Positions 1 to 64,000 of a stretch of DNA of 64,000 nt are shown here, one piece after another. Within the stretch, counting starts at the first letter, position 1. Each line of letters begins with the position of its first letter. Source of the stretch: Pelagomonas calceolata. Taxonomy: Eukaryota. The notes under the pieces are model-generated. The model was not told the origin of the DNA, made no database searches, and was given only the letters and a program-made list of their open reading frames with translations. A program made the position numbers and the translations under genes. The stretch lies in NCBI GenBank assembly GCA_918797485.1, contig CAKKNE010000002.1, positions 4,526,001-4,590,000 on the forward strand, in the 5' to 3' direction.

Positions 1-189
1 GAGTGCAGCAGCCGCGGACACGAGCTTGTGAGCTTGTGGTCGGGTTTTGGCGCAATCAGCTCTCCAATGAGCTCCTGCGAGACTGTCGTACGTCCCCCGC
101 ATGACTCCCATCCGCCGGTACCCCTTCAAATAATTTGCAGCGCTCTTTGAGCACTCTGAGATCAGGTCTGCAGCGGCCCTGAACGTCAG

Positions 190-1680
190 GTGTTCCGTCC
201 GCGACAAGCCGCGCCGATGGCCGCCGCGATGGCGCAGCCGCGCCCCATTCCACCCCCGACGGGGGCAGCGCCAACCCACGAGGTCTGGGAGGTAGCAGAA
301 CCGCCCTTAGCAGAACCTGAAGCGCCGCTCCCAGGAACCTCCCATTGGCAGAACCTCCCACGCACCATCCGCCGCGAGGGCGAGGCCGCCGCCGCCGCGC
401 GCGCGGCGGCCCTGGCGGCGCAGGCCGGGGCGCGGCCCGCGGTCGCGCCGCTGCCGCTGCCGCGCGCGCTAAGGCGAGAGGGCCCGCCGCTGCCGCGCTA
501 CAATAGGGAAGGAGAGGCCGCCGCCGCGGCGCGCGCGGCCGCTGTAGCAAGAGCCGCGCTCGACGCCCTGCCGCAGCCGCCGGCTCACCGCCTCGACCCG
601 ATTACACCAAGACGTAGGGTCAATGCGAACATCCACCTGTCGCTGACGACGGAGTTCGCGACTCTTGTTGGTGAAACTCCACCCTCCTTCCCCTGTCCTA
701 GTCGTCGGAGGAACGGGCCTACGTTACACGTCTCACTGCAGCCGGAATTTGCAGAGCTCCTGGGCCTGGAGGAGTCGGACGAGGACGACGACGACAGATC
801 TATTCTATCCGCTGTGTCCTTCAGCGCGCGGTGCGTGCCTATTGATGAAGAGGAACGGCCGCGCTCCGCCGGTAGCACGGTGTCATTCCGAGTACGGCCG
901 ACGTCTCCAGCAAGTGTCGTCAGCGAGGACATCGAGGCCGACGCGACGTGGTGCGGCAACTGGCGTTCTCGAAGGGCGGCGCAGGAGCCCGAGGACGAGA
1001 TGGACGTCACGTCATTGAGGACGGCGTTGGCGCTCGCGCGGCGCGACGCCGCCGCAGCGAGAGCCGACGCCGCCGCGGCGAGGAGACATGCGAGACGGCG
1101 AGCGGGCGCCGCCCGAGCGGACGCTTTAGCAGCTCGAAGATCAGCGCGCGACGCGGCCGAGGCCTTCGATGCCGTGGCCGAGGCGGCCGCGGCGGCTGCC
1201 CGGGACGCGTCTCGCGCGCGCTCGAATCAAGCAGCAGCAGAAGCGGCCCACGCGGCAGCTAGAGCGCAACTACGCCGCGCTAGGGACGGCGAGGTCTTCG
1301 TGGACGCGCTGGACGCGTTGGAGGCCTTCGACGACGTACCTCCACCACCGCCAAAAGTCGAGCCGCCACTGACTCCGGAAACAGCGTTGACTGCGTGCGA
1401 GCGGGCCTTCCTGCCCCAAAAACTGCAGCCGCTTTCATTAGATGCGTTGGCCGATCTGGATCGGCGCGTCCAACACCTGGGGGATGAACTGAAGCGCCAG
1501 GTCGTCGACCGCGCGCGCTGCGGCGACGAGGCGTCCCAGTGCGCGCTGTGTTGCTCGGCTTCCAAATCAATTGCGTTTGTCGACTGCGGCCACGCCGTCT
1601 GCGGCGCGTGCGTCGAGCGCGTCGACCGGTGTCCTTTTTGTAGAGGGCCTGCGCAGCCGACGATCCGCATACACCTCTGA
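190..1680 (+). CDS. C-terminal RING-finger (C3HC4-type) protein with Ala/Arg-rich coiled coil
   Basis: 496-aa ORF ending CALCCSASKSIAFVDCGHAVCGACVERVDRCPFCR; the true ATG is uncertain (ORF begins GTG; ATGs at 217 and 229). Confidence 0.8.
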   Translation: MFRPRQAAPMAAAMAQPRPIPPPTGAAPTHEVWEVAEPPLAEPEAPLPGTSHWQNLPRTIRREGEAAAAARAAALAAQAGARPAVAPLPLPRALRREGPPLPRYNREGEAAAAARAAAVARAALDALPQPPAHRLDPITPRRRVNANIHLSLTTEFATLVGETPPSFPCPSRRRNGPTLHVSLQPEFAELLGLEESDEDDDDRSILSAVSFSARCVPIDEEERPRSAGSTVSFRVRPTSPASVVSEDIEADATWCGNWRSRRAAQEPEDEMDVTSLRTALALARRDAAAARADAAAARRHARRRAGAARADALAARRSARDAAEAFDAVAEAAAAAARDASRARSNQAAAEAAHAAARAQLRRARDGEVFVDALDALEAFDDVPPPPPKVEPPLTPETALTACERAFLPQKLQPLSLDALADLDRRVQHLGDELKRQVVDRARCGDEASQCALCCSASKSIAFVDCGHAVCGACVERVDRCPFCRGPAQPTIRIHL

Positions 1681-1737
1681 ATTCGAATTCCCTTCCCCCC
1701 TGTTGCTGCTGGACATAAGGTCTACTCTACACAAGTC

Positions 1738-3036
1738 TTAGAAGAAGGGAGGGCATTTCGACGCGTAGGATCCCTCGAGAGTTCCCCCACGGCTCTTGAG
1801 GAGGCGACGGGCGCTCACAATGTTTGCGCTGCAGACGCTTCCCGAGGAAAGTTCACGACGGTTATAATACCCAACTTGCTTCAAGTTCGGGCAGCCCTGT
1901 ACGATGCCCAGCAACTCCGCCGCGCCCCATTCAGCAGCCAAAGTAGAACTAACAGTTGCCTTGCGGAGACTCGCCGCTGAAGAACTTTTGACTATGATGT
2001 CGACAACAGCAGGTGTCACGCATAAATCGGACTGGTCGCGGCGAGTTATAAATAAATTAATTTCCTCCAGTTGGCATCGGTTGCAGATGATGCGCATACA
2101 CTCGTCGTCTATATCTACTGCAGAGAGCCTTCGAAGCATGGGCGCCGCAAGCGCCAGCTGCTCGAAAAATTCAGTCGGTGCCATGCGCGGAATAAGCGCG
2201 TTCTCGAAAGGCCCCGCGAGTTCGCGCAGGTTCGGAAAGCCCCTCACCAGTTGAAGGCCCGCTTCTGGCCACAGTTGCGGAGAAAATGATCCGAAGAAAT
2301 TAGTGAAGCACAAACTGGTAACACGATCCCGCAGCGGCGTCTCCAGGAGTCGTGCCACGAAATCCGGCGTCACAGCGGCCCTGGGGATAACCACCCTCGT
2401 CACATGCACGCAGGTCTCCGCCGCCACCGCAATCACGTCAAAACAAATAGGCATTTCATGTATTTGGCTGTCCCACTCCCTCACGAATTTGAGTTCTCTG
2501 AGGCGAGGAAATTGCCTCGCATAGGTCTCGGCCGGACTCAGGCCTCCTGTCGGAAGCACGACGTATTCGAGCAACGGACAAGCCTGACTTACGGCGACAA
2601 AGTGCGTAGGCTGGATGTTCGGCACACGTGGCACATAAAGGTTTTTCAGCAGAGGGCACGCCCGGCATAGAATCAAGAGGGTGTCTGGGGTGATGTGATT
2701 GTCTCTGGGGGGCTCGATAGACAGTTGGTTCAATAGGCCCCCCGTGCTAAGGACGAACGACTCAAGCGCCGTCGTGACGGCTGGGAACCCGCTCACGGTG
2801 TTCAGATATCGGCAGCCCGCCCCAAACACCCGACCAATGGCGACGAGCGCTGCATTTTGGAGGGAATTTCGAGCGTAAAATCGCTTGTACACGTCGTGGT
2901 GCTTGACGGCGCGGGTCACGACTTGCTTGCATGACCCAGCCGAGCAGCGCAGGGCTAATAATTCGGCCTTTCCCGGCAGGAACTCCGCCACGCGCGCCTG
3001 CAGCTCCACCGGTAGGTCCGTGAGACCGGTCGCCAT
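1738..3036 (-). CDS. F-box-like/LRR (RNI-like) protein
   Basis: N-terminal LTDLPVELQARVAEFL (F-box-like) followed by repeated CPLLKNL/CPLLEYV/FPRLREL/FPNLREL/CPNLKQV LRR-type motifs; ATG at 3036. Confidence 0.7.
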   Translation of the reverse strand: MATGLTDLPVELQARVAEFLPGKAELLALRCSAGSCKQVVTRAVKHHDVYKRFYARNSLQNAALVAIGRVFGAGCRYLNTVSGFPAVTTALESFVLSTGGLLNQLSIEPPRDNHITPDTLLILCRACPLLKNLYVPRVPNIQPTHFVAVSQACPLLEYVVLPTGGLSPAETYARQFPRLRELKFVREWDSQIHEMPICFDVIAVAAETCVHVTRVVIPRAAVTPDFVARLLETPLRDRVTSLCFTNFFGSFSPQLWPEAGLQLVRGFPNLRELAGPFENALIPRMAPTEFFEQLALAAPMLRRLSAVDIDDECMRIICNRCQLEEINLFITRRDQSDLCVTPAVVDIIVKSSSAASLRKATVSSTLAAEWGAAELLGIVQGCPNLKQVGYYNRRELSSGSVCSANIVSARRLLKSRGGTLEGSYASKCPPFF

Positions 3037-3096
3037 GCTCGATTTTGATCCCTGGCGCACACCACAAGCTAAACGAGCAAAGGGTCAAAAGCCGCA

Positions 3097-3120
3097 GCTA
3101 AGCGGCCGTAACACACTAGC
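3097..3120 (+). promoter_or_regulatory. Double-CTAG intergenic motif copy
   Basis: GCTAAGCGGCCGTAACACACTAGC between divergent genes. Confidence 0.55.
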
Positions 3121-3297
3121 ACACAGCCCAGCCAAGCAAAAACCCCTGGATTGTTCACGCTGGTGGCCTAAACCGCTCTCTCTCTGGCTCATTACGCGAC
3201 CGTACCTATTTACGGGAGGTCCCGCAAGACTGACCTCCTCGAAACGACGACTCCAGCGACGGCAGAGACAGCCCCAGCAGAACCCACAGCCGCAGCG

Positions 3298-5861
3298 ATG
3301 GCAGAGGACCAAAGCCAGCCCATCCCCACGCGCGGCCGCCTCGCGCCGAGCTGGAGCGAAGCCCTCGCGAGAACGGACAAGCCCAAGCTAGGGGGAGATG
3401 CCTGCTGGGGCGGCGCCGCGACCTTAGCGGAGGAGCTCGCTCTACTCGGCGACTTCATGGCACCCAGGAGAATCGAGGACGCCGTCGAGCAAGGACTGGT
3501 GAACGCCGTCTCGGAAGCCTGCAAAACCGCTTGTAATGCGGAGGCTTTCCGGATTGGGCCGCCGACGCAGTGTCGGCTCAGTGGTGATCCAGCCTTGCTC
3601 TGCTGCGTGACGGCCAAGTCCGCGGATTCATTGGCCAAAGAGTTGGAGAAGGACCCGGCCAACGTAAAAGTCGACGCCGTCGACGACGCGAACGCGCGCT
3701 CGGCCTGCGGTGACGTGCTGTTATCCGGTGCGCGAGTAGGTTGTGTGTTGGTCGAGCGTGCGAGTGGTGCCCGCGCCCATATTGCACTCGTAGAAAACGT
3801 GGACTACGCCGAGGCTTTGCGGTTACGCAACGCCGACGCGGCGGCACGGTTCAATGCGCTAGCGCCTCGGTCTACCAGAGAGTCCGCAGTACCGAGAGTG
3901 TTCCGGACGGCGTTGTGTGTACATGGTCTGGACTCGGCGCGGGGCCTGGGCTGGTCAAAATTAGCCGAAGCCTTACATGCACTGAACGAATTGCGGCGCC
4001 ATCCGTCCAAAGCCAGACGCGGCGATGAGGCTTCCCTAGAACTCTGTGATAGACCTCTGTACGTCAACGACAAAAACGTACTTCGCGATAAGGAAGACCA
4101 CGGCCTCACAGATGATCAAGAGTTCCTCAGCTTCTCGACTGATGCGCCCCTCACCGAGGAACGCACAAGGAAGGTCCTCTCAGACTTACGAAGACGAGTC
4201 CTAGCAGCACACCGAGGCGGCGGCCTCACCTGCGAGCAGCTGCGTCGAGACTCGCGGCGGAACACGTACAAGACTGGCAGCTATTTTACTGATGACGGCG
4301 ACCTCGAAGAATTGGATCGGGATTTGGTGGAGCAGGCGAAGCTACGACTGCAGAATGGCGAGATGCTGCAGCGGCCCCTGGATCTCTTCGACAAGGCTCC
4401 TGTCCAGAAGATAACATACTCGAAGGAGACCGCGTTAGTTGTGGCAGAAGATGAAGACCAGCGGGCTACCAAAAAAAGAAGAGGTGGCGCTCTGTTGCGG
4501 CTCGTGGAGTCGGCGAGACCGCCTCCTCCACTCTTCGGGCCGCCACCGCCGCGGACGGCCGACGAGCAGCGCTGCGCCGCCGCTGTTGATTGCGCTCGGT
4601 TGGAGCCTGCGTGGAAATCAACCAGTGCGTCGGGTGCACCCGACAATTCGTCACTAAGTCATTTCTCGGCGATGGCGCGGCCGTCCTGGCTCGGTCGAGC
4701 GGTGAGGAACGAGCACCACCACGCTATGGAGCAGGCGTCGCGTCGATGGCGTGGAGGACGACGCGACGATTCGAATGCGCCGTAAAATTTTGATTTCCAC
4801 ACAGGTTGGAGCTGGAAGCCGCCGGTACGTCCAAGAACAACTCCGTCTTAGGTGCAGCCTTACCGGGAGGGGCTTTACGCGACATGCGGGCGAGGCAGCT
4901 CCTCGCCATTTTTGTCAGGTCCTGCGGAAGCGCCAATAGAGGCTCAGATGTCCTATCGGTCCAAAGCGCCTACGCCGCTTGCCTGTTACGTGTCTTGAAG
5001 CACGACGCCCCTTATCCGGAAGCCTGGTCTCCAACAGAACCACTCGGCGCGCAGGGGGCCCTGTGGCGCGCGACACGGCTCGGCGACTCGAACTTGGAGC
5101 ATAGGGAGGCGGCTCTGAGACCGGCTCCCTTGCACGGTACTGCGAGAGATTGTAAAGCTCGAGCGGACGTCGCCGACGACGCCTACGAGGCCATTGGCCA
5201 TTTGACGGCGGCATTGGGTGCTTCTCCCTCCAATGCTTCGTTACTGGCTCAAAGAGCGGCAGCTTATCTAGCTTGCGACCTGACGAACCACGCCCGCTCC
5301 GACGCCGCGAGATGCTTGGCCTTAGCACCGGCCTGGGACGGCGCGTTGAGATGTGCCGCGCAAGTCGTGCACGGGTCGCAGCCGATGCTGAGCGCCTTGC
5401 AGGACTACGCCGCTTTGGTCCGACGGCAGGCGCCGGCTCCTTCCGATGTAACGGACGCTCCACCTGTCTCGGGAGATATTGCGTCGTTGAAAAGTTACGC
5501 GGACGGGGAATTCCGAGCCAAGCGCCTCCCCGAGGCCGTGACGGCCTATACCCGATGCATCGCAAAATGTGCGGACGAGGACGACGTCGACCCACAAACG
5601 GTGGCGGCTTTGTTCTCGAACCGGGCCGCGGCCTGCATGGCTCTCAATTCATTCGGCGACGCTCTTAGGGATGGGGTTGCTGCCGCAGCTGTAAAGCCGG
5701 ACTGGGTCAAGGGACATGTGAGAGTCGCTTTAGCGCTGCGGGCCCTGAACCTACCTAGGGAAGCCATCGCGGCCTACCACAGCGCTCTCAGGTGCAAACC
5801 GGGCGACGCGGACCTCAACCTAGGCCTCTGCGACGCCGTCCAAGAAGCTAGTTCTAAATAA
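3298..5861 (+). CDS. TPR-repeat protein, two exons (3298-4598, 4805-5861)
   Basis: Removing intron 4599-4804 fuses ORFs 3298 and 4806 in frame (...CAR|LELEAAG...); C-terminal TPR motifs (LFSNRAAACMAL, PDWVKGHVRVALAL). Confidence 0.8.
4599..4804 (+). mobile_element. Introner intron (206 nt, GT-AG); element 4607-4804
   Basis: TIRs CTGCGTGGAAATCAA / TTGATTTCCACACAG; perfect 8-bp TSD GTTGGAGC at 4599-4606 and 4805-4812; removal restores the frame. Confidence 0.93.
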
Positions 5862-6339
5862 ATCTGTTATTCATGTAGTCCCGCAGCTTTGCGTTCTCGG
5901 TCCGGAGCTTGTCGTTTTCTTCTCTCAATTTCTCGTTGGCCGACTCCAACACTTGATTGGCCGCGACGAGCTCCTCGTTTCGTCGCCGGAACACGCGACA
6001 CGCACTCTCAGGAGAATGGTCGAATAATCTTTGCCGTTCCCGCGCCTCGGGCGCCGAGGCGCGTCGATGGGGCCGTCGCGGCCCGTATTTCGACACCCGC
6101 CCATCCAGACCCGGATCATAATCATCGAGCTTATCTAAAATCTGGCCGTGCGTCTTCTCGGCCTTGCGGATGAGCGACGCGCAGCGCTCGGCGTCCTTCA
6201 TGTCGCCCGGTTTGTCCGTGAAACTTCCTTTCCGGAAGGAGAAGGACGCTCTTGACGAGCGGGACGACCGGTCCGATCTTGCTGAAACGGGCCTGCTTCC
6301 TTGGAAGGACGACCGCGCCGACGGGGGGCGGAAGCTCAT
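5854..6339 (-). CDS. Hypothetical protein, Ser/Arg-rich N-terminus and C-terminal coiled coil
   Basis: 161-aa ATG ORF with heptad-like LVAANQVLESANEKLREENDKLRTENAKL; its 3' end overlaps the TPR gene by 8 nt. Confidence 0.65.
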   Translation of the reverse strand: MSFRPPSARSSFQGSRPVSARSDRSSRSSRASFSFRKGSFTDKPGDMKDAERCASLIRKAEKTHGQILDKLDDYDPGLDGRVSKYGPRRPHRRASAPEARERQRLFDHSPESACRVFRRRNEELVAANQVLESANEKLREENDKLRTENAKLRDYMNNRFI

Positions 6340-6828
6340 GGTTTTTGGCTAGTCCTCTTGGTGGTGCTGCGTGCTGCGGCGCTCGACAGCCCCTTCTTTT
6401 GGTGGCAGACGCTGCCTCGGGTGGGGTGAGTCGCCTTTGCGGCGGCCGGCGCGGTCCTACGGCCTTTACCGGAGGCAGACAGGCCATGCAATTGCGAGCA
6501 GGGCGGGCGCTCCACATCGGCTCCGCTAGGTGCCGGCGCGCGAGCTCTCGCCGCACGCATAAGAGCGGTCGCGAGGCGCCCCGGGACTACTCATGGCGCT
6601 GCCGTCGCGCGGGTCTCAAGTTCCCCCGTCACGCCGCGACAACGACGCCCACGAGTCCTCGCACCGTGGTCTAGCACCGTGACAGAGCCCCCCACGCCGT
6701 CGCCGCGGGGGCGACGCCATCCCCACAACAACGAAAAACGAGAATGTGCAGCGAAAGTTATATGGCGCGCGCGGGCCCTGGGGGTGGGGGGAGTTCCGGC
6801 CGTGCGCCTGCACACACTCTTTGCGGCC

Positions 6829-8655
6829 CTAGCCGCCCTCCTCGATGAGGTCCCGGATGTCGCAGCTCATCTCCACCTCCGCCGCGAGCGCCTCGATCTG
6901 GGGTTCCAGGTCTTCCTCGCACAGATCAATAGCTTCGGGCAAGGCATCCGCGACGGCTTCGCGCCCGGCACAGACCCGCTCGGAACACTTGATCTGCGTT
7001 TCGACGCACTGCCGCATGACCTCCACCTCCTCGAGCTGCGCCTTCAGGATGTCATCCAGCCTCGAGACCTGATCGCCCAGAGTCGTAATGCTTTTCTGCA
7101 AGTAGATCGTCCTCCGCTTCGCGCGGAAGGCCACGGCACCCTTGTCGTAGTACTCCCAGGTCACCCAGCCCTTCTGCAGGTAACTCTTCATCATCCTATT
7201 AATGAATCCCGTCATCAGCGCCCGCTGCCGGTCGTAGTTGTCGACTTTATACTTCCACTCCTTGATGACCACGCGCTTCATGTGCGTCAGCATCTGGCCC
7301 AGGATGCGTTTCAACAACATCTTCTTGTCGTCGGACAGAGCGTCGAACGCGGCGGCGGTCTGCGCCATGACGATATCCTCGTAGAGCTTCTCGTTTATTT
7401 TCATATCTTTCCGAGCCTGCTCGACGGCGAACTGGAGGTGCTTGATCTGCTCCTCGGGCGGCATGTTCGCGGAGTAGACCTCGGACTGCCATTTTCTTAT
7501 AGCCATACTGACTTTGAGGTTCAGGATGCGCTTGAAAAATCTTTTACAGGTCTTGTAGATTTTGGTCGCCTCGGCCGCCTTGATCTTCCACTCCATGAAG
7601 ACCGCGCGCTTGCCCTCGGCGCCGCCCTTGCCGAAGATGCCGATGAGGAACGCGCGTTTTTTGTCGTCGACCGTACGCAGCCGCATGTTCACGAAATTCC
7701 GCATCTTCTCTTCCAGCTCCTGCTCGGCGATCTCCATGCGCTTCTTCGCCTCGACGACCAACGGTTCGAGCTTCTTTATCTCGCGCGGGTCCGCGAAGCC
7801 GACCATCGTGTTGCAGTCGCCCGCCCACTGCGACCACGCCTTCGCCAGCAAGATCTTCACGCGGCCCATCATGACGCGCATGATGACCTTCACCAATTCG
7901 GAATGTTCCACGAAGAAGATGATGTCATCCAATTCATGCATCTCGTCGTGGATCTCTTCTAATCTATGGGTAATTCTGTTGACGTTCTCCTGGTTGATCT
8001 TCGCGCGCTGCTGCGCCGTCATGGACAGCGACACTCGCCTATTCCCTTTGCCGTCGTTGGCGATGACGGGCGCCGTGCGCGTCTTCTGCATCATTTCCTC
8101 GGCCTTGAAGCTTACTTGCTTGCCGTAGGACGGCGCGCCGCCGCCGTAGCCGCCGCCTCCACTACTCCCGTAGCCGCCGCCGCCTCCGGAGGAGCCGAAG
8201 TAGCCGCCGCCACCACCACCGCCGCCGCCCGGTGGTGCGCTAAAAGGATCGTTCGCGTCGCCGCCGTAGGGATCCGCCGGGATCGACGAGCCGTAGCCCC
8301 CTCCACCTCCACCGTAACCTCCTCCTGAGGAGCCATATCCACCGGAGCTACCGTAGCCGCCGCCGCCGCCTCCACCGTAACCGCCGCCGCCGCCGTACGA
8401 GGCGCCCTTGATCGCGGGCAGACCGCCGCCGCCGCCGCCGTAGCCGTCCTCGATCATGTTCCCTCCGCTCAGTTTCGCCTCGGCCTTCGACAACGTAATG
8501 CAGGTCTGCTCGAGCATGTATTTGACGGGCTGGAGCGCTTCCGCGGGCCGGCCGTGGCCGCCCTGCGCGCGACTCATGACGGCGCCGCTGTCGTACCAGT
8601 CCCGCTCGCGCTCCTTGAGTTGCTGGCGGGTGACGCGCGGGAGCGCGACGGCCAT
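6829..8655 (-). CDS. Gly/Tyr-rich N-terminus plus helical region with Sfi1-like Trp repeats
   Basis: 608-aa ORF; GYGGGG low-complexity tract; AWSQW, VFMEWK, AIRKWQ, VIKEWK, GWVTWE motifs. Confidence 0.8.
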   Translation of the reverse strand: MAVALPRVTRQQLKERERDWYDSGAVMSRAQGGHGRPAEALQPVKYMLEQTCITLSKAEAKLSGGNMIEDGYGGGGGGLPAIKGASYGGGGGYGGGGGGGYGSSGGYGSSGGGYGGGGGGYGSSIPADPYGGDANDPFSAPPGGGGGGGGGYFGSSGGGGGYGSSGGGGYGGGAPSYGKQVSFKAEEMMQKTRTAPVIANDGKGNRRVSLSMTAQQRAKINQENVNRITHRLEEIHDEMHELDDIIFFVEHSELVKVIMRVMMGRVKILLAKAWSQWAGDCNTMVGFADPREIKKLEPLVVEAKKRMEIAEQELEEKMRNFVNMRLRTVDDKKRAFLIGIFGKGGAEGKRAVFMEWKIKAAEATKIYKTCKRFFKRILNLKVSMAIRKWQSEVYSANMPPEEQIKHLQFAVEQARKDMKINEKLYEDIVMAQTAAAFDALSDDKKMLLKRILGQMLTHMKRVVIKEWKYKVDNYDRQRALMTGFINRMMKSYLQKGWVTWEYYDKGAVAFRAKRRTIYLQKSITTLGDQVSRLDDILKAQLEEVEVMRQCVETQIKCSERVCAGREAVADALPEAIDLCEEDLEPQIEALAAEVEMSCDIRDLIEEGG

Positions 8656-9313
8656 GGACCGCGCGCCGGCGCGCGCCTTGCCTTAACGCCGCTTCGACGC
8701 TCTCCGGGGCTGCCTCGGCGCGCCTTGTGCGCTTGCCGTAGGGTCGCCGCGGAGTCGCTGGGCTCGTCTGTGAAGGGGCGGGGCTGCCCCTTGCTTGCGC
8801 GGTGGACGCGCGACGCTTTTAACACTGGCGCGGCAGAGAGAGGCAGCGCTACTATAGTGTAACTAGGGCATCGTTTCGTTATGGCGTTTCTGCCGTCCTC
8901 GGTGCTGGGGTGGTGTCGTGAGGGGTGCCGGGGCAGCGTTGTAGTGGGGGAGGAGTCCCGGGGCAGCCTGCAGTTCCGGTGGCCTTGGGAGGCCCCTCGG
9001 CGTCGCTTTTGGACTGGGATCCGTCGCGAGGACTCCGGAGGGCGCTGCTGCCGCGGCGGCAAGCGTCCGGCTTCCAGCCGCGCCGGCCGAGGAGCAGTAG
9101 CCAAGTCTGCGAGTTGCCACTTGGCATAGCAAAACGCACGCGATCGCAATCTGTCCTTGCACGAGCGCTTGCGACGCATCACTTCAAGCGCAGACCGCTG
9201 TGCGACTCGCTGGCTTGCATTCAATCCGTGCCGGGCAAGCGCCACAATCGCTGGGCTTGCAGCACACTGCTCGCAGCGCTAGCTCCGCGCATCGATCCGC
9301 GACAGCAGCCATC

Positions 9314-10048
9314 ATGCGGCGACGGTGTACGCTGCGACGAGCAGCGCTCGCCTTTCTCGTCCACGGCGCGACGGCGCAGGACCCGCTCGCCGGCTTCGGC
9401 GGCGGCGACGCCTACGGCGCGCCGCCGCCGCAGCCCATGGCGCCGGGCCCCGGCGGGCCGCCGGGCATCGCACCAGCACGAGGTGGAGGCGGCCTGGGCG
9501 GCAAGCTCGCCTTTTTGACGATCGGCGCCGGCGCGGTGAAAGCTTTTGACACATTCCAGAGCCAAAAGAAACAAAGGGAGCACGAGTCGCAACTCAGCAA
9601 GCTCCAGACAAGTGTTGCCGTGAAACGCGTCGAGAGCGAACAGGTCGCGCAGCAATTGCAGACCTGCTACCAGACGGTACGAAGCTTACAACAAGCCTTG
9701 TATGAGTCTGAACAAGAAGCCCTACAGCGCGACTACGAGGAGTTCAAGGCCCCCGATTCGGATGGCGACGAAAGGATCAGTATGTACGAGTTCGGGGCTT
9801 ATATCAAAAATTACATGAAGGCCTACCCGCACATCCCCGAGGAAGATTATCCTACGTTTGATGATTTCGATCGCAACGGCGACGGGACCGTGACCTTCAA
9901 GGAGTGGCAGGCCTACCTCAAGGAGCAGAAGGCCGAAGCGAAAAGCTCGAAGGCCTCGCAGAAGGGCTACGAGGGCCTGTCGAAGACGGCGGACAAATCC
10001 CAAAGCTTCGCGGAGATGTACCGCAAGCTGAAGGCTGCCGGGGGGTGA
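9314..10048 (+). CDS. EF-hand pair protein with N-terminal signal-like segment and coiled coil
   Basis: DSDGDERISMYE and DRNGDGTVTFKE EF-hand loops; ATG at 9314. Confidence 0.8.
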   Translation: MRRRCTLRRAALAFLVHGATAQDPLAGFGGGDAYGAPPPQPMAPGPGGPPGIAPARGGGGLGGKLAFLTIGAGAVKAFDTFQSQKKQREHESQLSKLQTSVAVKRVESEQVAQQLQTCYQTVRSLQQALYESEQEALQRDYEEFKAPDSDGDERISMYEFGAYIKNYMKAYPHIPEEDYPTFDDFDRNGDGTVTFKEWQAYLKEQKAEAKSSKASQKGYEGLSKTADKSQSFAEMYRKLKAAGG

Positions 10049-10238
10049 GGGCGTAAGGGTGTTGGAGCGTTATGTTCGCGGCGGCGGCGTGCGCGTTGCG
10101 TCGCGGCGGCTCGATGGCGTCACACTGGCTTCATTGGCGCAACCTTGGGTGCAGGAAATCCCACGGAAAGGCGCGGGGAGGCGTCGCCCGGTGGCTCGGC
10201 CAATAGGTCCCCCACCGCCACGCCATCGCCGCGTTACA

Positions 10239-11390
10239 CTACGAATCCTTATCCGCATCCATCCCCGCCTTCGCATCCGTCCAGTCGCCCGCGAGTTGTA
10301 AACTGACAGTATGCTTCGCAGCTTTCTCTCCGAGCGCCTCCGTCTGCAGCACCTCGACGGGCAAAGCACCGGACGATCGCCGCAAGCCGTTGCAAGCCCA
10401 CGTCTTACTGTGTTCGTCCCTGAGCTCCCACCTCACATTACACTTCCAGTCGCGGTGCTGCCTTAAGAAAGCTACTTTTTCATCAATAGACATGGCCTCC
10501 AAATCTTCCAGAGAACCCGACGCGGGTGCCTCCATGGTAAAGCGTTGACCAAAAACACTCTTGCACCGCCGCATCATCTCGTCGTCCTCGCCGCCCCAGC
10601 CCCAGTAGTTGTTCGGGAAGCCGTTGATCCTCGCGAAGTCATTTGTGGTCCAAGCACACACGCCCCCGAAATAGTCTTTGTTGCCACTGTAGCGGTCCCA
10701 GACGCGCGCGATGTGCAGGGGCTTGTCTTCTAATGGCAACGCGGCGTAGGCCGCGCCTAGGTCGTCTGATGGGAGTAAATCGACATCATGAAAAATCAAC
10801 GAGTCGCACTGGTCCCTTTCGGCTAGGATTGCTCCTACGTTCAGCAGTTGTCCTCGGTTGAACTTCCTCTGGTCATCGGACTGCTCGATGACATAGACGC
10901 GATGGTCGTCGCAAGATGCAGATAGGAACCGAGCCATGTGCGGGATAAATTTCCTTAAATGTTCCGACCGCTTCTGTTCCTTGTGGGCGTCGCGGAACGG
11001 CACGATCACGGCAACTCTCTTGGCCTTTGGTCTCTCTGATAGGGGCACGCCTTTCTCGGCTAGGTCCGAGTCGTCTTCGGGCGCCCAGACGCGGGCCGAG
11101 GGGTGGTAGTTCGGGACCCGTACTTCCGTGGTTATCACCTCGAGATCCTTACCCGGCACGGGTATGAACTCGAAGTCGTTCTCCGGCGTTCTTACGACGT
11201 GGCCCGACGCGCGCTCGTTTTTCCTCCTCAACACGGCGACGACCCAGCTGTCGTCCTCGCCCGGCAGCTCGTATTCGATGACGCCGTCCCGGTCCCGGAA
11301 CTTGGCGAAGGTGTCGCCGGCCGGCGGGTTGCGGATGCGCACGGCTTGGCCCGGTTTTAGGGCTGTGCTTGTGCTGTCCATCGCAGCCAT
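10239..11390 (-). CDS. Beta-1,4-galactosyltransferase family (GT7)
   Basis: VAVIVPFRD, FNRGQLLNVG, IFHDVDLLP, FGGV, INGFPNNYWGWGGEDDEM signature motifs. Confidence 0.92.
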   Translation of the reverse strand: MAAMDSTSTALKPGQAVRIRNPPAGDTFAKFRDRDGVIEYELPGEDDSWVVAVLRRKNERASGHVVRTPENDFEFIPVPGKDLEVITTEVRVPNYHPSARVWAPEDDSDLAEKGVPLSERPKAKRVAVIVPFRDAHKEQKRSEHLRKFIPHMARFLSASCDDHRVYVIEQSDDQRKFNRGQLLNVGAILAERDQCDSLIFHDVDLLPSDDLGAAYAALPLEDKPLHIARVWDRYSGNKDYFGGVCAWTTNDFARINGFPNNYWGWGGEDDEMMRRCKSVFGQRFTMEAPASGSLEDLEAMSIDEKVAFLRQHRDWKCNVRWELRDEHSKTWACNGLRRSSGALPVEVLQTEALGEKAAKHTVSLQLAGDWTDAKAGMDADKDS

Positions 11391-11528
11391 GGTTGCTGCA
11401 GAGGGTCTCTAGTGGCGCAGCGATGGCGTCAGCTGGGTGTTGCGTCGAGGGCGATGCCGCAACGATGCCACGCGCGGCAAAACGTGCTAGCGCGTCTTTT
11501 TTGCGGCGCAAGTTGCGCTCGGACGGCT

Positions 11529-11555
11529 GCTTGCTAGTGTCTCACTGCCGCTAGC
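11529..11555 (-). promoter_or_regulatory. Double-CTAG intergenic motif copy
   Basis: Reverse complement GCTAGCGGCAGTGAGACACTAGCAAGC between divergent genes. Confidence 0.65.
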
Positions 11556-11615
11556 TCGGAGCGCATCAGAAAACGCGCGCGCGGCCTTATAGCTCATTTT
11601 TAGTAGCTATCGACG

Positions 11616-12278
11616 ATGGCAGAAGCCAGCGGTGGCGCGCCCGCGAACGCGGCGTCGCAGAGCAGCTTAAATGACCAGCTGCTTGTCGCCGCCGGGATGG
11701 GGGACCTCGCAGCGCTGCGCGAGGCCCTCGCCGCGGGTGCCGACGTAGAGGCGAGGATGACCGAGAATGGCGTCACCAGGACGCCACTCGCTCGCGTTGT
11801 CAATCCCCCCATGTCCATATCTGACGAAAGGAGGACAGCGTGCGTACGCGCCCTGCTTTTAGCTGGCGCATCGCTCTCAGCGCCCATAACAACTCCTGGG
11901 GGGAATCGTTGGATGCCGTTGCATGACGCAGCATTCCTTGGGTTGTACACAGTGTGCAGACTGCTTCTAGACGCCGGCGCAGACGTGAACGCACTGCACG
12001 GAGACACTTATACTCCGCTTCACTACGCTGCAAACCGTAGCCACCAAAAGATCATCGCCCTGTTCCTCTCGCGCGGGGCCGTAGACGGCCCGAACGTGGA
12101 CCGATTGGCTAGTTCATCGTACCTCGAGAAGGTCAGGGCCGCCGGCGGTTTCGCAAACTACCAGAAGCAGCACCGCGCAAAGCTGGTCGCGATGCTCGCG
12201 CCGAAGTTCGCCCACATGCTCCCGCCGGAGCTTGTGTCCGTCGTGATCATGTTCTGGGCCCCTGTCGGCCTCCACTAG
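11616..12278 (+). CDS. Ankyrin-repeat protein with C-terminal F-box/PRANC-like tail
   Basis: PLHDAAFLG...LLLDAGADVN and TPLHYAA ankyrin motifs; ends LPPELVSVVIMFW. Confidence 0.85.
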   Translation: MAEASGGAPANAASQSSLNDQLLVAAGMGDLAALREALAAGADVEARMTENGVTRTPLARVVNPPMSISDERRTACVRALLLAGASLSAPITTPGGNRWMPLHDAAFLGLYTVCRLLLDAGADVNALHGDTYTPLHYAANRSHQKIIALFLSRGAVDGPNVDRLASSSYLEKVRAAGGFANYQKQHRAKLVAMLAPKFAHMLPPELVSVVIMFWAPVGLH

Positions 12279-12311
12279 TTGTGCCGTGTGTAAAGTGAAA
12301 TATAGAGCAAC

Positions 12312-13130
12312 TTACGCCGCCAACGCCCGATAAAAATGAGTCACGAGGAAGTGGTTCTTGAGAGGTTTGCCGTGGAAACCGAACGCCCCACCGCCCCAGC
12401 AGCCCTTCGTGCACGGCTCGCTCGGCTTGCCGGCCTCGCAGTGCCGCCGACCCGCGGCCGTCGCCTCGAGGAGCCGGAGCATCTGGGGTTTGCGTTGGCT
12501 CCGCATCGCGCTGATCAAGGCGTCTCCACGCGCATCGACCGCGGCCGTGCAGGTCAGATTCGCGCGGTCGAGGCATTTCAAGAGGGCAACGTCGCCGGCG
12601 CTTTGCGCCTTGTAGCGTCCCGGCGCGCACGTGCCGACGACGGGGCGGATCTGTGCCAGCGCGGCCCGCGAGAACAGATGCATGCCGGGAGACCTATCAC
12701 AAGCGCACTGGCCGAAGGTGAGCGGGTCTGAGGATGCGTACCGCCCCAAGAACGCCCTGAGCCGCTTCAGGTGGACCACCGAGTCGTCCTCGACCATCGC
12801 GAGCCAGTCGAAACCGCTTTGTGCCGCCGCGTATTCGACTGCCGACCGGATCGGGAGCCAGGGCGTGAATCCTTTTGTGTCGTCGTGCGTCACGGCGACG
12901 TTGCGAGTGATGAACTTCCGCGCGCTCTTGCGCCGCGCGACGGTGGCGCCGCGGCTCGCGTTGTACTGGCGCGCGCTTACGGCGATCGTGACGTCGTCGC
13001 AGTCTTTGAGCCACGTGCTCGCGACGGCTTCGAGCGACCGCGACGGCGGCCAGCGCGAGGGGACGACGCAAAGAATCCGACCCGGCTCGGCGGCCGCGAG
13101 GGTCGCGAAGCAGAGCCAGGGAGTTTTCAT
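12312..13130 (-). CDS. Putative GT31/Fringe-like glycosyltransferase, secreted or Golgi
   Basis: Signal-like N-terminus; RILCVV, TWLKDCD, DWLAMVEDDSVV, LRAFL, FSRAAL, GDVALLKCL resemble the C1GalT/Fringe family. Confidence 0.65.
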   Translation of the reverse strand: MKTPWLCFATLAAAEPGRILCVVPSRWPPSRSLEAVASTWLKDCDDVTIAVSARQYNASRGATVARRKSARKFITRNVAVTHDDTKGFTPWLPIRSAVEYAAAQSGFDWLAMVEDDSVVHLKRLRAFLGRYASSDPLTFGQCACDRSPGMHLFSRAALAQIRPVVGTCAPGRYKAQSAGDVALLKCLDRANLTCTAAVDARGDALISAMRSQRKPQMLRLLEATAAGRRHCEAGKPSEPCTKGCWGGGAFGFHGKPLKNHFLVTHFYRALAA

Positions 13131-13261
13131 TATTTTTGCAATGTCATGCCAAGCATTGATGAGATATTTGGATCGTTGTGATATATGCGCTTGGTGAGCA
13201 TACCGTGGACCACAGGACTGGCCAATGCGCGCGTCGCGTCAGTCGTACAAAACCCGTTTTG

Positions 13262-13290
13262 GCTAGCGTCCTGTAAGACACTAGCAAAGC
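13262..13290 (+). promoter_or_regulatory. Double-CTAG intergenic motif copy
   Basis: GCTAGCGTCCTGTAAGACACTAGCAAAGC between divergent genes. Confidence 0.65.
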
Positions 13291-13374
13291 AAGAGGCTGC
13301 TGCTGCACAGGCGAGTTGTACGCTGCTGAACACGAAGCACTCATTTCTGACAAAGATCAAATCACTGCTATGAC

Positions 13375-14778
13375 ATGCGCCACGTGCTAATGCTCGCCCT
13401 CGCTATCAGGCGAGCCTCCACCCTGCTGCCGCCTGCAGCACCGACGCTGCGCACCGCACGCTTCGCGACGGACGCGTCGAGAGCCCTGGAGCGGCGCTTC
13501 GACGCCGCCCTGAGAGACGACTGCGGCGTCCGCGCGAACGATACCGTGGTCGCTGCCATCTCCGGCGGCGTCGATAGCACGTGTCTCTTGCATTTGCTCG
13601 CGCGGGCCGAGTGCCGAGTGAAGGTCGTGACCTTCGACCACCGCCAGCGCGGCGCCGCCTCGACGGAGGACGCGGCCTTCGTGCGGCGCCTCGCGGCGCG
13701 CTACGGTTTGGAATGCGACACGCACGTCTGGGAGGGCGACAAGGGCACTGCAAATGAGTTCCGCGACTGGCGCCGTCGGACGCTTCTTGAGACAGAAGGC
13801 GACCACGTCGCGACGGCGCACCATGCTGATGATGAAACAGAACTGTTCCTGCTGCGGCTGGCGCGCGGCGCGCGCCTGACCAAGGTGCTGGGCGGCATGC
13901 GCATGCGGAAGCCGCCCTTCGTCCGGCCTTTACTAAGGGAGCCGAAGAGCGAACTGAGGAAGTACCTCGAGGATAATAACGAAGAGTGGCGCGACGACGC
14001 GTCGAACGCCGACCCAAGTTACGGGAAGCGGAACCGGGCGCGCCTCGAGGTCGTGCCGCCCCTGGATGCGCTCTGCGAAGGCGGCCTCTCCTCGAAACTG
14101 GATAATTTGAGGCGCCAGGCTGAGGCCGTGCAGGCCTGGATCGACGCCGAAGCCGATACCGTGCTCGCCGCGCGGCGCTCGGGCGCGCTGCCCCTGGCGA
14201 CTTATCGGGAGGCGCCGGAGCCCGTGCGCCTCGAGGTGCTGGACCGCCTCGCGGCCGACGCCGCGGCGACGGACGGGAGCTACGCGGTGCCGTACGCCGT
14301 GCTCTGCGACGCCGACGCGAAGCTCTGTGGTGGCGAGGCGGCGTGGACGCTGCACCTGCCGCGCGGCGTTTTGTTGAGGGTCGGCCACGGCGCGCTGTCG
14401 TGCGCGGAGCCCCCGCCTTCGAGAAGCGTCGGTCGCGTCCGCGTCGACGGGCGGCTCGGGCATCTGTCCGTGGCCCTAGATAGGGGCCTCGCCGTGCCGG
14501 CGCCGGCCGACGGGGCCCTGGAGCTGCGGCCGCGGCAGGCCGGCGACCGCTTCCGCGCGCCGTGGCGCGACGGCCCGCAGAAGCTCTCGACGGTGCTGCG
14601 CGGCCAGCGCATTCGCGACGCGGACGACCGCGCCGCGACGGTCGTGCTCGCCTGCGGGGAGCGCGTCCTCGCCGCGTTCCCGCCGGGCGGCGACGCGCTC
14701 GTCTGCGCGGCCGAGGACGGCGACGGGGAGGTGCTCGTGGACGTCGCGTCGACTTCGTCGATGGCGGGTGATGCGTAG
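13375..14778 (+). CDS. tilS: tRNA(Ile)-lysidine synthase, probably organelle-targeted
   Basis: PP-loop SGGVDS, HRQRG, TAHHADDETE, RPLL, DASN...RNRAR, and C-terminal GDRF...QKL TilS_C-like segment; N-terminal presequence. Confidence 0.9.
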   Translation: MRHVLMLALAIRRASTLLPPAAPTLRTARFATDASRALERRFDAALRDDCGVRANDTVVAAISGGVDSTCLLHLLARAECRVKVVTFDHRQRGAASTEDAAFVRRLAARYGLECDTHVWEGDKGTANEFRDWRRRTLLETEGDHVATAHHADDETELFLLRLARGARLTKVLGGMRMRKPPFVRPLLREPKSELRKYLEDNNEEWRDDASNADPSYGKRNRARLEVVPPLDALCEGGLSSKLDNLRRQAEAVQAWIDAEADTVLAARRSGALPLATYREAPEPVRLEVLDRLAADAAATDGSYAVPYAVLCDADAKLCGGEAAWTLHLPRGVLLRVGHGALSCAEPPPSRSVGRVRVDGRLGHLSVALDRGLAVPAPADGALELRPRQAGDRFRAPWRDGPQKLSTVLRGQRIRDADDRAATVVLACGERVLAAFPPGGDALVCAAEDGDGEVLVDVASTSSMAGDA

Positions 14779-14872
14779 AGGTGTGTTTTTGTCTAGAGAT
14801 AGAGTCACTAGAGCAACTCTGCCCAGCCTCCGACTAGCCTCCACAGCAAAACGCAGCTTGCTGGACTTACAG

Positions 14873-15634
14873 ATGGCCGAAAGGGTCTATCGCATCCCCG
14901 GGCCGCTGGAGAGCTTCGCTTCCTGGCCCGCGTGGCAGCGAGAAGTGCACCTCACCCACTGCTGCCAATTTTGCAGGGATCCATTCACATGCCCTCTTTT
15001 TGCCAGCCTCAAAGTATGCGCTAGGTGTGGACAGAAGGGCTGTTCGGATTGCGTTAGAGGCTGCGACGATTGCTCTGAATGGGGGGGTCCCGACTGCGAC
15101 TGCGACCAGGACGACGTCCTCGAGTACGGGTGCACTTGCCAGCGGTCCACGCCCCGCTACTGCTATGAGTGTCACCATGGACCTTTACAGCAAGTGCACT
15201 GCGGCAAGGTTGTCTGCGCCAGGCACCTCAAATGGCACGACGACACCGCGGAGGCCTGCGCGCACACTCACCACTGGAGGTCCAAAGGCTGCTGCGACTG
15301 TATTCTCCATCAGCGCAAGTGCCGCGACACGCTGGTGCGCGAGGTGGAACGCAATCTATTGCTCGGTGCCAAGGACCGCGCCGCGCCGGCCAAGGACGCG
15401 CCGAAGGCGACGGTCGTGCTCGATCGGCTCGTGCGGAGCGGCCAGGAGCCGATGGCGAGCGTCGTGCTCGACTTTGCGGGCGGCCGGCGCAACAACGGGC
15501 CGCGCAGCAGAATGCCAAGGCCGAAGTTGAGGGCCAAGAAGGATACGAGAATGAAGGCGCCCCGGAAGATGCTCGCCAAGCTGAACGGTCCCTGGCCGGA
15601 GAAGCCCCGACGCGTGGTCGAGGGGCGCTTGTAA
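14873..15634 (+). CDS. Cys/His-rich putative zinc-binding protein
   Basis: Numerous CxxC pairs (CQFC, CARC, CSDC, CDDC, CYEC); start placed at ATG 14873 to avoid overlap with tilS. Confidence 0.6.
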   Translation: MAERVYRIPGPLESFASWPAWQREVHLTHCCQFCRDPFTCPLFASLKVCARCGQKGCSDCVRGCDDCSEWGGPDCDCDQDDVLEYGCTCQRSTPRYCYECHHGPLQQVHCGKVVCARHLKWHDDTAEACAHTHHWRSKGCCDCILHQRKCRDTLVREVERNLLLGAKDRAAPAKDAPKATVVLDRLVRSGQEPMASVVLDFAGGRRNNGPRSRMPRPKLRAKKDTRMKAPRKMLAKLNGPWPEKPRRVVEGRL

Positions 15635-15808
15635 TGTGCAGTATTATTTAGATTTGAGACGCCTCCTGCGGCTCGCGGGAGAGCCATGCTCTCCCGGCTT
15701 TTGTGCTCCCACACGCGATTCGGTACGCCCAGCGCTGCCTAAAAGCCATTAATAGAGGCACCCCGCCGTCGTGGGGCTGCCCGTAACGATCAGCACGATG
15801 GGGCAGCG

Positions 15809-17320
15809 ATGATCATTGGCCTCAGATGCGAGCTGGAGGGCCGGCGGCCGCCAGTCACGTTCTCGGACGACGCCTCCGTCGGGACCATGAGCACGCTCGG
15901 ATCGCCCTACCGGCGGGCGACGGTCACCATTTCGGATGACGCGAGCGTGGGCTCCTACTCGACGTGGTCGACGTGGGGCAGCCCACCGGCGCTGTCCGAG
16001 GAGGAGCTGGCGGCCCGGCGAGCGGCGCGGCAGCGGCGGCGCGCCGCGCACGCCGTCGCGCAGCAGCTCGACTTCATGTACCAAGAAAGGGAAGCGTACC
16101 GCCGCGACGCGCCGCTGCGGCGCAAGCGCGCGCTGGCGAGGAAGGGTCCTGGCGACTTTGGATTAAAAGTGCCGGAGCTCGCGCCGCGGCCCGTGACGCC
16201 CGTTTTACCCGTTGGCAACACTATGACGGGTCTGACCACCAAGGGGCGCAAAAAGAATGCACAACTCGAGCTCAAAGCCGCCGCGGCGTTTCTGGAGAGA
16301 GGCGGCAAGGCCGAGGCCGTCGCGCGGGCCGCCGCCAAGTTCAAGAAAGTGGGCAAGCTCCGCACCGTGAGCCGCGGATCGCGCACGCGCGCCCCGCGGC
16401 TCACGAACATGAGGCGGGAACTTCCGGAGCCGGCGCCGCAGCCCGAGCCCGCTCCCCTCTTAGATTCGCGGCGCCTCGAACGGCGCTTAAAACGCGACGT
16501 CGCCAACTTGCACAAAGCGAAGCCGAGCCCGACGCATCTCAAGGCGAAGCGTGGTCGCGCCCACGCGCTGCGGCTGCGACGGCGCCTCAAGGCGGCGCTC
16601 GGCGACGCCGTGCTCGTGTCCGGCGGTGGAGATGCGAATCTAAGGCGAGAACGGGCGTTCCTCGACGCGCTGTCGCCGACGGGCATCGCCAATGATCAAC
16701 AGCGCATGGCCGCCGGTGACTTCCGCGACGCCCTCGCGAAGCGACTGGATTACCGCATCGACCACGGCGCGGCGAGCGACCTGGCCGCGTTCTTCGGCGG
16801 GCACGACGTGCGTTTGCCCGACGTGCCGGGCGGGTTGCAACGGGCGGCGCGCCTGGACGCAGAGAAATTCTGCGGTGCGATCGTCCGCGGCGTCGCGCGT
16901 CGCGCGTCGATCGAGGCCGTAGCGCGGGAGGAAGAGTTGGAGGCAGCAACTGCGCGACACCTGGAGTGGCGGGCGGCGAACAAAAGAAAGCGGAAGGAGC
17001 GCCGGCGCCGCCGGAAGTTCGACGCGAGTGCCACCCTCAGCGACCTGCGGGCGGCCGAGGCCATGGTCACTCGCGGCGACGAAGACATGCGGATAACTCG
17101 GAAACTCGGCAAGGCCATCGCGGCGCGCTTGGATCCCTCCCACCCGCGGCAGGTGCGCACGGCAAAGCTCCTCGCGCCGCCCGACCCGCGCCGGGGCGGC
17201 ATCTTGCACGACGCGCCGAGCCCCTTCCTGACGAGCGCGTCGGCGCCGTGGGAGTACAAGGACTTCGCCGACTTGCCCGAAGCTGATCAGCGGATATTAG
17301 CCGGGTTGATAAGTACATAG
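15809..17320 (+). CDS. Hypothetical basic protein
   Basis: 503-aa ATG ORF filling the interval; short internal repeat VT(F/I)SDDASVG. Confidence 0.6.
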   Translation: MIIGLRCELEGRRPPVTFSDDASVGTMSTLGSPYRRATVTISDDASVGSYSTWSTWGSPPALSEEELAARRAARQRRRAAHAVAQQLDFMYQEREAYRRDAPLRRKRALARKGPGDFGLKVPELAPRPVTPVLPVGNTMTGLTTKGRKKNAQLELKAAAAFLERGGKAEAVARAAAKFKKVGKLRTVSRGSRTRAPRLTNMRRELPEPAPQPEPAPLLDSRRLERRLKRDVANLHKAKPSPTHLKAKRGRAHALRLRRRLKAALGDAVLVSGGGDANLRRERAFLDALSPTGIANDQQRMAAGDFRDALAKRLDYRIDHGAASDLAAFFGGHDVRLPDVPGGLQRAARLDAEKFCGAIVRGVARRASIEAVAREEELEAATARHLEWRAANKRKRKERRRRRKFDASATLSDLRAAEAMVTRGDEDMRITRKLGKAIAARLDPSHPRQVRTAKLLAPPDPRRGGILHDAPSPFLTSASAPWEYKDFADLPEADQRILAGLIST

Positions 17321-17328
17321 CACACAAG

Positions 17329-19110
17329 TTACACCGTCTGGCCCAGCGGCACGGCCTTGTTCGTCCAGTTGATCAGCGAGTTGTGCACCCCCAAACCCTT
17401 CGGCCGCACGACGCCGTCCACGTCCACATACTCGTCGTCGGCGATGGCGTCCTCCAGGTCCTCCTCGTCGTCCGAGAAGACGACGGGCGACTGGCTCGCG
17501 ACCGCGTCCCGCGCGCGCCCCAGGTCCGTCTTGACCACATTCTTCGCGATACATGCATGGGCCGCCTGCTCCTTGAGCGCGTGGAAGAGCTCGGGGCAAC
17601 GGGACAAAGCAGAATTGATGATTTGCGCACTCAGGACGCCGTCGCCCAGAAGCCCATTCACCATGGGCCGCAGCCGCAATTCCAGAAGCGTCTTTATGGA
17701 ATGGCGTTCGTCGTCCGACTTACTCGCGACGCAGAAGAGCTGCGACAAGTCATCGACGCCCCCTCCACTTCTCTCGAAAAGCTCAAGCAGCCCGGGCAGC
17801 TTGGCTTCCAGAGGCTCCCTCCTCGACGTACCGGGATAGGTGTCCGCCAGCAACCGCAACGCGAGTAATAAGCCCAGCGCGTTCAGACCGTCGTCGCCAC
17901 CAAAGTGCTCCCAGAGCGCTTCGAAGTGGTCACCGTTGAGGCTGGCCACAGCCGCGCGGAAGTTCGACCGTGACACGGTCTTCTTAGCATCAAACAAGTC
18001 CGCCACCTTCACTAGCAAAGGCGCCTCCGCCTCAATAACGGTCCTATCCAACAAAAAGTGGAGCTCGCACGCCCTTAAAAAAGCCTTCAGTGCCTGCCAC
18101 TTGAGCTGGGCCTTTCTATCGTCCTTTCGAAACCGCTCCAGCTGGACCCTTCTGATAACCTCCTCCCGCGTCTCGTTCCGCTCCAGGATCAGATTTTTGC
18201 CGGACTGGTGGTAGACGTGCGTATCATCATTTGTGTTTGTTGGAGGGCGCTTCGATGGAGCCGACCTAGGACGCCTTGTTGTCAAGAGGGGCTGCCGCTT
18301 CAGGGGCCGCGCGCTGTGGAAGTCGTGCGTGGCTTTGGTCTGGCGGTGTTGCCTTCGCGCCCGCGGGTCCACGTGCTGCGGGCCGCGCGGCACGGGCTCG
18401 CGCCCATCGACCAAATGGCCGTACGTGTCCCTGCGAATGGAGGCGGACTTGGGCCTCGCCCGACTCCGTCGCAGCCGTTCCTTTTTGCGACGCCCGACTT
18501 CGGCTAACGTAGCCGTGGTCTGCGACGAGTAGAACTCGGACCCGCGGAACGTTTCCTTGAGCACGTTTTTGGCAAATGCCCCGGCGCCGGGGAAGCGCGC
18601 CTCGTCGGGCCAGCACCGACACGAGAATGTTGTACTTGGACCGGCCACATAGCCCAGCGTCTCGTTCCTCAGAGGAGGCGCCCACTCGTCCGCTAATAAT
18701 GACACGGACGCCGCCTCGAAGCTTGTGACCGATGGCACTCCTTTATTGGTACGGTCCGCGGACCGCCTCACTATGGTCGAGGCGCCCCTCCCTCCATACC
18801 GATACGCGGCGCCCCGCATACTCCCGGGCGGCACCACGGCGTTGCCCGCGTAGAAGTGGCCCTCCCTCCCGACAACGGGGCGCGGTTCCGTTCGCTGGTG
18901 GTGGTAGGCGAAGAGTCTTTCATGTAAATCGACCGGCACCGGTTCGGGCGCCGGCTTTTGTTCTGGTATCGGAGGCGGTGCGGGCTTCTTCCTCCGAATC
19001 TTGCGCAGCAGCGGGTCGCGCGTCGAACAGCCATAAAGCCGCGCGCGCCGCAGGGTCTCTGTCCGAGGCTTGTACTCCGCATATGAGCGTGGGGCTGCTG
19101 GTCCACCCAT
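17329..19110 (-). CDS. Hypothetical protein
   Basis: 593-aa ATG ORF, convergent with the previous gene; no motif recognised. Confidence 0.65.
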   Translation of the reverse strand: MGGPAAPRSYAEYKPRTETLRRARLYGCSTRDPLLRKIRRKKPAPPPIPEQKPAPEPVPVDLHERLFAYHHQRTEPRPVVGREGHFYAGNAVVPPGSMRGAAYRYGGRGASTIVRRSADRTNKGVPSVTSFEAASVSLLADEWAPPLRNETLGYVAGPSTTFSCRCWPDEARFPGAGAFAKNVLKETFRGSEFYSSQTTATLAEVGRRKKERLRRSRARPKSASIRRDTYGHLVDGREPVPRGPQHVDPRARRQHRQTKATHDFHSARPLKRQPLLTTRRPRSAPSKRPPTNTNDDTHVYHQSGKNLILERNETREEVIRRVQLERFRKDDRKAQLKWQALKAFLRACELHFLLDRTVIEAEAPLLVKVADLFDAKKTVSRSNFRAAVASLNGDHFEALWEHFGGDDGLNALGLLLALRLLADTYPGTSRREPLEAKLPGLLELFERSGGGVDDLSQLFCVASKSDDERHSIKTLLELRLRPMVNGLLGDGVLSAQIINSALSRCPELFHALKEQAAHACIAKNVVKTDLGRARDAVASQSPVVFSDDEEDLEDAIADDEYVDVDGVVRPKGLGVHNSLINWTNKAVPLGQTV

Positions 19111-19486
19111 TTTGCGGCTGCCCCGCGCGCACGGCTGGCGTGTGTCGGTGCTCTCGGCGCTTCTCGCGGCACTGAGCCTGCTCGCACAGCTTGTATAATC
19201 TGCGCTGCGTCCAGCGCCTCCCGCGCGCGGCCGTGCAACATCAGACCTCGGAGCTATCTCGAGCGAGACGTCCCGACCGGCTCTGTGGAGCCGTGATCGT
19301 CAGAGAGGGAGCTGCTCGAAAAAGCTAGTAGCTCCGAGCACCAGGCCATCCGAGCTCGTAAATTGAGCGCGGCTCGTACGCGTCGGGCAGCCCCCCCTGC
19401 TCGGGCAGCCCACGCGTCGTTGCACGCCTCGCTGCGGCCCGGCCCCGGCTTGGGCGCAGAACGCGCGCCGCCGCCCCTGCGGCAGC

Positions 19487-19585
19487 CCTGAAACTAAACT
19501 TTCGCACAGCTGCGCGTCGGCCTCGGCTGTGGCCTGAACCAGAGGGCGCCGCCGCCCCCGCCAGCCTGAAACTAAACTTTCGCAC
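19487..19585 (+). repeat. Direct repeat of CCTGAAACTAAACTTTCGCAC just upstream of the ATG
   Basis: Exact 21-nt copies at 19487-19507 and 19565-19585, each preceded by a similar GCGCCGCCGCCCC run. Confidence 0.85.
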
Positions 19586-19588
19586 GCC

Positions 19589-22378
19589 ATGCCGCCGGGC
19601 CGCAAGCCGGAGCCGGTCGCCACGGCCGCGGCCATCGCCGCCATCGTCGAGGAGACCCATCAAAAGGAGTACCGGCCCATCCTCCAGGCGTTGGACGTGC
19701 GGCTCGCCGCGACGCGCGAGGGCCAAAAGAAGGAAAGGTACCGCGTCTTGGTCAGCGACGGCACGCACTTTTTGAGATGCATCGCCGCGGAGGCGCTGGC
19801 GCCGCTTTGTGCGGAGACTGGCACTCTCAAAAAGGGCTGCCTGATCCAGCTGAAGCAGTGGCGCGTCACTCGCATCCAGACGCGAGCGGTCATTGTGCTG
19901 CTGGACGTGGAAGTTGTCTGTGGCCCCTTGGCGAAGATCGGCGCGCCGGTGAACTACGCGGCCCCCGAGGAGATCAAGAAGGAGCAACTTAAACAATCGT
20001 CGTCCCAGGGCTACCAGGATTTGGCCGAGGACGTGGTGTTGGGCATCGCGCGGGCCATGGGCGCCATGCGGCCCGGCGGCCCGTCGCAGGCGGGGGCCGG
20101 GCCCACGGCGCAGCGCGAGATCACCTCCAAAAGCTACCAGATGGACATTGCGCGGGACGTCGCGGCCCTGGACGCGGCGCTCGACGCCGGCATCGCGCGG
20201 CCGCGGGACGCGGACTGCGCGGCGCGAGCGGCGAATGTCAGGGACGCCGCGGCTGCGGGTGCGCCCGCGGGCACGTCGGAGAAGGCCCGGAACGTGTTGC
20301 GGAGGACCGTCGCGCGGCATCTGGCGGGCTGCCGCGACGACGCGGACCCGGACCAGAACGACGGGCCCCTGCCGTTGGCCGCGTTTGCTGCCTTAGATGC
20401 TCTCAGACACACCGCAACCTCCGTCGACGACGTCTCCGAGGCGTCGGCGAAGGATGCCGAAGCCTTAGCTCGGTTGGCCCGGCGCGTCCACCACCACGAC
20501 TTTTTGCTGAGGCCCTCGGCCCTTGGTTTATTAGCGTCGGTCGCCGCGAGACAAGAAGCGCGCCACGCCAAGGTCAAGGAGGCCGCGCGCAACGGCAAGC
20601 CGCCGTCGCCAAGTGATCGAGCTTTGTTTGATGAGTTAAGACGCTGCGCGCAGTGCGTCCTTTCTCGTTTGCTGGCGTGGCCTGAACGAGCGGCGCGATC
20701 GCGGGCCGTCATCGAGGCTAGTAACAAGAAGACGGCGGAAGATGATGCTGGAGGTGCCTTGGCTTTCTACGACGCCATTGCTTGTGGGGAGGCTTTACGA
20801 GCTCTCTCGCTGTTGGGAAGGCTGGGCGTCGTCGGCGCGACGGCGGATCAGACCGATAGCGCGCCGTTAGTTGCGCTCTTGGGCGACCGGAGCGCCGTCG
20901 CCGAAGGTCTGGCCGCGACGGACGACCCCGTCGCGGCGGCCAAGGCGCCGGCCAAGGCTACTGTTGGAAGAGCTGTCGCAGCGTGTTTGCGGGCGGCGTG
21001 CGAAGGCGAGGCCTGGGAACCCAGAAGGCCCGGCGACGATGATGAAAGGCAGTTGTGGCTCGACGACGTCGCCGCGCACGACGGGCCCCGCTTACTGTTA
21101 GAGCTTTTACTATCGCGAGAAGATGCCAACGGCGTCGAGGACTGCGGTTGCGACGATGCGTTTGAGATATTGTCGGCGCTAGCGCGAGTGCCACGGCACC
21201 AGGGCGCGGTCGTCGAGAGAATCGTGCGGAGGGTGGGAGGCGGTGTTTTCAGCGCACATGCGGCGGGCATGGCCCTGTATCAAATGGTCGACGGCTCGAC
21301 CCATAAAAAGGGCGAACTTGCGATCTTGACAGCACTGGAGGCCATCCGCGAACGCGCCCGCACGTGCCGGAACGGCGCCGACTTTAATAAGAGAAAGGGC
21401 ATCAAGCCCATCAAGAACGGCGAAGAACTGAAGAAAGCAAGTGCCGAGGCCGACGCGGCCATGGCCGAATTGCTCGCCGAGGAGGACCGCGAAAAGGAAT
21501 CTAAGAAGAAGAAAAAGAAGAAGAAGAAGCCCCCGTCGTTGGACGAGAAGCCTCCCGTCGTCGTGGAGCCTACGCCTGAAGAATCGGAAGGCGAGGACGA
21601 GTCGGATGATGACGTCGATTTATTGGCCTTCGCGGGCGGGCGGGCCGCCCAGCAGGTCCGGCAACAACGAGAAAAGAAGAAGGCCGCCGAGGTCAAGGAC
21701 GAGCCCAAGCCGGTGGTGGAAGAGAAGAAGCCCCGCGCGTCCAAGGCCGAGCGCCGGCGCCAGGCGAAATTGGAACGCGAGAAGTCCGAGCAGCGCAAGC
21801 GCGACAAGGAGGAGCGCCTCGCGCGCGAGCGCGCCCAGGCCGAGCAGCGGCGCCGGTCCGCCGAGGGGCGGGCCCGGGCCCAGGCCGAGAAAATACAAGC
21901 GCCCCCTCCAAAGGCCGTCGCGCCGCCGCCGGTCCAGGCCTGGGGCGGCGCCGCGTCTCAGAAGCCCGAGCCTTCTTTTAGTTTGAATGACGACTTTCCG
22001 CCTCCTTCTGCACCAGCGTCGCCGCCCGCGCCTGCGCGCCTCCTGGACCTCTCGGCGTCGCGACCGCTGCAGCCCGCGGCGGCGGCGCGCGCCGCCGACG
22101 ACGTCGACGATTTGTTACGAGCGGCCATGGACGTGACACTGGACGACAGCGACCCGCGCGTGCCTACGCGCCGCGCCGCTGCGCCGATTGGACCGCCGGG
22201 AGTTGGGGCCATCGGCCGCGCGCCGGGCCGGCCGCCAGTCGATGAACCGCCGCCGTCGTGGGGTTTTGGCTCAACGGGGCCGCAGCTCGGTGCCGTGGGG
22301 CTGCCGTGGGCGGGTCTGGCCGGCGTGCGGCCGGAGAATCCGGCGGTCGCGAACCCGTCACCGTTCGGTGGCTTTTGA
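19589..22378 (+). CDS. Protein with RPA70 N-terminal-like OB fold, helical (ARM-like) middle and charged coiled-coil C-terminus
   Basis: PILQALDVR...ERYRVLVSDG...LKKGCLIQL...VIVLLDVEVV...KIGAPVNY resembles Rep-A_N; no further RPA1 DNA-binding OB folds are visible. Confidence 0.75.
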   Translation: MPPGRKPEPVATAAAIAAIVEETHQKEYRPILQALDVRLAATREGQKKERYRVLVSDGTHFLRCIAAEALAPLCAETGTLKKGCLIQLKQWRVTRIQTRAVIVLLDVEVVCGPLAKIGAPVNYAAPEEIKKEQLKQSSSQGYQDLAEDVVLGIARAMGAMRPGGPSQAGAGPTAQREITSKSYQMDIARDVAALDAALDAGIARPRDADCAARAANVRDAAAAGAPAGTSEKARNVLRRTVARHLAGCRDDADPDQNDGPLPLAAFAALDALRHTATSVDDVSEASAKDAEALARLARRVHHHDFLLRPSALGLLASVAARQEARHAKVKEAARNGKPPSPSDRALFDELRRCAQCVLSRLLAWPERAARSRAVIEASNKKTAEDDAGGALAFYDAIACGEALRALSLLGRLGVVGATADQTDSAPLVALLGDRSAVAEGLAATDDPVAAAKAPAKATVGRAVAACLRAACEGEAWEPRRPGDDDERQLWLDDVAAHDGPRLLLELLLSREDANGVEDCGCDDAFEILSALARVPRHQGAVVERIVRRVGGGVFSAHAAGMALYQMVDGSTHKKGELAILTALEAIRERARTCRNGADFNKRKGIKPIKNGEELKKASAEADAAMAELLAEEDREKESKKKKKKKKKPPSLDEKPPVVVEPTPEESEGEDESDDDVDLLAFAGGRAAQQVRQQREKKKAAEVKDEPKPVVEEKKPRASKAERRRQAKLEREKSEQRKRDKEERLARERAQAEQRRRSAEGRARAQAEKIQAPPPKAVAPPPVQAWGGAASQKPEPSFSLNDDFPPPSAPASPPAPARLLDLSASRPLQPAAAARAADDVDDLLRAAMDVTLDDSDPRVPTRRAAAPIGPPGVGAIGRAPGRPPVDEPPPSWGFGSTGPQLGAVGLPWAGLAGVRPENPAVANPSPFGGF

Positions 22379-22502
22379 GACCATCTTTTGCCCTCAAAGG
22401 GCGTTGGTTAATTCATATTTTGAGTGCATTTTTGCGCGTTGCTAGAATTACAGGCACAGGTGCTTATGCTCACAGTGTGCAGCGAATGGTGCAGCTGGCC
22501 CG

Positions 22503-23681
22503 CTACTGCATCATGTCGAGGGCCGTCAAGATGCGCGGCTTCTTCGCGAGGCACTCGCGCACGTAGCGGTCGAGCTCGCGGAACGTGTGCGCGTCGATCA
22601 TGTCGATGCTGATCTCGATCTCCTCCTTGGTGGTTTTGTCGATGGCGTCGGGGCACATCGTGTCCAGCTTCTCGACGAGCACGCACATCTCCTCCGGCGT
22701 GATGTGGTAGATGGCGTGGCTGAACCGCGTCTTCTCCATTAAATCGGGCATGGGCGTGAGATCCGGTGCCACGGCCTCGACCTCGGCCCAGCTCTCCGCC
22801 GACGAGACCGACGGGGGAGCGATCTCCGACCACGTCGTCGTGGAGGACGGCGGCGAGGGCTTCTCGCCCGTCGACGGTTTGTCGCCGGCCTCGAGCATAG
22901 CCAGCTGCTGCTTCGTCAGGCCCGCGGGTGGCTCCTCGTCGCACGTAGTCTTCGGCGGCACGTCCGTGCCCGCGCGCACGAGCATGTAGAATACGAGCGC
23001 CAGCGCCGCGACGACGGCCCACACAGGTCGGTTGCGGGCCGTGGGTTGCCGCCCACAAGCCTCCGGGAACTTCTCCACCGGACTTAGGGTCCACGTGTCG
23101 CCGTCGCTGCACGCGCTCAGCAGTAATTGGGAATGCTGCTCGTCGACGGCGAAGATCTCGATGCCCAGGCCCATGACCGCCCTCCTTGCGGCATCGAGGC
23201 CGCCACCCGCCTTACGCGCGGCGGTCATCGCCTGCAGCGGCTGCTCCGCGAGGCCGCAGACCGTCGTGAGATACGCGCGCGCGTCCCGGACGCCGGCGCA
23301 CTCGCCGTGCTTCTCCCACTCGTGCGTCTCGAAGTCAACTATATGAGAAGTGCCTTCGCCCGTCGCGCCGTAGCACTGGACGACGCGGCGCGGGTCCGCC
23401 GTCGAGAGCGACGGCTTGGCGCACTCGGACGTGCCGTAGGGCGCGACCTCGGGCCAGAGACCGTGCACCGACGGCGTCGGGTGGCTGTAGGCTCCCTGCC
23501 CGAGTCCCGTCTGGAGCGTCAGGACGCCGCAGAGCGCCACGCCGTCGCCGCAGACCATCTGGCCCTGCGCGGCCGGCCACTGCCGCGGCGGCGGCATGTT
23601 GTTCCGCGCTAGCACGAGCAGCGCGCCGCCCGCGACGGCGGCGAGGAGGACGAGGCCTCGCCTGGTTTTGTGGGAGAGCAT
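22503..23681 (-). CDS. RNase T2-family protein fused via a TM helix to a C-terminal ET/BET-like domain
   Basis: CAS I VHGLWP and CAS II FETHEWEKHGEC; TM WAVVAALALVFYMLV; C-terminal EEIEISIDMIDAHTFRELDRYVRECL. Confidence 0.8.
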   Translation of the reverse strand: MLSHKTRRGLVLLAAVAGGALLVLARNNMPPPRQWPAAQGQMVCGDGVALCGVLTLQTGLGQGAYSHPTPSVHGLWPEVAPYGTSECAKPSLSTADPRRVVQCYGATGEGTSHIVDFETHEWEKHGECAGVRDARAYLTTVCGLAEQPLQAMTAARKAGGGLDAARRAVMGLGIEIFAVDEQHSQLLLSACSDGDTWTLSPVEKFPEACGRQPTARNRPVWAVVAALALVFYMLVRAGTDVPPKTTCDEEPPAGLTKQQLAMLEAGDKPSTGEKPSPPSSTTTWSEIAPPSVSSAESWAEVEAVAPDLTPMPDLMEKTRFSHAIYHITPEEMCVLVEKLDTMCPDAIDKTTKEEIEISIDMIDAHTFRELDRYVRECLAKKPRILTALDMMQ

Positions 23682-23956
23682 GATTCTTAGTATGCGGTTT
23701 GTGGATTTGAGCGCCGTGGTGCGCTGCTGCGTCGTTGGATATCGCGGTGGCGTCGCGGCTGGCTCGCCTCGCGCGCGCTGCGTATCAGAGCAGTGCTAAG
23801 GACCCTTGGGTTTCCTCAAAGAAATCGCCCGCGCGCGCTCTCTGCTGGCCAGGGCGCGACGACGCAGCGAAAAGAGACACCCCGCGGAGTCCGAGCGACG
23901 CGTAAGAGTCTAGGCACTGTCAAAAACCCAGCGCTGCTCGAAGTTATGGACTCCAA

Positions 23957-23980
23957 GCTAGCGTCGTCCCACACTAGCAA
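23957..23980 (+). promoter_or_regulatory. Double-CTAG intergenic motif copy (degenerate)
   Basis: GCTAGCGTCGTCCCACACTAGCAA between divergent genes. Confidence 0.5.
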
Positions 23981-24075
23981 AATCCGCAAGCCAGTCAGAG
24001 GCCACTCACAGCGACGCCAGTAGCATTGCAAGTGTTGTGACTCAACAACGCAGCTCCTGGCACCGCAGAGACGCC

Positions 24076-25305
24076 ATGCAGCAAGTTGCGTGGCTCCTCG
24101 CAACGTATATTGCGTGTACGAGCGCCCTGCTCCCTACGGCTGGACTCGTAGCCACCACGCCGGCAGCCAGAGGCGCCACGACCAGACTCGCAGCCACGAC
24201 GCCGTCGCTCGGTCTCTACGGCGACTGGGAGCCGAGTGCGGGCGGCAGCTACGTCCTCGAGGCGGCGGACGGCCCCGAGGCCGCGAAGGGCGTCGTGCAC
24301 TTTTTGGGAGGCGCGTTCGTCGGCGCGGGGAGCCAGCTCACGTACCGCTACCTGCTCGAGCGCTTCGCCCAGGCGAACTATGCGGTGATCGCGACGCCGT
24401 TCCGGCTGTCCTTCGACTACCAGTCGGTCTGCGACGCCGTCGAGGCGTCGTACGACGCGGCGCGCGCCGAGGCACAAGAAAGGGGCTACGGCAGCGACCT
24501 CGAGGTCGTCGGCGTCGGCCACTCCTGCGGCGCCCTGCTCCAGGCGCTCATCGCGACGCGGCGGCCGAACGAGCGGCGGCGGCTCGCGCTCCTGTCGTAC
24601 AACAACAAGCGCGCCGCGGAGGCGATCCCGCTCTTCGAGTCGGTCGTGGCGCCCATCGCCGTCGAGGCCGTCGCGGAGTCGCTCCCGACGACGCCCTTCG
24701 CGCGGCAAGCCTTATCGCTGCTGCGGAACGCCGGCGAGGAGTTGTTGGATGCAGCCACCGACACGGACAGCCAGAACCCCTTCATGCGGCTGCGCGCCGC
24801 GGCGCCGGCGAACGTGCGCGCGCTCGGCGACGCCTTCGTCGGGGAGACGTCGACGATCGCGCGCCAGGGCCTGGAGCTCGCGGACCAGCTCCCCGACCTG
24901 CTGGGCGAGATCGCGGGCGGCGCGCGCGAGTTCGAGCCCGAGCCGCGCGAGATGCGCGAGCTCCTGCGGCTCTCGTTCCGGGCAGAAGACGTGCTCGTGG
25001 TGCAGTTCGACGACGACCAGCTAGATGAGTCGGACGAACTCTACAGCGTGCTGCGGGACTCGGTCGCGCGGCGCCAGGCCGAGGGCGAGGTCGAGGGCGC
25101 GGCGCCGGCCGTGCGTCTTGCCAGATTGGGCGGCACGCACGTCACGCCGCTGACGCAGGACATCTTCCTGCCGGCCGAGAAGGTGTCGGAGTACGCGTCG
25201 GCCGCGGCGAACGTGTCGCCCGTCATCGAGGCGCCGCGGCGGTCGTTCCTCCGCGACGTCGACGCGACGTGGGGCGAGCTCGAGGCGTGGCTCGCGCCGA
25301 GGTAA
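24076..25305 (+). CDS. DUF1350-like alpha/beta-hydrolase-fold protein, probably plastid-targeted
   Basis: GVVHFLGGAFVGA, YRYLLE, GVGHSCG, LLSYNN, VQFDDDQLDES, GTHVTP; bipartite-like N-terminus. Confidence 0.85.
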   Translation: MQQVAWLLATYIACTSALLPTAGLVATTPAARGATTRLAATTPSLGLYGDWEPSAGGSYVLEAADGPEAAKGVVHFLGGAFVGAGSQLTYRYLLERFAQANYAVIATPFRLSFDYQSVCDAVEASYDAARAEAQERGYGSDLEVVGVGHSCGALLQALIATRRPNERRRLALLSYNNKRAAEAIPLFESVVAPIAVEAVAESLPTTPFARQALSLLRNAGEELLDAATDTDSQNPFMRLRAAAPANVRALGDAFVGETSTIARQGLELADQLPDLLGEIAGGAREFEPEPREMRELLRLSFRAEDVLVVQFDDDQLDESDELYSVLRDSVARRQAEGEVEGAAPAVRLARLGGTHVTPLTQDIFLPAEKVSEYASAAANVSPVIEAPRRSFLRDVDATWGELEAWLAPR

Positions 25306-25408
25306 GGTGTACTACATGTCGATAGTTGTTAAGCACACACTGATACATGCGATCGATGGAGATAAGACTTGTTGCGATGTCGATGTTCGATGTTCGAAAT
25401 ATGAGGCC

Positions 25409-25795
25409 TCAGGCCTCGCGCACGTGGAATTGCAGCTCGTCGCCGACGCGCGCCGCGTCGACCGAGAGGCCCGCCATGTAGTCGTGGCCGGGGCTGAACG
25501 CGTGCGGGCCGTAGCGTATCACGTCGCCGGTCCGCGAGACGAGGTCGCGAATGGGACGCACCTCGCCTCGCAGGCCTACGAGTAGTTCGCGGTCGAGCTG
25601 CGCCCGCTCGGCCGGCGTCGCCGCGTGCCGCGCGTCGTCGATGGCCGAGAGCGGCGGCTTCCCGTTCAGCCCGGTAATGACGGCGCCGCCGCGCGCGACG
25701 GCCGTGACCCGGGCGGGCTCGCCGACCGGACGCGTGAGAGCCACCACGGCGCCCATGACGCATGCGCTGCGCAGCACCACATGCAGGGCCCGCAT
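25409..25795 (-). CDS. Small hypothetical protein with hydrophobic N-terminus
   Basis: 128-aa ATG ORF in a GC-rich island between AT-richer spacers. Confidence 0.45.
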   Translation of the reverse strand: MRALHVVLRSACVMGAVVALTRPVGEPARVTAVARGGAVITGLNGKPPLSAIDDARHAATPAERAQLDRELLVGLRGEVRPIRDLVSRTGDVIRYGPHAFSPGHDYMAGLSVDAARVGDELQFHVREA

Positions 25796-26207
25796 GGTCT
25801 CCTCCTTGCCCAGCTCGTTTCAGATGTAAAGATGTGTTACCATGCAATATGTACCCTACGCACCTTGTTATATTGATTCCGCACTGCACTCCTGCTTTTA
25901 TTATAGCTGCTCTCGCTTGCGTTGCCGCAATAGCTCTGACCTTCAGCTGCAAAAACTTGACGTGTCTAGAGACTATACAGGCCGCTAGCTAAAGCCGGTT
26001 GCCATATTGCAGCCGGCACATAACGCGCCGGCCGCGCTGGTCATTGCGAGCGGGTTACGGCCCTCTACCAGTAAGTAGCCAGCGGCCTCGTGGAAATTTG
26101 CGGGCGTCGTCGTTCCGTCGGACACGAACGGTCCCAAAAAACCGACGACCCGTCAGAGCAAAACAGCCGTCGCGCGGACGCGTACGGCACACGGGCACCC
26201 AGTAACA

Positions 26208-26910
26208 ATGGCCAAGACGCGCAAAGGCAAGGGCAAGGGCGGCGGCCGGAAGCGGAAGCCCTGCGAGCTCGGCGACCTCTGCCCGTACAAGCACGAGGGC
26301 CAGCATAGGGGGGAATACTGCCACCCGGGCGATCCCGACCATCCCGACACGGTCAAGCCCGCCGCGAAGAAGCCCGCGGGCCGCGGCCGTAGATTAGGGG
26401 GCACCACCGCGGGCGGTGGAGGCCGGACGCTCGGCCGCGGCGGCCCGGCGCCGGCCCCGAAGCCGGCCAAGAAGCCCGCGGCCCGCAAGGCCCCCGCGGC
26501 AAAGAAGCCGGCCGCCAAGAAGCGCCGCCGGTCGTCGGACGTCATCGACCTCGCGGCGTCCTCGGGCGACGAGGCGCCGCCGCCGCGCCGGTCGCCGCGC
26601 CGCGCGGGCGCCCCCGCGCCGGCCATCGACCTCGCGGCCTCGTCCGACGACGAACCCGCGCCGGCGCCCGCGCCCCGGCCGAAGCGGCGCAAGCGCGACG
26701 TCCTCTCAGATTCGTCGGACGACGAGGCCCCGCCGCCGCGGCCGCCGCCGCCGCGCAAGAAGGCCCCCAAGGCGGCGCCCATCGACGTCGACGCCGAGGC
26801 GCCGATCGACGTGGACGTCGACGACGACGAGCCCGCGCCGACGCCGCCGTCGCCGCGCGCGCCGCCCGAGACGCCCATCGACGTCGACGCGCTCGACTCG
26901 GACGACGGCG

Positions 26911-26941
<31 letters not shown>

Positions 26942-27614
26942 GCGGCGCCCGCGCGTCGACGACGACCTGCGCCTCGCGCTCGCGCTGTCGCGCGGCGAGC
27001 GCCCCGGGGGCGGCGCGCCGTTCGGCGGCGGCGGAGAGGCGCGGCCGGAGCGCTACGCGCCCTTCGGCGGCGACGCGGAGCTGCGCCGAGCCCTCGCCGA
27101 GTCGCGGCGGCGGCGCCGCGAGGCCGAGGAGCTCGAGCGCGCCCGGGCGCGGAGCCGCGCGACCGAGGCGCGCGCGGTCGTCGACGAGACCGAGGACGCC
27201 TACGCCGCCTCGCTGCGCGAGGACCAGGCCAAGGACCGCCGGCGCCGCGAGGCGGCCGCGGCGCAGGCGGCCGTCGACGCGGCCAAGGCCGCCGAGAAAC
27301 AGAGAGAGGAGGCCCTGGTGGAGCGCCGCGCGGCCGCCAAGGCGCGCGTCGATTCCACAGAGGAGGCGGCGGGCCCGGCGGCGAAGCGCGTGCGCGTGCG
27401 GCTGCCGGCGGGGCCGCCCCTCGCGCGGGCCTTCCGCGAGGGCGACGCCATCTCAGTCGTCCGCGACTTCGTCGACGCGTCGGGCCGCGCGCCCCGGAAC
27501 TTCGCGCTGGTTTATGCTGGCCCGCCGAAGCGGACCCTCGGCGACGACGACGCGCCGCTCTCCTCGCTGGGCCCGGGGCCCGTGGCGCTGATGGTCGCGG
27601 ACCTCGACGCCTAG
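26208..27614 (+). CDS. UBX-domain protein with N-terminal PBZ-like zinc finger, SIM-like and UIM-like motifs
   Basis: CELGDLCPYKHEGQHRGEYCHP; VIDL/AIDL/PIDVD motifs; DDDLRLALALS and DAELRRALAES; C-terminal RVRVRLPAG...RAF...VRDFV...SSLG. Confidence 0.8.
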
Positions 27615-27665
27615 CTGTACATCTATCCCCCCCCCACGTATAACAAGATGTCTTAACACACCACA

Positions 27666-28894
27666 TCACGGCTGCTCGAAGACGCGCCACGGCTCCTCGA
27701 CGTCGTCGAGGTCGTCGTCCGCGTCGCCGAAGGAGAGCGCGTTCCGGGCCGCGCGCCGCCGCTCCGCCGCCCAGCGCCCTATTTTCAACGGCCTGAGCCA
27801 GGGCGGCGGGGCGCCGACGCAGAGGTTGAACTGGACGCACAGCTTGACCGGGAACCAGATGACGTAGGACCAGAGGACGCCCGCCGCCCACCAGGCCACG
27901 ACCTGCGCGGACGTCGCATTTCGTTAACCCAACGCACTGCCTGCTTTCCACGCAGGGCCGCGACGGGCGCGTCGCTATCGGACCCGTCGAGACTCATCGC
28001 CTCCAGGACGAGGAAGCCGCACGCGAGGAGCACGAGGGGCAGCACGACGGCGTGGCCGAGCGCCTCGAGGGTCTTCTGCGTGCATCTGAAAACCGTTTCC
28101 CGCTTGCGGCCCCGCCGCTCGAAGCGCGCGCACGGACACGCCAACAAAAACCACAGGAGCTCCGCCAGAATTAGGAGAGGCACGGAGATGTAGGCGACCG
28201 TTATTTGCGCGTTGTGCGCGTAGTTGTTTAGCGACGTCCAGGGCCGCTCGGCGCGCGACGCGGCACCCGCCGCCCAGATCGCGTAGGCCTGCTGGACGAG
28301 TTCCGCCGCGAGGGCCTCGCTTCTCCCATAAGGATGGGCCGGGTCCCGTAAGCAAAAGAGGGCCGGGTGGTTGTTCCTCGCGTAGAACCAAAAGTCCTCG
28401 AGGTAGCCGCGAGGGAAGGGCGAAAACCACTTGAGCAGCGACGGCGTCGTCTGGACGTCATCCAACCCTTTACCCCAGTAGCACCGGCCCTTCACGAGGC
28501 CCATCTCCCGCAGGTGCCTTACTCGTTCAACCGCCATGGCCTGGACGAAGCGCTTCCAGCCCCGCCGCGAGACGAAGGGGCCGCTCGAATCGTCGATCTC
28601 CTGCAGCGCGCGCCCGACGCCTCTCCGGTCTCGCAACAGCCCCTTCAGAATCGCGTTGCCCGTCTCGCGCACGTAGTGCACGACCGCGTCGGACCGGACG
28701 CCCTGCCGCAGCTCCTCCGCGCTCAGGCGCCCGTCGCCGTTCGTATCGAGCAAGTCGAAGATGGGCTCCGCGCCGCTCACGTCGATGACGTCCGCGTTGG
28801 ACAGCGCCGCCAGCACCGCGAGCTCGTTCGGCGGGCCCAGGGCCGCCTGGCGGGCTTCACACTCGGCGTCGGAGGCATCACTGGCGCGCATCAT
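27666..28894 (-). CDS. EF-hand plus multi-pass membrane protein, two exons (28894-27965, 27902-27666)
   Basis: DTNGDGRLSAEE EF-hand; hydrophobic segments; removing 27903-27964 joins ...SDAP|VVAWWAAG in frame. Confidence 0.7.
27903..27964 (-). mobile_element. Short degenerate introner-like intron (62 nt, GT-AG)
   Basis: Ends CTGCGCGGA / TTTCCACGCAG flanked by near-duplicate GGCCACGAC / GGCCGCGAC; frame restored. Confidence 0.7.
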
Positions 28895-29046
28895 TGTTTT
28901 ATGGGGCGGTGGAGCGGTGGGCGGCGCGCCGTGGGGGCGGGCTGCGCCGCCGGGCTCTTCCTCCGCCTCGGGCCACGTCGACGACGCGCAGGCGCCTGCG
29001 CTCGCCTTGTATCGAGGCCAAACACAAAACAAAACGAGGATGCTTG

Positions 29047-29073
29047 GCTTGCTAGTGTCTTACGGCCGCTAGC
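29047..29073 (-). promoter_or_regulatory. Double-CTAG intergenic motif copy
   Basis: Reverse complement GCTAGCGGCCGTAAGACACTAGCAAGC between divergent genes. Confidence 0.65.
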
Positions 29074-29464
29074 GCGGTTCGTGGGCGTGTGTTCTTTTTG
29101 AGAAGATTAATGAGAACGGTATTGGGTCTCGGGAAGCCTTGCTCACGAGATTGCGATGCGAGCATAATCCAAGCTCCAGCCTTTTTCCCGCCGCCATCCT
29201 CCACAGTTTCGCCGTCATCGTGAGCGTTGGACGCGCGACTCGCAGAGTGAGCCTCTTTTTTGATCGGCGGACGCGTAGCGAGCCGGTGGGTTAAGTTGTG
29301 ACTTAGGCCTAAGTTGGCAGCTTTTTTGCTACAACAAGCCAAATCAGAGCGCCGGGCGCGCGAGACGATAACGAGCGTCGGGAGTAACAGGTCATTCCAC
29401 CCGAAAACCGCTCGCGCGAGACGCCGTCGCCGCGCCGCGTTCGCAGACGTAACGACGAGAAAAG

Positions 29465-30938
29465 ATGGGCTGCGGCGCCTCCGCGCCCATGGAGGAGAAG
29501 ACGAGCCCCCTCGACGTCGACCGCACGCCGTCCGCGCGGCTGCGGGTCGAGCGGTCGCTCTCCGCGTCCGTGCGCGGCGAGACCGCCGTGACGTTACGAG
29601 GCTACGAGTTCTCCGGAACACTCGGCTACGGCGCCTTCGCGCGCGTGCTCAAGGCGCGCCATATAGCATCAGGTGGAGACCGCGCCGTCAAGGTCATCGA
29701 CAAGGCGGTGCTACGGAAGAAGAAGACGATGAGGAGGAGCGGCTCGGCGATTGCCGTCTCGTCCGCGCTAGATAAACTCGAGGCGGAGATCACTTTGCAA
29801 AAAGACTTCGCGCACGGTCATATTATCAGGATCTTCGAGGTCGTCGAGGACCCGGTCGCGGACCGCACGTTGCTCGCTGTGTGGAAATCAAATTTACGGC
29901 GCGCTCGTCCTGAATCGCTGCGTCGACCTCCACGCCATCGACGCGACGCCTGCTCGATGGCGTGGCGATGTCGGTTCCTCACCGCTCGACAGAACCAGCG
30001 CGGCCACGCCATCGCCGTGCACCCGACACACTGGTTGATTTCCACACAGGTTGCTCGTGATGGAGCTCGCCGCCAGAGGACCGGTCATGACGTTTGACGG
30101 GAAGCTCTTCTCCTGTGCGGTGTCCGGGGAAGCCGTCGAAGCCGACCGAGCGGCGCGCATCGTGGCCGAGGTCGCGTCGGCGTTGTCCTACTTGCACATG
30201 CGGCACGTCGCGCACCGCGACCTCAAGCCGGACAACATCCTGCTGGATGCAAGGGACGCGGCGAAGCTCTGCGACTTCGGCGTGTCGCACACCTACGGCA
30301 ATTCCCTGGGCGGCCGGGACGGCGACAGCGGCGCCTTCGACCGCAACGTCTACGGCGCGGACCGGGCCAAAAGGTTGAAAGAAATAGGAAGAGCCAAGTC
30401 CGCGGCGCAAGTCGCGCAGACCGAGGGCACCTACGCGTACTGGGCGCCGGAGATGATGAACGAAGCGGCGACGTTCAACGCCTTCTCGTGCGACTGCTGG
30501 GCGCTCGGGGTGTGCTTCTACAACTTTAGGACGCGGCGGTCGCCCTTCGAGAGCGAGACGCTGGATGGGCTCTTCGATCGCATCAGTCGCGCCGACCGGG
30601 ACCCGGCGCCTGAATATTTGTCGCCCACGGAAACGAAGCTGCTGGACGGGTTATTGGAGAAGGACCCGGATGCGCGGCTCACGGTGGGAGACTTACTGGA
30701 AGACCCCTACCTATCGGCCTATGCACTCCACGAGGAGCGCCAGACACAGTTCCGGAACCGGACGCCGAGGGAGAAGCTGTCGAAGCGCGGTTCATTAAGA
30801 GGCGGCTTCGCGGGGAACTCGCCGCTCGCGCGCGGCGACGGCAAGGAGGAGTCGCCGCAACTCGAGAAGGCCCCCTCGGAGACGATCTCGGAGCTCGCGA
30901 CGCTGCAGAGCGAGAACGCGACGCCTCCTCCGGCGTAG
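29465..30938 (+). CDS. Ser/Thr protein kinase (CaMKK-like), N-myristoylation signal, two exons
   Basis: MGCGAS start; GYGAFARV, AVKVI, HRDLKPDN, DFG, GTYAYWAPE, DCWALG; exons joined by intron 29869-30049. Confidence 0.92.
29869..30049 (+). mobile_element. Introner intron (181 nt, GT-AG); element 29877-30049, opposite orientation to the 4607 copy
   Basis: TIRs CTGTGTGGAAATCAA / TTGATTTCCACACAG; perfect TSD GTTGCTCG; splicing gives DRT|LLVMEL. Confidence 0.94.
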
Positions 30939-31174
30939 TAGACGATCCTTGTTATAAGATCCGCTAGTCCCACTAGATGGAGTTGCTATGCGATCTAGGT
31001 CACCACAGCTCGATCACGCATCTAGGGCTAGTGTGTTATACGCTTGGTGCAAAACATAATGTAGCGTGCAGTGCATCCGTGTTCGTCGGCGCACGTGCGT
31101 GCGTTCATAGGTGCCGTGTCGTCGAATCAATGCATGAAAGCAACACAGGGCTGATTGTCTAAGAGCAAGATCAA

Positions 31175-33459
31175 ATGGTCAGCTTCGCAAGCGCCCTGGT
31201 GGCCTGCATTGGGGTCATAGCTGCGGGCTACGCCGCCGGCCGCCTCAAGATCATCGACACGAAAGGCGCGGGGCCCGCAGCGATTGGCGCCTTCGTCGGC
31301 CGGTTCGCGCTGCCGGCGCTGCTGTTTCGCGAGCTCGCGACGCTGCGCTGGAAGGACATCGACGGGCGGCTCCTGGCGTCCGTGGCCGCGGCGAAGGCGT
31401 TGTTGTTCGCGGGAGTGCTCGGCTGCTCGACGCTGCTGGAGAGCCGGCGGGCGGGCGACGACCAGTGCACAAATTAAATTTCGCGGCGCCGCGTCGCGCT
31501 GAGAAATGCTCAGTTTGTGAAGAATTATCGGGTGCACCCGACTCACTAGTTGATTTGCACAGGCGACGACCGCGACTTCAAACGCCTCGTGGCCGCGTCG
31601 GCATCGCGGGCGATATTTTGCACGCAGTCCAACGACTTCGCCCTTGGCCTGCCGGTGATCCAGGCGCTCTACGGCGGCGACGAGGGCCGGCGCATGGTGG
31701 CCATGCTCTACTTACTCGCATCGATCAGTGCATGAATCAAATTGCGCGGCGCTTCTCGCCCACGGCTCAATCATGACCTCCACGCTATCGACGCGATGCC
31801 TGCTCGATGGCGTGGCGATGCCGGTTCCTCACCGCTCGAACGGAGCCAGCACGGCGGCGTCATCGCCGAGAAATGACTTAGTGAAGAATTATCGTGCACC
31901 CGACGCACTGATTGATTTGCGCACAGGCGCCGATCTCGCTCGTGCTGCTGAATCCGATCGGTTTCCTGCTCATGGGCCTGTACGAGCCGGACGAGGGGCG
32001 GTCAGGGCGGAAGGAAACGGTCCGGCGCGTGCTGAAGCGCGTCGCGACGACGCCGCTCGTGGCTTGCACGGCGCTCGGCGCTTTGTACGGCCTGGCCCTC
32101 GGGCCGGACGCGCTGCCGGCCTTCGCCGACGGCTTCCTCGGCATCCTGGGCGCCGGATTCACGCCGACCGCTCTGTTCTTCACGGGCCTGTCGCTGGTCG
32201 GCCGGGTGACGCCCGAGACGGACCTGCTGGTGCCGCTGGCTCTATCATTCGGCAAGTGCGTCGCGCTGCCCGTCGTTATTTACGCGATCCTCGACGTGGC
32301 CGGCGCGGACGCGCTGTCCAAGGGCTTTGGGTTCGTGGTGGGCGCGATCCCGACGGCGCCCTCGGTCCTCGTCTACACGAACGAGTACCTGCGCCACGAC
32401 GAGGCCCTCGTCGCCAAGACGTCCGTAGCATTGGTCGTGTGCACCGTCTTCTCCACCCCAATCATCTTCGCGGCCGGCCTCGCGGCGCGGTCCGAAAGTA
32501 TGGCGACGGCCGCCGACGCCGAGGTCGCCGACGCCTTCCTCTGCGTGCCGTCGGCGCTCCTCGCGACCTGGTGCCTATGTTCCTTCGCAGCGACGTGGCG
32601 CGACGAGGGCACCGACGACGACCGCTTCGCCATACTCTCGGTGAACGCCCTGTGCCACGCCGTCGGCGCTTTATCCGCAGCGCTCTGCTCCGTCGCGTCC
32701 GGCACGGCGGGTGCCGCCGTCGTCGAGGTCGCGCGGCTCGCCTCCTGCGGCACGGCCGCCTGCGGAGCGCTGCTGCCCGCGAACGGCCCGAAGCGCCGCG
32801 GATCGGCGCTGTTGACCGACGACGTCGCCGCGAAGACCTGGACTTCGGCGCAGCGTATTTCGGCGTTCGCGTTCGCGGTCCTGGTGCCCGTCGCGGCGAC
32901 GGTGGCCGTGGCCTCTCACGGGGGCACGGCACGAGACCGCTGCGGCGTCGCGTTCGGCGCGCCGCAGGATGCGCTGACCTTCGTGTACATGCTAGCCTGC
33001 GTCGGCGCCGCGTTAATTGGCCTGCGGCGCGCGCGGACGGCCGCGGACCGGCGCTATGCGTCGAATCCCGACCTCGTAGCCCTCGCCGCCAACGCGGAAG
33101 GCATCGCGTCGCCGCTCCGGAGCGACGGCGGCGAGGTCCCTACGGCGCCGCCGAGCCCACGCCTCTCGACGGCGATCGGCCACCGCCTGCTTTTGTTCGT
33201 CCTGTTGCACGCCGCCGTGGCCTTTCTCGCCGCCGCCGCGTCGGCGTCGCGCCTCGCCACGCGCCGGATGGCAGCCGTCGACGTGCTCGACCTCGTCGAG
33301 CGCACCGCGTCCTCCTTGATGGGCGCATTTCTGTTCCTGATCTTTGGCCTGGCCAAGGACCAGGTTCTCGTGCGGCACATCTCCGACGCCGTCGCGCGCC
33401 TGCGAGAGCCCCGGTCCCCGGCCCCTTCGCCTTCAGGCTTCACCGAGCAGTGGTTCTGA
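31175..33459 (+). CDS. GPR155/LYCHOS-like PIN (auxin efflux carrier)-fold membrane protein, three exons
   Basis: FVGRFALPALLF, IFCTQSNDFALGLPVI, LAPISLVLLNPIGF, PTAPSVLVY; exons 31175-31454, 31563-31717 and 31927-33459 join in frame. Confidence 0.8.
31455..31562 (+). mobile_element. Introner intron (108 nt, GC-AG)
   Basis: Perfect TSD GCGACGAC; degenerate TIRs CAGTGCACAAATTAA / TTGATTTGCACAG; shares the GAAGAATTATCGGGTGCACCCGA subterminal block. Confidence 0.88.
31718..31926 (+). mobile_element. Introner intron (209 nt, GC-AG)
   Basis: Body homologous to the 29877 and 53863 copies; TSD GCATCGAT / GCGCCGAT (2 mismatches); frame restored (YLL|APISL). Confidence 0.88.
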
Positions 33460-33480
33460 ATCTAATTTTTGTGTCTACTC

Positions 33481-35847
33481 TTACCCACCTCGCAGCGCCG
33501 CCATGATGTCGAAGCTGTCGTCGTGGCCGCCGCTCGCCAGGTCGCTGTTGTCGTCCGGCGCGGCATCAGCCTCGTTGACGAACGCGCTCGTCTCGCGGTC
33601 CCCGAGCACGCACTGCTGGTAGATGGTCTGCCGCGCGCGCTGCACGCGGACCTGTGTGGAAATCGATTTTCGCGACGTCGTCCCCGTAGCGGCATCTGCT
33701 CGATGGCGTAACCTAACTCACTGTTTGATTTCCACGCCGACGCGGACGGCCGTCGACACCGGCGTGAACAGCTGCTCGATCACCGTCGTTAGTAAGAGGA
33801 ACCCGACCGAGAACGCGATGAAGAGGCCGAGCTTCATCTTGACCGCCTGGTAGTCGCGCCTCCCGTCCTCCTCGTACCTTGGATTCAGGAAGATGGGCGA
33901 GATGTCCACGACGAAGAAACAGAGGGCCACGTTCGTCACGCAGCCGATCTTCGACAATATTTGAAAGATGTCCTCCCAGATCCCGATGTTCCTCACTTCC
34001 AGCGGCAGCGGCCTTCTATGAAGCTTGAGCAATTTGTGGCCGTCCATCCAGATCTGCAGCGTGTTGAACGCGAAGCTAATCAGCGGCGCGAAGGGGTAGA
34101 CCGCCGTGAACATGGTCACGTAGCCGAACTGCAGCGTGAGCTCCACGTAGTCCTCGATGGGACCCTCGATGTTGTCGTACTCCGTCAACTCGACAAAATC
34201 CTTGCGCGCCTCCGTGCGCCAGTCGGCGTCGGGTTCTCCCTCAGTACCACCTAAATTGTCCTCGCAGCCCAGCCGCTGGATCCGCCGCTGGGACAGGAAC
34301 CGCAGCACGACGGGCAGCACGGCCTGCTTGGCCAGGGAATACCCCGCCTGGCCCGCGAACAGGATGGCGATCTGGAAACTCAATTCGCCCTTGCAGTTAT
34401 TGGTCGGTGGGCACATCTTATCGTCGTCGTAGCGCATGGGCTCGATGAACGCGACCCAGAACTGCGGGAGGAAGGTGTTGATGAGCTGGAAGATGACGTC
34501 CTTCATCGTCAGGTGGTGCGCGTATTCTTCGTCGGTCTTCCAGTTCTCGTATTTCGTAAGTATGCGGGCTAGAATCGAGCCGAGGGCGTTGACGCCCTGG
34601 ACCTGGCACATCGCAATTAATATAGACAAGTGGTTGTTCGCCAGGCCCTTTATCTGTTCGTCCTTCTGGTGCTTCAGTACGTTGACGTACGCGACGACGC
34701 CAAGGTCCGCCCATAATAAAACGACGATGATCGACCAGGCGACCGTCTGGCGCCCGCGCCGCCACCAGTCCGGGAAGTCCAATTCGACCTTGCCGTGCAC
34801 GACCGACGTCATGGGCAGCCCCTCGAAGGCCGGCCGCACGCGCGGCTTCGCGTCGGCCCACTGGTTCGCGCCCCAGCGCTTGTTGCAGACCTCCTGCTGC
34901 CGTTTGAACTTCTGGAGCGTGATGGAGCACATGATGATCACCAAGCCGGCGTGCAGCGCGTTGGGCACCTGGTGGATGGCCCCGTGCCCGTTGAACGGCG
35001 GCACGAGCTTCATCAACGCGTACAGCACCAGGCCGATGATGCCGTTGATGAGGTAGGACGTCGCCCACGTCGACACGAAGAGGAAATAAAAGCCCATCTG
35101 CTCGCCCAAATACACTCTAATATGATTGATCGGCTGCTCCCACGGCTTCAGGATAATTTTATAATTGCCGAGCCACTCCTTGTGCAGCGCGTCCCTCTTA
35201 TCATGGTCGTGAAGCAATATTAACGTCGAGATGCGCGGCCCGTCGCCGCTCTTGTCGGCCTTGTACGGGAGGAGCGGCGCCGGTTCCACGCGGTCCATGG
35301 CTCTCGCGTCCAACCCGGCGCCGCGCGCCGCGCCCGGCAATTTGGAAGAAGCGCAGAGCATCCGCAGAATAACCTTGTGCCGCGTCGTATCGACGAAGGC
35401 CGTGAACATGTCGATCTTCGCCGGCCGCACGACCGCGTAGATATAATCGAAGAGGGGGAAGAGGGCCAGCTTCTCCGTTAGTGACCCGAGGGACCAGCCG
35501 TGCTCGTCGGCGGGTCTCTCGTTGAACGCGAGGGGCGGATCTAATGCCGCCGCGGCGGCCTGGAGCTTGGCCGGGTCGAGGCGCCCGGGCACGCCCTGGG
35601 CGAACGCGAACTCCATGAGGCGCTGCTGCGGGGCGCCGAGCTTGAGGACCGAGACCTCGTATTGGCCGCTGAGGGCATCGAACTCCTCCGTCACAAAACC
35701 GGCATGTTCCACGCGCTCCTTGAGCTCCTTCAGGTACGCGGGCGAGACCTTGGGCACGACGATGGCGTAGTCGTAGTGGACCGACGGAGCCGCGGTGAGG
35801 CGCTCGGCCTCGTCCAGCATGTCGCCCGCCGGGGCGACCTTGGACAT
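33481..35847 (-). CDS. Anoctamin/TMEM16 family channel or scramblase, two exons
   Basis: QPINHIRVYLGEQMGFYF, LTKYENWKT, EDYVELTLQFGYVTMF, PFAPL, RRPLP, IGIWEDI; last exon 33651-33481 ends in TAA. Confidence 0.92.
33652..33747 (-). mobile_element. Introner intron (96 nt, GT-AG)
   Basis: Element 33652-33739, CTGTGTGGAAATCGA...TTGATTTCCACGCCG; perfect TSD ACGCGGAC; removal extends the anoctamin ORF by 57 codons. Confidence 0.9.
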
Positions 35848-35925
35848 GATGCTTGGGTGTCGGGCGGCAGCCGCGTGCGACGAGGGGATGCTTGGGTGTC
35901 GGGTGGCAGCTGCGTGCGACGAGGG
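35848..35925. repeat. 39-bp tandem duplication immediately upstream of the anoctamin ATG
   Basis: GATGCTTGGGTGTCGGG(C/T)GGCAGC(C/T)GCGTGCGACGAGGG twice (35848, 35887). Confidence 0.9.
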
Positions 35926-36282
35926 GCCGCTAGGTGTGGTGTTGTTGTGGCAGTAAGAGGCTGCCCCACGCGGTCGTCGACGGTGCGTGCAGCCCGAGCG
36001 ACGGCTGCCCGCGTGCTGCTCGTTTCCCCAATTTACGTGGCAGAGGCGTCGGCACGTGCGAACGCCGTTCCGGGCCGTCGTTGCGCTGGCTCGGCGCTGA
36101 AATTCCTAGTGCCACTAGGAAGTCAGAGGATAGGGGCCGTGCCCGCAAGCCTGCGAGCGCGCCGGGACGGCGACCGACCCTTCCCGCCGTCGGCGCGGCC
36201 CGCAGTAGAAAAGTCCAGCGTCGGGCCCGCGCGCCGGCGGGGCTACACTCATGCGGCACACGAGTCAAACACCGGAGCTTAC

Positions 36283-37308
36283 TCACAATTCCGAATACGG
36301 GCTCCACTTCGGGCGCCGCGGCCGCGCGGCGTTGCGCTTCGACGGGGCCGACCGCGGCCGCCAGGACATGTGCGGCCGCACGCGCCGCGGCGGTGACCGC
36401 TCCCAGGACGGCCGCGCCTTCTCCACCGGCTTCGCGGGGGCCGGCGGCGGCCGCCACTTCGGCGGCGGCGCCGGTCTGCGCGCGCAGGCGAGCGGCGGGT
36501 TCCCCGTCGCGAAGGCCAGCTCGCCGCAGATGCGTTGCCGCGCGGCCTCCTCCGCCGCCGCGAGGCGTTGATTGTGCTCCGCCTCCCTTCTATAACTCCC
36601 GGAGATCATGTCGCACCGGAGCTGCTTGCCCGGACCCGTCTTCCGCCACGGCGACTTCTGCGGTGGAACCGGTTCTACTTCAGGATAGGGCTCGTAGCGC
36701 TCAATGCGCGGTCTTCTCGTCGAAGCCGCGGCGGCCTCGAGGGCCCGCCGGTGGTCCGCGCGTGCCTTCGCGTCCGCGGCGAGCGCCGCGTCGCCCCTTA
36801 ACTGGATGACTTTCGTGGGAGGCACCCAGCGCGGGCCCGTGTCCTTCGGCCGCGGGTCGATCCATTCGACCTTCGCCTTGGCTTCGACCTCGACCAGATG
36901 CTCGCGCGCCGCCAGGCAGGCCCGCCGCGCCATCTCGTCGGCGGAGATGCGCTCCGGCGCCCGCACGGACCAGGCCGGCCGTTGATCCTTTTTGACCGGT
37001 TGTGTCGCGGGCTTCTCATCGTCGAGCGCTTCGAGGGCCCTCCGCAACTCCGCCCGCGCCCGCGCGTCCTCGGCGTTCGCCGCGTCGCCCTTGGACTTCT
37101 TGACTTGAGTGGGCTTCACCCAGCGCGGCCTACCATTTACCGCTTGGCCGAGTTTAATCGCGCGCGCGCGCTGCCGGGCCGCGTCCTTCTCTCGTAGCAC
37201 GTCCTTCACCTCCTGGCGTTGGACTTGTTTGACCGCAGCCCGCGCGATGGTGAGCTTCGCGCGGTAGTCCTTTTTGTCCTGCCATCCTATAGTATTGTCT
37301 CCGGCCAT
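36283..37308 (-). CDS. Hypothetical basic protein with an internal duplication
   Basis: 341-aa ATG ORF; PRWVKPTQV..GDAANAEDARARAELRRALEA repeated as PRWVPPTKV..GDAALAADAKARADHRRALEA. Confidence 0.65.
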   Translation of the reverse strand: MAGDNTIGWQDKKDYRAKLTIARAAVKQVQRQEVKDVLREKDAARQRARAIKLGQAVNGRPRWVKPTQVKKSKGDAANAEDARARAELRRALEALDDEKPATQPVKKDQRPAWSVRAPERISADEMARRACLAAREHLVEVEAKAKVEWIDPRPKDTGPRWVPPTKVIQLRGDAALAADAKARADHRRALEAAAASTRRPRIERYEPYPEVEPVPPQKSPWRKTGPGKQLRCDMISGSYRREAEHNQRLAAAEEAARQRICGELAFATGNPPLACARRPAPPPKWRPPPAPAKPVEKARPSWERSPPRRVRPHMSWRPRSAPSKRNAARPRRPKWSPYSEL

Positions 37309-37509
37309 GGTGGCGCGTCTCGGGCAGCGGCGGCCGCGTTGTGATCACAGCGCCAAGCTTCGTGCAGCACTCAACCGATTTTTTGCATCCGCAACGCTCA
37401 CTACGGCGTGGCGTCGCGTCGGCGGCGTGCAGTTGACGGAGGGATCTTTCGGAACGGCCAGAGAAGGCACTAGTCTCCGTTGGCATTGTGCTTGGCAAGC
37501 CGGCGCAAA

Positions 37510-38541
37510 ATGGCCGTCACGACGACGCCCGAAATGCTGCCCGCGGCGCCGCAATGCACTCCTGGCGCTGCCCGGACCCCACTGGCGCCGTGCAACGACG
37601 CGCTTCCCTCGACCACCAAACCGAGCCCACTGCCGGACCAGGCTGCTCTCGCGCCGCGGCCGCCCGCTGTAGCCCAGACGCCGCTGCCGCGCGCGTCGGA
37701 CGCCGTCGTCGCGACGCCGCGGCTCCCGGCGCGGACGCCGCTCCCGCCGCCGCCGCCGCCGGAGGTCGAGTGCCAGTGCTGTTATGATACCGTGCCCGTG
37801 ACGCAGACCGTGACGTGCGCCGCGCGCGCCGCGCACACGGTCTGCGAGGGCTGCGTGCGCCACCTGGTCCAGGCGCGCATTGGAGAGGGCTCGGCGAAGC
37901 CGCTGACGTGCCTCGCGGGCGGCGCCGGCTGCAAGGCGCCGCTCCCGCACAAGGCCGTCGCGCAGGCGCTCGCGTCGCCGGTGCGGCGCCAGCGCGACGC
38001 CATCGTCGCGCGCGCGGAGTTGATGCGGGCGAACATCGAAGGTTTGCAGAGCTGCCCGTTCTGCCCCTACAGCTGCGTCAAGCCGGCCTTGTTCACGGAC
38101 GCGCCGGAAGTGTTTCAGTGCGAACACCCCGCGTGCGGCAAGCGGTCCTGCACGCGGTGCAAGGGCGAGGTCCTTCCGTTCAAGCCCCACGCCTGCCCCG
38201 AATCAGAAGAGACGGACGCGTTGACGGACGCGGTCATCCGCGACTGCCCGCGCTGCGCGACGCGCTTTTATAAAGATGCGGGGTGCAACAAGATGCGCTG
38301 CCCGACGTGCGCCGCCGAGTCGTGCTACGTGTGCCGGAAGCTCATCACGGACAAGGTACCCTACCTCCATTTCTGCTTCTGCGACTGCAACGTGTCGCGG
38401 CGGGGCCACATCACGCGGCGGGGCGCGACGGCGCGGGAGAGGTGCCGCCTCTGCGGGAAGTGCTCGCTCTGGCACGCCGACGCCGCGCAACCCGCGTTGG
38501 AGGATACGGGGAAGCGGTCCTGCGCGTGCGTCGTGAGCTGA
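37510..38541 (+). CDS. RBR (RING1-IBR-RING2) E3 ubiquitin ligase, RNF216-like, ending in CaaX
   Basis: ECQCCYD...HTVCEGC, CPFCPY...C..PACGKRSCTRC, CPRC...GCNKMRC..C...CYVC...YLHF; C-terminus CVVS. Confidence 0.88.
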   Translation: MAVTTTPEMLPAAPQCTPGAARTPLAPCNDALPSTTKPSPLPDQAALAPRPPAVAQTPLPRASDAVVATPRLPARTPLPPPPPPEVECQCCYDTVPVTQTVTCAARAAHTVCEGCVRHLVQARIGEGSAKPLTCLAGGAGCKAPLPHKAVAQALASPVRRQRDAIVARAELMRANIEGLQSCPFCPYSCVKPALFTDAPEVFQCEHPACGKRSCTRCKGEVLPFKPHACPESEETDALTDAVIRDCPRCATRFYKDAGCNKMRCPTCAAESCYVCRKLITDKVPYLHFCFCDCNVSRRGHITRRGATARERCRLCGKCSLWHADAAQPALEDTGKRSCACVVS

Positions 38542-38555
38542 TACTATGCTTAAAT

Positions 38556-40595
38556 TTAACTTTCACATTCGCCGACGAGGCGCGCGACGTGCTCCGCCGT
38601 CTCGGCCGGATGCGTGAGCGGCGCGAGGTGGCCGCCCTTGCTGAGTATTGAGGTCGTGAAGCCGATCCGCTCAAGCACCGCGCGCAGTCCGCGGAGACAG
38701 CGCTGCGATCCTACACCGGGGCACGCCGACAGAACAAGGTGCTTCGCGGCAACGTGTTCGAGCGCCGCGAGGTCCCGTTTCGATGAGTGTCCGCGCGCGC
38801 CGTCGATCGACCCTATTTCGTAGGCGCAGCCCGGGATGGTCGTGTCGAGCAGGACTTTTTGCTGCGGCTCCGGCACCATTGCCCACGTGTGGCTCTCCTC
38901 CTCGGCCAGCCAGAAGCGGTGGAAGCACTCGCCCCAGCCGTGGTACCCGCTCTGCGCCTCCGCCATCATGCGTCCCAGGAACGCCGACGCGTCGTCCACT
39001 CCGCCCGTGCGTGCCGCTTCGTCCGCACGATCGTCGAACGGCGCCGCGGCCTCCAAGAGAGACATATAATTGGGCTCCACGACAACAATGCCCGCGACCT
39101 ATGTGGTTATCATTATGGGGCATCTTCTCCGGACGCAGCATGCCACCTCACGCGTTGCCGCGTAGCGCAGCGCGACCGCGGCACCGTGCGAATGGCCCAC
39201 AACGATCGGCGCCCGGTCGTCGTCGCCGAGCGCGTCCTTGGCCGCAGTTTCTACCAGTGCCGCCGTGTCGTCGAGGGTTTGAGGCCTCCCATGCGGCGGC
39301 CACGGCGTCGTGCCGCCGGCGCCAAACAGATTGGGCGCAACGACGCGGTGATTTGGCCCGAGCGCGTCGCAGAGGGGCGCCCACTGCTTGTGGCTCGAAC
39401 CGCTGCAGTGCACGGCGATGACGGGAGCTCCGGCGCCGCGGACCGCGTACTCGACGCGGAAGCCCGGCGCCGACGGCACCTTGAGGTCGACGCTTCGCTT
39501 GGCCCACGTCGACATCTGCCGCCGTCGAAACGAAAACGTCCGCGACGACCCGGCGAATTGCTTGCAGTCGTAGCGCGAGAGCTGCAGCTTCGAGAGATGC
39601 CGCATTTCTCGCTTTTCAAACCCATCTCTTTCGTAGGGCGGCCGCGGCGCGGAGACCTCGTCCGAGAAGGCGGGGTTGCCGTGCGTCCGCCAGTTGTGCC
39701 CGCAGCAGCCGTCCCACGCCTCGCCGATCAGGATGTATTCCACGAGCTTCGTCGACCGGCGAAAGCTCTCGGTCCAGTCCACTCCGCTCGGCATCCACGC
39801 CGCGACGGCCACGTGCGCGCCCTCCGCCGCGCGCTCCGCGTTTACGTTCTCGACGGGAAATGCGGGGGCGAAGCGCCACGAGCTATCATCAGTCGCGGTG
39901 ACGGCGACGGCTTCGGACCGCCCCCGCTGCTCGAGCGCGCGCCGCAGGAACTGCGAGAGGCGGCCGTCGCCGGCGCCCACCTCCACGACGTCCAGCGTAG
40001 ACACGCCGGCCTCGTCCCTCGCTTGCAGGAGATGGTCAGCGAGGCCGTCGACGTAGTCTGAAGTATAAAAGTCGTAGATCTCGTGGTTCTCCATGTAGGC
40101 GTTGACCTCGGACCGGCCCGCCACCGCGCAGCCGGCGGCCTCGAGCAGCGCCTCGTAATCGAGGCCCTCCGTCGATGATGAGCCCTCGAGCTTCGCTAGC
40201 GCTTCGTCGCGCGGCGCAGACTCCAGGCTATCGTCGGTGGCGTCAAAGGCCCACTTCCCAAGACCAAAAAGTTTCTTGAGCTCTGCGAGCGACGGCGGCA
40301 CGCGCGGGTCCGCCTCGCGCAACGCCGTGGCCGCCCTCATGTAGCGGTCGCTGCCGCGGTACCGGCGGTCGATGTGGTCCTTGCGCAGCCACGCCTTGAG
40401 TCTCGAACACGCGGCGATGGCGTCCAGGTCTGATTTTTGCTCGTTGGGCGCTACGAGCGCACGACGCAGCACGCGCTCTGCATCTTCGACCGGTCTATCG
40501 GCGATTGAGATGCTCCGCGCGAGCTGGCACAGGTAGCTTCGAGCACTGCTGTCGATTGGTGCTGCTCTGGCAAGCCTAAGGAGCATCCTGTCCAT
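38556..40595 (-). CDS. SAM-methyltransferase-like domain fused to an alpha/beta hydrolase, two exons
   Basis: VVEVGAGDGRL; HCSGSS, VVAPNLFGAG, GHSHG, GGHLAPL; removing 39099-39146 gives ATRE|VAGIVVVEP. Confidence 0.75.
39099..39146 (-). mobile_element. Highly degenerate introner-like intron (48 nt, GT-AG)
   Basis: Ends CTATGTGG / GACGCAG; flanks CCCGCGAC / CATGCCAC (5 of 8 match); removes an in-frame stop. Confidence 0.6.
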
Positions 40596-40697
40596 CAGAG
40601 GCGATGCTACTGCATTGAGAGCTTATATTGTGGCCGCAGAGCTGCAACCAAGGAACTGTTGTCCACCAATAAGGCAGCAAAAGCGGCTTGCTTGTGT

Positions 40698-40721
40698 TTG
40701 CTAGTGTGTTACACCGCTAGC
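40698..40721 (-). promoter_or_regulatory. Double-CTAG intergenic motif copy
   Basis: Reverse complement GCTAGCGGTGTAACACACTAGCAA between divergent genes. Confidence 0.6.
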
Positions 40722-40878
40722 TACCGAGGCGGCTGGGTGCGTAAGCAGCGGGAGGGAGGGCGCCGGCTGCCCAAGGAGCGGGGCCAAAAACGGGCCACAT
40801 TTCGCCCAAAACAGGCCGTAGGCGACAAAACAGAAGGGCCAGCGCGCCGGAGGCAACAGCTCGCGCCGAAGGGCAGCC

Positions 40879-42312
40879 ATGAGGCCACCCCTCCTGCTGG
40901 GCTGCCTCGCGTGGACGGCGCGAGGCGCGGACCTCTACGCCGTGGTCAACGCGTCGCGGGACGCATCGACTGATGCCCTCCTAGCATCGTACGTCGAAGC
41001 AGTCGACCGCGACCTCGCGCCCGCGGCCGCCGACGCCGAGGCGCTCGCGCTCGAAGCGTCGCGAGCCGCTGACGCGCACGATACAGCTCTCAAGGAGGCG
41101 CGTCAGGCCGCAGCACATGCGCGGACCGCGCGCGCGGCCGTGGAGGACGCGCTGTTGGACGCGAAGCGCGCCATCCGCCACGCGGCCTCGGCATTGAAAC
41201 AAGCCGTCCAGGGCAAGGAGCTCGAGGCCACGCTCGCGAGGCACGGCCGCGGCCAGCGTTTGGCGGACGCCGAGGTCGACCGTAGTGCCGCGAAGGCCAA
41301 GGACGTCGTCCTGAAGCGCCACGCGGACGTCCAGCGCACAGCCCGCCAGGTCGAGGCCAACGCCACGGCCGCCCTATTAATGTCCTCGCTCTCGGAGGAG
41401 TCGGCATCACACGTAAGACGCGTCTGGACGTCTTTTTTGAGACCCGCGCCGTCAACGATGACCCCCAAACAAATCGCGGAGCGGGTCCCGACCACAGAAG
41501 AGCTCCTCGACGCCTGCGACCCTTTGCTGAGTTCGTACGCGGAGAGGACCTGGCCCAAGTGGTCCTGGTGGATCCCGGCGGAAGACAACGACCCGCGCTT
41601 TAACAAGCGGCGCGCGTGGCAGAAGACGCTGTCCCAGGCGTTCAATTACATGACCCGGCCCGTGCAGCTCGTGCAGTTCCAGCATTCCGTATTACGGGAG
41701 GTGGCCCATTTACCCACGAAGGACGTGTCACGATTCATCTCCGAGAAGCTGGTCATGAACGAGTCGTCGGGCAACGTCTCCACAACGTCGGGGCGCTTCA
41801 TCCTCGACGCCATCAACGCGACGCGCGCCCTCAATGATCCGGGCCTCGCGGGCTTCGAGACGCCGACGCCGGACGTGCTCGCCAAACGGCCGCCGCGCTT
41901 CGTCGAAAGAAGAAGTTTATTAACTGAGGAGCGCGGCGCGGCGAACGCGTCGCTCGCGCGGGCCATCGAGACGTCCTGCGAGCGTTTGGATAATGTGCCC
42001 GACGCCCTGCGCCACGCGCAGCGCCTGGCCGAGGCGGCCGGCGCCGCCGCGGCGGAAGCAAAGCGGGCCTTGATAGATGCGGACGCCCTGCGTCTGAAGG
42101 CCGACGCGGCGCTTGCGACGGCCCGCGCCGCCGCGGCGGCCCACGGCGACCGGGCGCGGTCCTTGGACGCGGCGTTTCGGGTCTTCTCCGACGCGGCCGC
42201 GCGGGAGGCGTACGACGCGCCATGTATACCCTCGCGCGACGCGCCGGGCTGCTGCGAGCGCGCCGCGCCTGGTGGCGCCGGCGTCGTGCTGACTTGTGCT
42301 GTTGACGACTAA
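40879..42312 (+). CDS. Secreted or ER coiled-coil protein with split J-domain-like ends
   Basis: Signal peptide; DLYAVVNASRDASTDALLASY near the N-terminus and LDAAFRVFSDAAAREAYD near the C-terminus. Confidence 0.7.
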   Translation: MRPPLLLGCLAWTARGADLYAVVNASRDASTDALLASYVEAVDRDLAPAAADAEALALEASRAADAHDTALKEARQAAAHARTARAAVEDALLDAKRAIRHAASALKQAVQGKELEATLARHGRGQRLADAEVDRSAAKAKDVVLKRHADVQRTARQVEANATAALLMSSLSEESASHVRRVWTSFLRPAPSTMTPKQIAERVPTTEELLDACDPLLSSYAERTWPKWSWWIPAEDNDPRFNKRRAWQKTLSQAFNYMTRPVQLVQFQHSVLREVAHLPTKDVSRFISEKLVMNESSGNVSTTSGRFILDAINATRALNDPGLAGFETPTPDVLAKRPPRFVERRSLLTEERGAANASLARAIETSCERLDNVPDALRHAQRLAEAAGAAAAEAKRALIDADALRLKADAALATARAAAAAHGDRARSLDAAFRVFSDAAAREAYDAPCIPSRDAPGCCERAAPGGAGVVLTCAVDD

Positions 42313-42382
42313 GTTATTGCCTGTGTATACTAGTATCCTCTATACGCCCTCGGCGCGGAGTCATAACATAACATTTATACTA

Positions 42383-43186
42383 CTAGAGGTCCGTCGCGGG
42401 CGTGTGAATCGGGAGGTCCGTCCGCCCCGGCGGCGGCGCCGCGAGGTGCTCGAGGAAGAAGTCCAATAAACGGCCCCACGCCAAATCGGCCTGGCGCATG
42501 TCGTAGGCCGGGAAGCCCATTTTTTCCTGCCTTTCCTCGAAAGTGGAAAAGGGCGCCGGCTCGGGGTTCATGAACGCGTGGCCGACGCCCTCGTAGATGA
42601 AGACCTTGGCGTTCGTCAACTCCTTCTCCAACCTTGCGCCCGTCGCGGGGTCCGAAAAGCCCTCCATGGCGTCCAGGGCGCCAAAATGGCCCTGGACCGG
42701 CTTTTTCAGTTTTTTGGCGTCGAAGAGCCCGAAGTTCACTCCATAAAAAGGGGCGCCCGCCACGATGTCGTCGGACGCGGCCAGCGCTCCTAATGTTAAA
42801 GCGCCGCCCATGCAGAAGCCGACCACGCCGACGCGCGACGAGCCCGTCTTCTTCAGGTATTGTGCCGCGATGCCGATCTCCTCGATGGCCTTCGGGAAGT
42901 CGAGCTCGCCCATCAGGTGCGATGCTTCTTCCGCATTGATACCCTTCTTTCCTTTGTAGATGTCTGGTACCAAAACGCGGTAGCCGTGCTGCGCGAGGCG
43001 TAAAGCCTTCTGCATCGTGCCCCGGTCGACGCCCCACCACTCCTGGATGACTATTATTGAAGGCGCGTCGGCCTCGCCGCCCACGTAGACGGGGATGTCT
43101 TGGTTGTCTCCCAGCTTTACGGGGACGAGCGTCGCGTGCGCGATTGCTTCGGCGGCGGCCGCGCAGGCGACGAGTTTGAGGAGCAT
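42383..43186 (-). CDS. Dienelactone hydrolase family protein
   Basis: IQEWWGV, LVPDIY, GFCMGG, FYG, YEGVGHAFMN. Confidence 0.92.
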   Translation of the reverse strand: MLLKLVACAAAAEAIAHATLVPVKLGDNQDIPVYVGGEADAPSIIVIQEWWGVDRGTMQKALRLAQHGYRVLVPDIYKGKKGINAEEASHLMGELDFPKAIEEIGIAAQYLKKTGSSRVGVVGFCMGGALTLGALAASDDIVAGAPFYGVNFGLFDAKKLKKPVQGHFGALDAMEGFSDPATGARLEKELTNAKVFIYEGVGHAFMNPEPAPFSTFEERQEKMGFPAYDMRQADLAWGRLLDFFLEHLAAPPPGRTDLPIHTPATDL

Positions 43187-43293
43187 GGCTGCGTCTGTTC
43201 AACGAGAGCTGCTGCTCTGTGGTCGACGCACGTCTTATCGACTGCAGATCACCGCGCTTGGGCTGCTTTTCCAAAGTTTGGCGCAGCTTGCTA

Positions 43294-43320
43294 GCTAGCG
43301 GCAGTAAGACACTAGCAAGC
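43294..43320 (+). promoter_or_regulatory. Double-CTAG intergenic motif copy
   Basis: GCTAGCGGCAGTAAGACACTAGCAAGC between divergent genes. Confidence 0.65.
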
Positions 43321-43512
43321 AAAGCAAGCTGGGCAGCGAGGGCGCAAAACAGGGCGCAAGGAGGCCCACCAGACATCACAGCACAGCTGCAGCTCGCCAA
43401 CAGCGCGCTAGGCCGGGAGCTTCCGAAATCTGGGCTCCGCGAGGCCACCAAGGCCACCAGCCACCCCTCACACTTACAGCAGACGTACAGCGGCGCGGCG
43501 CAACATTAAACC

Positions 43513-44721
43513 ATGGCGCGAAATGAAGAAAAAGCCCAGCTCATGCTCAACAAGTGGGTGACCATGAAGGAGCAGTTCAACTCCGGCCAGGCCGCCGAGC
43601 GCCGGCCCTTCCTCGCGACCGACTGCTCGAGTTTGGCCGACTGCGAGAAGTGGCGCATGCAAATTGTCAGAGAGGTCACGAAGAAGGTCGCGGCCATCCA
43701 GAACGCGGGTTTGGGAGAGCACAAGATCCGGGACCTCAATGATAATATAAACAAGCTCTTGCGGGAAAAAGGCCACTGGCAGCGGCGCATAAGGGACCTG
43801 GGCGGGCCGGACTACAACGCCCTCGAGCCGAAGGCGCTGGACGCCGAGGGTCGGCCCCTGCCCGGTGGTGGCGGCTACCGGTACTTTGGGGCCGCTCGAG
43901 ACCTACCGGGCGTGAAGGAGCTGTTCGAGGCGCCCCCTCCCCAAAAGAAACGTAGGACAAGAGGCGACATGATGAGGAACGTCACGCCGGACTACTACGG
44001 GTTCCGGGATGATGACGACGGTGGAGCATTGAAGGCGCAGGAGGCGGCAGTCGAGCGGCCGCGCGTCGAGGAAGCTAGACAGGCGGAGCTGGCCGCTCGG
44101 GCGGAGCGGCGCGCGCGGAATGATGGAGCGGAGTCGTCGGACGACGATCCCTTGGACGAGCCGGCGTTGCTGGACGGCATCCGGCGCGCGACGGACGCGT
44201 CGGCCCAGGCCTTCGAGGAGGTCATGGGCGGCGGCGGGGCCCAGGACCTGGCGGGCCGGAAGCGGGCGTTATTGGAGGCGCTCGGCGCCGACGACGACCT
44301 GCGGCCGGCCGCGGCGGCGCCCGCGCCGGCCGCGCCGGTCGCGCCGCCGGTGTCCGAGGCGCCGCCGGTCGCGCTGCGGCCGGCCGATGCGACTGCGCGT
44401 CCGTCGACGGGCGGCTTCTCGGAGCACGGCGACGACGCGCCGGCCGCCGCGCCGGCCGCCGCGCCGGCGAAGCCTCCTAAGAAGCCGGCGGCCAAGCCCG
44501 CGAAGGCGCCCGCGGCGGCGCCGCCCGCGCCCGCGCCGGAGCCGGCCGTGCCCGCGCCGGAGCCGGCCGCGGAGCCGGCGCCCGCGGCCGCCCCCAAGTG
44601 GACCGTCGGAGAGGTGAACAAGATGACGGTACCCAAGCTGAAAGCTGCGCTGACGGAGCTCGGGCTCGCGACGGACGGGCTCAAGAAGGTCCTGAAGGAG
44701 CGGCTTCTGGCGGCGCTCTAA
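43513..44721 (+). CDS. ISY1: Pre-mRNA splicing factor ISY1 with C-terminal SAP domain
   Basis: MARNEEKAQLMLNKW, IRDLNDNINKLLREKGHW, LGGPDY, GYRYFGAARDLPGVKELF, YYGFRD; ends MTVPKLKAALTELGLATDGLKKVLKERL. Confidence 0.93.
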   Translation: MARNEEKAQLMLNKWVTMKEQFNSGQAAERRPFLATDCSSLADCEKWRMQIVREVTKKVAAIQNAGLGEHKIRDLNDNINKLLREKGHWQRRIRDLGGPDYNALEPKALDAEGRPLPGGGGYRYFGAARDLPGVKELFEAPPPQKKRRTRGDMMRNVTPDYYGFRDDDDGGALKAQEAAVERPRVEEARQAELAARAERRARNDGAESSDDDPLDEPALLDGIRRATDASAQAFEEVMGGGGAQDLAGRKRALLEALGADDDLRPAAAAPAPAAPVAPPVSEAPPVALRPADATARPSTGGFSEHGDDAPAAAPAAAPAKPPKKPAAKPAKAPAAAPPAPAPEPAVPAPEPAAEPAPAAAPKWTVGEVNKMTVPKLKAALTELGLATDGLKKVLKERLLAAL

Positions 44722-44741
44722 GCATCTTGACACTAGTGTCA

Positions 44742-45716
44742 CTATGACGTCTCCTTACGCCCCCCGCCCTGGCTACCGACGCCCTTCCCGCCGTGCCACG
44801 CCGCCGCGCCGGCGTCCGAATCCGGCGCCACGAGGTGCAGCTCGGGATCAAAGGCCCAGACGTCGGGCGCCTCGCGCACGCGCGCCGCCAGCTTCGCCGG
44901 ATCCAATAAATTGTTCGTCCCGACCACGGTCATGCCCGGCGGCACGTCCACGCTCACGACCGCCTGGGCGGCTACGGTCACGTCGTCGCCTATTCTTATA
45001 TCTCCGACGATCGTCGCACCGACACCTAGAGTGACGCGATCCCCAATGGACGGATGCCGCTTCGTTCGAGCTTTACCAGTACCGCCCAGCGTCACGCCGT
45101 GCAGAATCGTGCAGTCCCTCCCAATGGTGGCGGTCTCGCCAATCACGACAGAAGTCGCGTGATCAATAAAACACCCCCCGCCGATCTGCGCTCCTGGATG
45201 GACACACACGGCAAATAACTCATTTATCCGATCCTGGATCGCGAACGCGACATGATCATTCTCAAAGCCTCCGGCCTTCCAGAACACATGGGCCGCCCGC
45301 TGCGCCTGCACGGCGTGGAACCCTTTGAGATATGCTATCGTTTGTAAATGGGTCGTTGCTGCTGGATCTCTCTTGATGATGGCCGCGACGTCGGCACCGA
45401 CGCGCTCGTCGCCTCGAAGCGCGTCCCAGAGCAATTGCCGCAAAGCCCCGCGCGGCAATCTAGTATCGGATGCGGCCCGGGACATTTTCGCACTGACCAC
45501 TTCAGCGACGGCTTCATGTAACGAACCACACTTGACCAGCGCCGCCATATCCGGGCGGCTCCTCCTGGCGAACGCCTCGGCTCGTAACTGCTCGAATTGC
45601 GTTTGATCCCTAACGGCGGGGCTCACGCCGACGCCGCCGGACGCTGCCGGTAGTGCGTCCGAGAAGTTGCGGCGGCGGCGGCGGCGCGTTGCGGCTCTTA
45701 GGACGGCGCGCCGCAT
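44742..45716 (-). CDS. Serine O-acetyltransferase (CysE/SAT) with transit-peptide-like N-terminus
   Basis: RDPA, LKGFHAVQAQR, VHPGAQIGGGCFIDHATSVVIGETA, GVTLGGTGK, RHP; ATG at 45716. Confidence 0.92.
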   Translation of the reverse strand: MRRAVLRAATRRRRRRNFSDALPAASGGVGVSPAVRDQTQFEQLRAEAFARRSRPDMAALVKCGSLHEAVAEVVSAKMSRAASDTRLPRGALRQLLWDALRGDERVGADVAAIIKRDPAATTHLQTIAYLKGFHAVQAQRAAHVFWKAGGFENDHVAFAIQDRINELFAVCVHPGAQIGGGCFIDHATSVVIGETATIGRDCTILHGVTLGGTGKARTKRHPSIGDRVTLGVGATIVGDIRIGDDVTVAAQAVVSVDVPPGMTVVGTNNLLDPAKLAARVREAPDVWAFDPELHLVAPDSDAGAAAWHGGKGVGSQGGGRKETS

Positions 45717-45971
45717 CGTCTCTGTGGCTTCGGAGCGCGAGTTTCGTTGTGCTCGAGTCCAGCTGCGGGACGCAAGGCGCTCGCGCGAGCAGTATACGTT
45801 GCGAGGAGCTGCAGCTGCAGTAGCAGCAGTGCTATGCTGCGTCTGCTGGGCGTCGCCCGGCGTAGCAGAATGGATGCGTTGGTTGTGAGGGACCACCAGT
45901 GCGTAAGAATGCCACTCCTTTAGACCAGCAGGCAACGATATCGCCGGTCTCGGCTCCGGGCCTAAGTCCGA

Positions 45972-45999
45972 TCTAGCGGCATGTAAGTCACTAGCAAGC
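45972..45999 (+). promoter_or_regulatory. Double-CTAG intergenic motif copy
   Basis: TCTAGCGGCATGTAAGTCACTAGCAAGC upstream of the SAT gene. Confidence 0.6.
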
Positions 46000-47325
46000 A
46001 AAACGACATGCAGTCGTTTGAGCTTCGTTCTGTTCGATAATGGTCCAAAGAGATCAATGGGACGCTTGCTGGGGGCCGAAAAAATTAATTTTTTTAATTC
46101 GCGAAATTGACGACGCCGCCATGGCGGGCGCGTCGGTGGAATCCTGTCGATTCGTGGTCCTGAGGTCTCCCCGGGGTCGCCTAGGGTCCTCACGAGACAT
46201 GTGCAATCCCCTACGCCGCATGCGCGGGCACTTCCAGCGGTAGATAGATATGGCAATTCTCTTAGCCAGGCATCTCACTTGCCCATGATTTGCCAAAGTT
46301 TTGGATCCAGAGGTCTCTGGAGAGCCCCAAGCGCCACCGCATGCGGCGTAGGCGACTACCCGACCCCAGACCTATCCCGGAGGCAGTCCGCGAGCCGATC
46401 TACATCCGAAAAAAGTAAACAATTTGGGCCCGATGGCGCCCCGTTCCCGTCAAAAACGTCAATTACCCGAGGGCCTCCAGTAGTCGCCGTAGCGGTCTCG
46501 TTGGACCCCATACTACCCCAGCGATAGTCAATTACAAGTATATGACATCTACATCATAAGAAGGGTACTTTTGGCTGCCAACGCTCGGGACGTGAACATC
46601 TTGATCTGGACCCCGCGCAAGTCAGTCGGTCATGAAACAAATGATCGCGTTATGGTCCATGGTGAAGGTACACGGGCTGATGGCCGCAGGTTCAAGTTAT
46701 TTGCCAATTTGAGCGAGATCGTGGGCCCGGGAGACTGACGACCCGCGCCGAGCATCTTTGGGTCTCGGAGCAATGTAGTACGCAATCAAGCCGGTTAGCT
46801 GGCTCGTCCCGGAACCGAAGCGCCTGAAACGCAAATTTATTGTACAAACCACCGGTCTGGGGCCTTTCTGGTGCTCCGCGTACGCACCGTCGTCCGCGGA
46901 GAACGGGCAAGTCGGTCGATTGTGAATAGAACAACGGCGTTATGGTCCATCTGGGTGGTGGCGTCGCTGATACTCTCAGATTTATGTTCTGAGCTCACCA
47001 TTGGAAAAACGTAAGGCGCGAAGTCGTCGTTTCGCGCGGCTCTAACGGAGTACATGATCATGCTCACTGTCGCTGAGGCGGATTGTATGGAATCTACCAC
47101 TACTAAATGGAGTAAAACGAACATAAACTCGAGAGTTGTCTAGTAGAATTCTTCTCCCGCCCTCCGAGCGCGGGCCGTCGGCTCCGGTTCCGTCGATTGT
47201 GGATGAAAACTGGGCTGGAGTTGATATGATGTAGTATTTGGACGGTAGATGGCGGTGTCAATCGCTGGTGTATTTTGGCAAGCCGCAAGGAATAGCGATC
47301 TAGCGTATGGACACACTAGGAATCC

Positions 47326-47380
47326 GTATATATATATATATGTATATATGTATATACATACATTTAGTATACATGTATAC
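47326..47380. repeat. TA-rich microsatellite
   Basis: GTATATATATATATATGTATATATGTATATACATACA...GTATACATGTATAC. Confidence 0.85.
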
Positions 47381-47515
47381 AGGCCTAGGCGGATGGCTTT
47401 TGAAAGCAGACCTCTCCGACTGATCCCCGAATAGTGAAGTTCAGAGCTTAATTCCCGCTCCGGGAATGATAAAAAAAAACACAAAACTACTGTTTAAACG
47501 AGCGCCGCGAGCGCG

Positions 47516-48958
47516 CTACGCGTCGCTGCGTCCACGACCGTTAATGGCGTTGCCGAGGGCTTCGGCGACCCCGTACGCCGCGTTGGCCACCGCCGCGGCG
47601 ACGTCGTACATCGCCGCGGCGACCCCCGCGGCGACGTCGTACATCGCCTGGCCAACCCTCGCGGCGACGCCGTAGATCGCCTGGCCAACCCTCGCGGCGA
47701 CGCCGTAGATCGCCTGGCCAACCCTCGCGGCGACTGCGCACATCGCCGCGGCGACGGCGTAGATGCCGCGGCCCAGGGGCGCCATGATATGATCGTAGAC
47801 GCCGTACATCACGGCGAGCACGAAGTTGCGCAGCGGCGTCACGACGTGCTCCCCGACCCAGTTGCAGCATTTTCCAATGGACCGGCAGATGCAGGTACAG
47901 CACTTGCATGCGGCCCCGGCGACGGCGTTGCAGCCTCTGGCTATCTGCCGGCAGATAGCGGCGCAGCATTGTACGAGGGGCTTCACGACAATGCGGCAGA
48001 TTGCTCGACAGCAGACGCCGACGGCCTCCCCGACCGCCGCATAGCATCGACGAAGCGCGTAGGCCATGCCGTTACAGCATTTCCGAATCACTTTTACGAT
48101 AGGCGCCACGAAGATGCGATGTGCGGCGGCGCAGCATTGGCGGATCGCACGGCCGAGGGCGGCACAGCACCGCCCGACGGCCGCGAGGCATCGTTTGAGT
48201 AAATTCCCGAGGGCGGTACAGCATCGCGAGACCGCGGCCGCGACTGGCGCCACGAAGATGCGATGTGCGGCGGCGCAGCATTTGTGGATTGCGCGGCCGA
48301 GGGCGGTACAGCATCGGCCGACGGCCGCGAGGCATCGTTTGAGTAAATTGCAGAGGGCGGTACAGCACCGCCCAACGGCGGCCGCGACTGGCGCCACGAA
48401 GATGCGATGTGCGGCGGCGCAGCATTTGTGGATGGCGCGGCCGAGGGCGGTACAGCACCGACCCACCGCGTCGCAGCAGCGGAAGAGGGCCACGCAGAAT
48501 CTGCCGAGGGGCACGCAACAAACGTAATACACAACGTCACCCATCAATTCCCAGCACCTTTTCAAGCACGGCGGCAGGCACCGACGCAGGAGGAAGCCGA
48601 GCGCGCAGGGGCAGCACACGAAGTAGAGGCAGAGTTTCCGGAGGAAGCGGAGGGGCGTCGAGCGGTCGTACTCGGTGAAGAGGGGAATGCGCTCGGCGAC
48701 GGCGACGGCGCCGTCCTGGGAGCGTTCCAATGGCGCCCCCTCGACCGGCTGCGCGGTCGGCACGTCCCCGAGCGCTGCTTCGAGGTCCACGAACTCCGTG
48801 CCCTCCTCGGCGAGGTCGTCATCGGAAAAGGTGTCCCCAGACAGCGTGCGAGCCTCGACGAGAGATGCGTCCAAGTAGTGCTCCCATGCAGCACCGGCTC
48901 GCATGGGACCGGCTGATGCAGATGCAGCACCTTCATCATTGCCAGGGCTTCCTCTCAT
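47516..48958 (-). CDS. Cys-doublet-rich repeat protein
   Basis: 480-aa ORF; 48-aa unit repeated about 2.6 times (144-bp DNA period at 48102, 48246, 48390) and C-terminal 11-aa AARVGQAIYGV repeats. Confidence 0.75.
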   Translation of the reverse strand: MRGSPGNDEGAASASAGPMRAGAAWEHYLDASLVEARTLSGDTFSDDDLAEEGTEFVDLEAALGDVPTAQPVEGAPLERSQDGAVAVAERIPLFTEYDRSTPLRFLRKLCLYFVCCPCALGFLLRRCLPPCLKRCWELMGDVVYYVCCVPLGRFCVALFRCCDAVGRCCTALGRAIHKCCAAAHRIFVAPVAAAVGRCCTALCNLLKRCLAAVGRCCTALGRAIHKCCAAAHRIFVAPVAAAVSRCCTALGNLLKRCLAAVGRCCAALGRAIRQCCAAAHRIFVAPIVKVIRKCCNGMAYALRRCYAAVGEAVGVCCRAICRIVVKPLVQCCAAICRQIARGCNAVAGAACKCCTCICRSIGKCCNWVGEHVVTPLRNFVLAVMYGVYDHIMAPLGRGIYAVAAAMCAVAARVGQAIYGVAARVGQAIYGVAARVGQAMYDVAAGVAAAMYDVAAAVANAAYGVAEALGNAINGRGRSDA

Positions 48959-49401
48959 CTACGCGGCGCTTTGGGCAGCCGTTCTTTTCGGCGTAGCGCG
49001 TGCGCCTTCGGTGACAAAGCATTAAACATTGTTATACGGTGGTTTGGGCTGCCTGCCATGCTTAAGCGCTTATGATTTCAGGCGGAGGTGACCACGGACA
49101 CGCCGGGAAGGTACTAAACGCTCGCACGAGCAACAAAAGCTGCCCCAACTCCTTGAAGGTGCGGGTTTGCGGAACTTTCTGCCCGCCGCGGCCGCGCAGC
49201 CGTGGGTAAGTCTAGCATGCCCTAGTAGGGAGCGCTAACGCGGTGACGCGACGTACGTGTTTTGCCTGCGATGGAAAGGCGCGCCGGCGGTGCCGCGGAA
49301 CGTCTGAACCTCGTCGTCTGAACTCCATGCCCCGTACACTAGGGTTGTTTGTGTAAGGGAAGGAAGGGCTCGCTCGGAAACCCGAATTGCATCGAGGCGT
49401 A

Positions 49402-50457
49402 CTAGGTACTGCTCTTACCCTTGTCGTCAGCGCCCTTGTGCAACAGCTTCGTCAAATCTTCAAGAGTGATCTGCGCGACCTTGTTCGCCAGGGCCACGTC
49501 CCCATCCTCGGTCTCGCGCTCGAACGCGCGCTTCTCCAGGATCGCCATGACTTCTGGTGTCCTCGCCATCTTCGCGGCGATCTTGTCGCCGCCTTTGGTC
49601 GACAGGACGTGCAGCGCCCAGGCGCCTTCTGACGAGCAGTCCGGCCGATCGGACGCGGCAAGCCTAGCGAGCGCGACGGGCCCGCTCATTAATTCGCCGT
49701 CCAAAGCTTCGCCTCGTGCTGCATTCGCAATTCTATTTAATGCCGCGACGGCGTGCTCCTTGACCTCGGCGCGGCCGTCGGCCACGAGTAACCGTGACAA
49801 TAGCCGGGGCACCTTGGCCCTACACAGTTCTCCGGCTTGGTTCGCGCCGTCCGAGGCGACGTTCGCGGCCAACACGCAGCACTGCAGGAGGATGTCCTGG
49901 TCCGTCCTTAGTGACAGAGACTGGACGATGAGCAACGCGAGGCCCTGCTTTAATAGGTGGGAGGTGACCGGGTGCGTGCTAATCGCAGCGAGCCACCGCA
50001 GCGCCGCGAGCAACGACAAGCGCTCGGGCGCGGCCCGCTCCGACGGCGCGCCCGGGCGGCCGCAGTGTCTACAAATAGCCATGACCGTCGGCAGCGTCGA
50101 CAGCTGCTGGCCGAGCAAGGGCGGTGACCGTAGCAACGCGATCTCCGACAGCGCCTCGAGCACGGGCGGGAGGATGGCGTCCCGTCTTTCGTCGCGCACG
50201 GAGCAGAGCGCCGGGGCATCATCAGGGGTGTTCGTCGCAGCTACTAACCGCCAGCTCCGTGACACGATCTGGGACCGTTGCAATTCAGTGAAAGCTGTGG
50301 CGTTCTTGCTCGCTAGTGCTCGAAGCTCCTCGGCTGCTTTGCCGCGGCGGTCGGCCTCGGTGTCCTTCGCGCAGCACTCGTCGATGAGGGCTTTCGCCGT
50401 CTTGAGGTCCTTGGCGGCGGCGAGGGGCGTGGTTTGGGCTTCGGCGATGGCGGACAT
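49402..50457 (-). CDS. Armadillo-repeat-like protein
   Basis: Helical repeats (AAEELRALA, CCVLAANVA, EHAVAALNRIA, GAWALHVL); ATG at 50457. Confidence 0.7.
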   Translation of the reverse strand: MSAIAEAQTTPLAAAKDLKTAKALIDECCAKDTEADRRGKAAEELRALASKNATAFTELQRSQIVSRSWRLVAATNTPDDAPALCSVRDERRDAILPPVLEALSEIALLRSPPLLGQQLSTLPTVMAICRHCGRPGAPSERAAPERLSLLAALRWLAAISTHPVTSHLLKQGLALLIVQSLSLRTDQDILLQCCVLAANVASDGANQAGELCRAKVPRLLSRLLVADGRAEVKEHAVAALNRIANAARGEALDGELMSGPVALARLAASDRPDCSSEGAWALHVLSTKGGDKIAAKMARTPEVMAILEKRAFERETEDGDVALANKVAQITLEDLTKLLHKGADDKGKSST

Positions 50458-51074
50458 TTTCCTAATAAATGATCTCTGCGGCTTCCTGTGCACACTGCTC
50501 TCTTGGAGCTCTCTGCTTGATTGATCGATTGCTCGTCTTGTTTGGATGCCAAACACGCTCACACGTCGCAGGCTATGATGAAAATGCTCTGCTGCGCTGC
50601 TGAATGCAGCGATGATTCGTCTGCCGCTGCTTGCGGAGCACAATATTGGGCTGGCTTGCAAGACCTCCAAGGCCCTCGCAAAGTGTGTCGTTTTTTTTTT
50701 CGGCGCCCGCCATCCGTGCAGACGCTTCCTGCAGTCGACTTCACGAGTCCCATGGCTGCAAAAAATGTCACGCCCCGAATTATTGGCAGCCAGCTCCAGC
50801 GCCGTCGGGGCTCCGTACCGCCTCGCATACGAGGTTACAGCTCGTTTGAAACTGTGCATCGGAGAGTTTGCGACGCATATCAGAGCGCTGTGGAACGACA
50901 GCACTCAAAACGAGCCGATAGCTGCGAAACTCGAAAGTGTTCGAGCCAGTGGTTGCGTACGTGTATCCGAGTCCTCGTGAGCTACAAACCGCGCAAAACA
51001 GCGCTGTACAGCTGCGAAACTCGAGCAGAGCCAACCAGCACCGATAGCGCACTCAAAGCCAACTCGTCGAAGCC

Positions 51075-51302
51075 ATGGATTCGACGGCCAGCTCCGAACC
51101 GCTGACGCCGCGCTCCACCGGTGCGCCGGCTATGATTGAAAGGCGCAGCAGCTTCGTGCTCGAGGGCGCGTCGACGAAGTTGGTAGACGATCTCGCCAAG
51201 GCGGCGGCTTCTGCTCGGGCCGACGCTATCCTGGGTCGTGCCGAATTCGTGCGCCGCTCCTCCTCCATCGGCGAAGAAGCCGAAGTCGCCGCGGCGGCCT
51301 GA
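51075..51302 (+). CDS. Possible 75-aa small protein
   Basis: GCCATGG start context, coding-like composition, AT-rich sequence after the stop; two RRSS motifs. Confidence 0.4.
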   Translation: MDSTASSEPLTPRSTGAPAMIERRSSFVLEGASTKLVDDLAKAAASARADAILGRAEFVRRSSSIGEEAEVAAAA

Positions 51303-51637
51303 ACAAAGACGTGTACCTAAGTTATTTATGTGAAACTGCGTTTCCGTGTTCCGAGCTCGACGCGCGCCAGTCCGAAGGTCAAACGGGCAACATGACGAAG
51401 GCATCCGTCCTGAGACCACTGCGAGGTGCCCGGGATGGGTGAATGGCTCCCGCACCAGGGACCAATAGGATCAGAGCGCCGCAGCAGGACAGCTCCGCAG
51501 TCCATTCCAGCACGCCGCGGGAAGCGCCGCGCCGCGCCAAATCAGCTTGGTTCAAGCGCTGTGTAACTGCTAAATCGCTGTAGAGCGCAGCAGGTTAAGC
51601 GCCGCACCGCCGCGCAAATATCGGCGCATAACTGAAT

Positions 51638-54600
51638 ATGGCTGAAGTCTTTGACGTCGATGCGCCGGCGCCGCAGCCGCCGCAGAAGAAGCGCTCACAC
51701 GACGTCATCGACCTCCTCGAAGACGACGACGTGGTGATAGTAGCGCCGCCCAAGAAACCGCGGCCGGAGGTCGTCGACGTCGACGCGATCGACAGCGACG
51801 ATGATGCGGACGACAACGGCGAGCGCGGGCTCGGGCCGCCGCGGCCGCGCGTGAAGCCCGAGCCACCGCGAGCGCTCGCCGTCGCCCAGCCCTGCCCGGC
51901 CCAGCGCCCGGTGCCGAAACCGGAGCCGCGCGGCCCGCCCGTGCCCGTCAAGCCTGAGCCGAAGAAGGAGGTCAAGCCCAAGGTCGAGCAGAAGCCCAAG
52001 GTCGAGCTCGACGACGACGGCGACCAGTCGCGCGCGGTGTCCTCTTCGCGTCGATGGCGTTCGTGGCCCATGTTCATTCACCGCGCGCAGGCCCATGTTC
52101 ACGCTAAAGAAGAAGAAGAAGAAGGCGGCCGCACCGTCGCCGGCGCGGCTCTCCGAGGACGGCTCGGACGACGACGAGCCCGCGGAGCCGCCGCCGCCGC
52201 GCAGCGCCTTCCCGCAGTGGCTCAAGGCGCGCGAGGACGCGGGCGACGCGCCCCCGCTCGACCCCGACCAGCGCCGCGCGTGCGACTGCATCGTCGTCCA
52301 GAGCAAGAACACGTTCGTGACCGGAAGCGGCGGCAACGGCAAGTCGCACGTGACGCGAACCATCCTCGACTTCTTCGAGAAACATTACGGAGATCAGCAC
52401 TCGCCTGTGTGGAAATCAAATTTCGGGACGAACCTAACTCACTGATTAATTTCCACGCAGATACTCGCAAAAGGTCGCCGTCTGCGCGCCGACGGGCATC
52501 GCCGCGACGCACGTGAACGGCACGACGATTCACTCGGCACGTTCCGGCGTAACACGTCATCGCGTCGCCGCGACATCGTCGACGCAACGCCACGACGCCG
52601 CGACGCCCTCGCCGCGGCCTGACGTGTCGCTCGACGCAGGCAACGGGCATCGGCGTGCCCAAGTGTCAGGAGGACTTCCGCCGCATGCATCAGGGCTTCC
52701 GCAAGGAGCTCTGGACGAAGCTCGTCGAGGTGCTGATTATTGATGAGATCTCCATGTTGAGCGGCGAGTGGCTAGATAATTTGGAGAGGATGCTGCGGGA
52801 ACTGACGCATTACTACGGCCGCGGCGAGTTCCAGCAGTATTTGAGGATGCCGATGAAGGACATCCCGGCCTTCGGCGGCATCCAGGTCGTCGTCGTCGGC
52901 GACTTCTACCAGCTCCCTCCCATCCCGGCGACGATCCACGGCGAGACCTTCCAGAGATTAGATCATGGGCTATTCCACGCGCAACACATCCCAAAGGACA
53001 GCCACACAAAAAAGATCTACTTCACGAACCGGGGCTACGCCTTCCAGTCGATGGCGTGGCGCGCGGCGGAATTTGTGTACGTGCACCTGCGCACGTGCCA
53101 CCGCATCGGCGCGTCGGAGCGCGAGTTCGTGCAACTCATGGGCCGCATCCGCCGCGGCGAGGCGCGCGACAAGGACTACGATCGACTGAACAAGGTCGGG
53201 GCCAAGACGCACGCGGACGACGCCGAGCCCACGGTGCGTGCGCGGCGTTTTTTTTTCTTCGACCCACGCCATCGCCTCACGAGCTACACACGCAGGAAAT
53301 CTGGCCGACGAACGCCAAGGTCAACGCCGTCAATAGGCAGGGCCTCGAGCGGCTCAAAGATCCGCCGAAGCGGTTCGAGCATGGCACTTGGGTGCGACCG
53401 TTCAAAAATATTCCGCCCTACATCTCCGTCGACGAGGTGACGCACGCTTTGAAGACGTGCGACTTCATCAAGTCCGCGCCGGCGTCGTCGAACGCTCACT
53501 GTTGCCTGTCGCCGAGGAAAACTCACGGTGTCTCACGCAGGTACAACAAGCTTGTGGAGCCTACTGTTGATTTGAAGCCGGGCGCGCGCATTTTACTCCT
53601 CAAAAATATTGATACACGTAATGAAGCGAAAAAGGAACAACCGCTCGTCAACGGCACGACGGGCCGGATCCTGCGCTGGGCGACGGCGGCCGAGGCCGAG
53701 GCGGCGCTCAAGGCCCGCGAGGTCTACCTCGAGGACAAGCTCGAAGCCGCGCGCGAGCAGCGCCTCGCCAAAGGTAAAAGGTCGCACGAGACGTCGCTGG
53801 AGCGCAAATTGTACGAGGAGCTCCAGAAGCTGCGCGAGCACGTGCTGCAACATTGCGGGCACCTGTGTGGAAATCAAAATTTTATGGCGCGTTCGTGCTG
53901 AATCGTCGCGTCGTCCTCCACGCCATCGACGCGACGCCTGCTCGATGGCGTGGCGATGTCGGTCCCTCGCCGCTCGACTGAGCCAGGTCAGCCGCGTCAT
54001 TTCCGAGAAATGACTTGGTGAAGAATTGTCGGGTGCACCCGTCGCACTGGTTGATTTCCACACAGGCGGCCACGACGTCGACAAGCAGGGCCAGACGATC
54101 AAGACGGCCGGCACATTATTGCCGTGGGTGCGGTTCTCCAAAGGTAGGGAAGAAGTCGTGCTGCCGGCGCTCTTCGACGACGAGCTCGTGGGCCAGGGCG
54201 TCGCCTACGTGATGCAGATCCCGCTCAAGCTCGGCTACGCCGTAAAGATCTGTGTGGAAATCAAACAGTGAGTTAGGTTATCGAGCAGACGCAGTTACGA
54301 GGACGACGTCGCGTCGATGGCGTGGGGCGTTCGAAATTTGATTTCCACACAGGTAACCATCCACAAGAGCCAAGGGATGTCCCTCGACGCGGCGACGGTG
54401 TCCTGCTCCGGGTCCTTCGCCGAGGGCCAGGCGTACGTCGCGTTGTCGCGGGTCACGGGCGCGAACGCGCTGGCGCTGGCGCGGCCCGTCCGCGGCGTCG
54501 ACATCAAGACCCCGAAGATGGCGACCGCCTTCTACGAGCTACTGAATTCGCTCGAGGCACAAGCAAAAATCCTCGGCGCGCCGCTCGACCTCGGACCGCT

Positions 54601-54886
54601 CGCGCTGCGCGAGCGCTTCGGCGGTACGGAGCACGACCCGCTCGGCGCCGCGCGCGGCATCGGTCCCGGGCCGCAACTGACGGCCCTCGAGGCGATCGAG
54701 CGCCTCGAGCCGTCGCTCGACATTGAGGAGGAGCAGCCCCACGTCTTACACTGGCAGACGAAGAAGCCGTCCGTCGCGCGCGAGGAGTTCGGCGGCCACG
54801 GCGTCGGGTCGACGACGAAGGGCAAGGGCGGAAAGTGCTTCAAGTGCCAGCAGGTCGGCCACTGGGCGGCGGAGTGCCCGAACTAG
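51638..54886 (+). CDS. PIF1: PIF1-family 5'-3' DNA helicase with SIM-like N-terminus and C-terminal CCHC knuckle; about 7 introns
   Basis: TGSGGNGKS, APTGIAA..GTTIHS, IIDEISM, FGGIQVVVVGDFYQLPP, LVNGTTG, QIPLKLGYA|VTIHKSQGMS, GQAYVALSR, CFKCQQVGHWAAEC; frames join across introns 52027-52090, 52397-52460, 52537-52639, 53234-53295, 53472-53540, 53855-54065 and 54242-54352. Confidence 0.9.
52027..52090 (+). other. Intron (64 nt, GT-AG) with its own inverted ends
   Basis: GTCGCGCGCGGTG...CACCGCGCGCAG; removal joins DQ|PMFTL in frame. Confidence 0.7.
52397..52460 (+). mobile_element. Introner intron (64 nt, GC-AG)
   Basis: CTGTGTGGAAATCAA...TTAATTTCCACGCAG; TSD GCACTCGC / ATACTCGC; restores GDQ|YSQKVAVCAPTG. 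Confidence 0.85.
52537..52639 (+). other. Intron (103 nt, GC-AG)
   Basis: GCACGT...GACGCAG; restores the PIF1 motif TIHS|ATGIG. Confidence 0.75.
53234..53295 (+). other. Intron (62 nt, GT-AG)
   Basis: GTGCGT...ACGCAG; joins EPT|EIWPTN. Confidence 0.8.
53472..53540 (+). other. Probable in-frame intron (69 nt, GT-AG)
   Basis: AA|GTCCGC...CACGCAG|GT; a multiple of 3 with no stop, so not required by the frame. Confidence 0.55.
53855..54065 (+). mobile_element. Introner intron (211 nt, GC-AG)
   Basis: Full TIRs; TSD GCGGGCAC / GCGGCCAC; body is the reverse-complement homologue of 4607-4804. Confidence 0.93.
54242..54352 (+). mobile_element. Introner intron (111 nt, GT-AG)
   Basis: Full TIRs; TSD GTAAAGAT / GTAACCAT; restores LGYA|VTIHKSQG. 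Confidence 0.92.
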
Positions 54887-54935
54887 AGCCGTCCCTCCCC
54901 CCACGTGTGTAAAGAACAAGCAAGTTATATACACA

Positions 54936-56270
54936 TCATGAGGCCTCAGTCCACTGCGCTGAATGGCCCTCCTCCCCGTATGCCGTCGGGAGCTCCGTCG
55001 GCGCTTCGGGCCAGACCATTTCCGCTTGCTGCACTGGCGCCGCCGTCGTGGCAATCACCTCAGCCTCCGGGAGCGGCGGCGCGCTGGGCCACAGGTGTCG
55101 GGTCACGCGACGGTGCATCGGCGTCACGGACGGTACTCGCGCCGGCGCCATCACGGGCGCGTCCGAGGCCACGCGCGCGATCGCCGCCGCGGGCAGGAGC
55201 GGCGGCGCCGAAGGCGTAACCGCTCTCGTCGCCCTCACGGGCGCGACGGGTCGGTCGAGCGCGCGGAGCATCGCGTCCTGCTGCTCGACGGCGACGCGGC
55301 CCGTGACGTTGTTTACGTTCTCCCGGTCCTGGGAGGTGCGACGCCGCTGGTCCACGGCGGCCGCGAGGCGCCGGCGCTCGGCGGCGAGGTCGTCGCTGGC
55401 GACGTAGGTCGACCAGTCGCAGCGCGCCTCGCGGACGCGGGCCCAGCGCGCGCCCAGCCCTCCTATCCCCGTGGCGCCCGGCCGCGCGTCGAGGCCGCAG
55501 AGGCCCCAGCCCTTCGGCGCCGGCGGGTCGAGGCGGATCTTCACGCGCCCCAGCGCCTTGCGGCCGAGCCGCCGCTCCGAGTAGTACGCCGCGCGGTTCT
55601 TATCGATCCGGAGCCGGTGCTTCTTGCCGCTGGATGTCTTGACCTTGAGCCCGACGAGGCGATGCTGCGGCACGGGCCGGATCGCGTCGAAGGCGTAGAC
55701 CCAGTCCTTCTCGAAGACGCAGTCGACATACCTCACGTGCTCCCAGGGTTTCAGCGCCGCCACGTGCCGCGAGACGTCGCCGCAGAGCTCGGCCTCGGGG
55801 AAGCTGTGCTCGACGCGGCCGCAGCCCCAGACGTGCCACACCAGCGACAGCCTGACGACGTGCGTCGCGGAGCACTCCGCGACGACCTCCGCGAGGCGCA
55901 TGCGGTCATCCGTGCCTGGTCCCCATATGCGGACGGGCAGGAGGAGCGCGCCCGGCTTGTTTTTATTCAGAGCCGCGGCGGCGACGGCGTTGATCGTCGA
56001 GACCTCCTTACCGTCAAAACCGCAGGCGCCCATCCGCGACGTCGAGAGCGTGGCGAGGTGGAACGGGCGCCGGACGCCGTTCGCGACGAGCGCGTCGAGC
56101 TGCTCGCGTGGAATCTCGCGCTTGAGCACGCGCTTGAGCCAGTCGTTGAGCGACGGCAGCGGCCCGTAGACGTTCGGCGGCGCAACAGGGCTTATTCTAG
56201 TCGCGATGGGCTCTGCATTTGTGTCCAGGCACGTGTGGTCGTGGTCGCCGTGGAAGACGAAGAGGCCCAT
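54936..56270 (-). CDS. Hypothetical protein with possible SAM-like and jacalin-like segments
   Basis: SLNDWLKRV...LDALVANGV...LATLS (SAM-like); LKPWEHVRYVD...LVGLKVKTSSGK (beta-prism-like); start at ATG 56270 is inferred. Confidence 0.55.
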   Translation of the reverse strand: MGLFVFHGDHDHTCLDTNAEPIATRISPVAPPNVYGPLPSLNDWLKRVLKREIPREQLDALVANGVRRPFHLATLSTSRMGACGFDGKEVSTINAVAAAALNKNKPGALLLPVRIWGPGTDDRMRLAEVVAECSATHVVRLSLVWHVWGCGRVEHSFPEAELCGDVSRHVAALKPWEHVRYVDCVFEKDWVYAFDAIRPVPQHRLVGLKVKTSSGKKHRLRIDKNRAAYYSERRLGRKALGRVKIRLDPPAPKGWGLCGLDARPGATGIGGLGARWARVREARCDWSTYVASDDLAAERRRLAAAVDQRRRTSQDRENVNNVTGRVAVEQQDAMLRALDRPVAPVRATRAVTPSAPPLLPAAAIARVASDAPVMAPARVPSVTPMHRRVTRHLWPSAPPLPEAEVIATTAAPVQQAEMVWPEAPTELPTAYGEEGHSAQWTEAS

Positions 56271-56673
56271 TGGTTTGTGGGGCTGCCCGCGCGGTGGCCC
56301 AGGCACACCGCGACGGCGTCGGGCAGCGTCGACCCTGTGAACACTGGCTGATCCAGGCTCTTTCCAGCCTGGCAGAGTGAGAGCGCTCTGTGCGGGGTGT
56401 TTTGACGAGGACGAGTCCAGTCCTGCACGGCGCCGCCCGGGAGTCGCTGTGACGGGTGCCAGACGAGTCGGGCAGCAGCCTCGTTCGTGCGGGATAGACT
56501 CTCCAGTTTCGAGAGGACACGGAGGGAGAAATAGCCCTGAGCGCAAGGCAACAAGCGCCCCAAGCTCACGCTGTTGCCGGGGCAGCCCTGCCATTGCGCC
56601 GCAGGCAGCCCTTTGAGCGGCGCACCCTCGGGCGCTCGGCACTCACTGATTGGGCAGCCCAGAGAGCTCCAGC

Positions 56674-59600
56674 ATGGCGGCCCAGGACGAGCTCACGCTG
56701 CTGGCCGGCGAGCTCGCAAGGAAAATAGAAGGGACCAAAACCAATAAGGTCTTCGCGCGCGGCGTGCCCGGTATTACGAATGAGACGTTCACGTCCGAGG
56801 CGGCGGTTCGCGCGCTCATGACCTGCGAACGCCTTTTTGAAGTGGACGACGAGGAGAAGTCGCCTCAAAGAAGAAAGCGCGTGTCGCTCTTACCGAATAA
56901 ACTGTTGAGAAGGCATTCGCTGGACTTTAGGAGGGCATTGGACGCGTGGGATCAGCTCGTCGCGCGAGGATACGTCTTGCACGTCGACCCGGGGCATTTA
57001 TCCTTAGATGGAGAAAGGGAACTGAAGAACAAGGACGCCGTGAACAATTCGACGCACTTCAGATTTGAACCGTCTCGCTTCGCGCCGTTCGCGCTGAGGT
57101 GTGCCGTGCTCGCGGTGCGCGGCCTCCCACCCTCAACAACAGCGTCCTGCGTCGTGACCGTCGGTTCCCAGACGTCGGACTTCGTGCCCATCCACGACGA
57201 CGACCATCGCGGCTCGGAAGCGGCGCGCGGGACGCAATACTATCAGAGCGAGCACCCGGCCTTTTCGCACTTCGGGTACGACCCCCACTCTGCACAATCG
57301 GAAATCTTGAGGGTGGGGTTGGAGTGGAGCGGTCGCAACGGCCGATCGGGAAATTGGGCCGTCGGCGAGACTTCCCTCTCGTTACCGGCGGAAGGTGAGC
57401 GGAAGACACCGCGACCGAGCGTGCCGCCGGCCTTCACCGAGGATGAGTCGTTGCACGTGCCTCTCTTGAGCAGGAAGAACGACTTCGAGCAGCGGAGCTT
57501 CGAAGCTATAACTTCGGAGCGATGTACATGGGTACGATGCAACGTCGTCGAGGGGTCGGACAGTACTTCCACTAAAGTCGAGGTGTTAGTTGCCGCGTAC
57601 ACGGAGGCCCAGACGGCTTCTTCATCTAAATCATTGTCGCAAGATTTACAGATCCAGAGCTGGCGCGTGTACGTGCGAGTCGGGCGGTGCGAGGGCTGTA
57701 GATCAGGTGGCCTTTCGAGATTGGGGCAACTGGGCAACAACGTGACGCTGCAAGCTCTATCGAGGGTCGGGACCTCGGAAGCTAGAACTTTACCAATAAA
57801 AAAAGATTTCGAGAGCGAAGGCTGCGACTTCGGGAATCAACGGTTGCGGTGCGTCGCGACGGTGGCTAGAAGGTCTGGAAGTGTCAAGGTGACCCTGAAG
57901 GAATCTGCGGCCTTGGAGCACTGCGCCCTTGGTAGCGTGACGCTACCTTTACGCAAGGTACCCGTGGTCAAGGCGAGCCACTACTCCGACTCCTCGAAAA
58001 GGAAAGAACCGCCTTCCAAGAGGTACGACATCACCTACCGGAGGATGACCGGAAGTGACGTCAAGAACGGCGGCGTCTGGCTGTCGGTCTGGATGACGCC
58101 GCTCTTGCCGCCTTCCACAGTGGCCAAGAGGGTGGTCCGGTGGAACTACTACTTCTTCATGGGCATGAATTTTTTATGTTTTTTATACTTATCAAGGCGC
58201 TTGGCCGGTGGCGTGACGCAGGCGGCGATGATGTGCTCGTTCATACCTCTATGTCGCTTGTTACTAGAGTTGCCGCAACTCCTAGGTAAACTGTTGACCT
58301 GGATCCTGGCTTTAGCTGTGCCCGGCCTGAACATGTCCATGGGCGCCATTCGATTGCTATTGTGGTTTTCCGATACTAAGAGAACACCTACCTCTTCAGC
58401 GCAAGATTTAGCCGCACTCGCGGCCGGCGCGTCGCGTCGATTGTGTCTGAGGATCGAGGTCGACGACTTTGCGATCCGGAACCCGGGCCCTCGCGCGGCG
58501 CACTCGCACGAGAACTTTGTGAGTGCGCAGTCCGTTTCCTTAGTTCTGTCCTTTGATGCTAGATTGCTACACGGCGTCATCGACACGTTGCGACATTGGT
58601 TGCGAAGGACCTGGCGCAAGAAGGAGGACGACCTCCAGCTGAAGTATCGGGAGGTCTTCAAAGAGATCGATACGAACGGTTCTGGTACCATCGACGCCAG
58701 AGAGATGAAAGCTTGTTTAAAAAGATTAGGTTGCAAGTCGACGGAGAAGGAGGTGCAACGGGTCCTGGAAGTAGCCGATGTGGATGATTCCGGTGAGTTA
58801 GATTTCGACGAGTTCCGAAAGGCCATGGTCCATGCCACACAGTCGTGGGCTGGTGTTATAAGGAGGTTCGGGCCCAGACAACCACCAAGTGTCGTGAGAT
58901 GGAACCCTTTTCCTTCGGAACATGCGAAGGACCGGGCGCTGGACGACTTCGAGCCGACTAGAATAGGCAGCATCCGCATGGACGACTTCACGGTGGACGG
59001 CGTGAACATCGCCTTTAATCTAAGTACGACGAACGAATTCAACGTGTGCCACTTCGTGCGCGGGCTGGCGGAAGGCAAGGTGTCGCAAGCCATTGGTAGG
59101 AGGAAGGCGCCCAATACTTTACGAGTTACCGTGGTCTCTTGTACCGGGGTGACGACTGACGTCGCTCCCAAGGTCGTCCTGAAGCTGAGAGACGCGACGT
59201 GGTCTACGTCAGCTCGAGGCTTCGAGGGCAAGAAGCACGTCTGGAACGAGACCTGGACGACGCCGTGTTTCGACCCCTCTGCTGTCTTGCACCTTGGGTT
59301 GGTCAATTCGAGGATCGCCGCGACCTACAAGGACCTGGGCCAGTGGCTGATCACGACGAAGATGATCGTGGTGGCGCCCTACCACGTCTTCGGGTCGAAC
59401 CTGAAATATAAGCGATCCGGGAACGAGTGGCACCTGCGGGGCGACATGATTTTGCGAGGGTCCGATTTCTTAGTTGAGTCAGGAAAAGATCTAACAGTAA
59501 CCTTGGAGCTCTGCTACTACTACGACCCGAGGACCGAAGAGACGGAAGTGAGCTACGGCACGCAGATGAACAAATCTAGGAAGAGTGCCCTCGAGCAACT

Positions 59601-60860
59601 CCAGCAGAATTCGGCCGAGACGACGTGGCGCATGGGCAATCTAAGCGCGTGCGGCCACATGCTCGAGGACTTTCCTCTACTCTTCGACGTGCGGAAGTTC
59701 CAGATCTCGCGCATTAACTTTTATTTGAAGGATCTCTTCGCGGGGACGGCTACTTCTGATATGATCGAGGCGGTTCGGTACGGTGTCGTTTATGCCTTCT
59801 GCTCGATGGCGTGACGTGACGGGGGCTTCGCGCCGACGCCGTCGCTTCGATGGCATCGCTTCGAACCACGCGAGCCCCGCGCCGCCGACGCGTCCGCTCT
59901 CGCGACGGGACGCCGTCGACGCAGGTCCACCTCAAGTCCTTCACGCGCGCCGCGTCGGGCAAGATCGACGACCACGTCTGGATCGAGAAGCTCGACCTAA
60001 GAACGCACCTCCAGGCGCCCCCAAGTGCCCCGGAAGGCATCGACTTGCTCGCCTTGTGCCAGAAGTTACTCACGAATGCGATCCGGCCCGTCCTCAAGGA
60101 AGTCAATATAACAGGTGCATTAGGACATATTGCGGGCGCCTTCTTCTCTTCATCATCATCGAGGGGCCAGTCGACTTTGGATGTGATTCCGACCCCAGAC
60201 GTAGTGGCGCAAGAAACGTTAAAAGGCATGAAGGAGGCCCAGAAGAGCATGAAGCGGGGTGTGGATAATGCGGCCGGCTGCTGTTTACTGGCGAAGGATT
60301 CGTGTCTCCGGAATTGCTTGCACGCGGGCGCGGACAAGTACTGCAACACGGACGACAACACTATTTTATTACGATCATCTATATGCGAGGGTTTGTTGGA
60401 CAAACGGGTCAAAAGGTACCGGGGCGAGTGCTGCGCGTGTGGTGGCTGGTCTCGACCGGTACTGGAACATGTGAGGTTGAAGAAGGGTTATGGGGGTCTC
60501 GTGCTGTACTACACGAAGACGTCGGCGTCGGGCAACAAGGGCGCCACGAAGAAAATAAGACTGCGGAAGGTGCGCTACGACCGCGACTCGCTGTCGTGTT
60601 TGTTGGAGGACGCGCGGGGCCGCAAGCGCAAAGAGGCCATGTTCCGCATGCCCGCTATTTCTGACGTCGCGACGGAGGACAAGCGGCTGCCCCTCAAGGA
60701 GTGGTGGGCGGCGATCGCGCCCGGCGTCGAGCCGAGTCAAAACTGGGTCGAGCTCCGCGTGTCCGCTGCCGATGAAGTCACGGAGTCGTCGGAGGACGAA
60801 TCGGCGCCGTCGTCTCCCGTCGCTAGGAAGAAGTCGGTGCGGTTCGAGGAGGAGTGGTAA
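56674..60860 (+). CDS. Large multidomain protein: DEP-like, C2-like, TM, EF-hand pair, C2-like, possible PH-like; two exons
   Basis: FTSEAAVRAL...QLVARGYVLHV; DTNGSGTIDARE and DVDDSGELDFDE; LRVTVVSC...VWNE C2-like; intron of about 59773-59924 joins ORFs 56650 and 59850. Confidence 0.75.
59773..59924 (+). other. Intron (about 152 nt; donor could be the GC at 59770)
   Basis: Ends GACGCAG|GTC; needed to join the two ORFs in phase 0; contains TGCTCGATGGCGTG shared with the introners. Confidence 0.65.
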
Positions 60861-60978
60861 TTGTGTTCATTAGCTTTTTTCGTTACTCGGAGGGGGTGGA
60901 GGGGAGGGGGGGAGGGGTAGGGAAGGTGTTGCAGCGCTCACGATACCTTGATCATCGTGTACTGCGATCCGTGTCGGC

Positions 60979-61746
60979 TTAGTAGCAGGTGCCGTGGGCG
61001 CCGGTGTCGTAGGACGAGCACCGCGTGCAACCGAAACCACCGGACGTGAGGCAGTCGCTGTCCTTGAAGCAGACTTTGCCGCACGACTGGCCGCCGGGAG
61101 ACGGGGTCGGCGCCGGCGCCGGCTTCGACGGCTTTTGGATGTTCCACTGGGCCGTGCTTGGGAGACCGTACTTAGAGCTGCATTCCGTGCCGCCCTTAAC
61201 CGACGATCCCTCTTGCGTCATGCAAATCGTTTCGCCCTGGAACTTCGACTTGAGAACGATGGCTTGCTCACTGGTCGTCGTCCAAATCGAATTCTTATCC
61301 CCAGATTTGCATTTATAAAGACCGATGGAATCGCCGGCTCTGAACGACCCCCCACCTAACGCATCGACGCAAAACTCCTCGCCTTTGTAATTAGTGAAGC
61401 GGATCTGCCCCTTGTGCTCGTTGTAATGGAAGAGCTGAGACTGCTTACCGTTGCACGGCTTAACGCCAATCTTCCCGTTCTTGTAGGGGGCTAAAACTTC
61501 CATGCATTTTGTGTTTGTGCGCGCGTCCGCGATCTGCACGAGGTCGCCGGACGACGACGAGTGGAAGTCCGCGCCGCGAATACTGGGCGTCGTCGACACG
61601 GCCGTCGCGGCCAGCGCGCCGAGCACGAATGCCGCGATGGCGGCGCCGCCGATGAGCGTCTTGGCGTTGACCTTAATGTCGCGGCTCAGGAGCGGCTTAT
61701 CGGCCTCGACGTCGGCGGAGACGGGGAGAGTATTGTAGGTGGCCAT
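60979..61746 (-). CDS. Membrane-anchored ricin-B-like lectin with Cys-rich C-terminal mini-domain
   Basis: N-terminal TM; KCMEV...PC...QSQLF, FCVDA...LYKC...NSIW, ICMT...AQW beta-trefoil pattern; CGKVCFKDSDC...CTRC...C tail. Confidence 0.75.
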   Translation of the reverse strand: MATYNTLPVSADVEADKPLLSRDIKVNAKTLIGGAAIAAFVLGALAATAVSTTPSIRGADFHSSSSGDLVQIADARTNTKCMEVLAPYKNGKIGVKPCNGKQSQLFHYNEHKGQIRFTNYKGEEFCVDALGGGSFRAGDSIGLYKCKSGDKNSIWTTTSEQAIVLKSKFQGETICMTQEGSSVKGGTECSSKYGLPSTAQWNIQKPSKPAPAPTPSPGGQSCGKVCFKDSDCLTSGGFGCTRCSSYDTGAHGTCY

Positions 61747-62021
61747 TTTGAATTGTCTTGCGGTTGTTTTGGAAAGTCTCGCGAGCTGTGCACTCTGAGA
61801 CTTGGGCGTTTTAGTTGGTGTCGATTGCGCTGGCAAGTGCGCTCTCTGCTCCGAGGGGGCGCTCTCTCCGCGTTCCTCATCGGCGAGCGTCGTCAAAAAC
61901 GTAGAGAACCCCCAGAGGCGCCCCAGGATACGTCCCTGGTGCAGGTTCCACCGTGAAGCCAGCCTTTGCAGGTGGCCGCGCCGCGCGCCGGGACCGCGTC
62001 CAACAACACCACATTACTCAC

Positions 62022-63629
62022 CTACCGAGACACCGCCGCCTCCCTTTCACGCTTGCGCCACGCCGTGATCGTCATGTCCCCGATGCGCTCGAGCGGCGGC
62101 GGGTGGTTGTCCTTCCAGCGCGTGTACTTGTCCGACCACATCTGCGTCGCGTCGGGCCCGTGGCCGTACATTTCCCAGAGTTCTAAGCCACAGGCAGCTA
62201 GCGCCGCCTCGATACGCTCCGCATCGCCGGCCGGCCAGAGCCCGTCCTCGGAGCAGAGCAGCGCGCCCTGATACGACTGGCCGGCCTTGCGCGCGGCACC
62301 CGAATAGTGGAAGACGGCCCAACTGAGATCATCGGCCGCGTCGACCGTCGTCCAATGTTCTTCGCTGACGATGCCATTGTCGAGCGTCGTCAAGGTCCAC
62401 AATCCCGGCACGCCGCCGCGGGGCACGCATCGGTAGTGGCGCTTCGTCCAGACCTGTGTGGAACCCGTCGCGGCGATGGCGTGGGGTTGAGCGATTTCCG
62501 CACCGGTCCAGACCAGCTCGCCCTGCAGCGTCTCGACGCAGAATACAGGGTCATACCAGAGCCCATCGCCGCTCTTGGTCGGGTAGAAGATCTGGTGCTG
62601 CATCGGAAACGCGTCGTAGGCCGGGTTCGCACCCACCACAATCTTCCAGGACCACGGCTGTTTAGAAGACGCCGAGGCGGGGTCCTCGAGGTGGCCGATG
62701 AAGATCTGCCGCGCCGCCTCGAGGTCGACGGGCCGGCCGCGCCACTGAGAGAGGACAGGTACTTTTGGTTCAGTCAGGATCGGCGCATCGGATTGGAAAC
62801 AATTGTTCTGCTGCAGGATGCACAGCGAGAACTCCTCCAGTTGTGGGGTCTCGTTGGACACGATCACTCGGTAAGACCCGACCTGATCCCTCAAATCCAC
62901 GGCGTTGAGCGCGTCGATGGCCGACTTCGTCTTCGGGTCGCTCAGCGCCGCCGCGATCTGCGGGCCGCAGCAGTCGGTCATGGTCTTGAACTCCTGGAGG
63001 TTCCTCACGACTCCTTTCTCCCAGCTAGGATTGATGTCGCTCGCGACCACGGCGCACGGCCGCACCAGTGCGTGCACAAGGAACAATGCGGCGAAGAGCG
63101 CGTCCTCGGAGGAACCGCGAGCCAGGAGCAATTCGCTCTGCGCCAGCAGTCGCGCGCGACTCGCCTTCGTCGTGAACGGGAGGGCCTTCTGCAGTTTATC
63201 TAAAATGCTGGCGGCGCCCGGTGTCCACCCCGCGCAGAACGCGAGCGCTTTGACGTCCGACGAGCACTCGTCGTCCGCCACGAAGCACGACGGCTGGAGC
63301 CGCGCCAGCGTCGCCTTCGTCTTTGAGACGTCCGTCACGCCCAGACCAATCACGACGTCGCCGGCCGCCGCGTCCGTCGTGCCGCTCACCTTTGCGTCGA
63401 AGTGCCCCACGCGTCTCGCGAGTTGAGACGCTACGGTGGCGTGAGCTGGATTTGGTCGCGGGCTCGACGCGCCGTATACCTTCGAAACGCCGTCGCCGTG
63501 CAAGAAGAGCACCGTGGCATCGTCACTGACAGCTCGCAGCGCCGCTGGCGTGCGCACGCGTCGGGTTGGTGCCAGCAGAGCGGTGCTCAGCTGGCAGCCC
63601 AAGAGTAGTACTAGGGCCCGTGCAGTCAT
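62022..63629 (-). CDS. VDR: Violaxanthin de-epoxidase-related (VDR) lipocalin-like protein, plastid-targeted
   Basis: FSLCILQQNNC, WKIVVGANPAYDAFP, WYDPVF, DNGIVSEEHW, DDLSWAVFHYSGAARKAGQSYQGA; contains a hidden in-frame intron. Confidence 0.85.
   Translation of the reverse strand: MTARALVLLLGCQLSTALLAPTRRVRTPAALRAVSDDATVLFLHGDGVSKVYGASSPRPNPAHATVASQLARRVGHFDAKVSGTTDAAAGDVVIGLGVTDVSKTKATLARLQPSCFVADDECSSDVKALAFCAGWTPGAASILDKLQKALPFTTKASRARLLAQSELLLARGSSEDALFAALFLVHALVRPCAVVASDINPSWEKGVVRNLQEFKTMTDCCGPQIAAALSDPKTKSAIDALNAVDLRDQVGSYRVIVSNETPQLEEFSLCILQQNNCFQSDAPILTEPKVPVLSQWRGRPVDLEAARQIFIGHLEDPASASSKQPWSWKIVVGANPAYDAFPMQHQIFYPTKSGDGLWYDPVFCVETLQGELVWTGAEIAQPHAIAATGSTQVWTKRHYRCVPRGGVPGLWTLTTLDNGIVSEEHWTTVDAADDLSWAVFHYSGAARKAGQSYQGALLCSEDGLWPAGDAERIEAALAACGLELWEMYGHGPDATQMWSDKYTRWKDNHPPPLERIGDMTITAWRKREREAAVSR
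62454..62513 (-). mobile_element. In-frame introner intron (60 nt, GT-AG)
   Basis: Perfect TSD GTCCAGAC (62446-62453, 62506-62513); ends CTGTGTGGAA / ATTTCCGCACCG. Confidence 0.85.
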
Positions 63630-63728
63630 CTTCGCGTCGACAGCGATGACAGCAGCAACAGATACAACAAGTTTGCCAACTATTGCGTCGCAAATAAGCG
63701 GAATACGCCTGGATGCGCTGGCTGTCGA

Positions 63729-63754
63729 GCTAGCGTCCTATAAAGACACTAGGC
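63729..63754 (+). promoter_or_regulatory. Double-CTAG intergenic motif copy
   Basis: GCTAGCGTCCTATAAAGACACTAGGC between divergent genes. Confidence 0.55.
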
Positions 63755-63886
63755 AGCGCTTTGTTTTTGGCCTTGATCATCCTGCTCGCAACCACCCACA
63801 GGGATCGTAAAAATCCGTAATTAATCATTTCAAGACGCCTGCCGCCGCGTAATGCAGTCGTAGGAGCAATACCACTGCAGGCTGCA

Positions 63887-64000
63887 ATGTGCTCACTGCT
63901 GCTGCTGCTCGTCGTCGCGCCGGCAGCAGCGCTGCGCGGCACCCCACTGCGCGCAACAACACGCCTCGACTACGACCACCTCTACCACATCGGCTCGCCC
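63887..64000 (+). CDS. 5' end of a gene with a signal peptide (runs off the window)
   Basis: MCSLLLLLVVAPAAALRG... open to the window end. Confidence 0.55.
   Translation, partial: MCSLLLLLVVAPAAALRGTPLRATTRLDYDHLYHIGSP

Follow-up and report, generated by a model that had tools for sequence, protein, structure and literature searches.

The window, by which we mean the whole 64,000-nucleotide stretch of DNA that was analyzed, carries a series of short inserts within protein-coding genes. An earlier note had described eleven of them as transposon-like elements spliced out as introns, and a check of the window sequence located all eleven where it had placed them. The positions quoted there are exact, but for the minus-strand inserts 27903, 33652, 39099 and 62454 they mark the acceptor end. 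We list these introns below together with four that were revealed by RNA; the duplication score compares the first 8 intron bases with the 8 bases that open the following exon.

4599..4804, plus strand: intron in a TPR-repeat protein gene, 8-bp duplication (GT) and 198-bp element in reverse orientation (duplication 8/8, terminal repeat 14/15)
27903..27964, minus strand: intron in an EF-hand membrane protein gene, duplication (GT), an extra C and 53-bp element (duplication 7/8)
29869..30049, plus strand: intron in a protein kinase gene, duplication (GT) and 173-bp element (duplication 8/8, terminal repeat 15/15)
31455..31562, plus strand: intron in a PF03547 membrane transporter gene, duplication (GC) and 100-bp element, a variant starting CAG (duplication 8/8)
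31718..31926, plus strand: intron in the same PF03547 transporter gene, duplication (GC) and 201-bp element (duplication 6/8)
33652..33747, minus strand: intron in an anoctamin gene (Anoctamin family match), duplication (GT) and 88-bp element (duplication 8/8, terminal repeat 12/15)
39099..39146, minus strand: 48-base GT..AG intron in an alpha/beta hydrolase gene, of doubtful family membership (duplication 5/8, terminal repeat 6/15)
52095..54886, plus strand: PIF1-like helicase gene hosting six introns, start approximate (PIF1 family match)
52397..52460, plus strand: PIF1 intron I1, duplication (GC) and 56-bp element (19 spliced reads)
52537..52639, plus strand: PIF1 intron I2, GC..AG, without a full terminal repeat (18 spliced reads)
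53234..53295, plus strand: PIF1 intron I3, GT..AG, without a full terminal repeat (26 spliced reads)
53472..53540, plus strand: PIF1 intron I4, GT..AG, without a full terminal repeat (62 spliced reads)
53855..54065, plus strand: PIF1 intron I5, duplication (GC) and full-length 203-bp element (41 spliced reads)
54242..54352, plus strand: PIF1 intron I6, duplication (GT) and 103-bp element in reverse orientation (47 spliced reads)
59773..59924, plus strand: 152-base GT..AG intron in a large EF-hand gene, without a full terminal repeat (113 spliced reads)
62454..62513, minus strand: intron in a VDE-lipocalin (VDR-like) gene (VDE family match), duplication (GT) and 52-bp element (duplication 8/8; 80 spliced reads, strand as expected)

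All eleven inserts had been credited with common ends. Ten are clear members of one family, with elements of 52–203 bp that have inverted ends and are flanked by an 8-bp duplication, but 39099 is too decayed to assign: its terminal repeat matches at only 6 of 15 bases. The inverted ends are far above chance. Allowing up to 3 mismatches, the 15-base terminal repeat is matched 14 times where 0.6 matches are expected, and none of 100 shuffles reached 14. It is retained at 10–15 of 15 bases in eight inserts and is weaker in 27903, 31455 and 39099. The ends read CTG...CAG at both sides and start CTGTG, with two copies that begin CAGTG at one end only. An alignment of 16 copies shows common ends and nested deletions, and a single profile built from the ten window copies matches them at E 1.7e-4 or better. 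An unbiased scan for a duplication plus an inverted repeat returned mostly GC-rich low-complexity matches.

The 8-bp duplications proposed earlier are also above chance over the eleven inserts, but the two copies have diverged in six of them, and 27903 carries an additional C, which makes it either a 9-bp duplication or one of 8 bp with a single inserted base. The copies agree at 8/8 bases in five inserts (4599, 29869, 31455, 33652 and 62454), at 7/8 in two (27903 and 53855), at 6/8 in three (31718, 52397 and 54242) and at 5/8 in 39099. With the GT/GC positions excluded, 57 of 66 bases match at positions 3–8 (permutation mean 22.5; none of 100,000 permutations reached 57), and the matching of intron start to next exon drops beyond position 8. 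Every one of the eleven introns starts with GT (7) or GC (4) and ends with AG, as had been described; the acceptor AG is kept in all of them, and the donor-side CTG is altered in four.

Direct evidence for splicing comes from raw poly(A) reads of one sample, which join exons across four inserts in the 49–64 kb region: 52396 to 52461 (19 reads), 53854 to 54066 (41), 54241 to 54353 (47) and 62445 to 62506 (80). In all four, the cut takes out the element together with one copy of the duplication and nothing else, which bears out the proposed scarless removal. The same reads showed that the earlier list of introns was incomplete, adding four in this region (52537, 53234, 53472 and 59773), and the PIF1 gene has a single open frame through all six of its RNA-shown junctions. 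Support for the other seven inserts is indirect. At four of them, contigs of run X12, taken as RNA by guess, break at the predicted base (27903 at 27961, 31718 at 31927, 33652 at 33740 and 39099 at 39145). The underlying read alignment, at likeness 90 with contigs, is masked by cross-mapping from other copies, and only its contig breaks and depth were used. Homologues are collinear over the junctions at 4599 (the uninterrupted homologue P0013), 27903 (P0032), 31455 (four homologues, 84–98% identity) and 31718 (five close homologues). Retention of 31455 would introduce in-frame stops. The kinase gene is barely expressed and 29869 has no RNA support; Pkinase profile positions 1–70 lie upstream of this intron and positions 73–263 downstream.

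Wild orthologues of the PIF1 gene differ in which introns they carry. I1 is present in L059, L061 and L062 and empty in L054 and L055 (two of five covering loci), I2 is absent from all five covering loci, I3 is present in L059 and empty in five loci, and I4 is present in L058–L060 and empty in L054–L057. None of the 9 loci that cover the full-length I5, representing 7 distinct alleles, carries it, and I6 is present in L059 and L060 and empty in the other 7 of 9. Counting the window along with 8 distinct alleles, the gene has 12 intron positions, none of them fixed. The empty sites hold a single copy of the 8-base target, and these orthologues support insertion into sites that had been empty. 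Parsimony from the more distant loci argues that intron gain rather than loss is the likely course in PIF1.

We are highly confident that the ten clear inserts represent copies of a single short, non-coding element, that the four tested by RNA are exactly spliced, and that the copies were likely moved by cut and paste by a transposase encoded elsewhere, a mobilizer that we infer. Insertion would likely duplicate 8 target bases. Where the duplication starts with GT or GC, its upstream copy would serve as the donor, and therefore the intron would consist of one duplication copy plus the element, with the downstream copy left in the exon (as in 4 of 4 RNA joints). Because both element ends read CTG...CAG, the downstream end supplies the AG acceptor whichever way the element lands. 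Coding-DNA insertions at targets that do not start with GT or GC would presumably be removed by selection. A master of about 200 bp likely gave the shorter copies through internal deletion. Once inserted, a copy would diverge at its donor-side end and in the intronic copy of the duplication, with the acceptor AG conserved.

The element fits a MITE in being short (52–203 bp) and non-coding, with common ends and internal deletion variants. Other genomic copies exist, as the earlier note required: the element is read through in 12 database proteins from about 10 unrelated genes. In run X2, contig depth summed over the element reaches hundreds of times that of the flank, a figure that is not a copy number. 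The window itself encodes no recognizable transposase, as had been stated (no transposase family match among 77 ORFs). We found no transposase with these ends in the window, the viral contigs or the GTDB contigs, and the literature searched identified none that moves these elements. One match came from the GTDB contigs, to a truncated end of the element lying on the edge of a contig, and Rfam gave none to the element. Fifteen bases match perfectly at 53 places in the viral contigs, in no case with a paired end plus duplication and with best alignments of 22–46 bases, which we took as chance.

Copies lying in both orientations relative to the transcript (six forward and four reverse among the clear copies) are hard to reconcile with an RNA route of the kind suggested for fungal introner-like elements, whereby a spliced lariat enters other transcripts by reverse splicing and is then reverse-transcribed. 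This route would accommodate the finding that all ten clear window copies are introns of coding genes, as well as the lack of a transposase among the window ORFs. However, the repeat unit begins 8 bases inside the intron, the donor varies by site, the 8-bp duplication is site-specific, and the fungal elements, in the descriptions consulted, are without duplications and inverted repeats. We consider an RNA origin very improbable.

A slightly poorer prospect is that these are old introns undergoing loss in some alleles, with the inverted ends acting as a splicing aid rather than as transposon ends. The ends do pair in predicted folds. The PIF1 alleles are mosaic, with a tree that gives no clear branching order, and some of their introns are common to alleles at 72–95% identity over aligned columns. 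Long copies in unrelated genes nevertheless share 83–87% pairwise identity across most of their length or the whole of it. The most distant loci (L054, L055 and L057) are without every window PIF1 intron that they cover, and other alleles carry four same-family insertions at positions that are empty in the window. Intron loss is largely refuted by the empty sites, each with its single target copy. Least probable of all, and close to negligible, is that the inserts are assembly artefacts or insertions retained unspliced in the message: element sequence does occur in poly(A) reads of many other loci, so some copies are transcribed somewhere, but DNA contigs of run X2 (another study) span 27903, 33652 and 39099 without differences and these three are therefore genomic, retention would shift the frame or add stops at most sites, and the spliced reads, which skip the inserts exactly, refute it at the four RNA-tested sites.

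Insertion of the element may also account for introns that look ordinary. I2, I3, I4, 59773 and 39099 are not detected at their positions by the family profile (the nearest match, inside 59773, has E = 4). In a pairwise test of seven positions without full inverted repeats, five received weak support (1–4 of 150 controls score as high). For instance, 59773 has weak similarity to the family core, its score being equalled or exceeded by 4 of 150 controls. The same test against the family, with 150 controls, gave no support for I4 or 39099. Five of seven introns without full inverted repeats retain a trace of the element end, placed exactly 8 bases past the donor, and the RNA-confirmed PIF1 introns I2–I4 vary in presence among alleles. 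The four RNA-confirmed introns without full inverted repeats may be decayed element copies. The earlier suggestion that the element produced most introns here agrees with the count of 10 clear members among the 15 known window introns (a tally in which reads cover 23–43 kb and 49–64 kb), but of the RNA-shown introns in 49–64 kb, at least eight in number, only four of the eight listed are clear members.

A broader proposal, which we find tentative and somewhat doubtful, is that nearly all introns of the lineage, ordinary-looking ones included, derive from this element or a sister family and are still segregating among wild alleles that recombine. If so, the roughly 14% of GC donors reported in P. 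calceolata would reflect donor capture at target sites rather than GC content, and the mobilizer would be a transposase that makes 8-bp duplications and has ends unlike those of typical hAT. If ordinary-looking introns are decayed copies, the published share (15% of introns) would understate the transposon contribution. Together, the RNA-confirmed junctions and the empty wild alleles offer a clean population system in which introns can be followed as they are gained, decay and become fixed in an abundant ocean alga.

The superfamily of the element can be compared with several known groups. The link to hAT made earlier fits the duplication length and a published label, the RepBase BLAST match of P. 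calceolata fam2 to hATv-2N1_EHux (PMC12130899), but the ends do not fit YARNG, the hAT terminal motif (PMC3014272). Like hAT-superfamily MITEs, the window element has an 8-bp duplication, short inverted ends and no coding capacity; unlike them, its ends start CTGTG. An 8-bp duplication is not specific to hAT because Merlin elements also produce duplications of 8–9 bp (PMC8101967), a length compatible with the window element, and the Merlin transposase is DDE_Tnp_IS1595. The hAT assignment is unproven. AanRAGL of Aureococcus (RAGL/Transib), with a 5-bp duplication and asymmetric ends starting CAC (PMC9435367), was rejected as the mobilizer of an element with an 8-bp duplication and CTG ends.

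Our main claim confirms known work, as the mechanism is already published. The window element is of the published Aureococcus/Pelagomonas introner type, matched by length and mechanism. In Aureococcus anophagefferens, introners carry one splice site and recruit the other from the duplication, occur in either orientation, are MITE-like and leave mRNA length unchanged (10.1101/2020.10.14.339549, PMC9860276, through which we cite Huff, Zilberman and Roy 2016). The earlier note's match to this mechanism held up for the repeat, the terminal inverted repeats, the duplication, the donor and acceptor, the orientation and the empty sites. In the window, too, the donor comes from the duplication and the acceptor from the element, in both orientations and with mRNA length unchanged. 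The host differs, with a window protein only 56% identical to the named Aureococcus homologue, and the introners are likened by mechanism. Classes 6, 8 and 10 of Polarella glacialis are likewise described as taking the donor from an 8-base duplication and the acceptor from the element end in both orientations, a likeness by description to a dinoflagellate whose donors include GA (10.1101/2020.10.14.339549).

For P. calceolata, 956 putative introner elements are reported (PMC9481584, Supplementary Note 3). Their intron lengths peak near 210 bases, and they have GT and GC donors, an AG acceptor and conserved inverted ends, as in the window. We liken the two by length and mechanism alone, the window being that of a pelagophyte, likely Pelagomonas, of 64% GC with full-length copies of 198–203 bp. 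The fam2 entry lists 340 copies, a TE length of 202 bp, a TIR of 13 and the final class TIR DNA / hAT (PMC12130899, Dataset S2), with the mechanism label 'co-opt 5-prime carry 3-prime' (PMC12130899). The published material consulted (PMC12130899, PMC9481584) holds no 8-bp duplication call for fam2 and no empty alleles, in contrast to the window, and a search of the text did not turn up the window motif. Introners make up 15% of introns in the published P. calceolata figure, compared with 10 of 15 in the window.

Ten of the 11 inserts clearly have the common ends that the earlier note ascribed to them. In the window, which has a GC content of 64% and densely packed genes, 14 sites match the terminal motif CTGTGTGGAAATCAA when up to 3 mismatches are allowed (0.6 expected), and they pair up as the ends of elements at 4599, 27903, 29869, 31455, 31718, 33652, 39099, 52397, 53855, 54242 and 62454 (27903, 33652, 39099 and 62454 are on the minus strand and named by their acceptor end). 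Read in host-gene orientation, the donor is GT in seven inserts and GC in four, and all 11 end in AG, as claimed. The first eight bases of the insert and of the next exon agree at 8/8 positions in five inserts, 7/8 in two, 6/8 in three and 5/8 in one. With the donor dinucleotide set aside, the copies agree at 57 of 66 positions (permutation mean 22.5), and the match stops beyond position 8. The proposed 8-bp duplications hold, although 27903 carries one additional base and the copies have drifted to 5/8-7/8 in six inserts. Likewise, the single family covers ten inserts, all matched by a profile built from those same ten, but the profile search gave no match to 39099.

Scarless removal, also claimed, agrees with spliced RNA. 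Raw poly(A) reads (four runs, one sample) were mapped to 49000-64000, and all four inserts there were skipped exactly at duplication plus element on the expected strand, by 19, 41, 47 and 80 reads. The RNA joints listed for this interval include at least four additional introns (52537, 53234, 53472 and 59773). For 23000-42900 the table of joints was overwhelmed and contig breaks were used instead: contigs of RNA type, from a run guessed to be RNA, end at 27961, 31927, 33740 and 39145, as the proposed boundaries predict, and DNA contigs of run X2 cross 27903, 33652 and 39099 without change. The PIF1-like helicase gene minus its six introns (I1-I6, at 52397, 52537, 53234, 53472, 53855 and 54242) is a single open frame. 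Close homologues are collinear over the spliced junctions at 31455 (four) and 31718 (five), among 12 hits, as are a homologue of the 27903-gene product (78%) and the one of five close homologues that spans the site at 4599; at 29869 a kinase profile matches positions 1-70 and then 73-263. Poly(A) reads with loose ends at 53906-53948, dozens in each run, originate from a small number of other loci that keep an element copy in their transcripts; splicing is therefore incomplete for some genomic copies.

Scanning metagenome contigs with part of PIF1 yielded 386 candidate stretches and from them 10 loci, 72-99% identical by exon; two pairs are identical across the compared parts, leaving eight alleles. 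The loci are DNA, because one or more introns are present in all except L057 and L063, and several loci extend into adjoining genes. Among the loci that cover each orthologous site, the I5 site was empty in 9 of 9, the I6 site in 7 of 9 and the I1 site in 2 of 5, and every empty site had one copy of the target. The empty I1 allele reads GTACTCGC, and the drifted I1 pair in the window would therefore reflect two changes, GT to GC on the intron side and a silent one in the exon. Further genomic copies were also found. Four same-family insertions occupy PIF1 positions that are empty in the window (two in L056, one each in L058 and L060); three have duplications of 6-7/8 that begin with GT or GC, and a contig end interrupts the fourth. 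Of 27 homologues of the 27903 gene, 7 share a break at a site that has no intron in the window, two of them with exact terminal-repeat peptides, and 12 further proteins from about 10 genes read through into the element.

At I6 (window 54242-54360), position 3 of both duplication copies is A in the window and G in L059 (1651-1746) and L060 (691-784), whose elements are 23-25 bases shorter than that of the window; the site may have received two independent insertions. Wild PIF1 alleles also have large internal deletions (L061:2659-2660, L062:918-919 and L063:~340; ~780 and ~950 coding bases), the product being in frame in L063 and out of frame in L061/L062; they are either genuine alleles or assembly errors. 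A contig in a bacterial genome bin terminates in a truncated introner end (L064:2627-2675), probably through chimerism at the contig end or contamination by algal DNA.

Sixteen copies, 10 of the window and 6 of fetched loci, align to a ~200-bp master; the shorter ones keep both ends but lack the middle. Six window copies are forward and four reversed relative to the transcript. The donor-side CTG is altered in 4 of 11 inserts, whereas the acceptor AG is intact in all 11. Eight of the 11 have a branch-point-like YTRAY motif no more than 45 bases from the acceptor, seven times within the terminal repeat, and this motif would serve as the branch point.

Other introns are without full inverted repeats, among them I2, I3 and I4, whose presence differs among PIF1 alleles, and one additional intron each in L054 and L060. 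The pattern C[TG]G[CT]GT occurs exactly at position 9 in 5 of 7 such positions (39099 included) against 63 of 22,697 GT/GC sites in the window (P = 3e-12, an optimistic value because the pattern was partly picked after inspection and the background was not drawn from real splice sites). Five of the seven weakly resemble the family core, but the profile search did not detect them; the duplication is 8/8 in one and 1-5/8 in the rest. Derivation from the introner family is likely but unproven. I2 is unique to the window but seems older than the shared introns I1 and I6; this argues against simple decay, and mosaic alleles or a sister family could explain it.

The window has the following other features:
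24093-24148 and 45754-45809: 56-base inverted pair, 80% complementary, unrelated to the introner family
39102-40622, minus strand: hydrolase gene that may be a fusion or two genes sharing one frame, given its long N-terminal region without a Pfam match
46649-47012: stretch absent from PIF1 locus L055
47519-48958, minus strand: 480-residue ORF with tandem repeats of 33 and 144 bases, no Pfam match
60982-62013, minus strand: ORF with a beta-trefoil lectin domain (Ricin_B_lectin; weaker CDtoxinA match), RNA depth near nil

No transposase family matched any of the 77 window ORFs scanned, which comprised 75% of the 102 with at least 185 residues and one shorter ORF, consistent with the claim that the window has none, and none was found via viral or GTDB contigs. 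The suggested hAT type keeps the 8-bp duplication in its favor, but the ends do not fit YARNG, the terminal motif for hAT in the available part of PMC3014272, and Merlin likewise yields 8-9 bp duplications (PMC8101967, in part).

No report of allele-level presence/absence of these elements in Pelagomonas was found in the literature searched, in which subscription papers were sparsely covered. Named homologues of the window proteins are from Aureococcus anophagefferens (55-56%, one at 43%) and Chrysophaeum taylorii (44%), which places the host among the pelagophytes but outside Aureococcus; GC content and intron features suggest Pelagomonas. The introner pattern of Aureococcus is described in the available parts of 10.1101/2020.10.14.339549 and PMC9860276. 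The ~14% GC-AG introns of P. calceolata were ascribed to GC content (10.1101/2024.10.30.620910, in part); alternatively, the GC donors may have been captured from target sites. The introner mechanism is very probable for the window inserts, and the family is genuine, RNA-confirmed and of an already published kind. The available text of PMC9481584 counts 956 putative introner elements for P. calceolata; as in the window inserts, their donors are GT/GC, their acceptors AG and their ends inverted. Dataset S2 of PMC12130899, as far as available, includes a TIR family (340 copies, 202 bp, donor co-opted and acceptor carried) labeled hAT with BLAST hit hATv-2N1_EHux, and the window family is probably already cataloged in this species.
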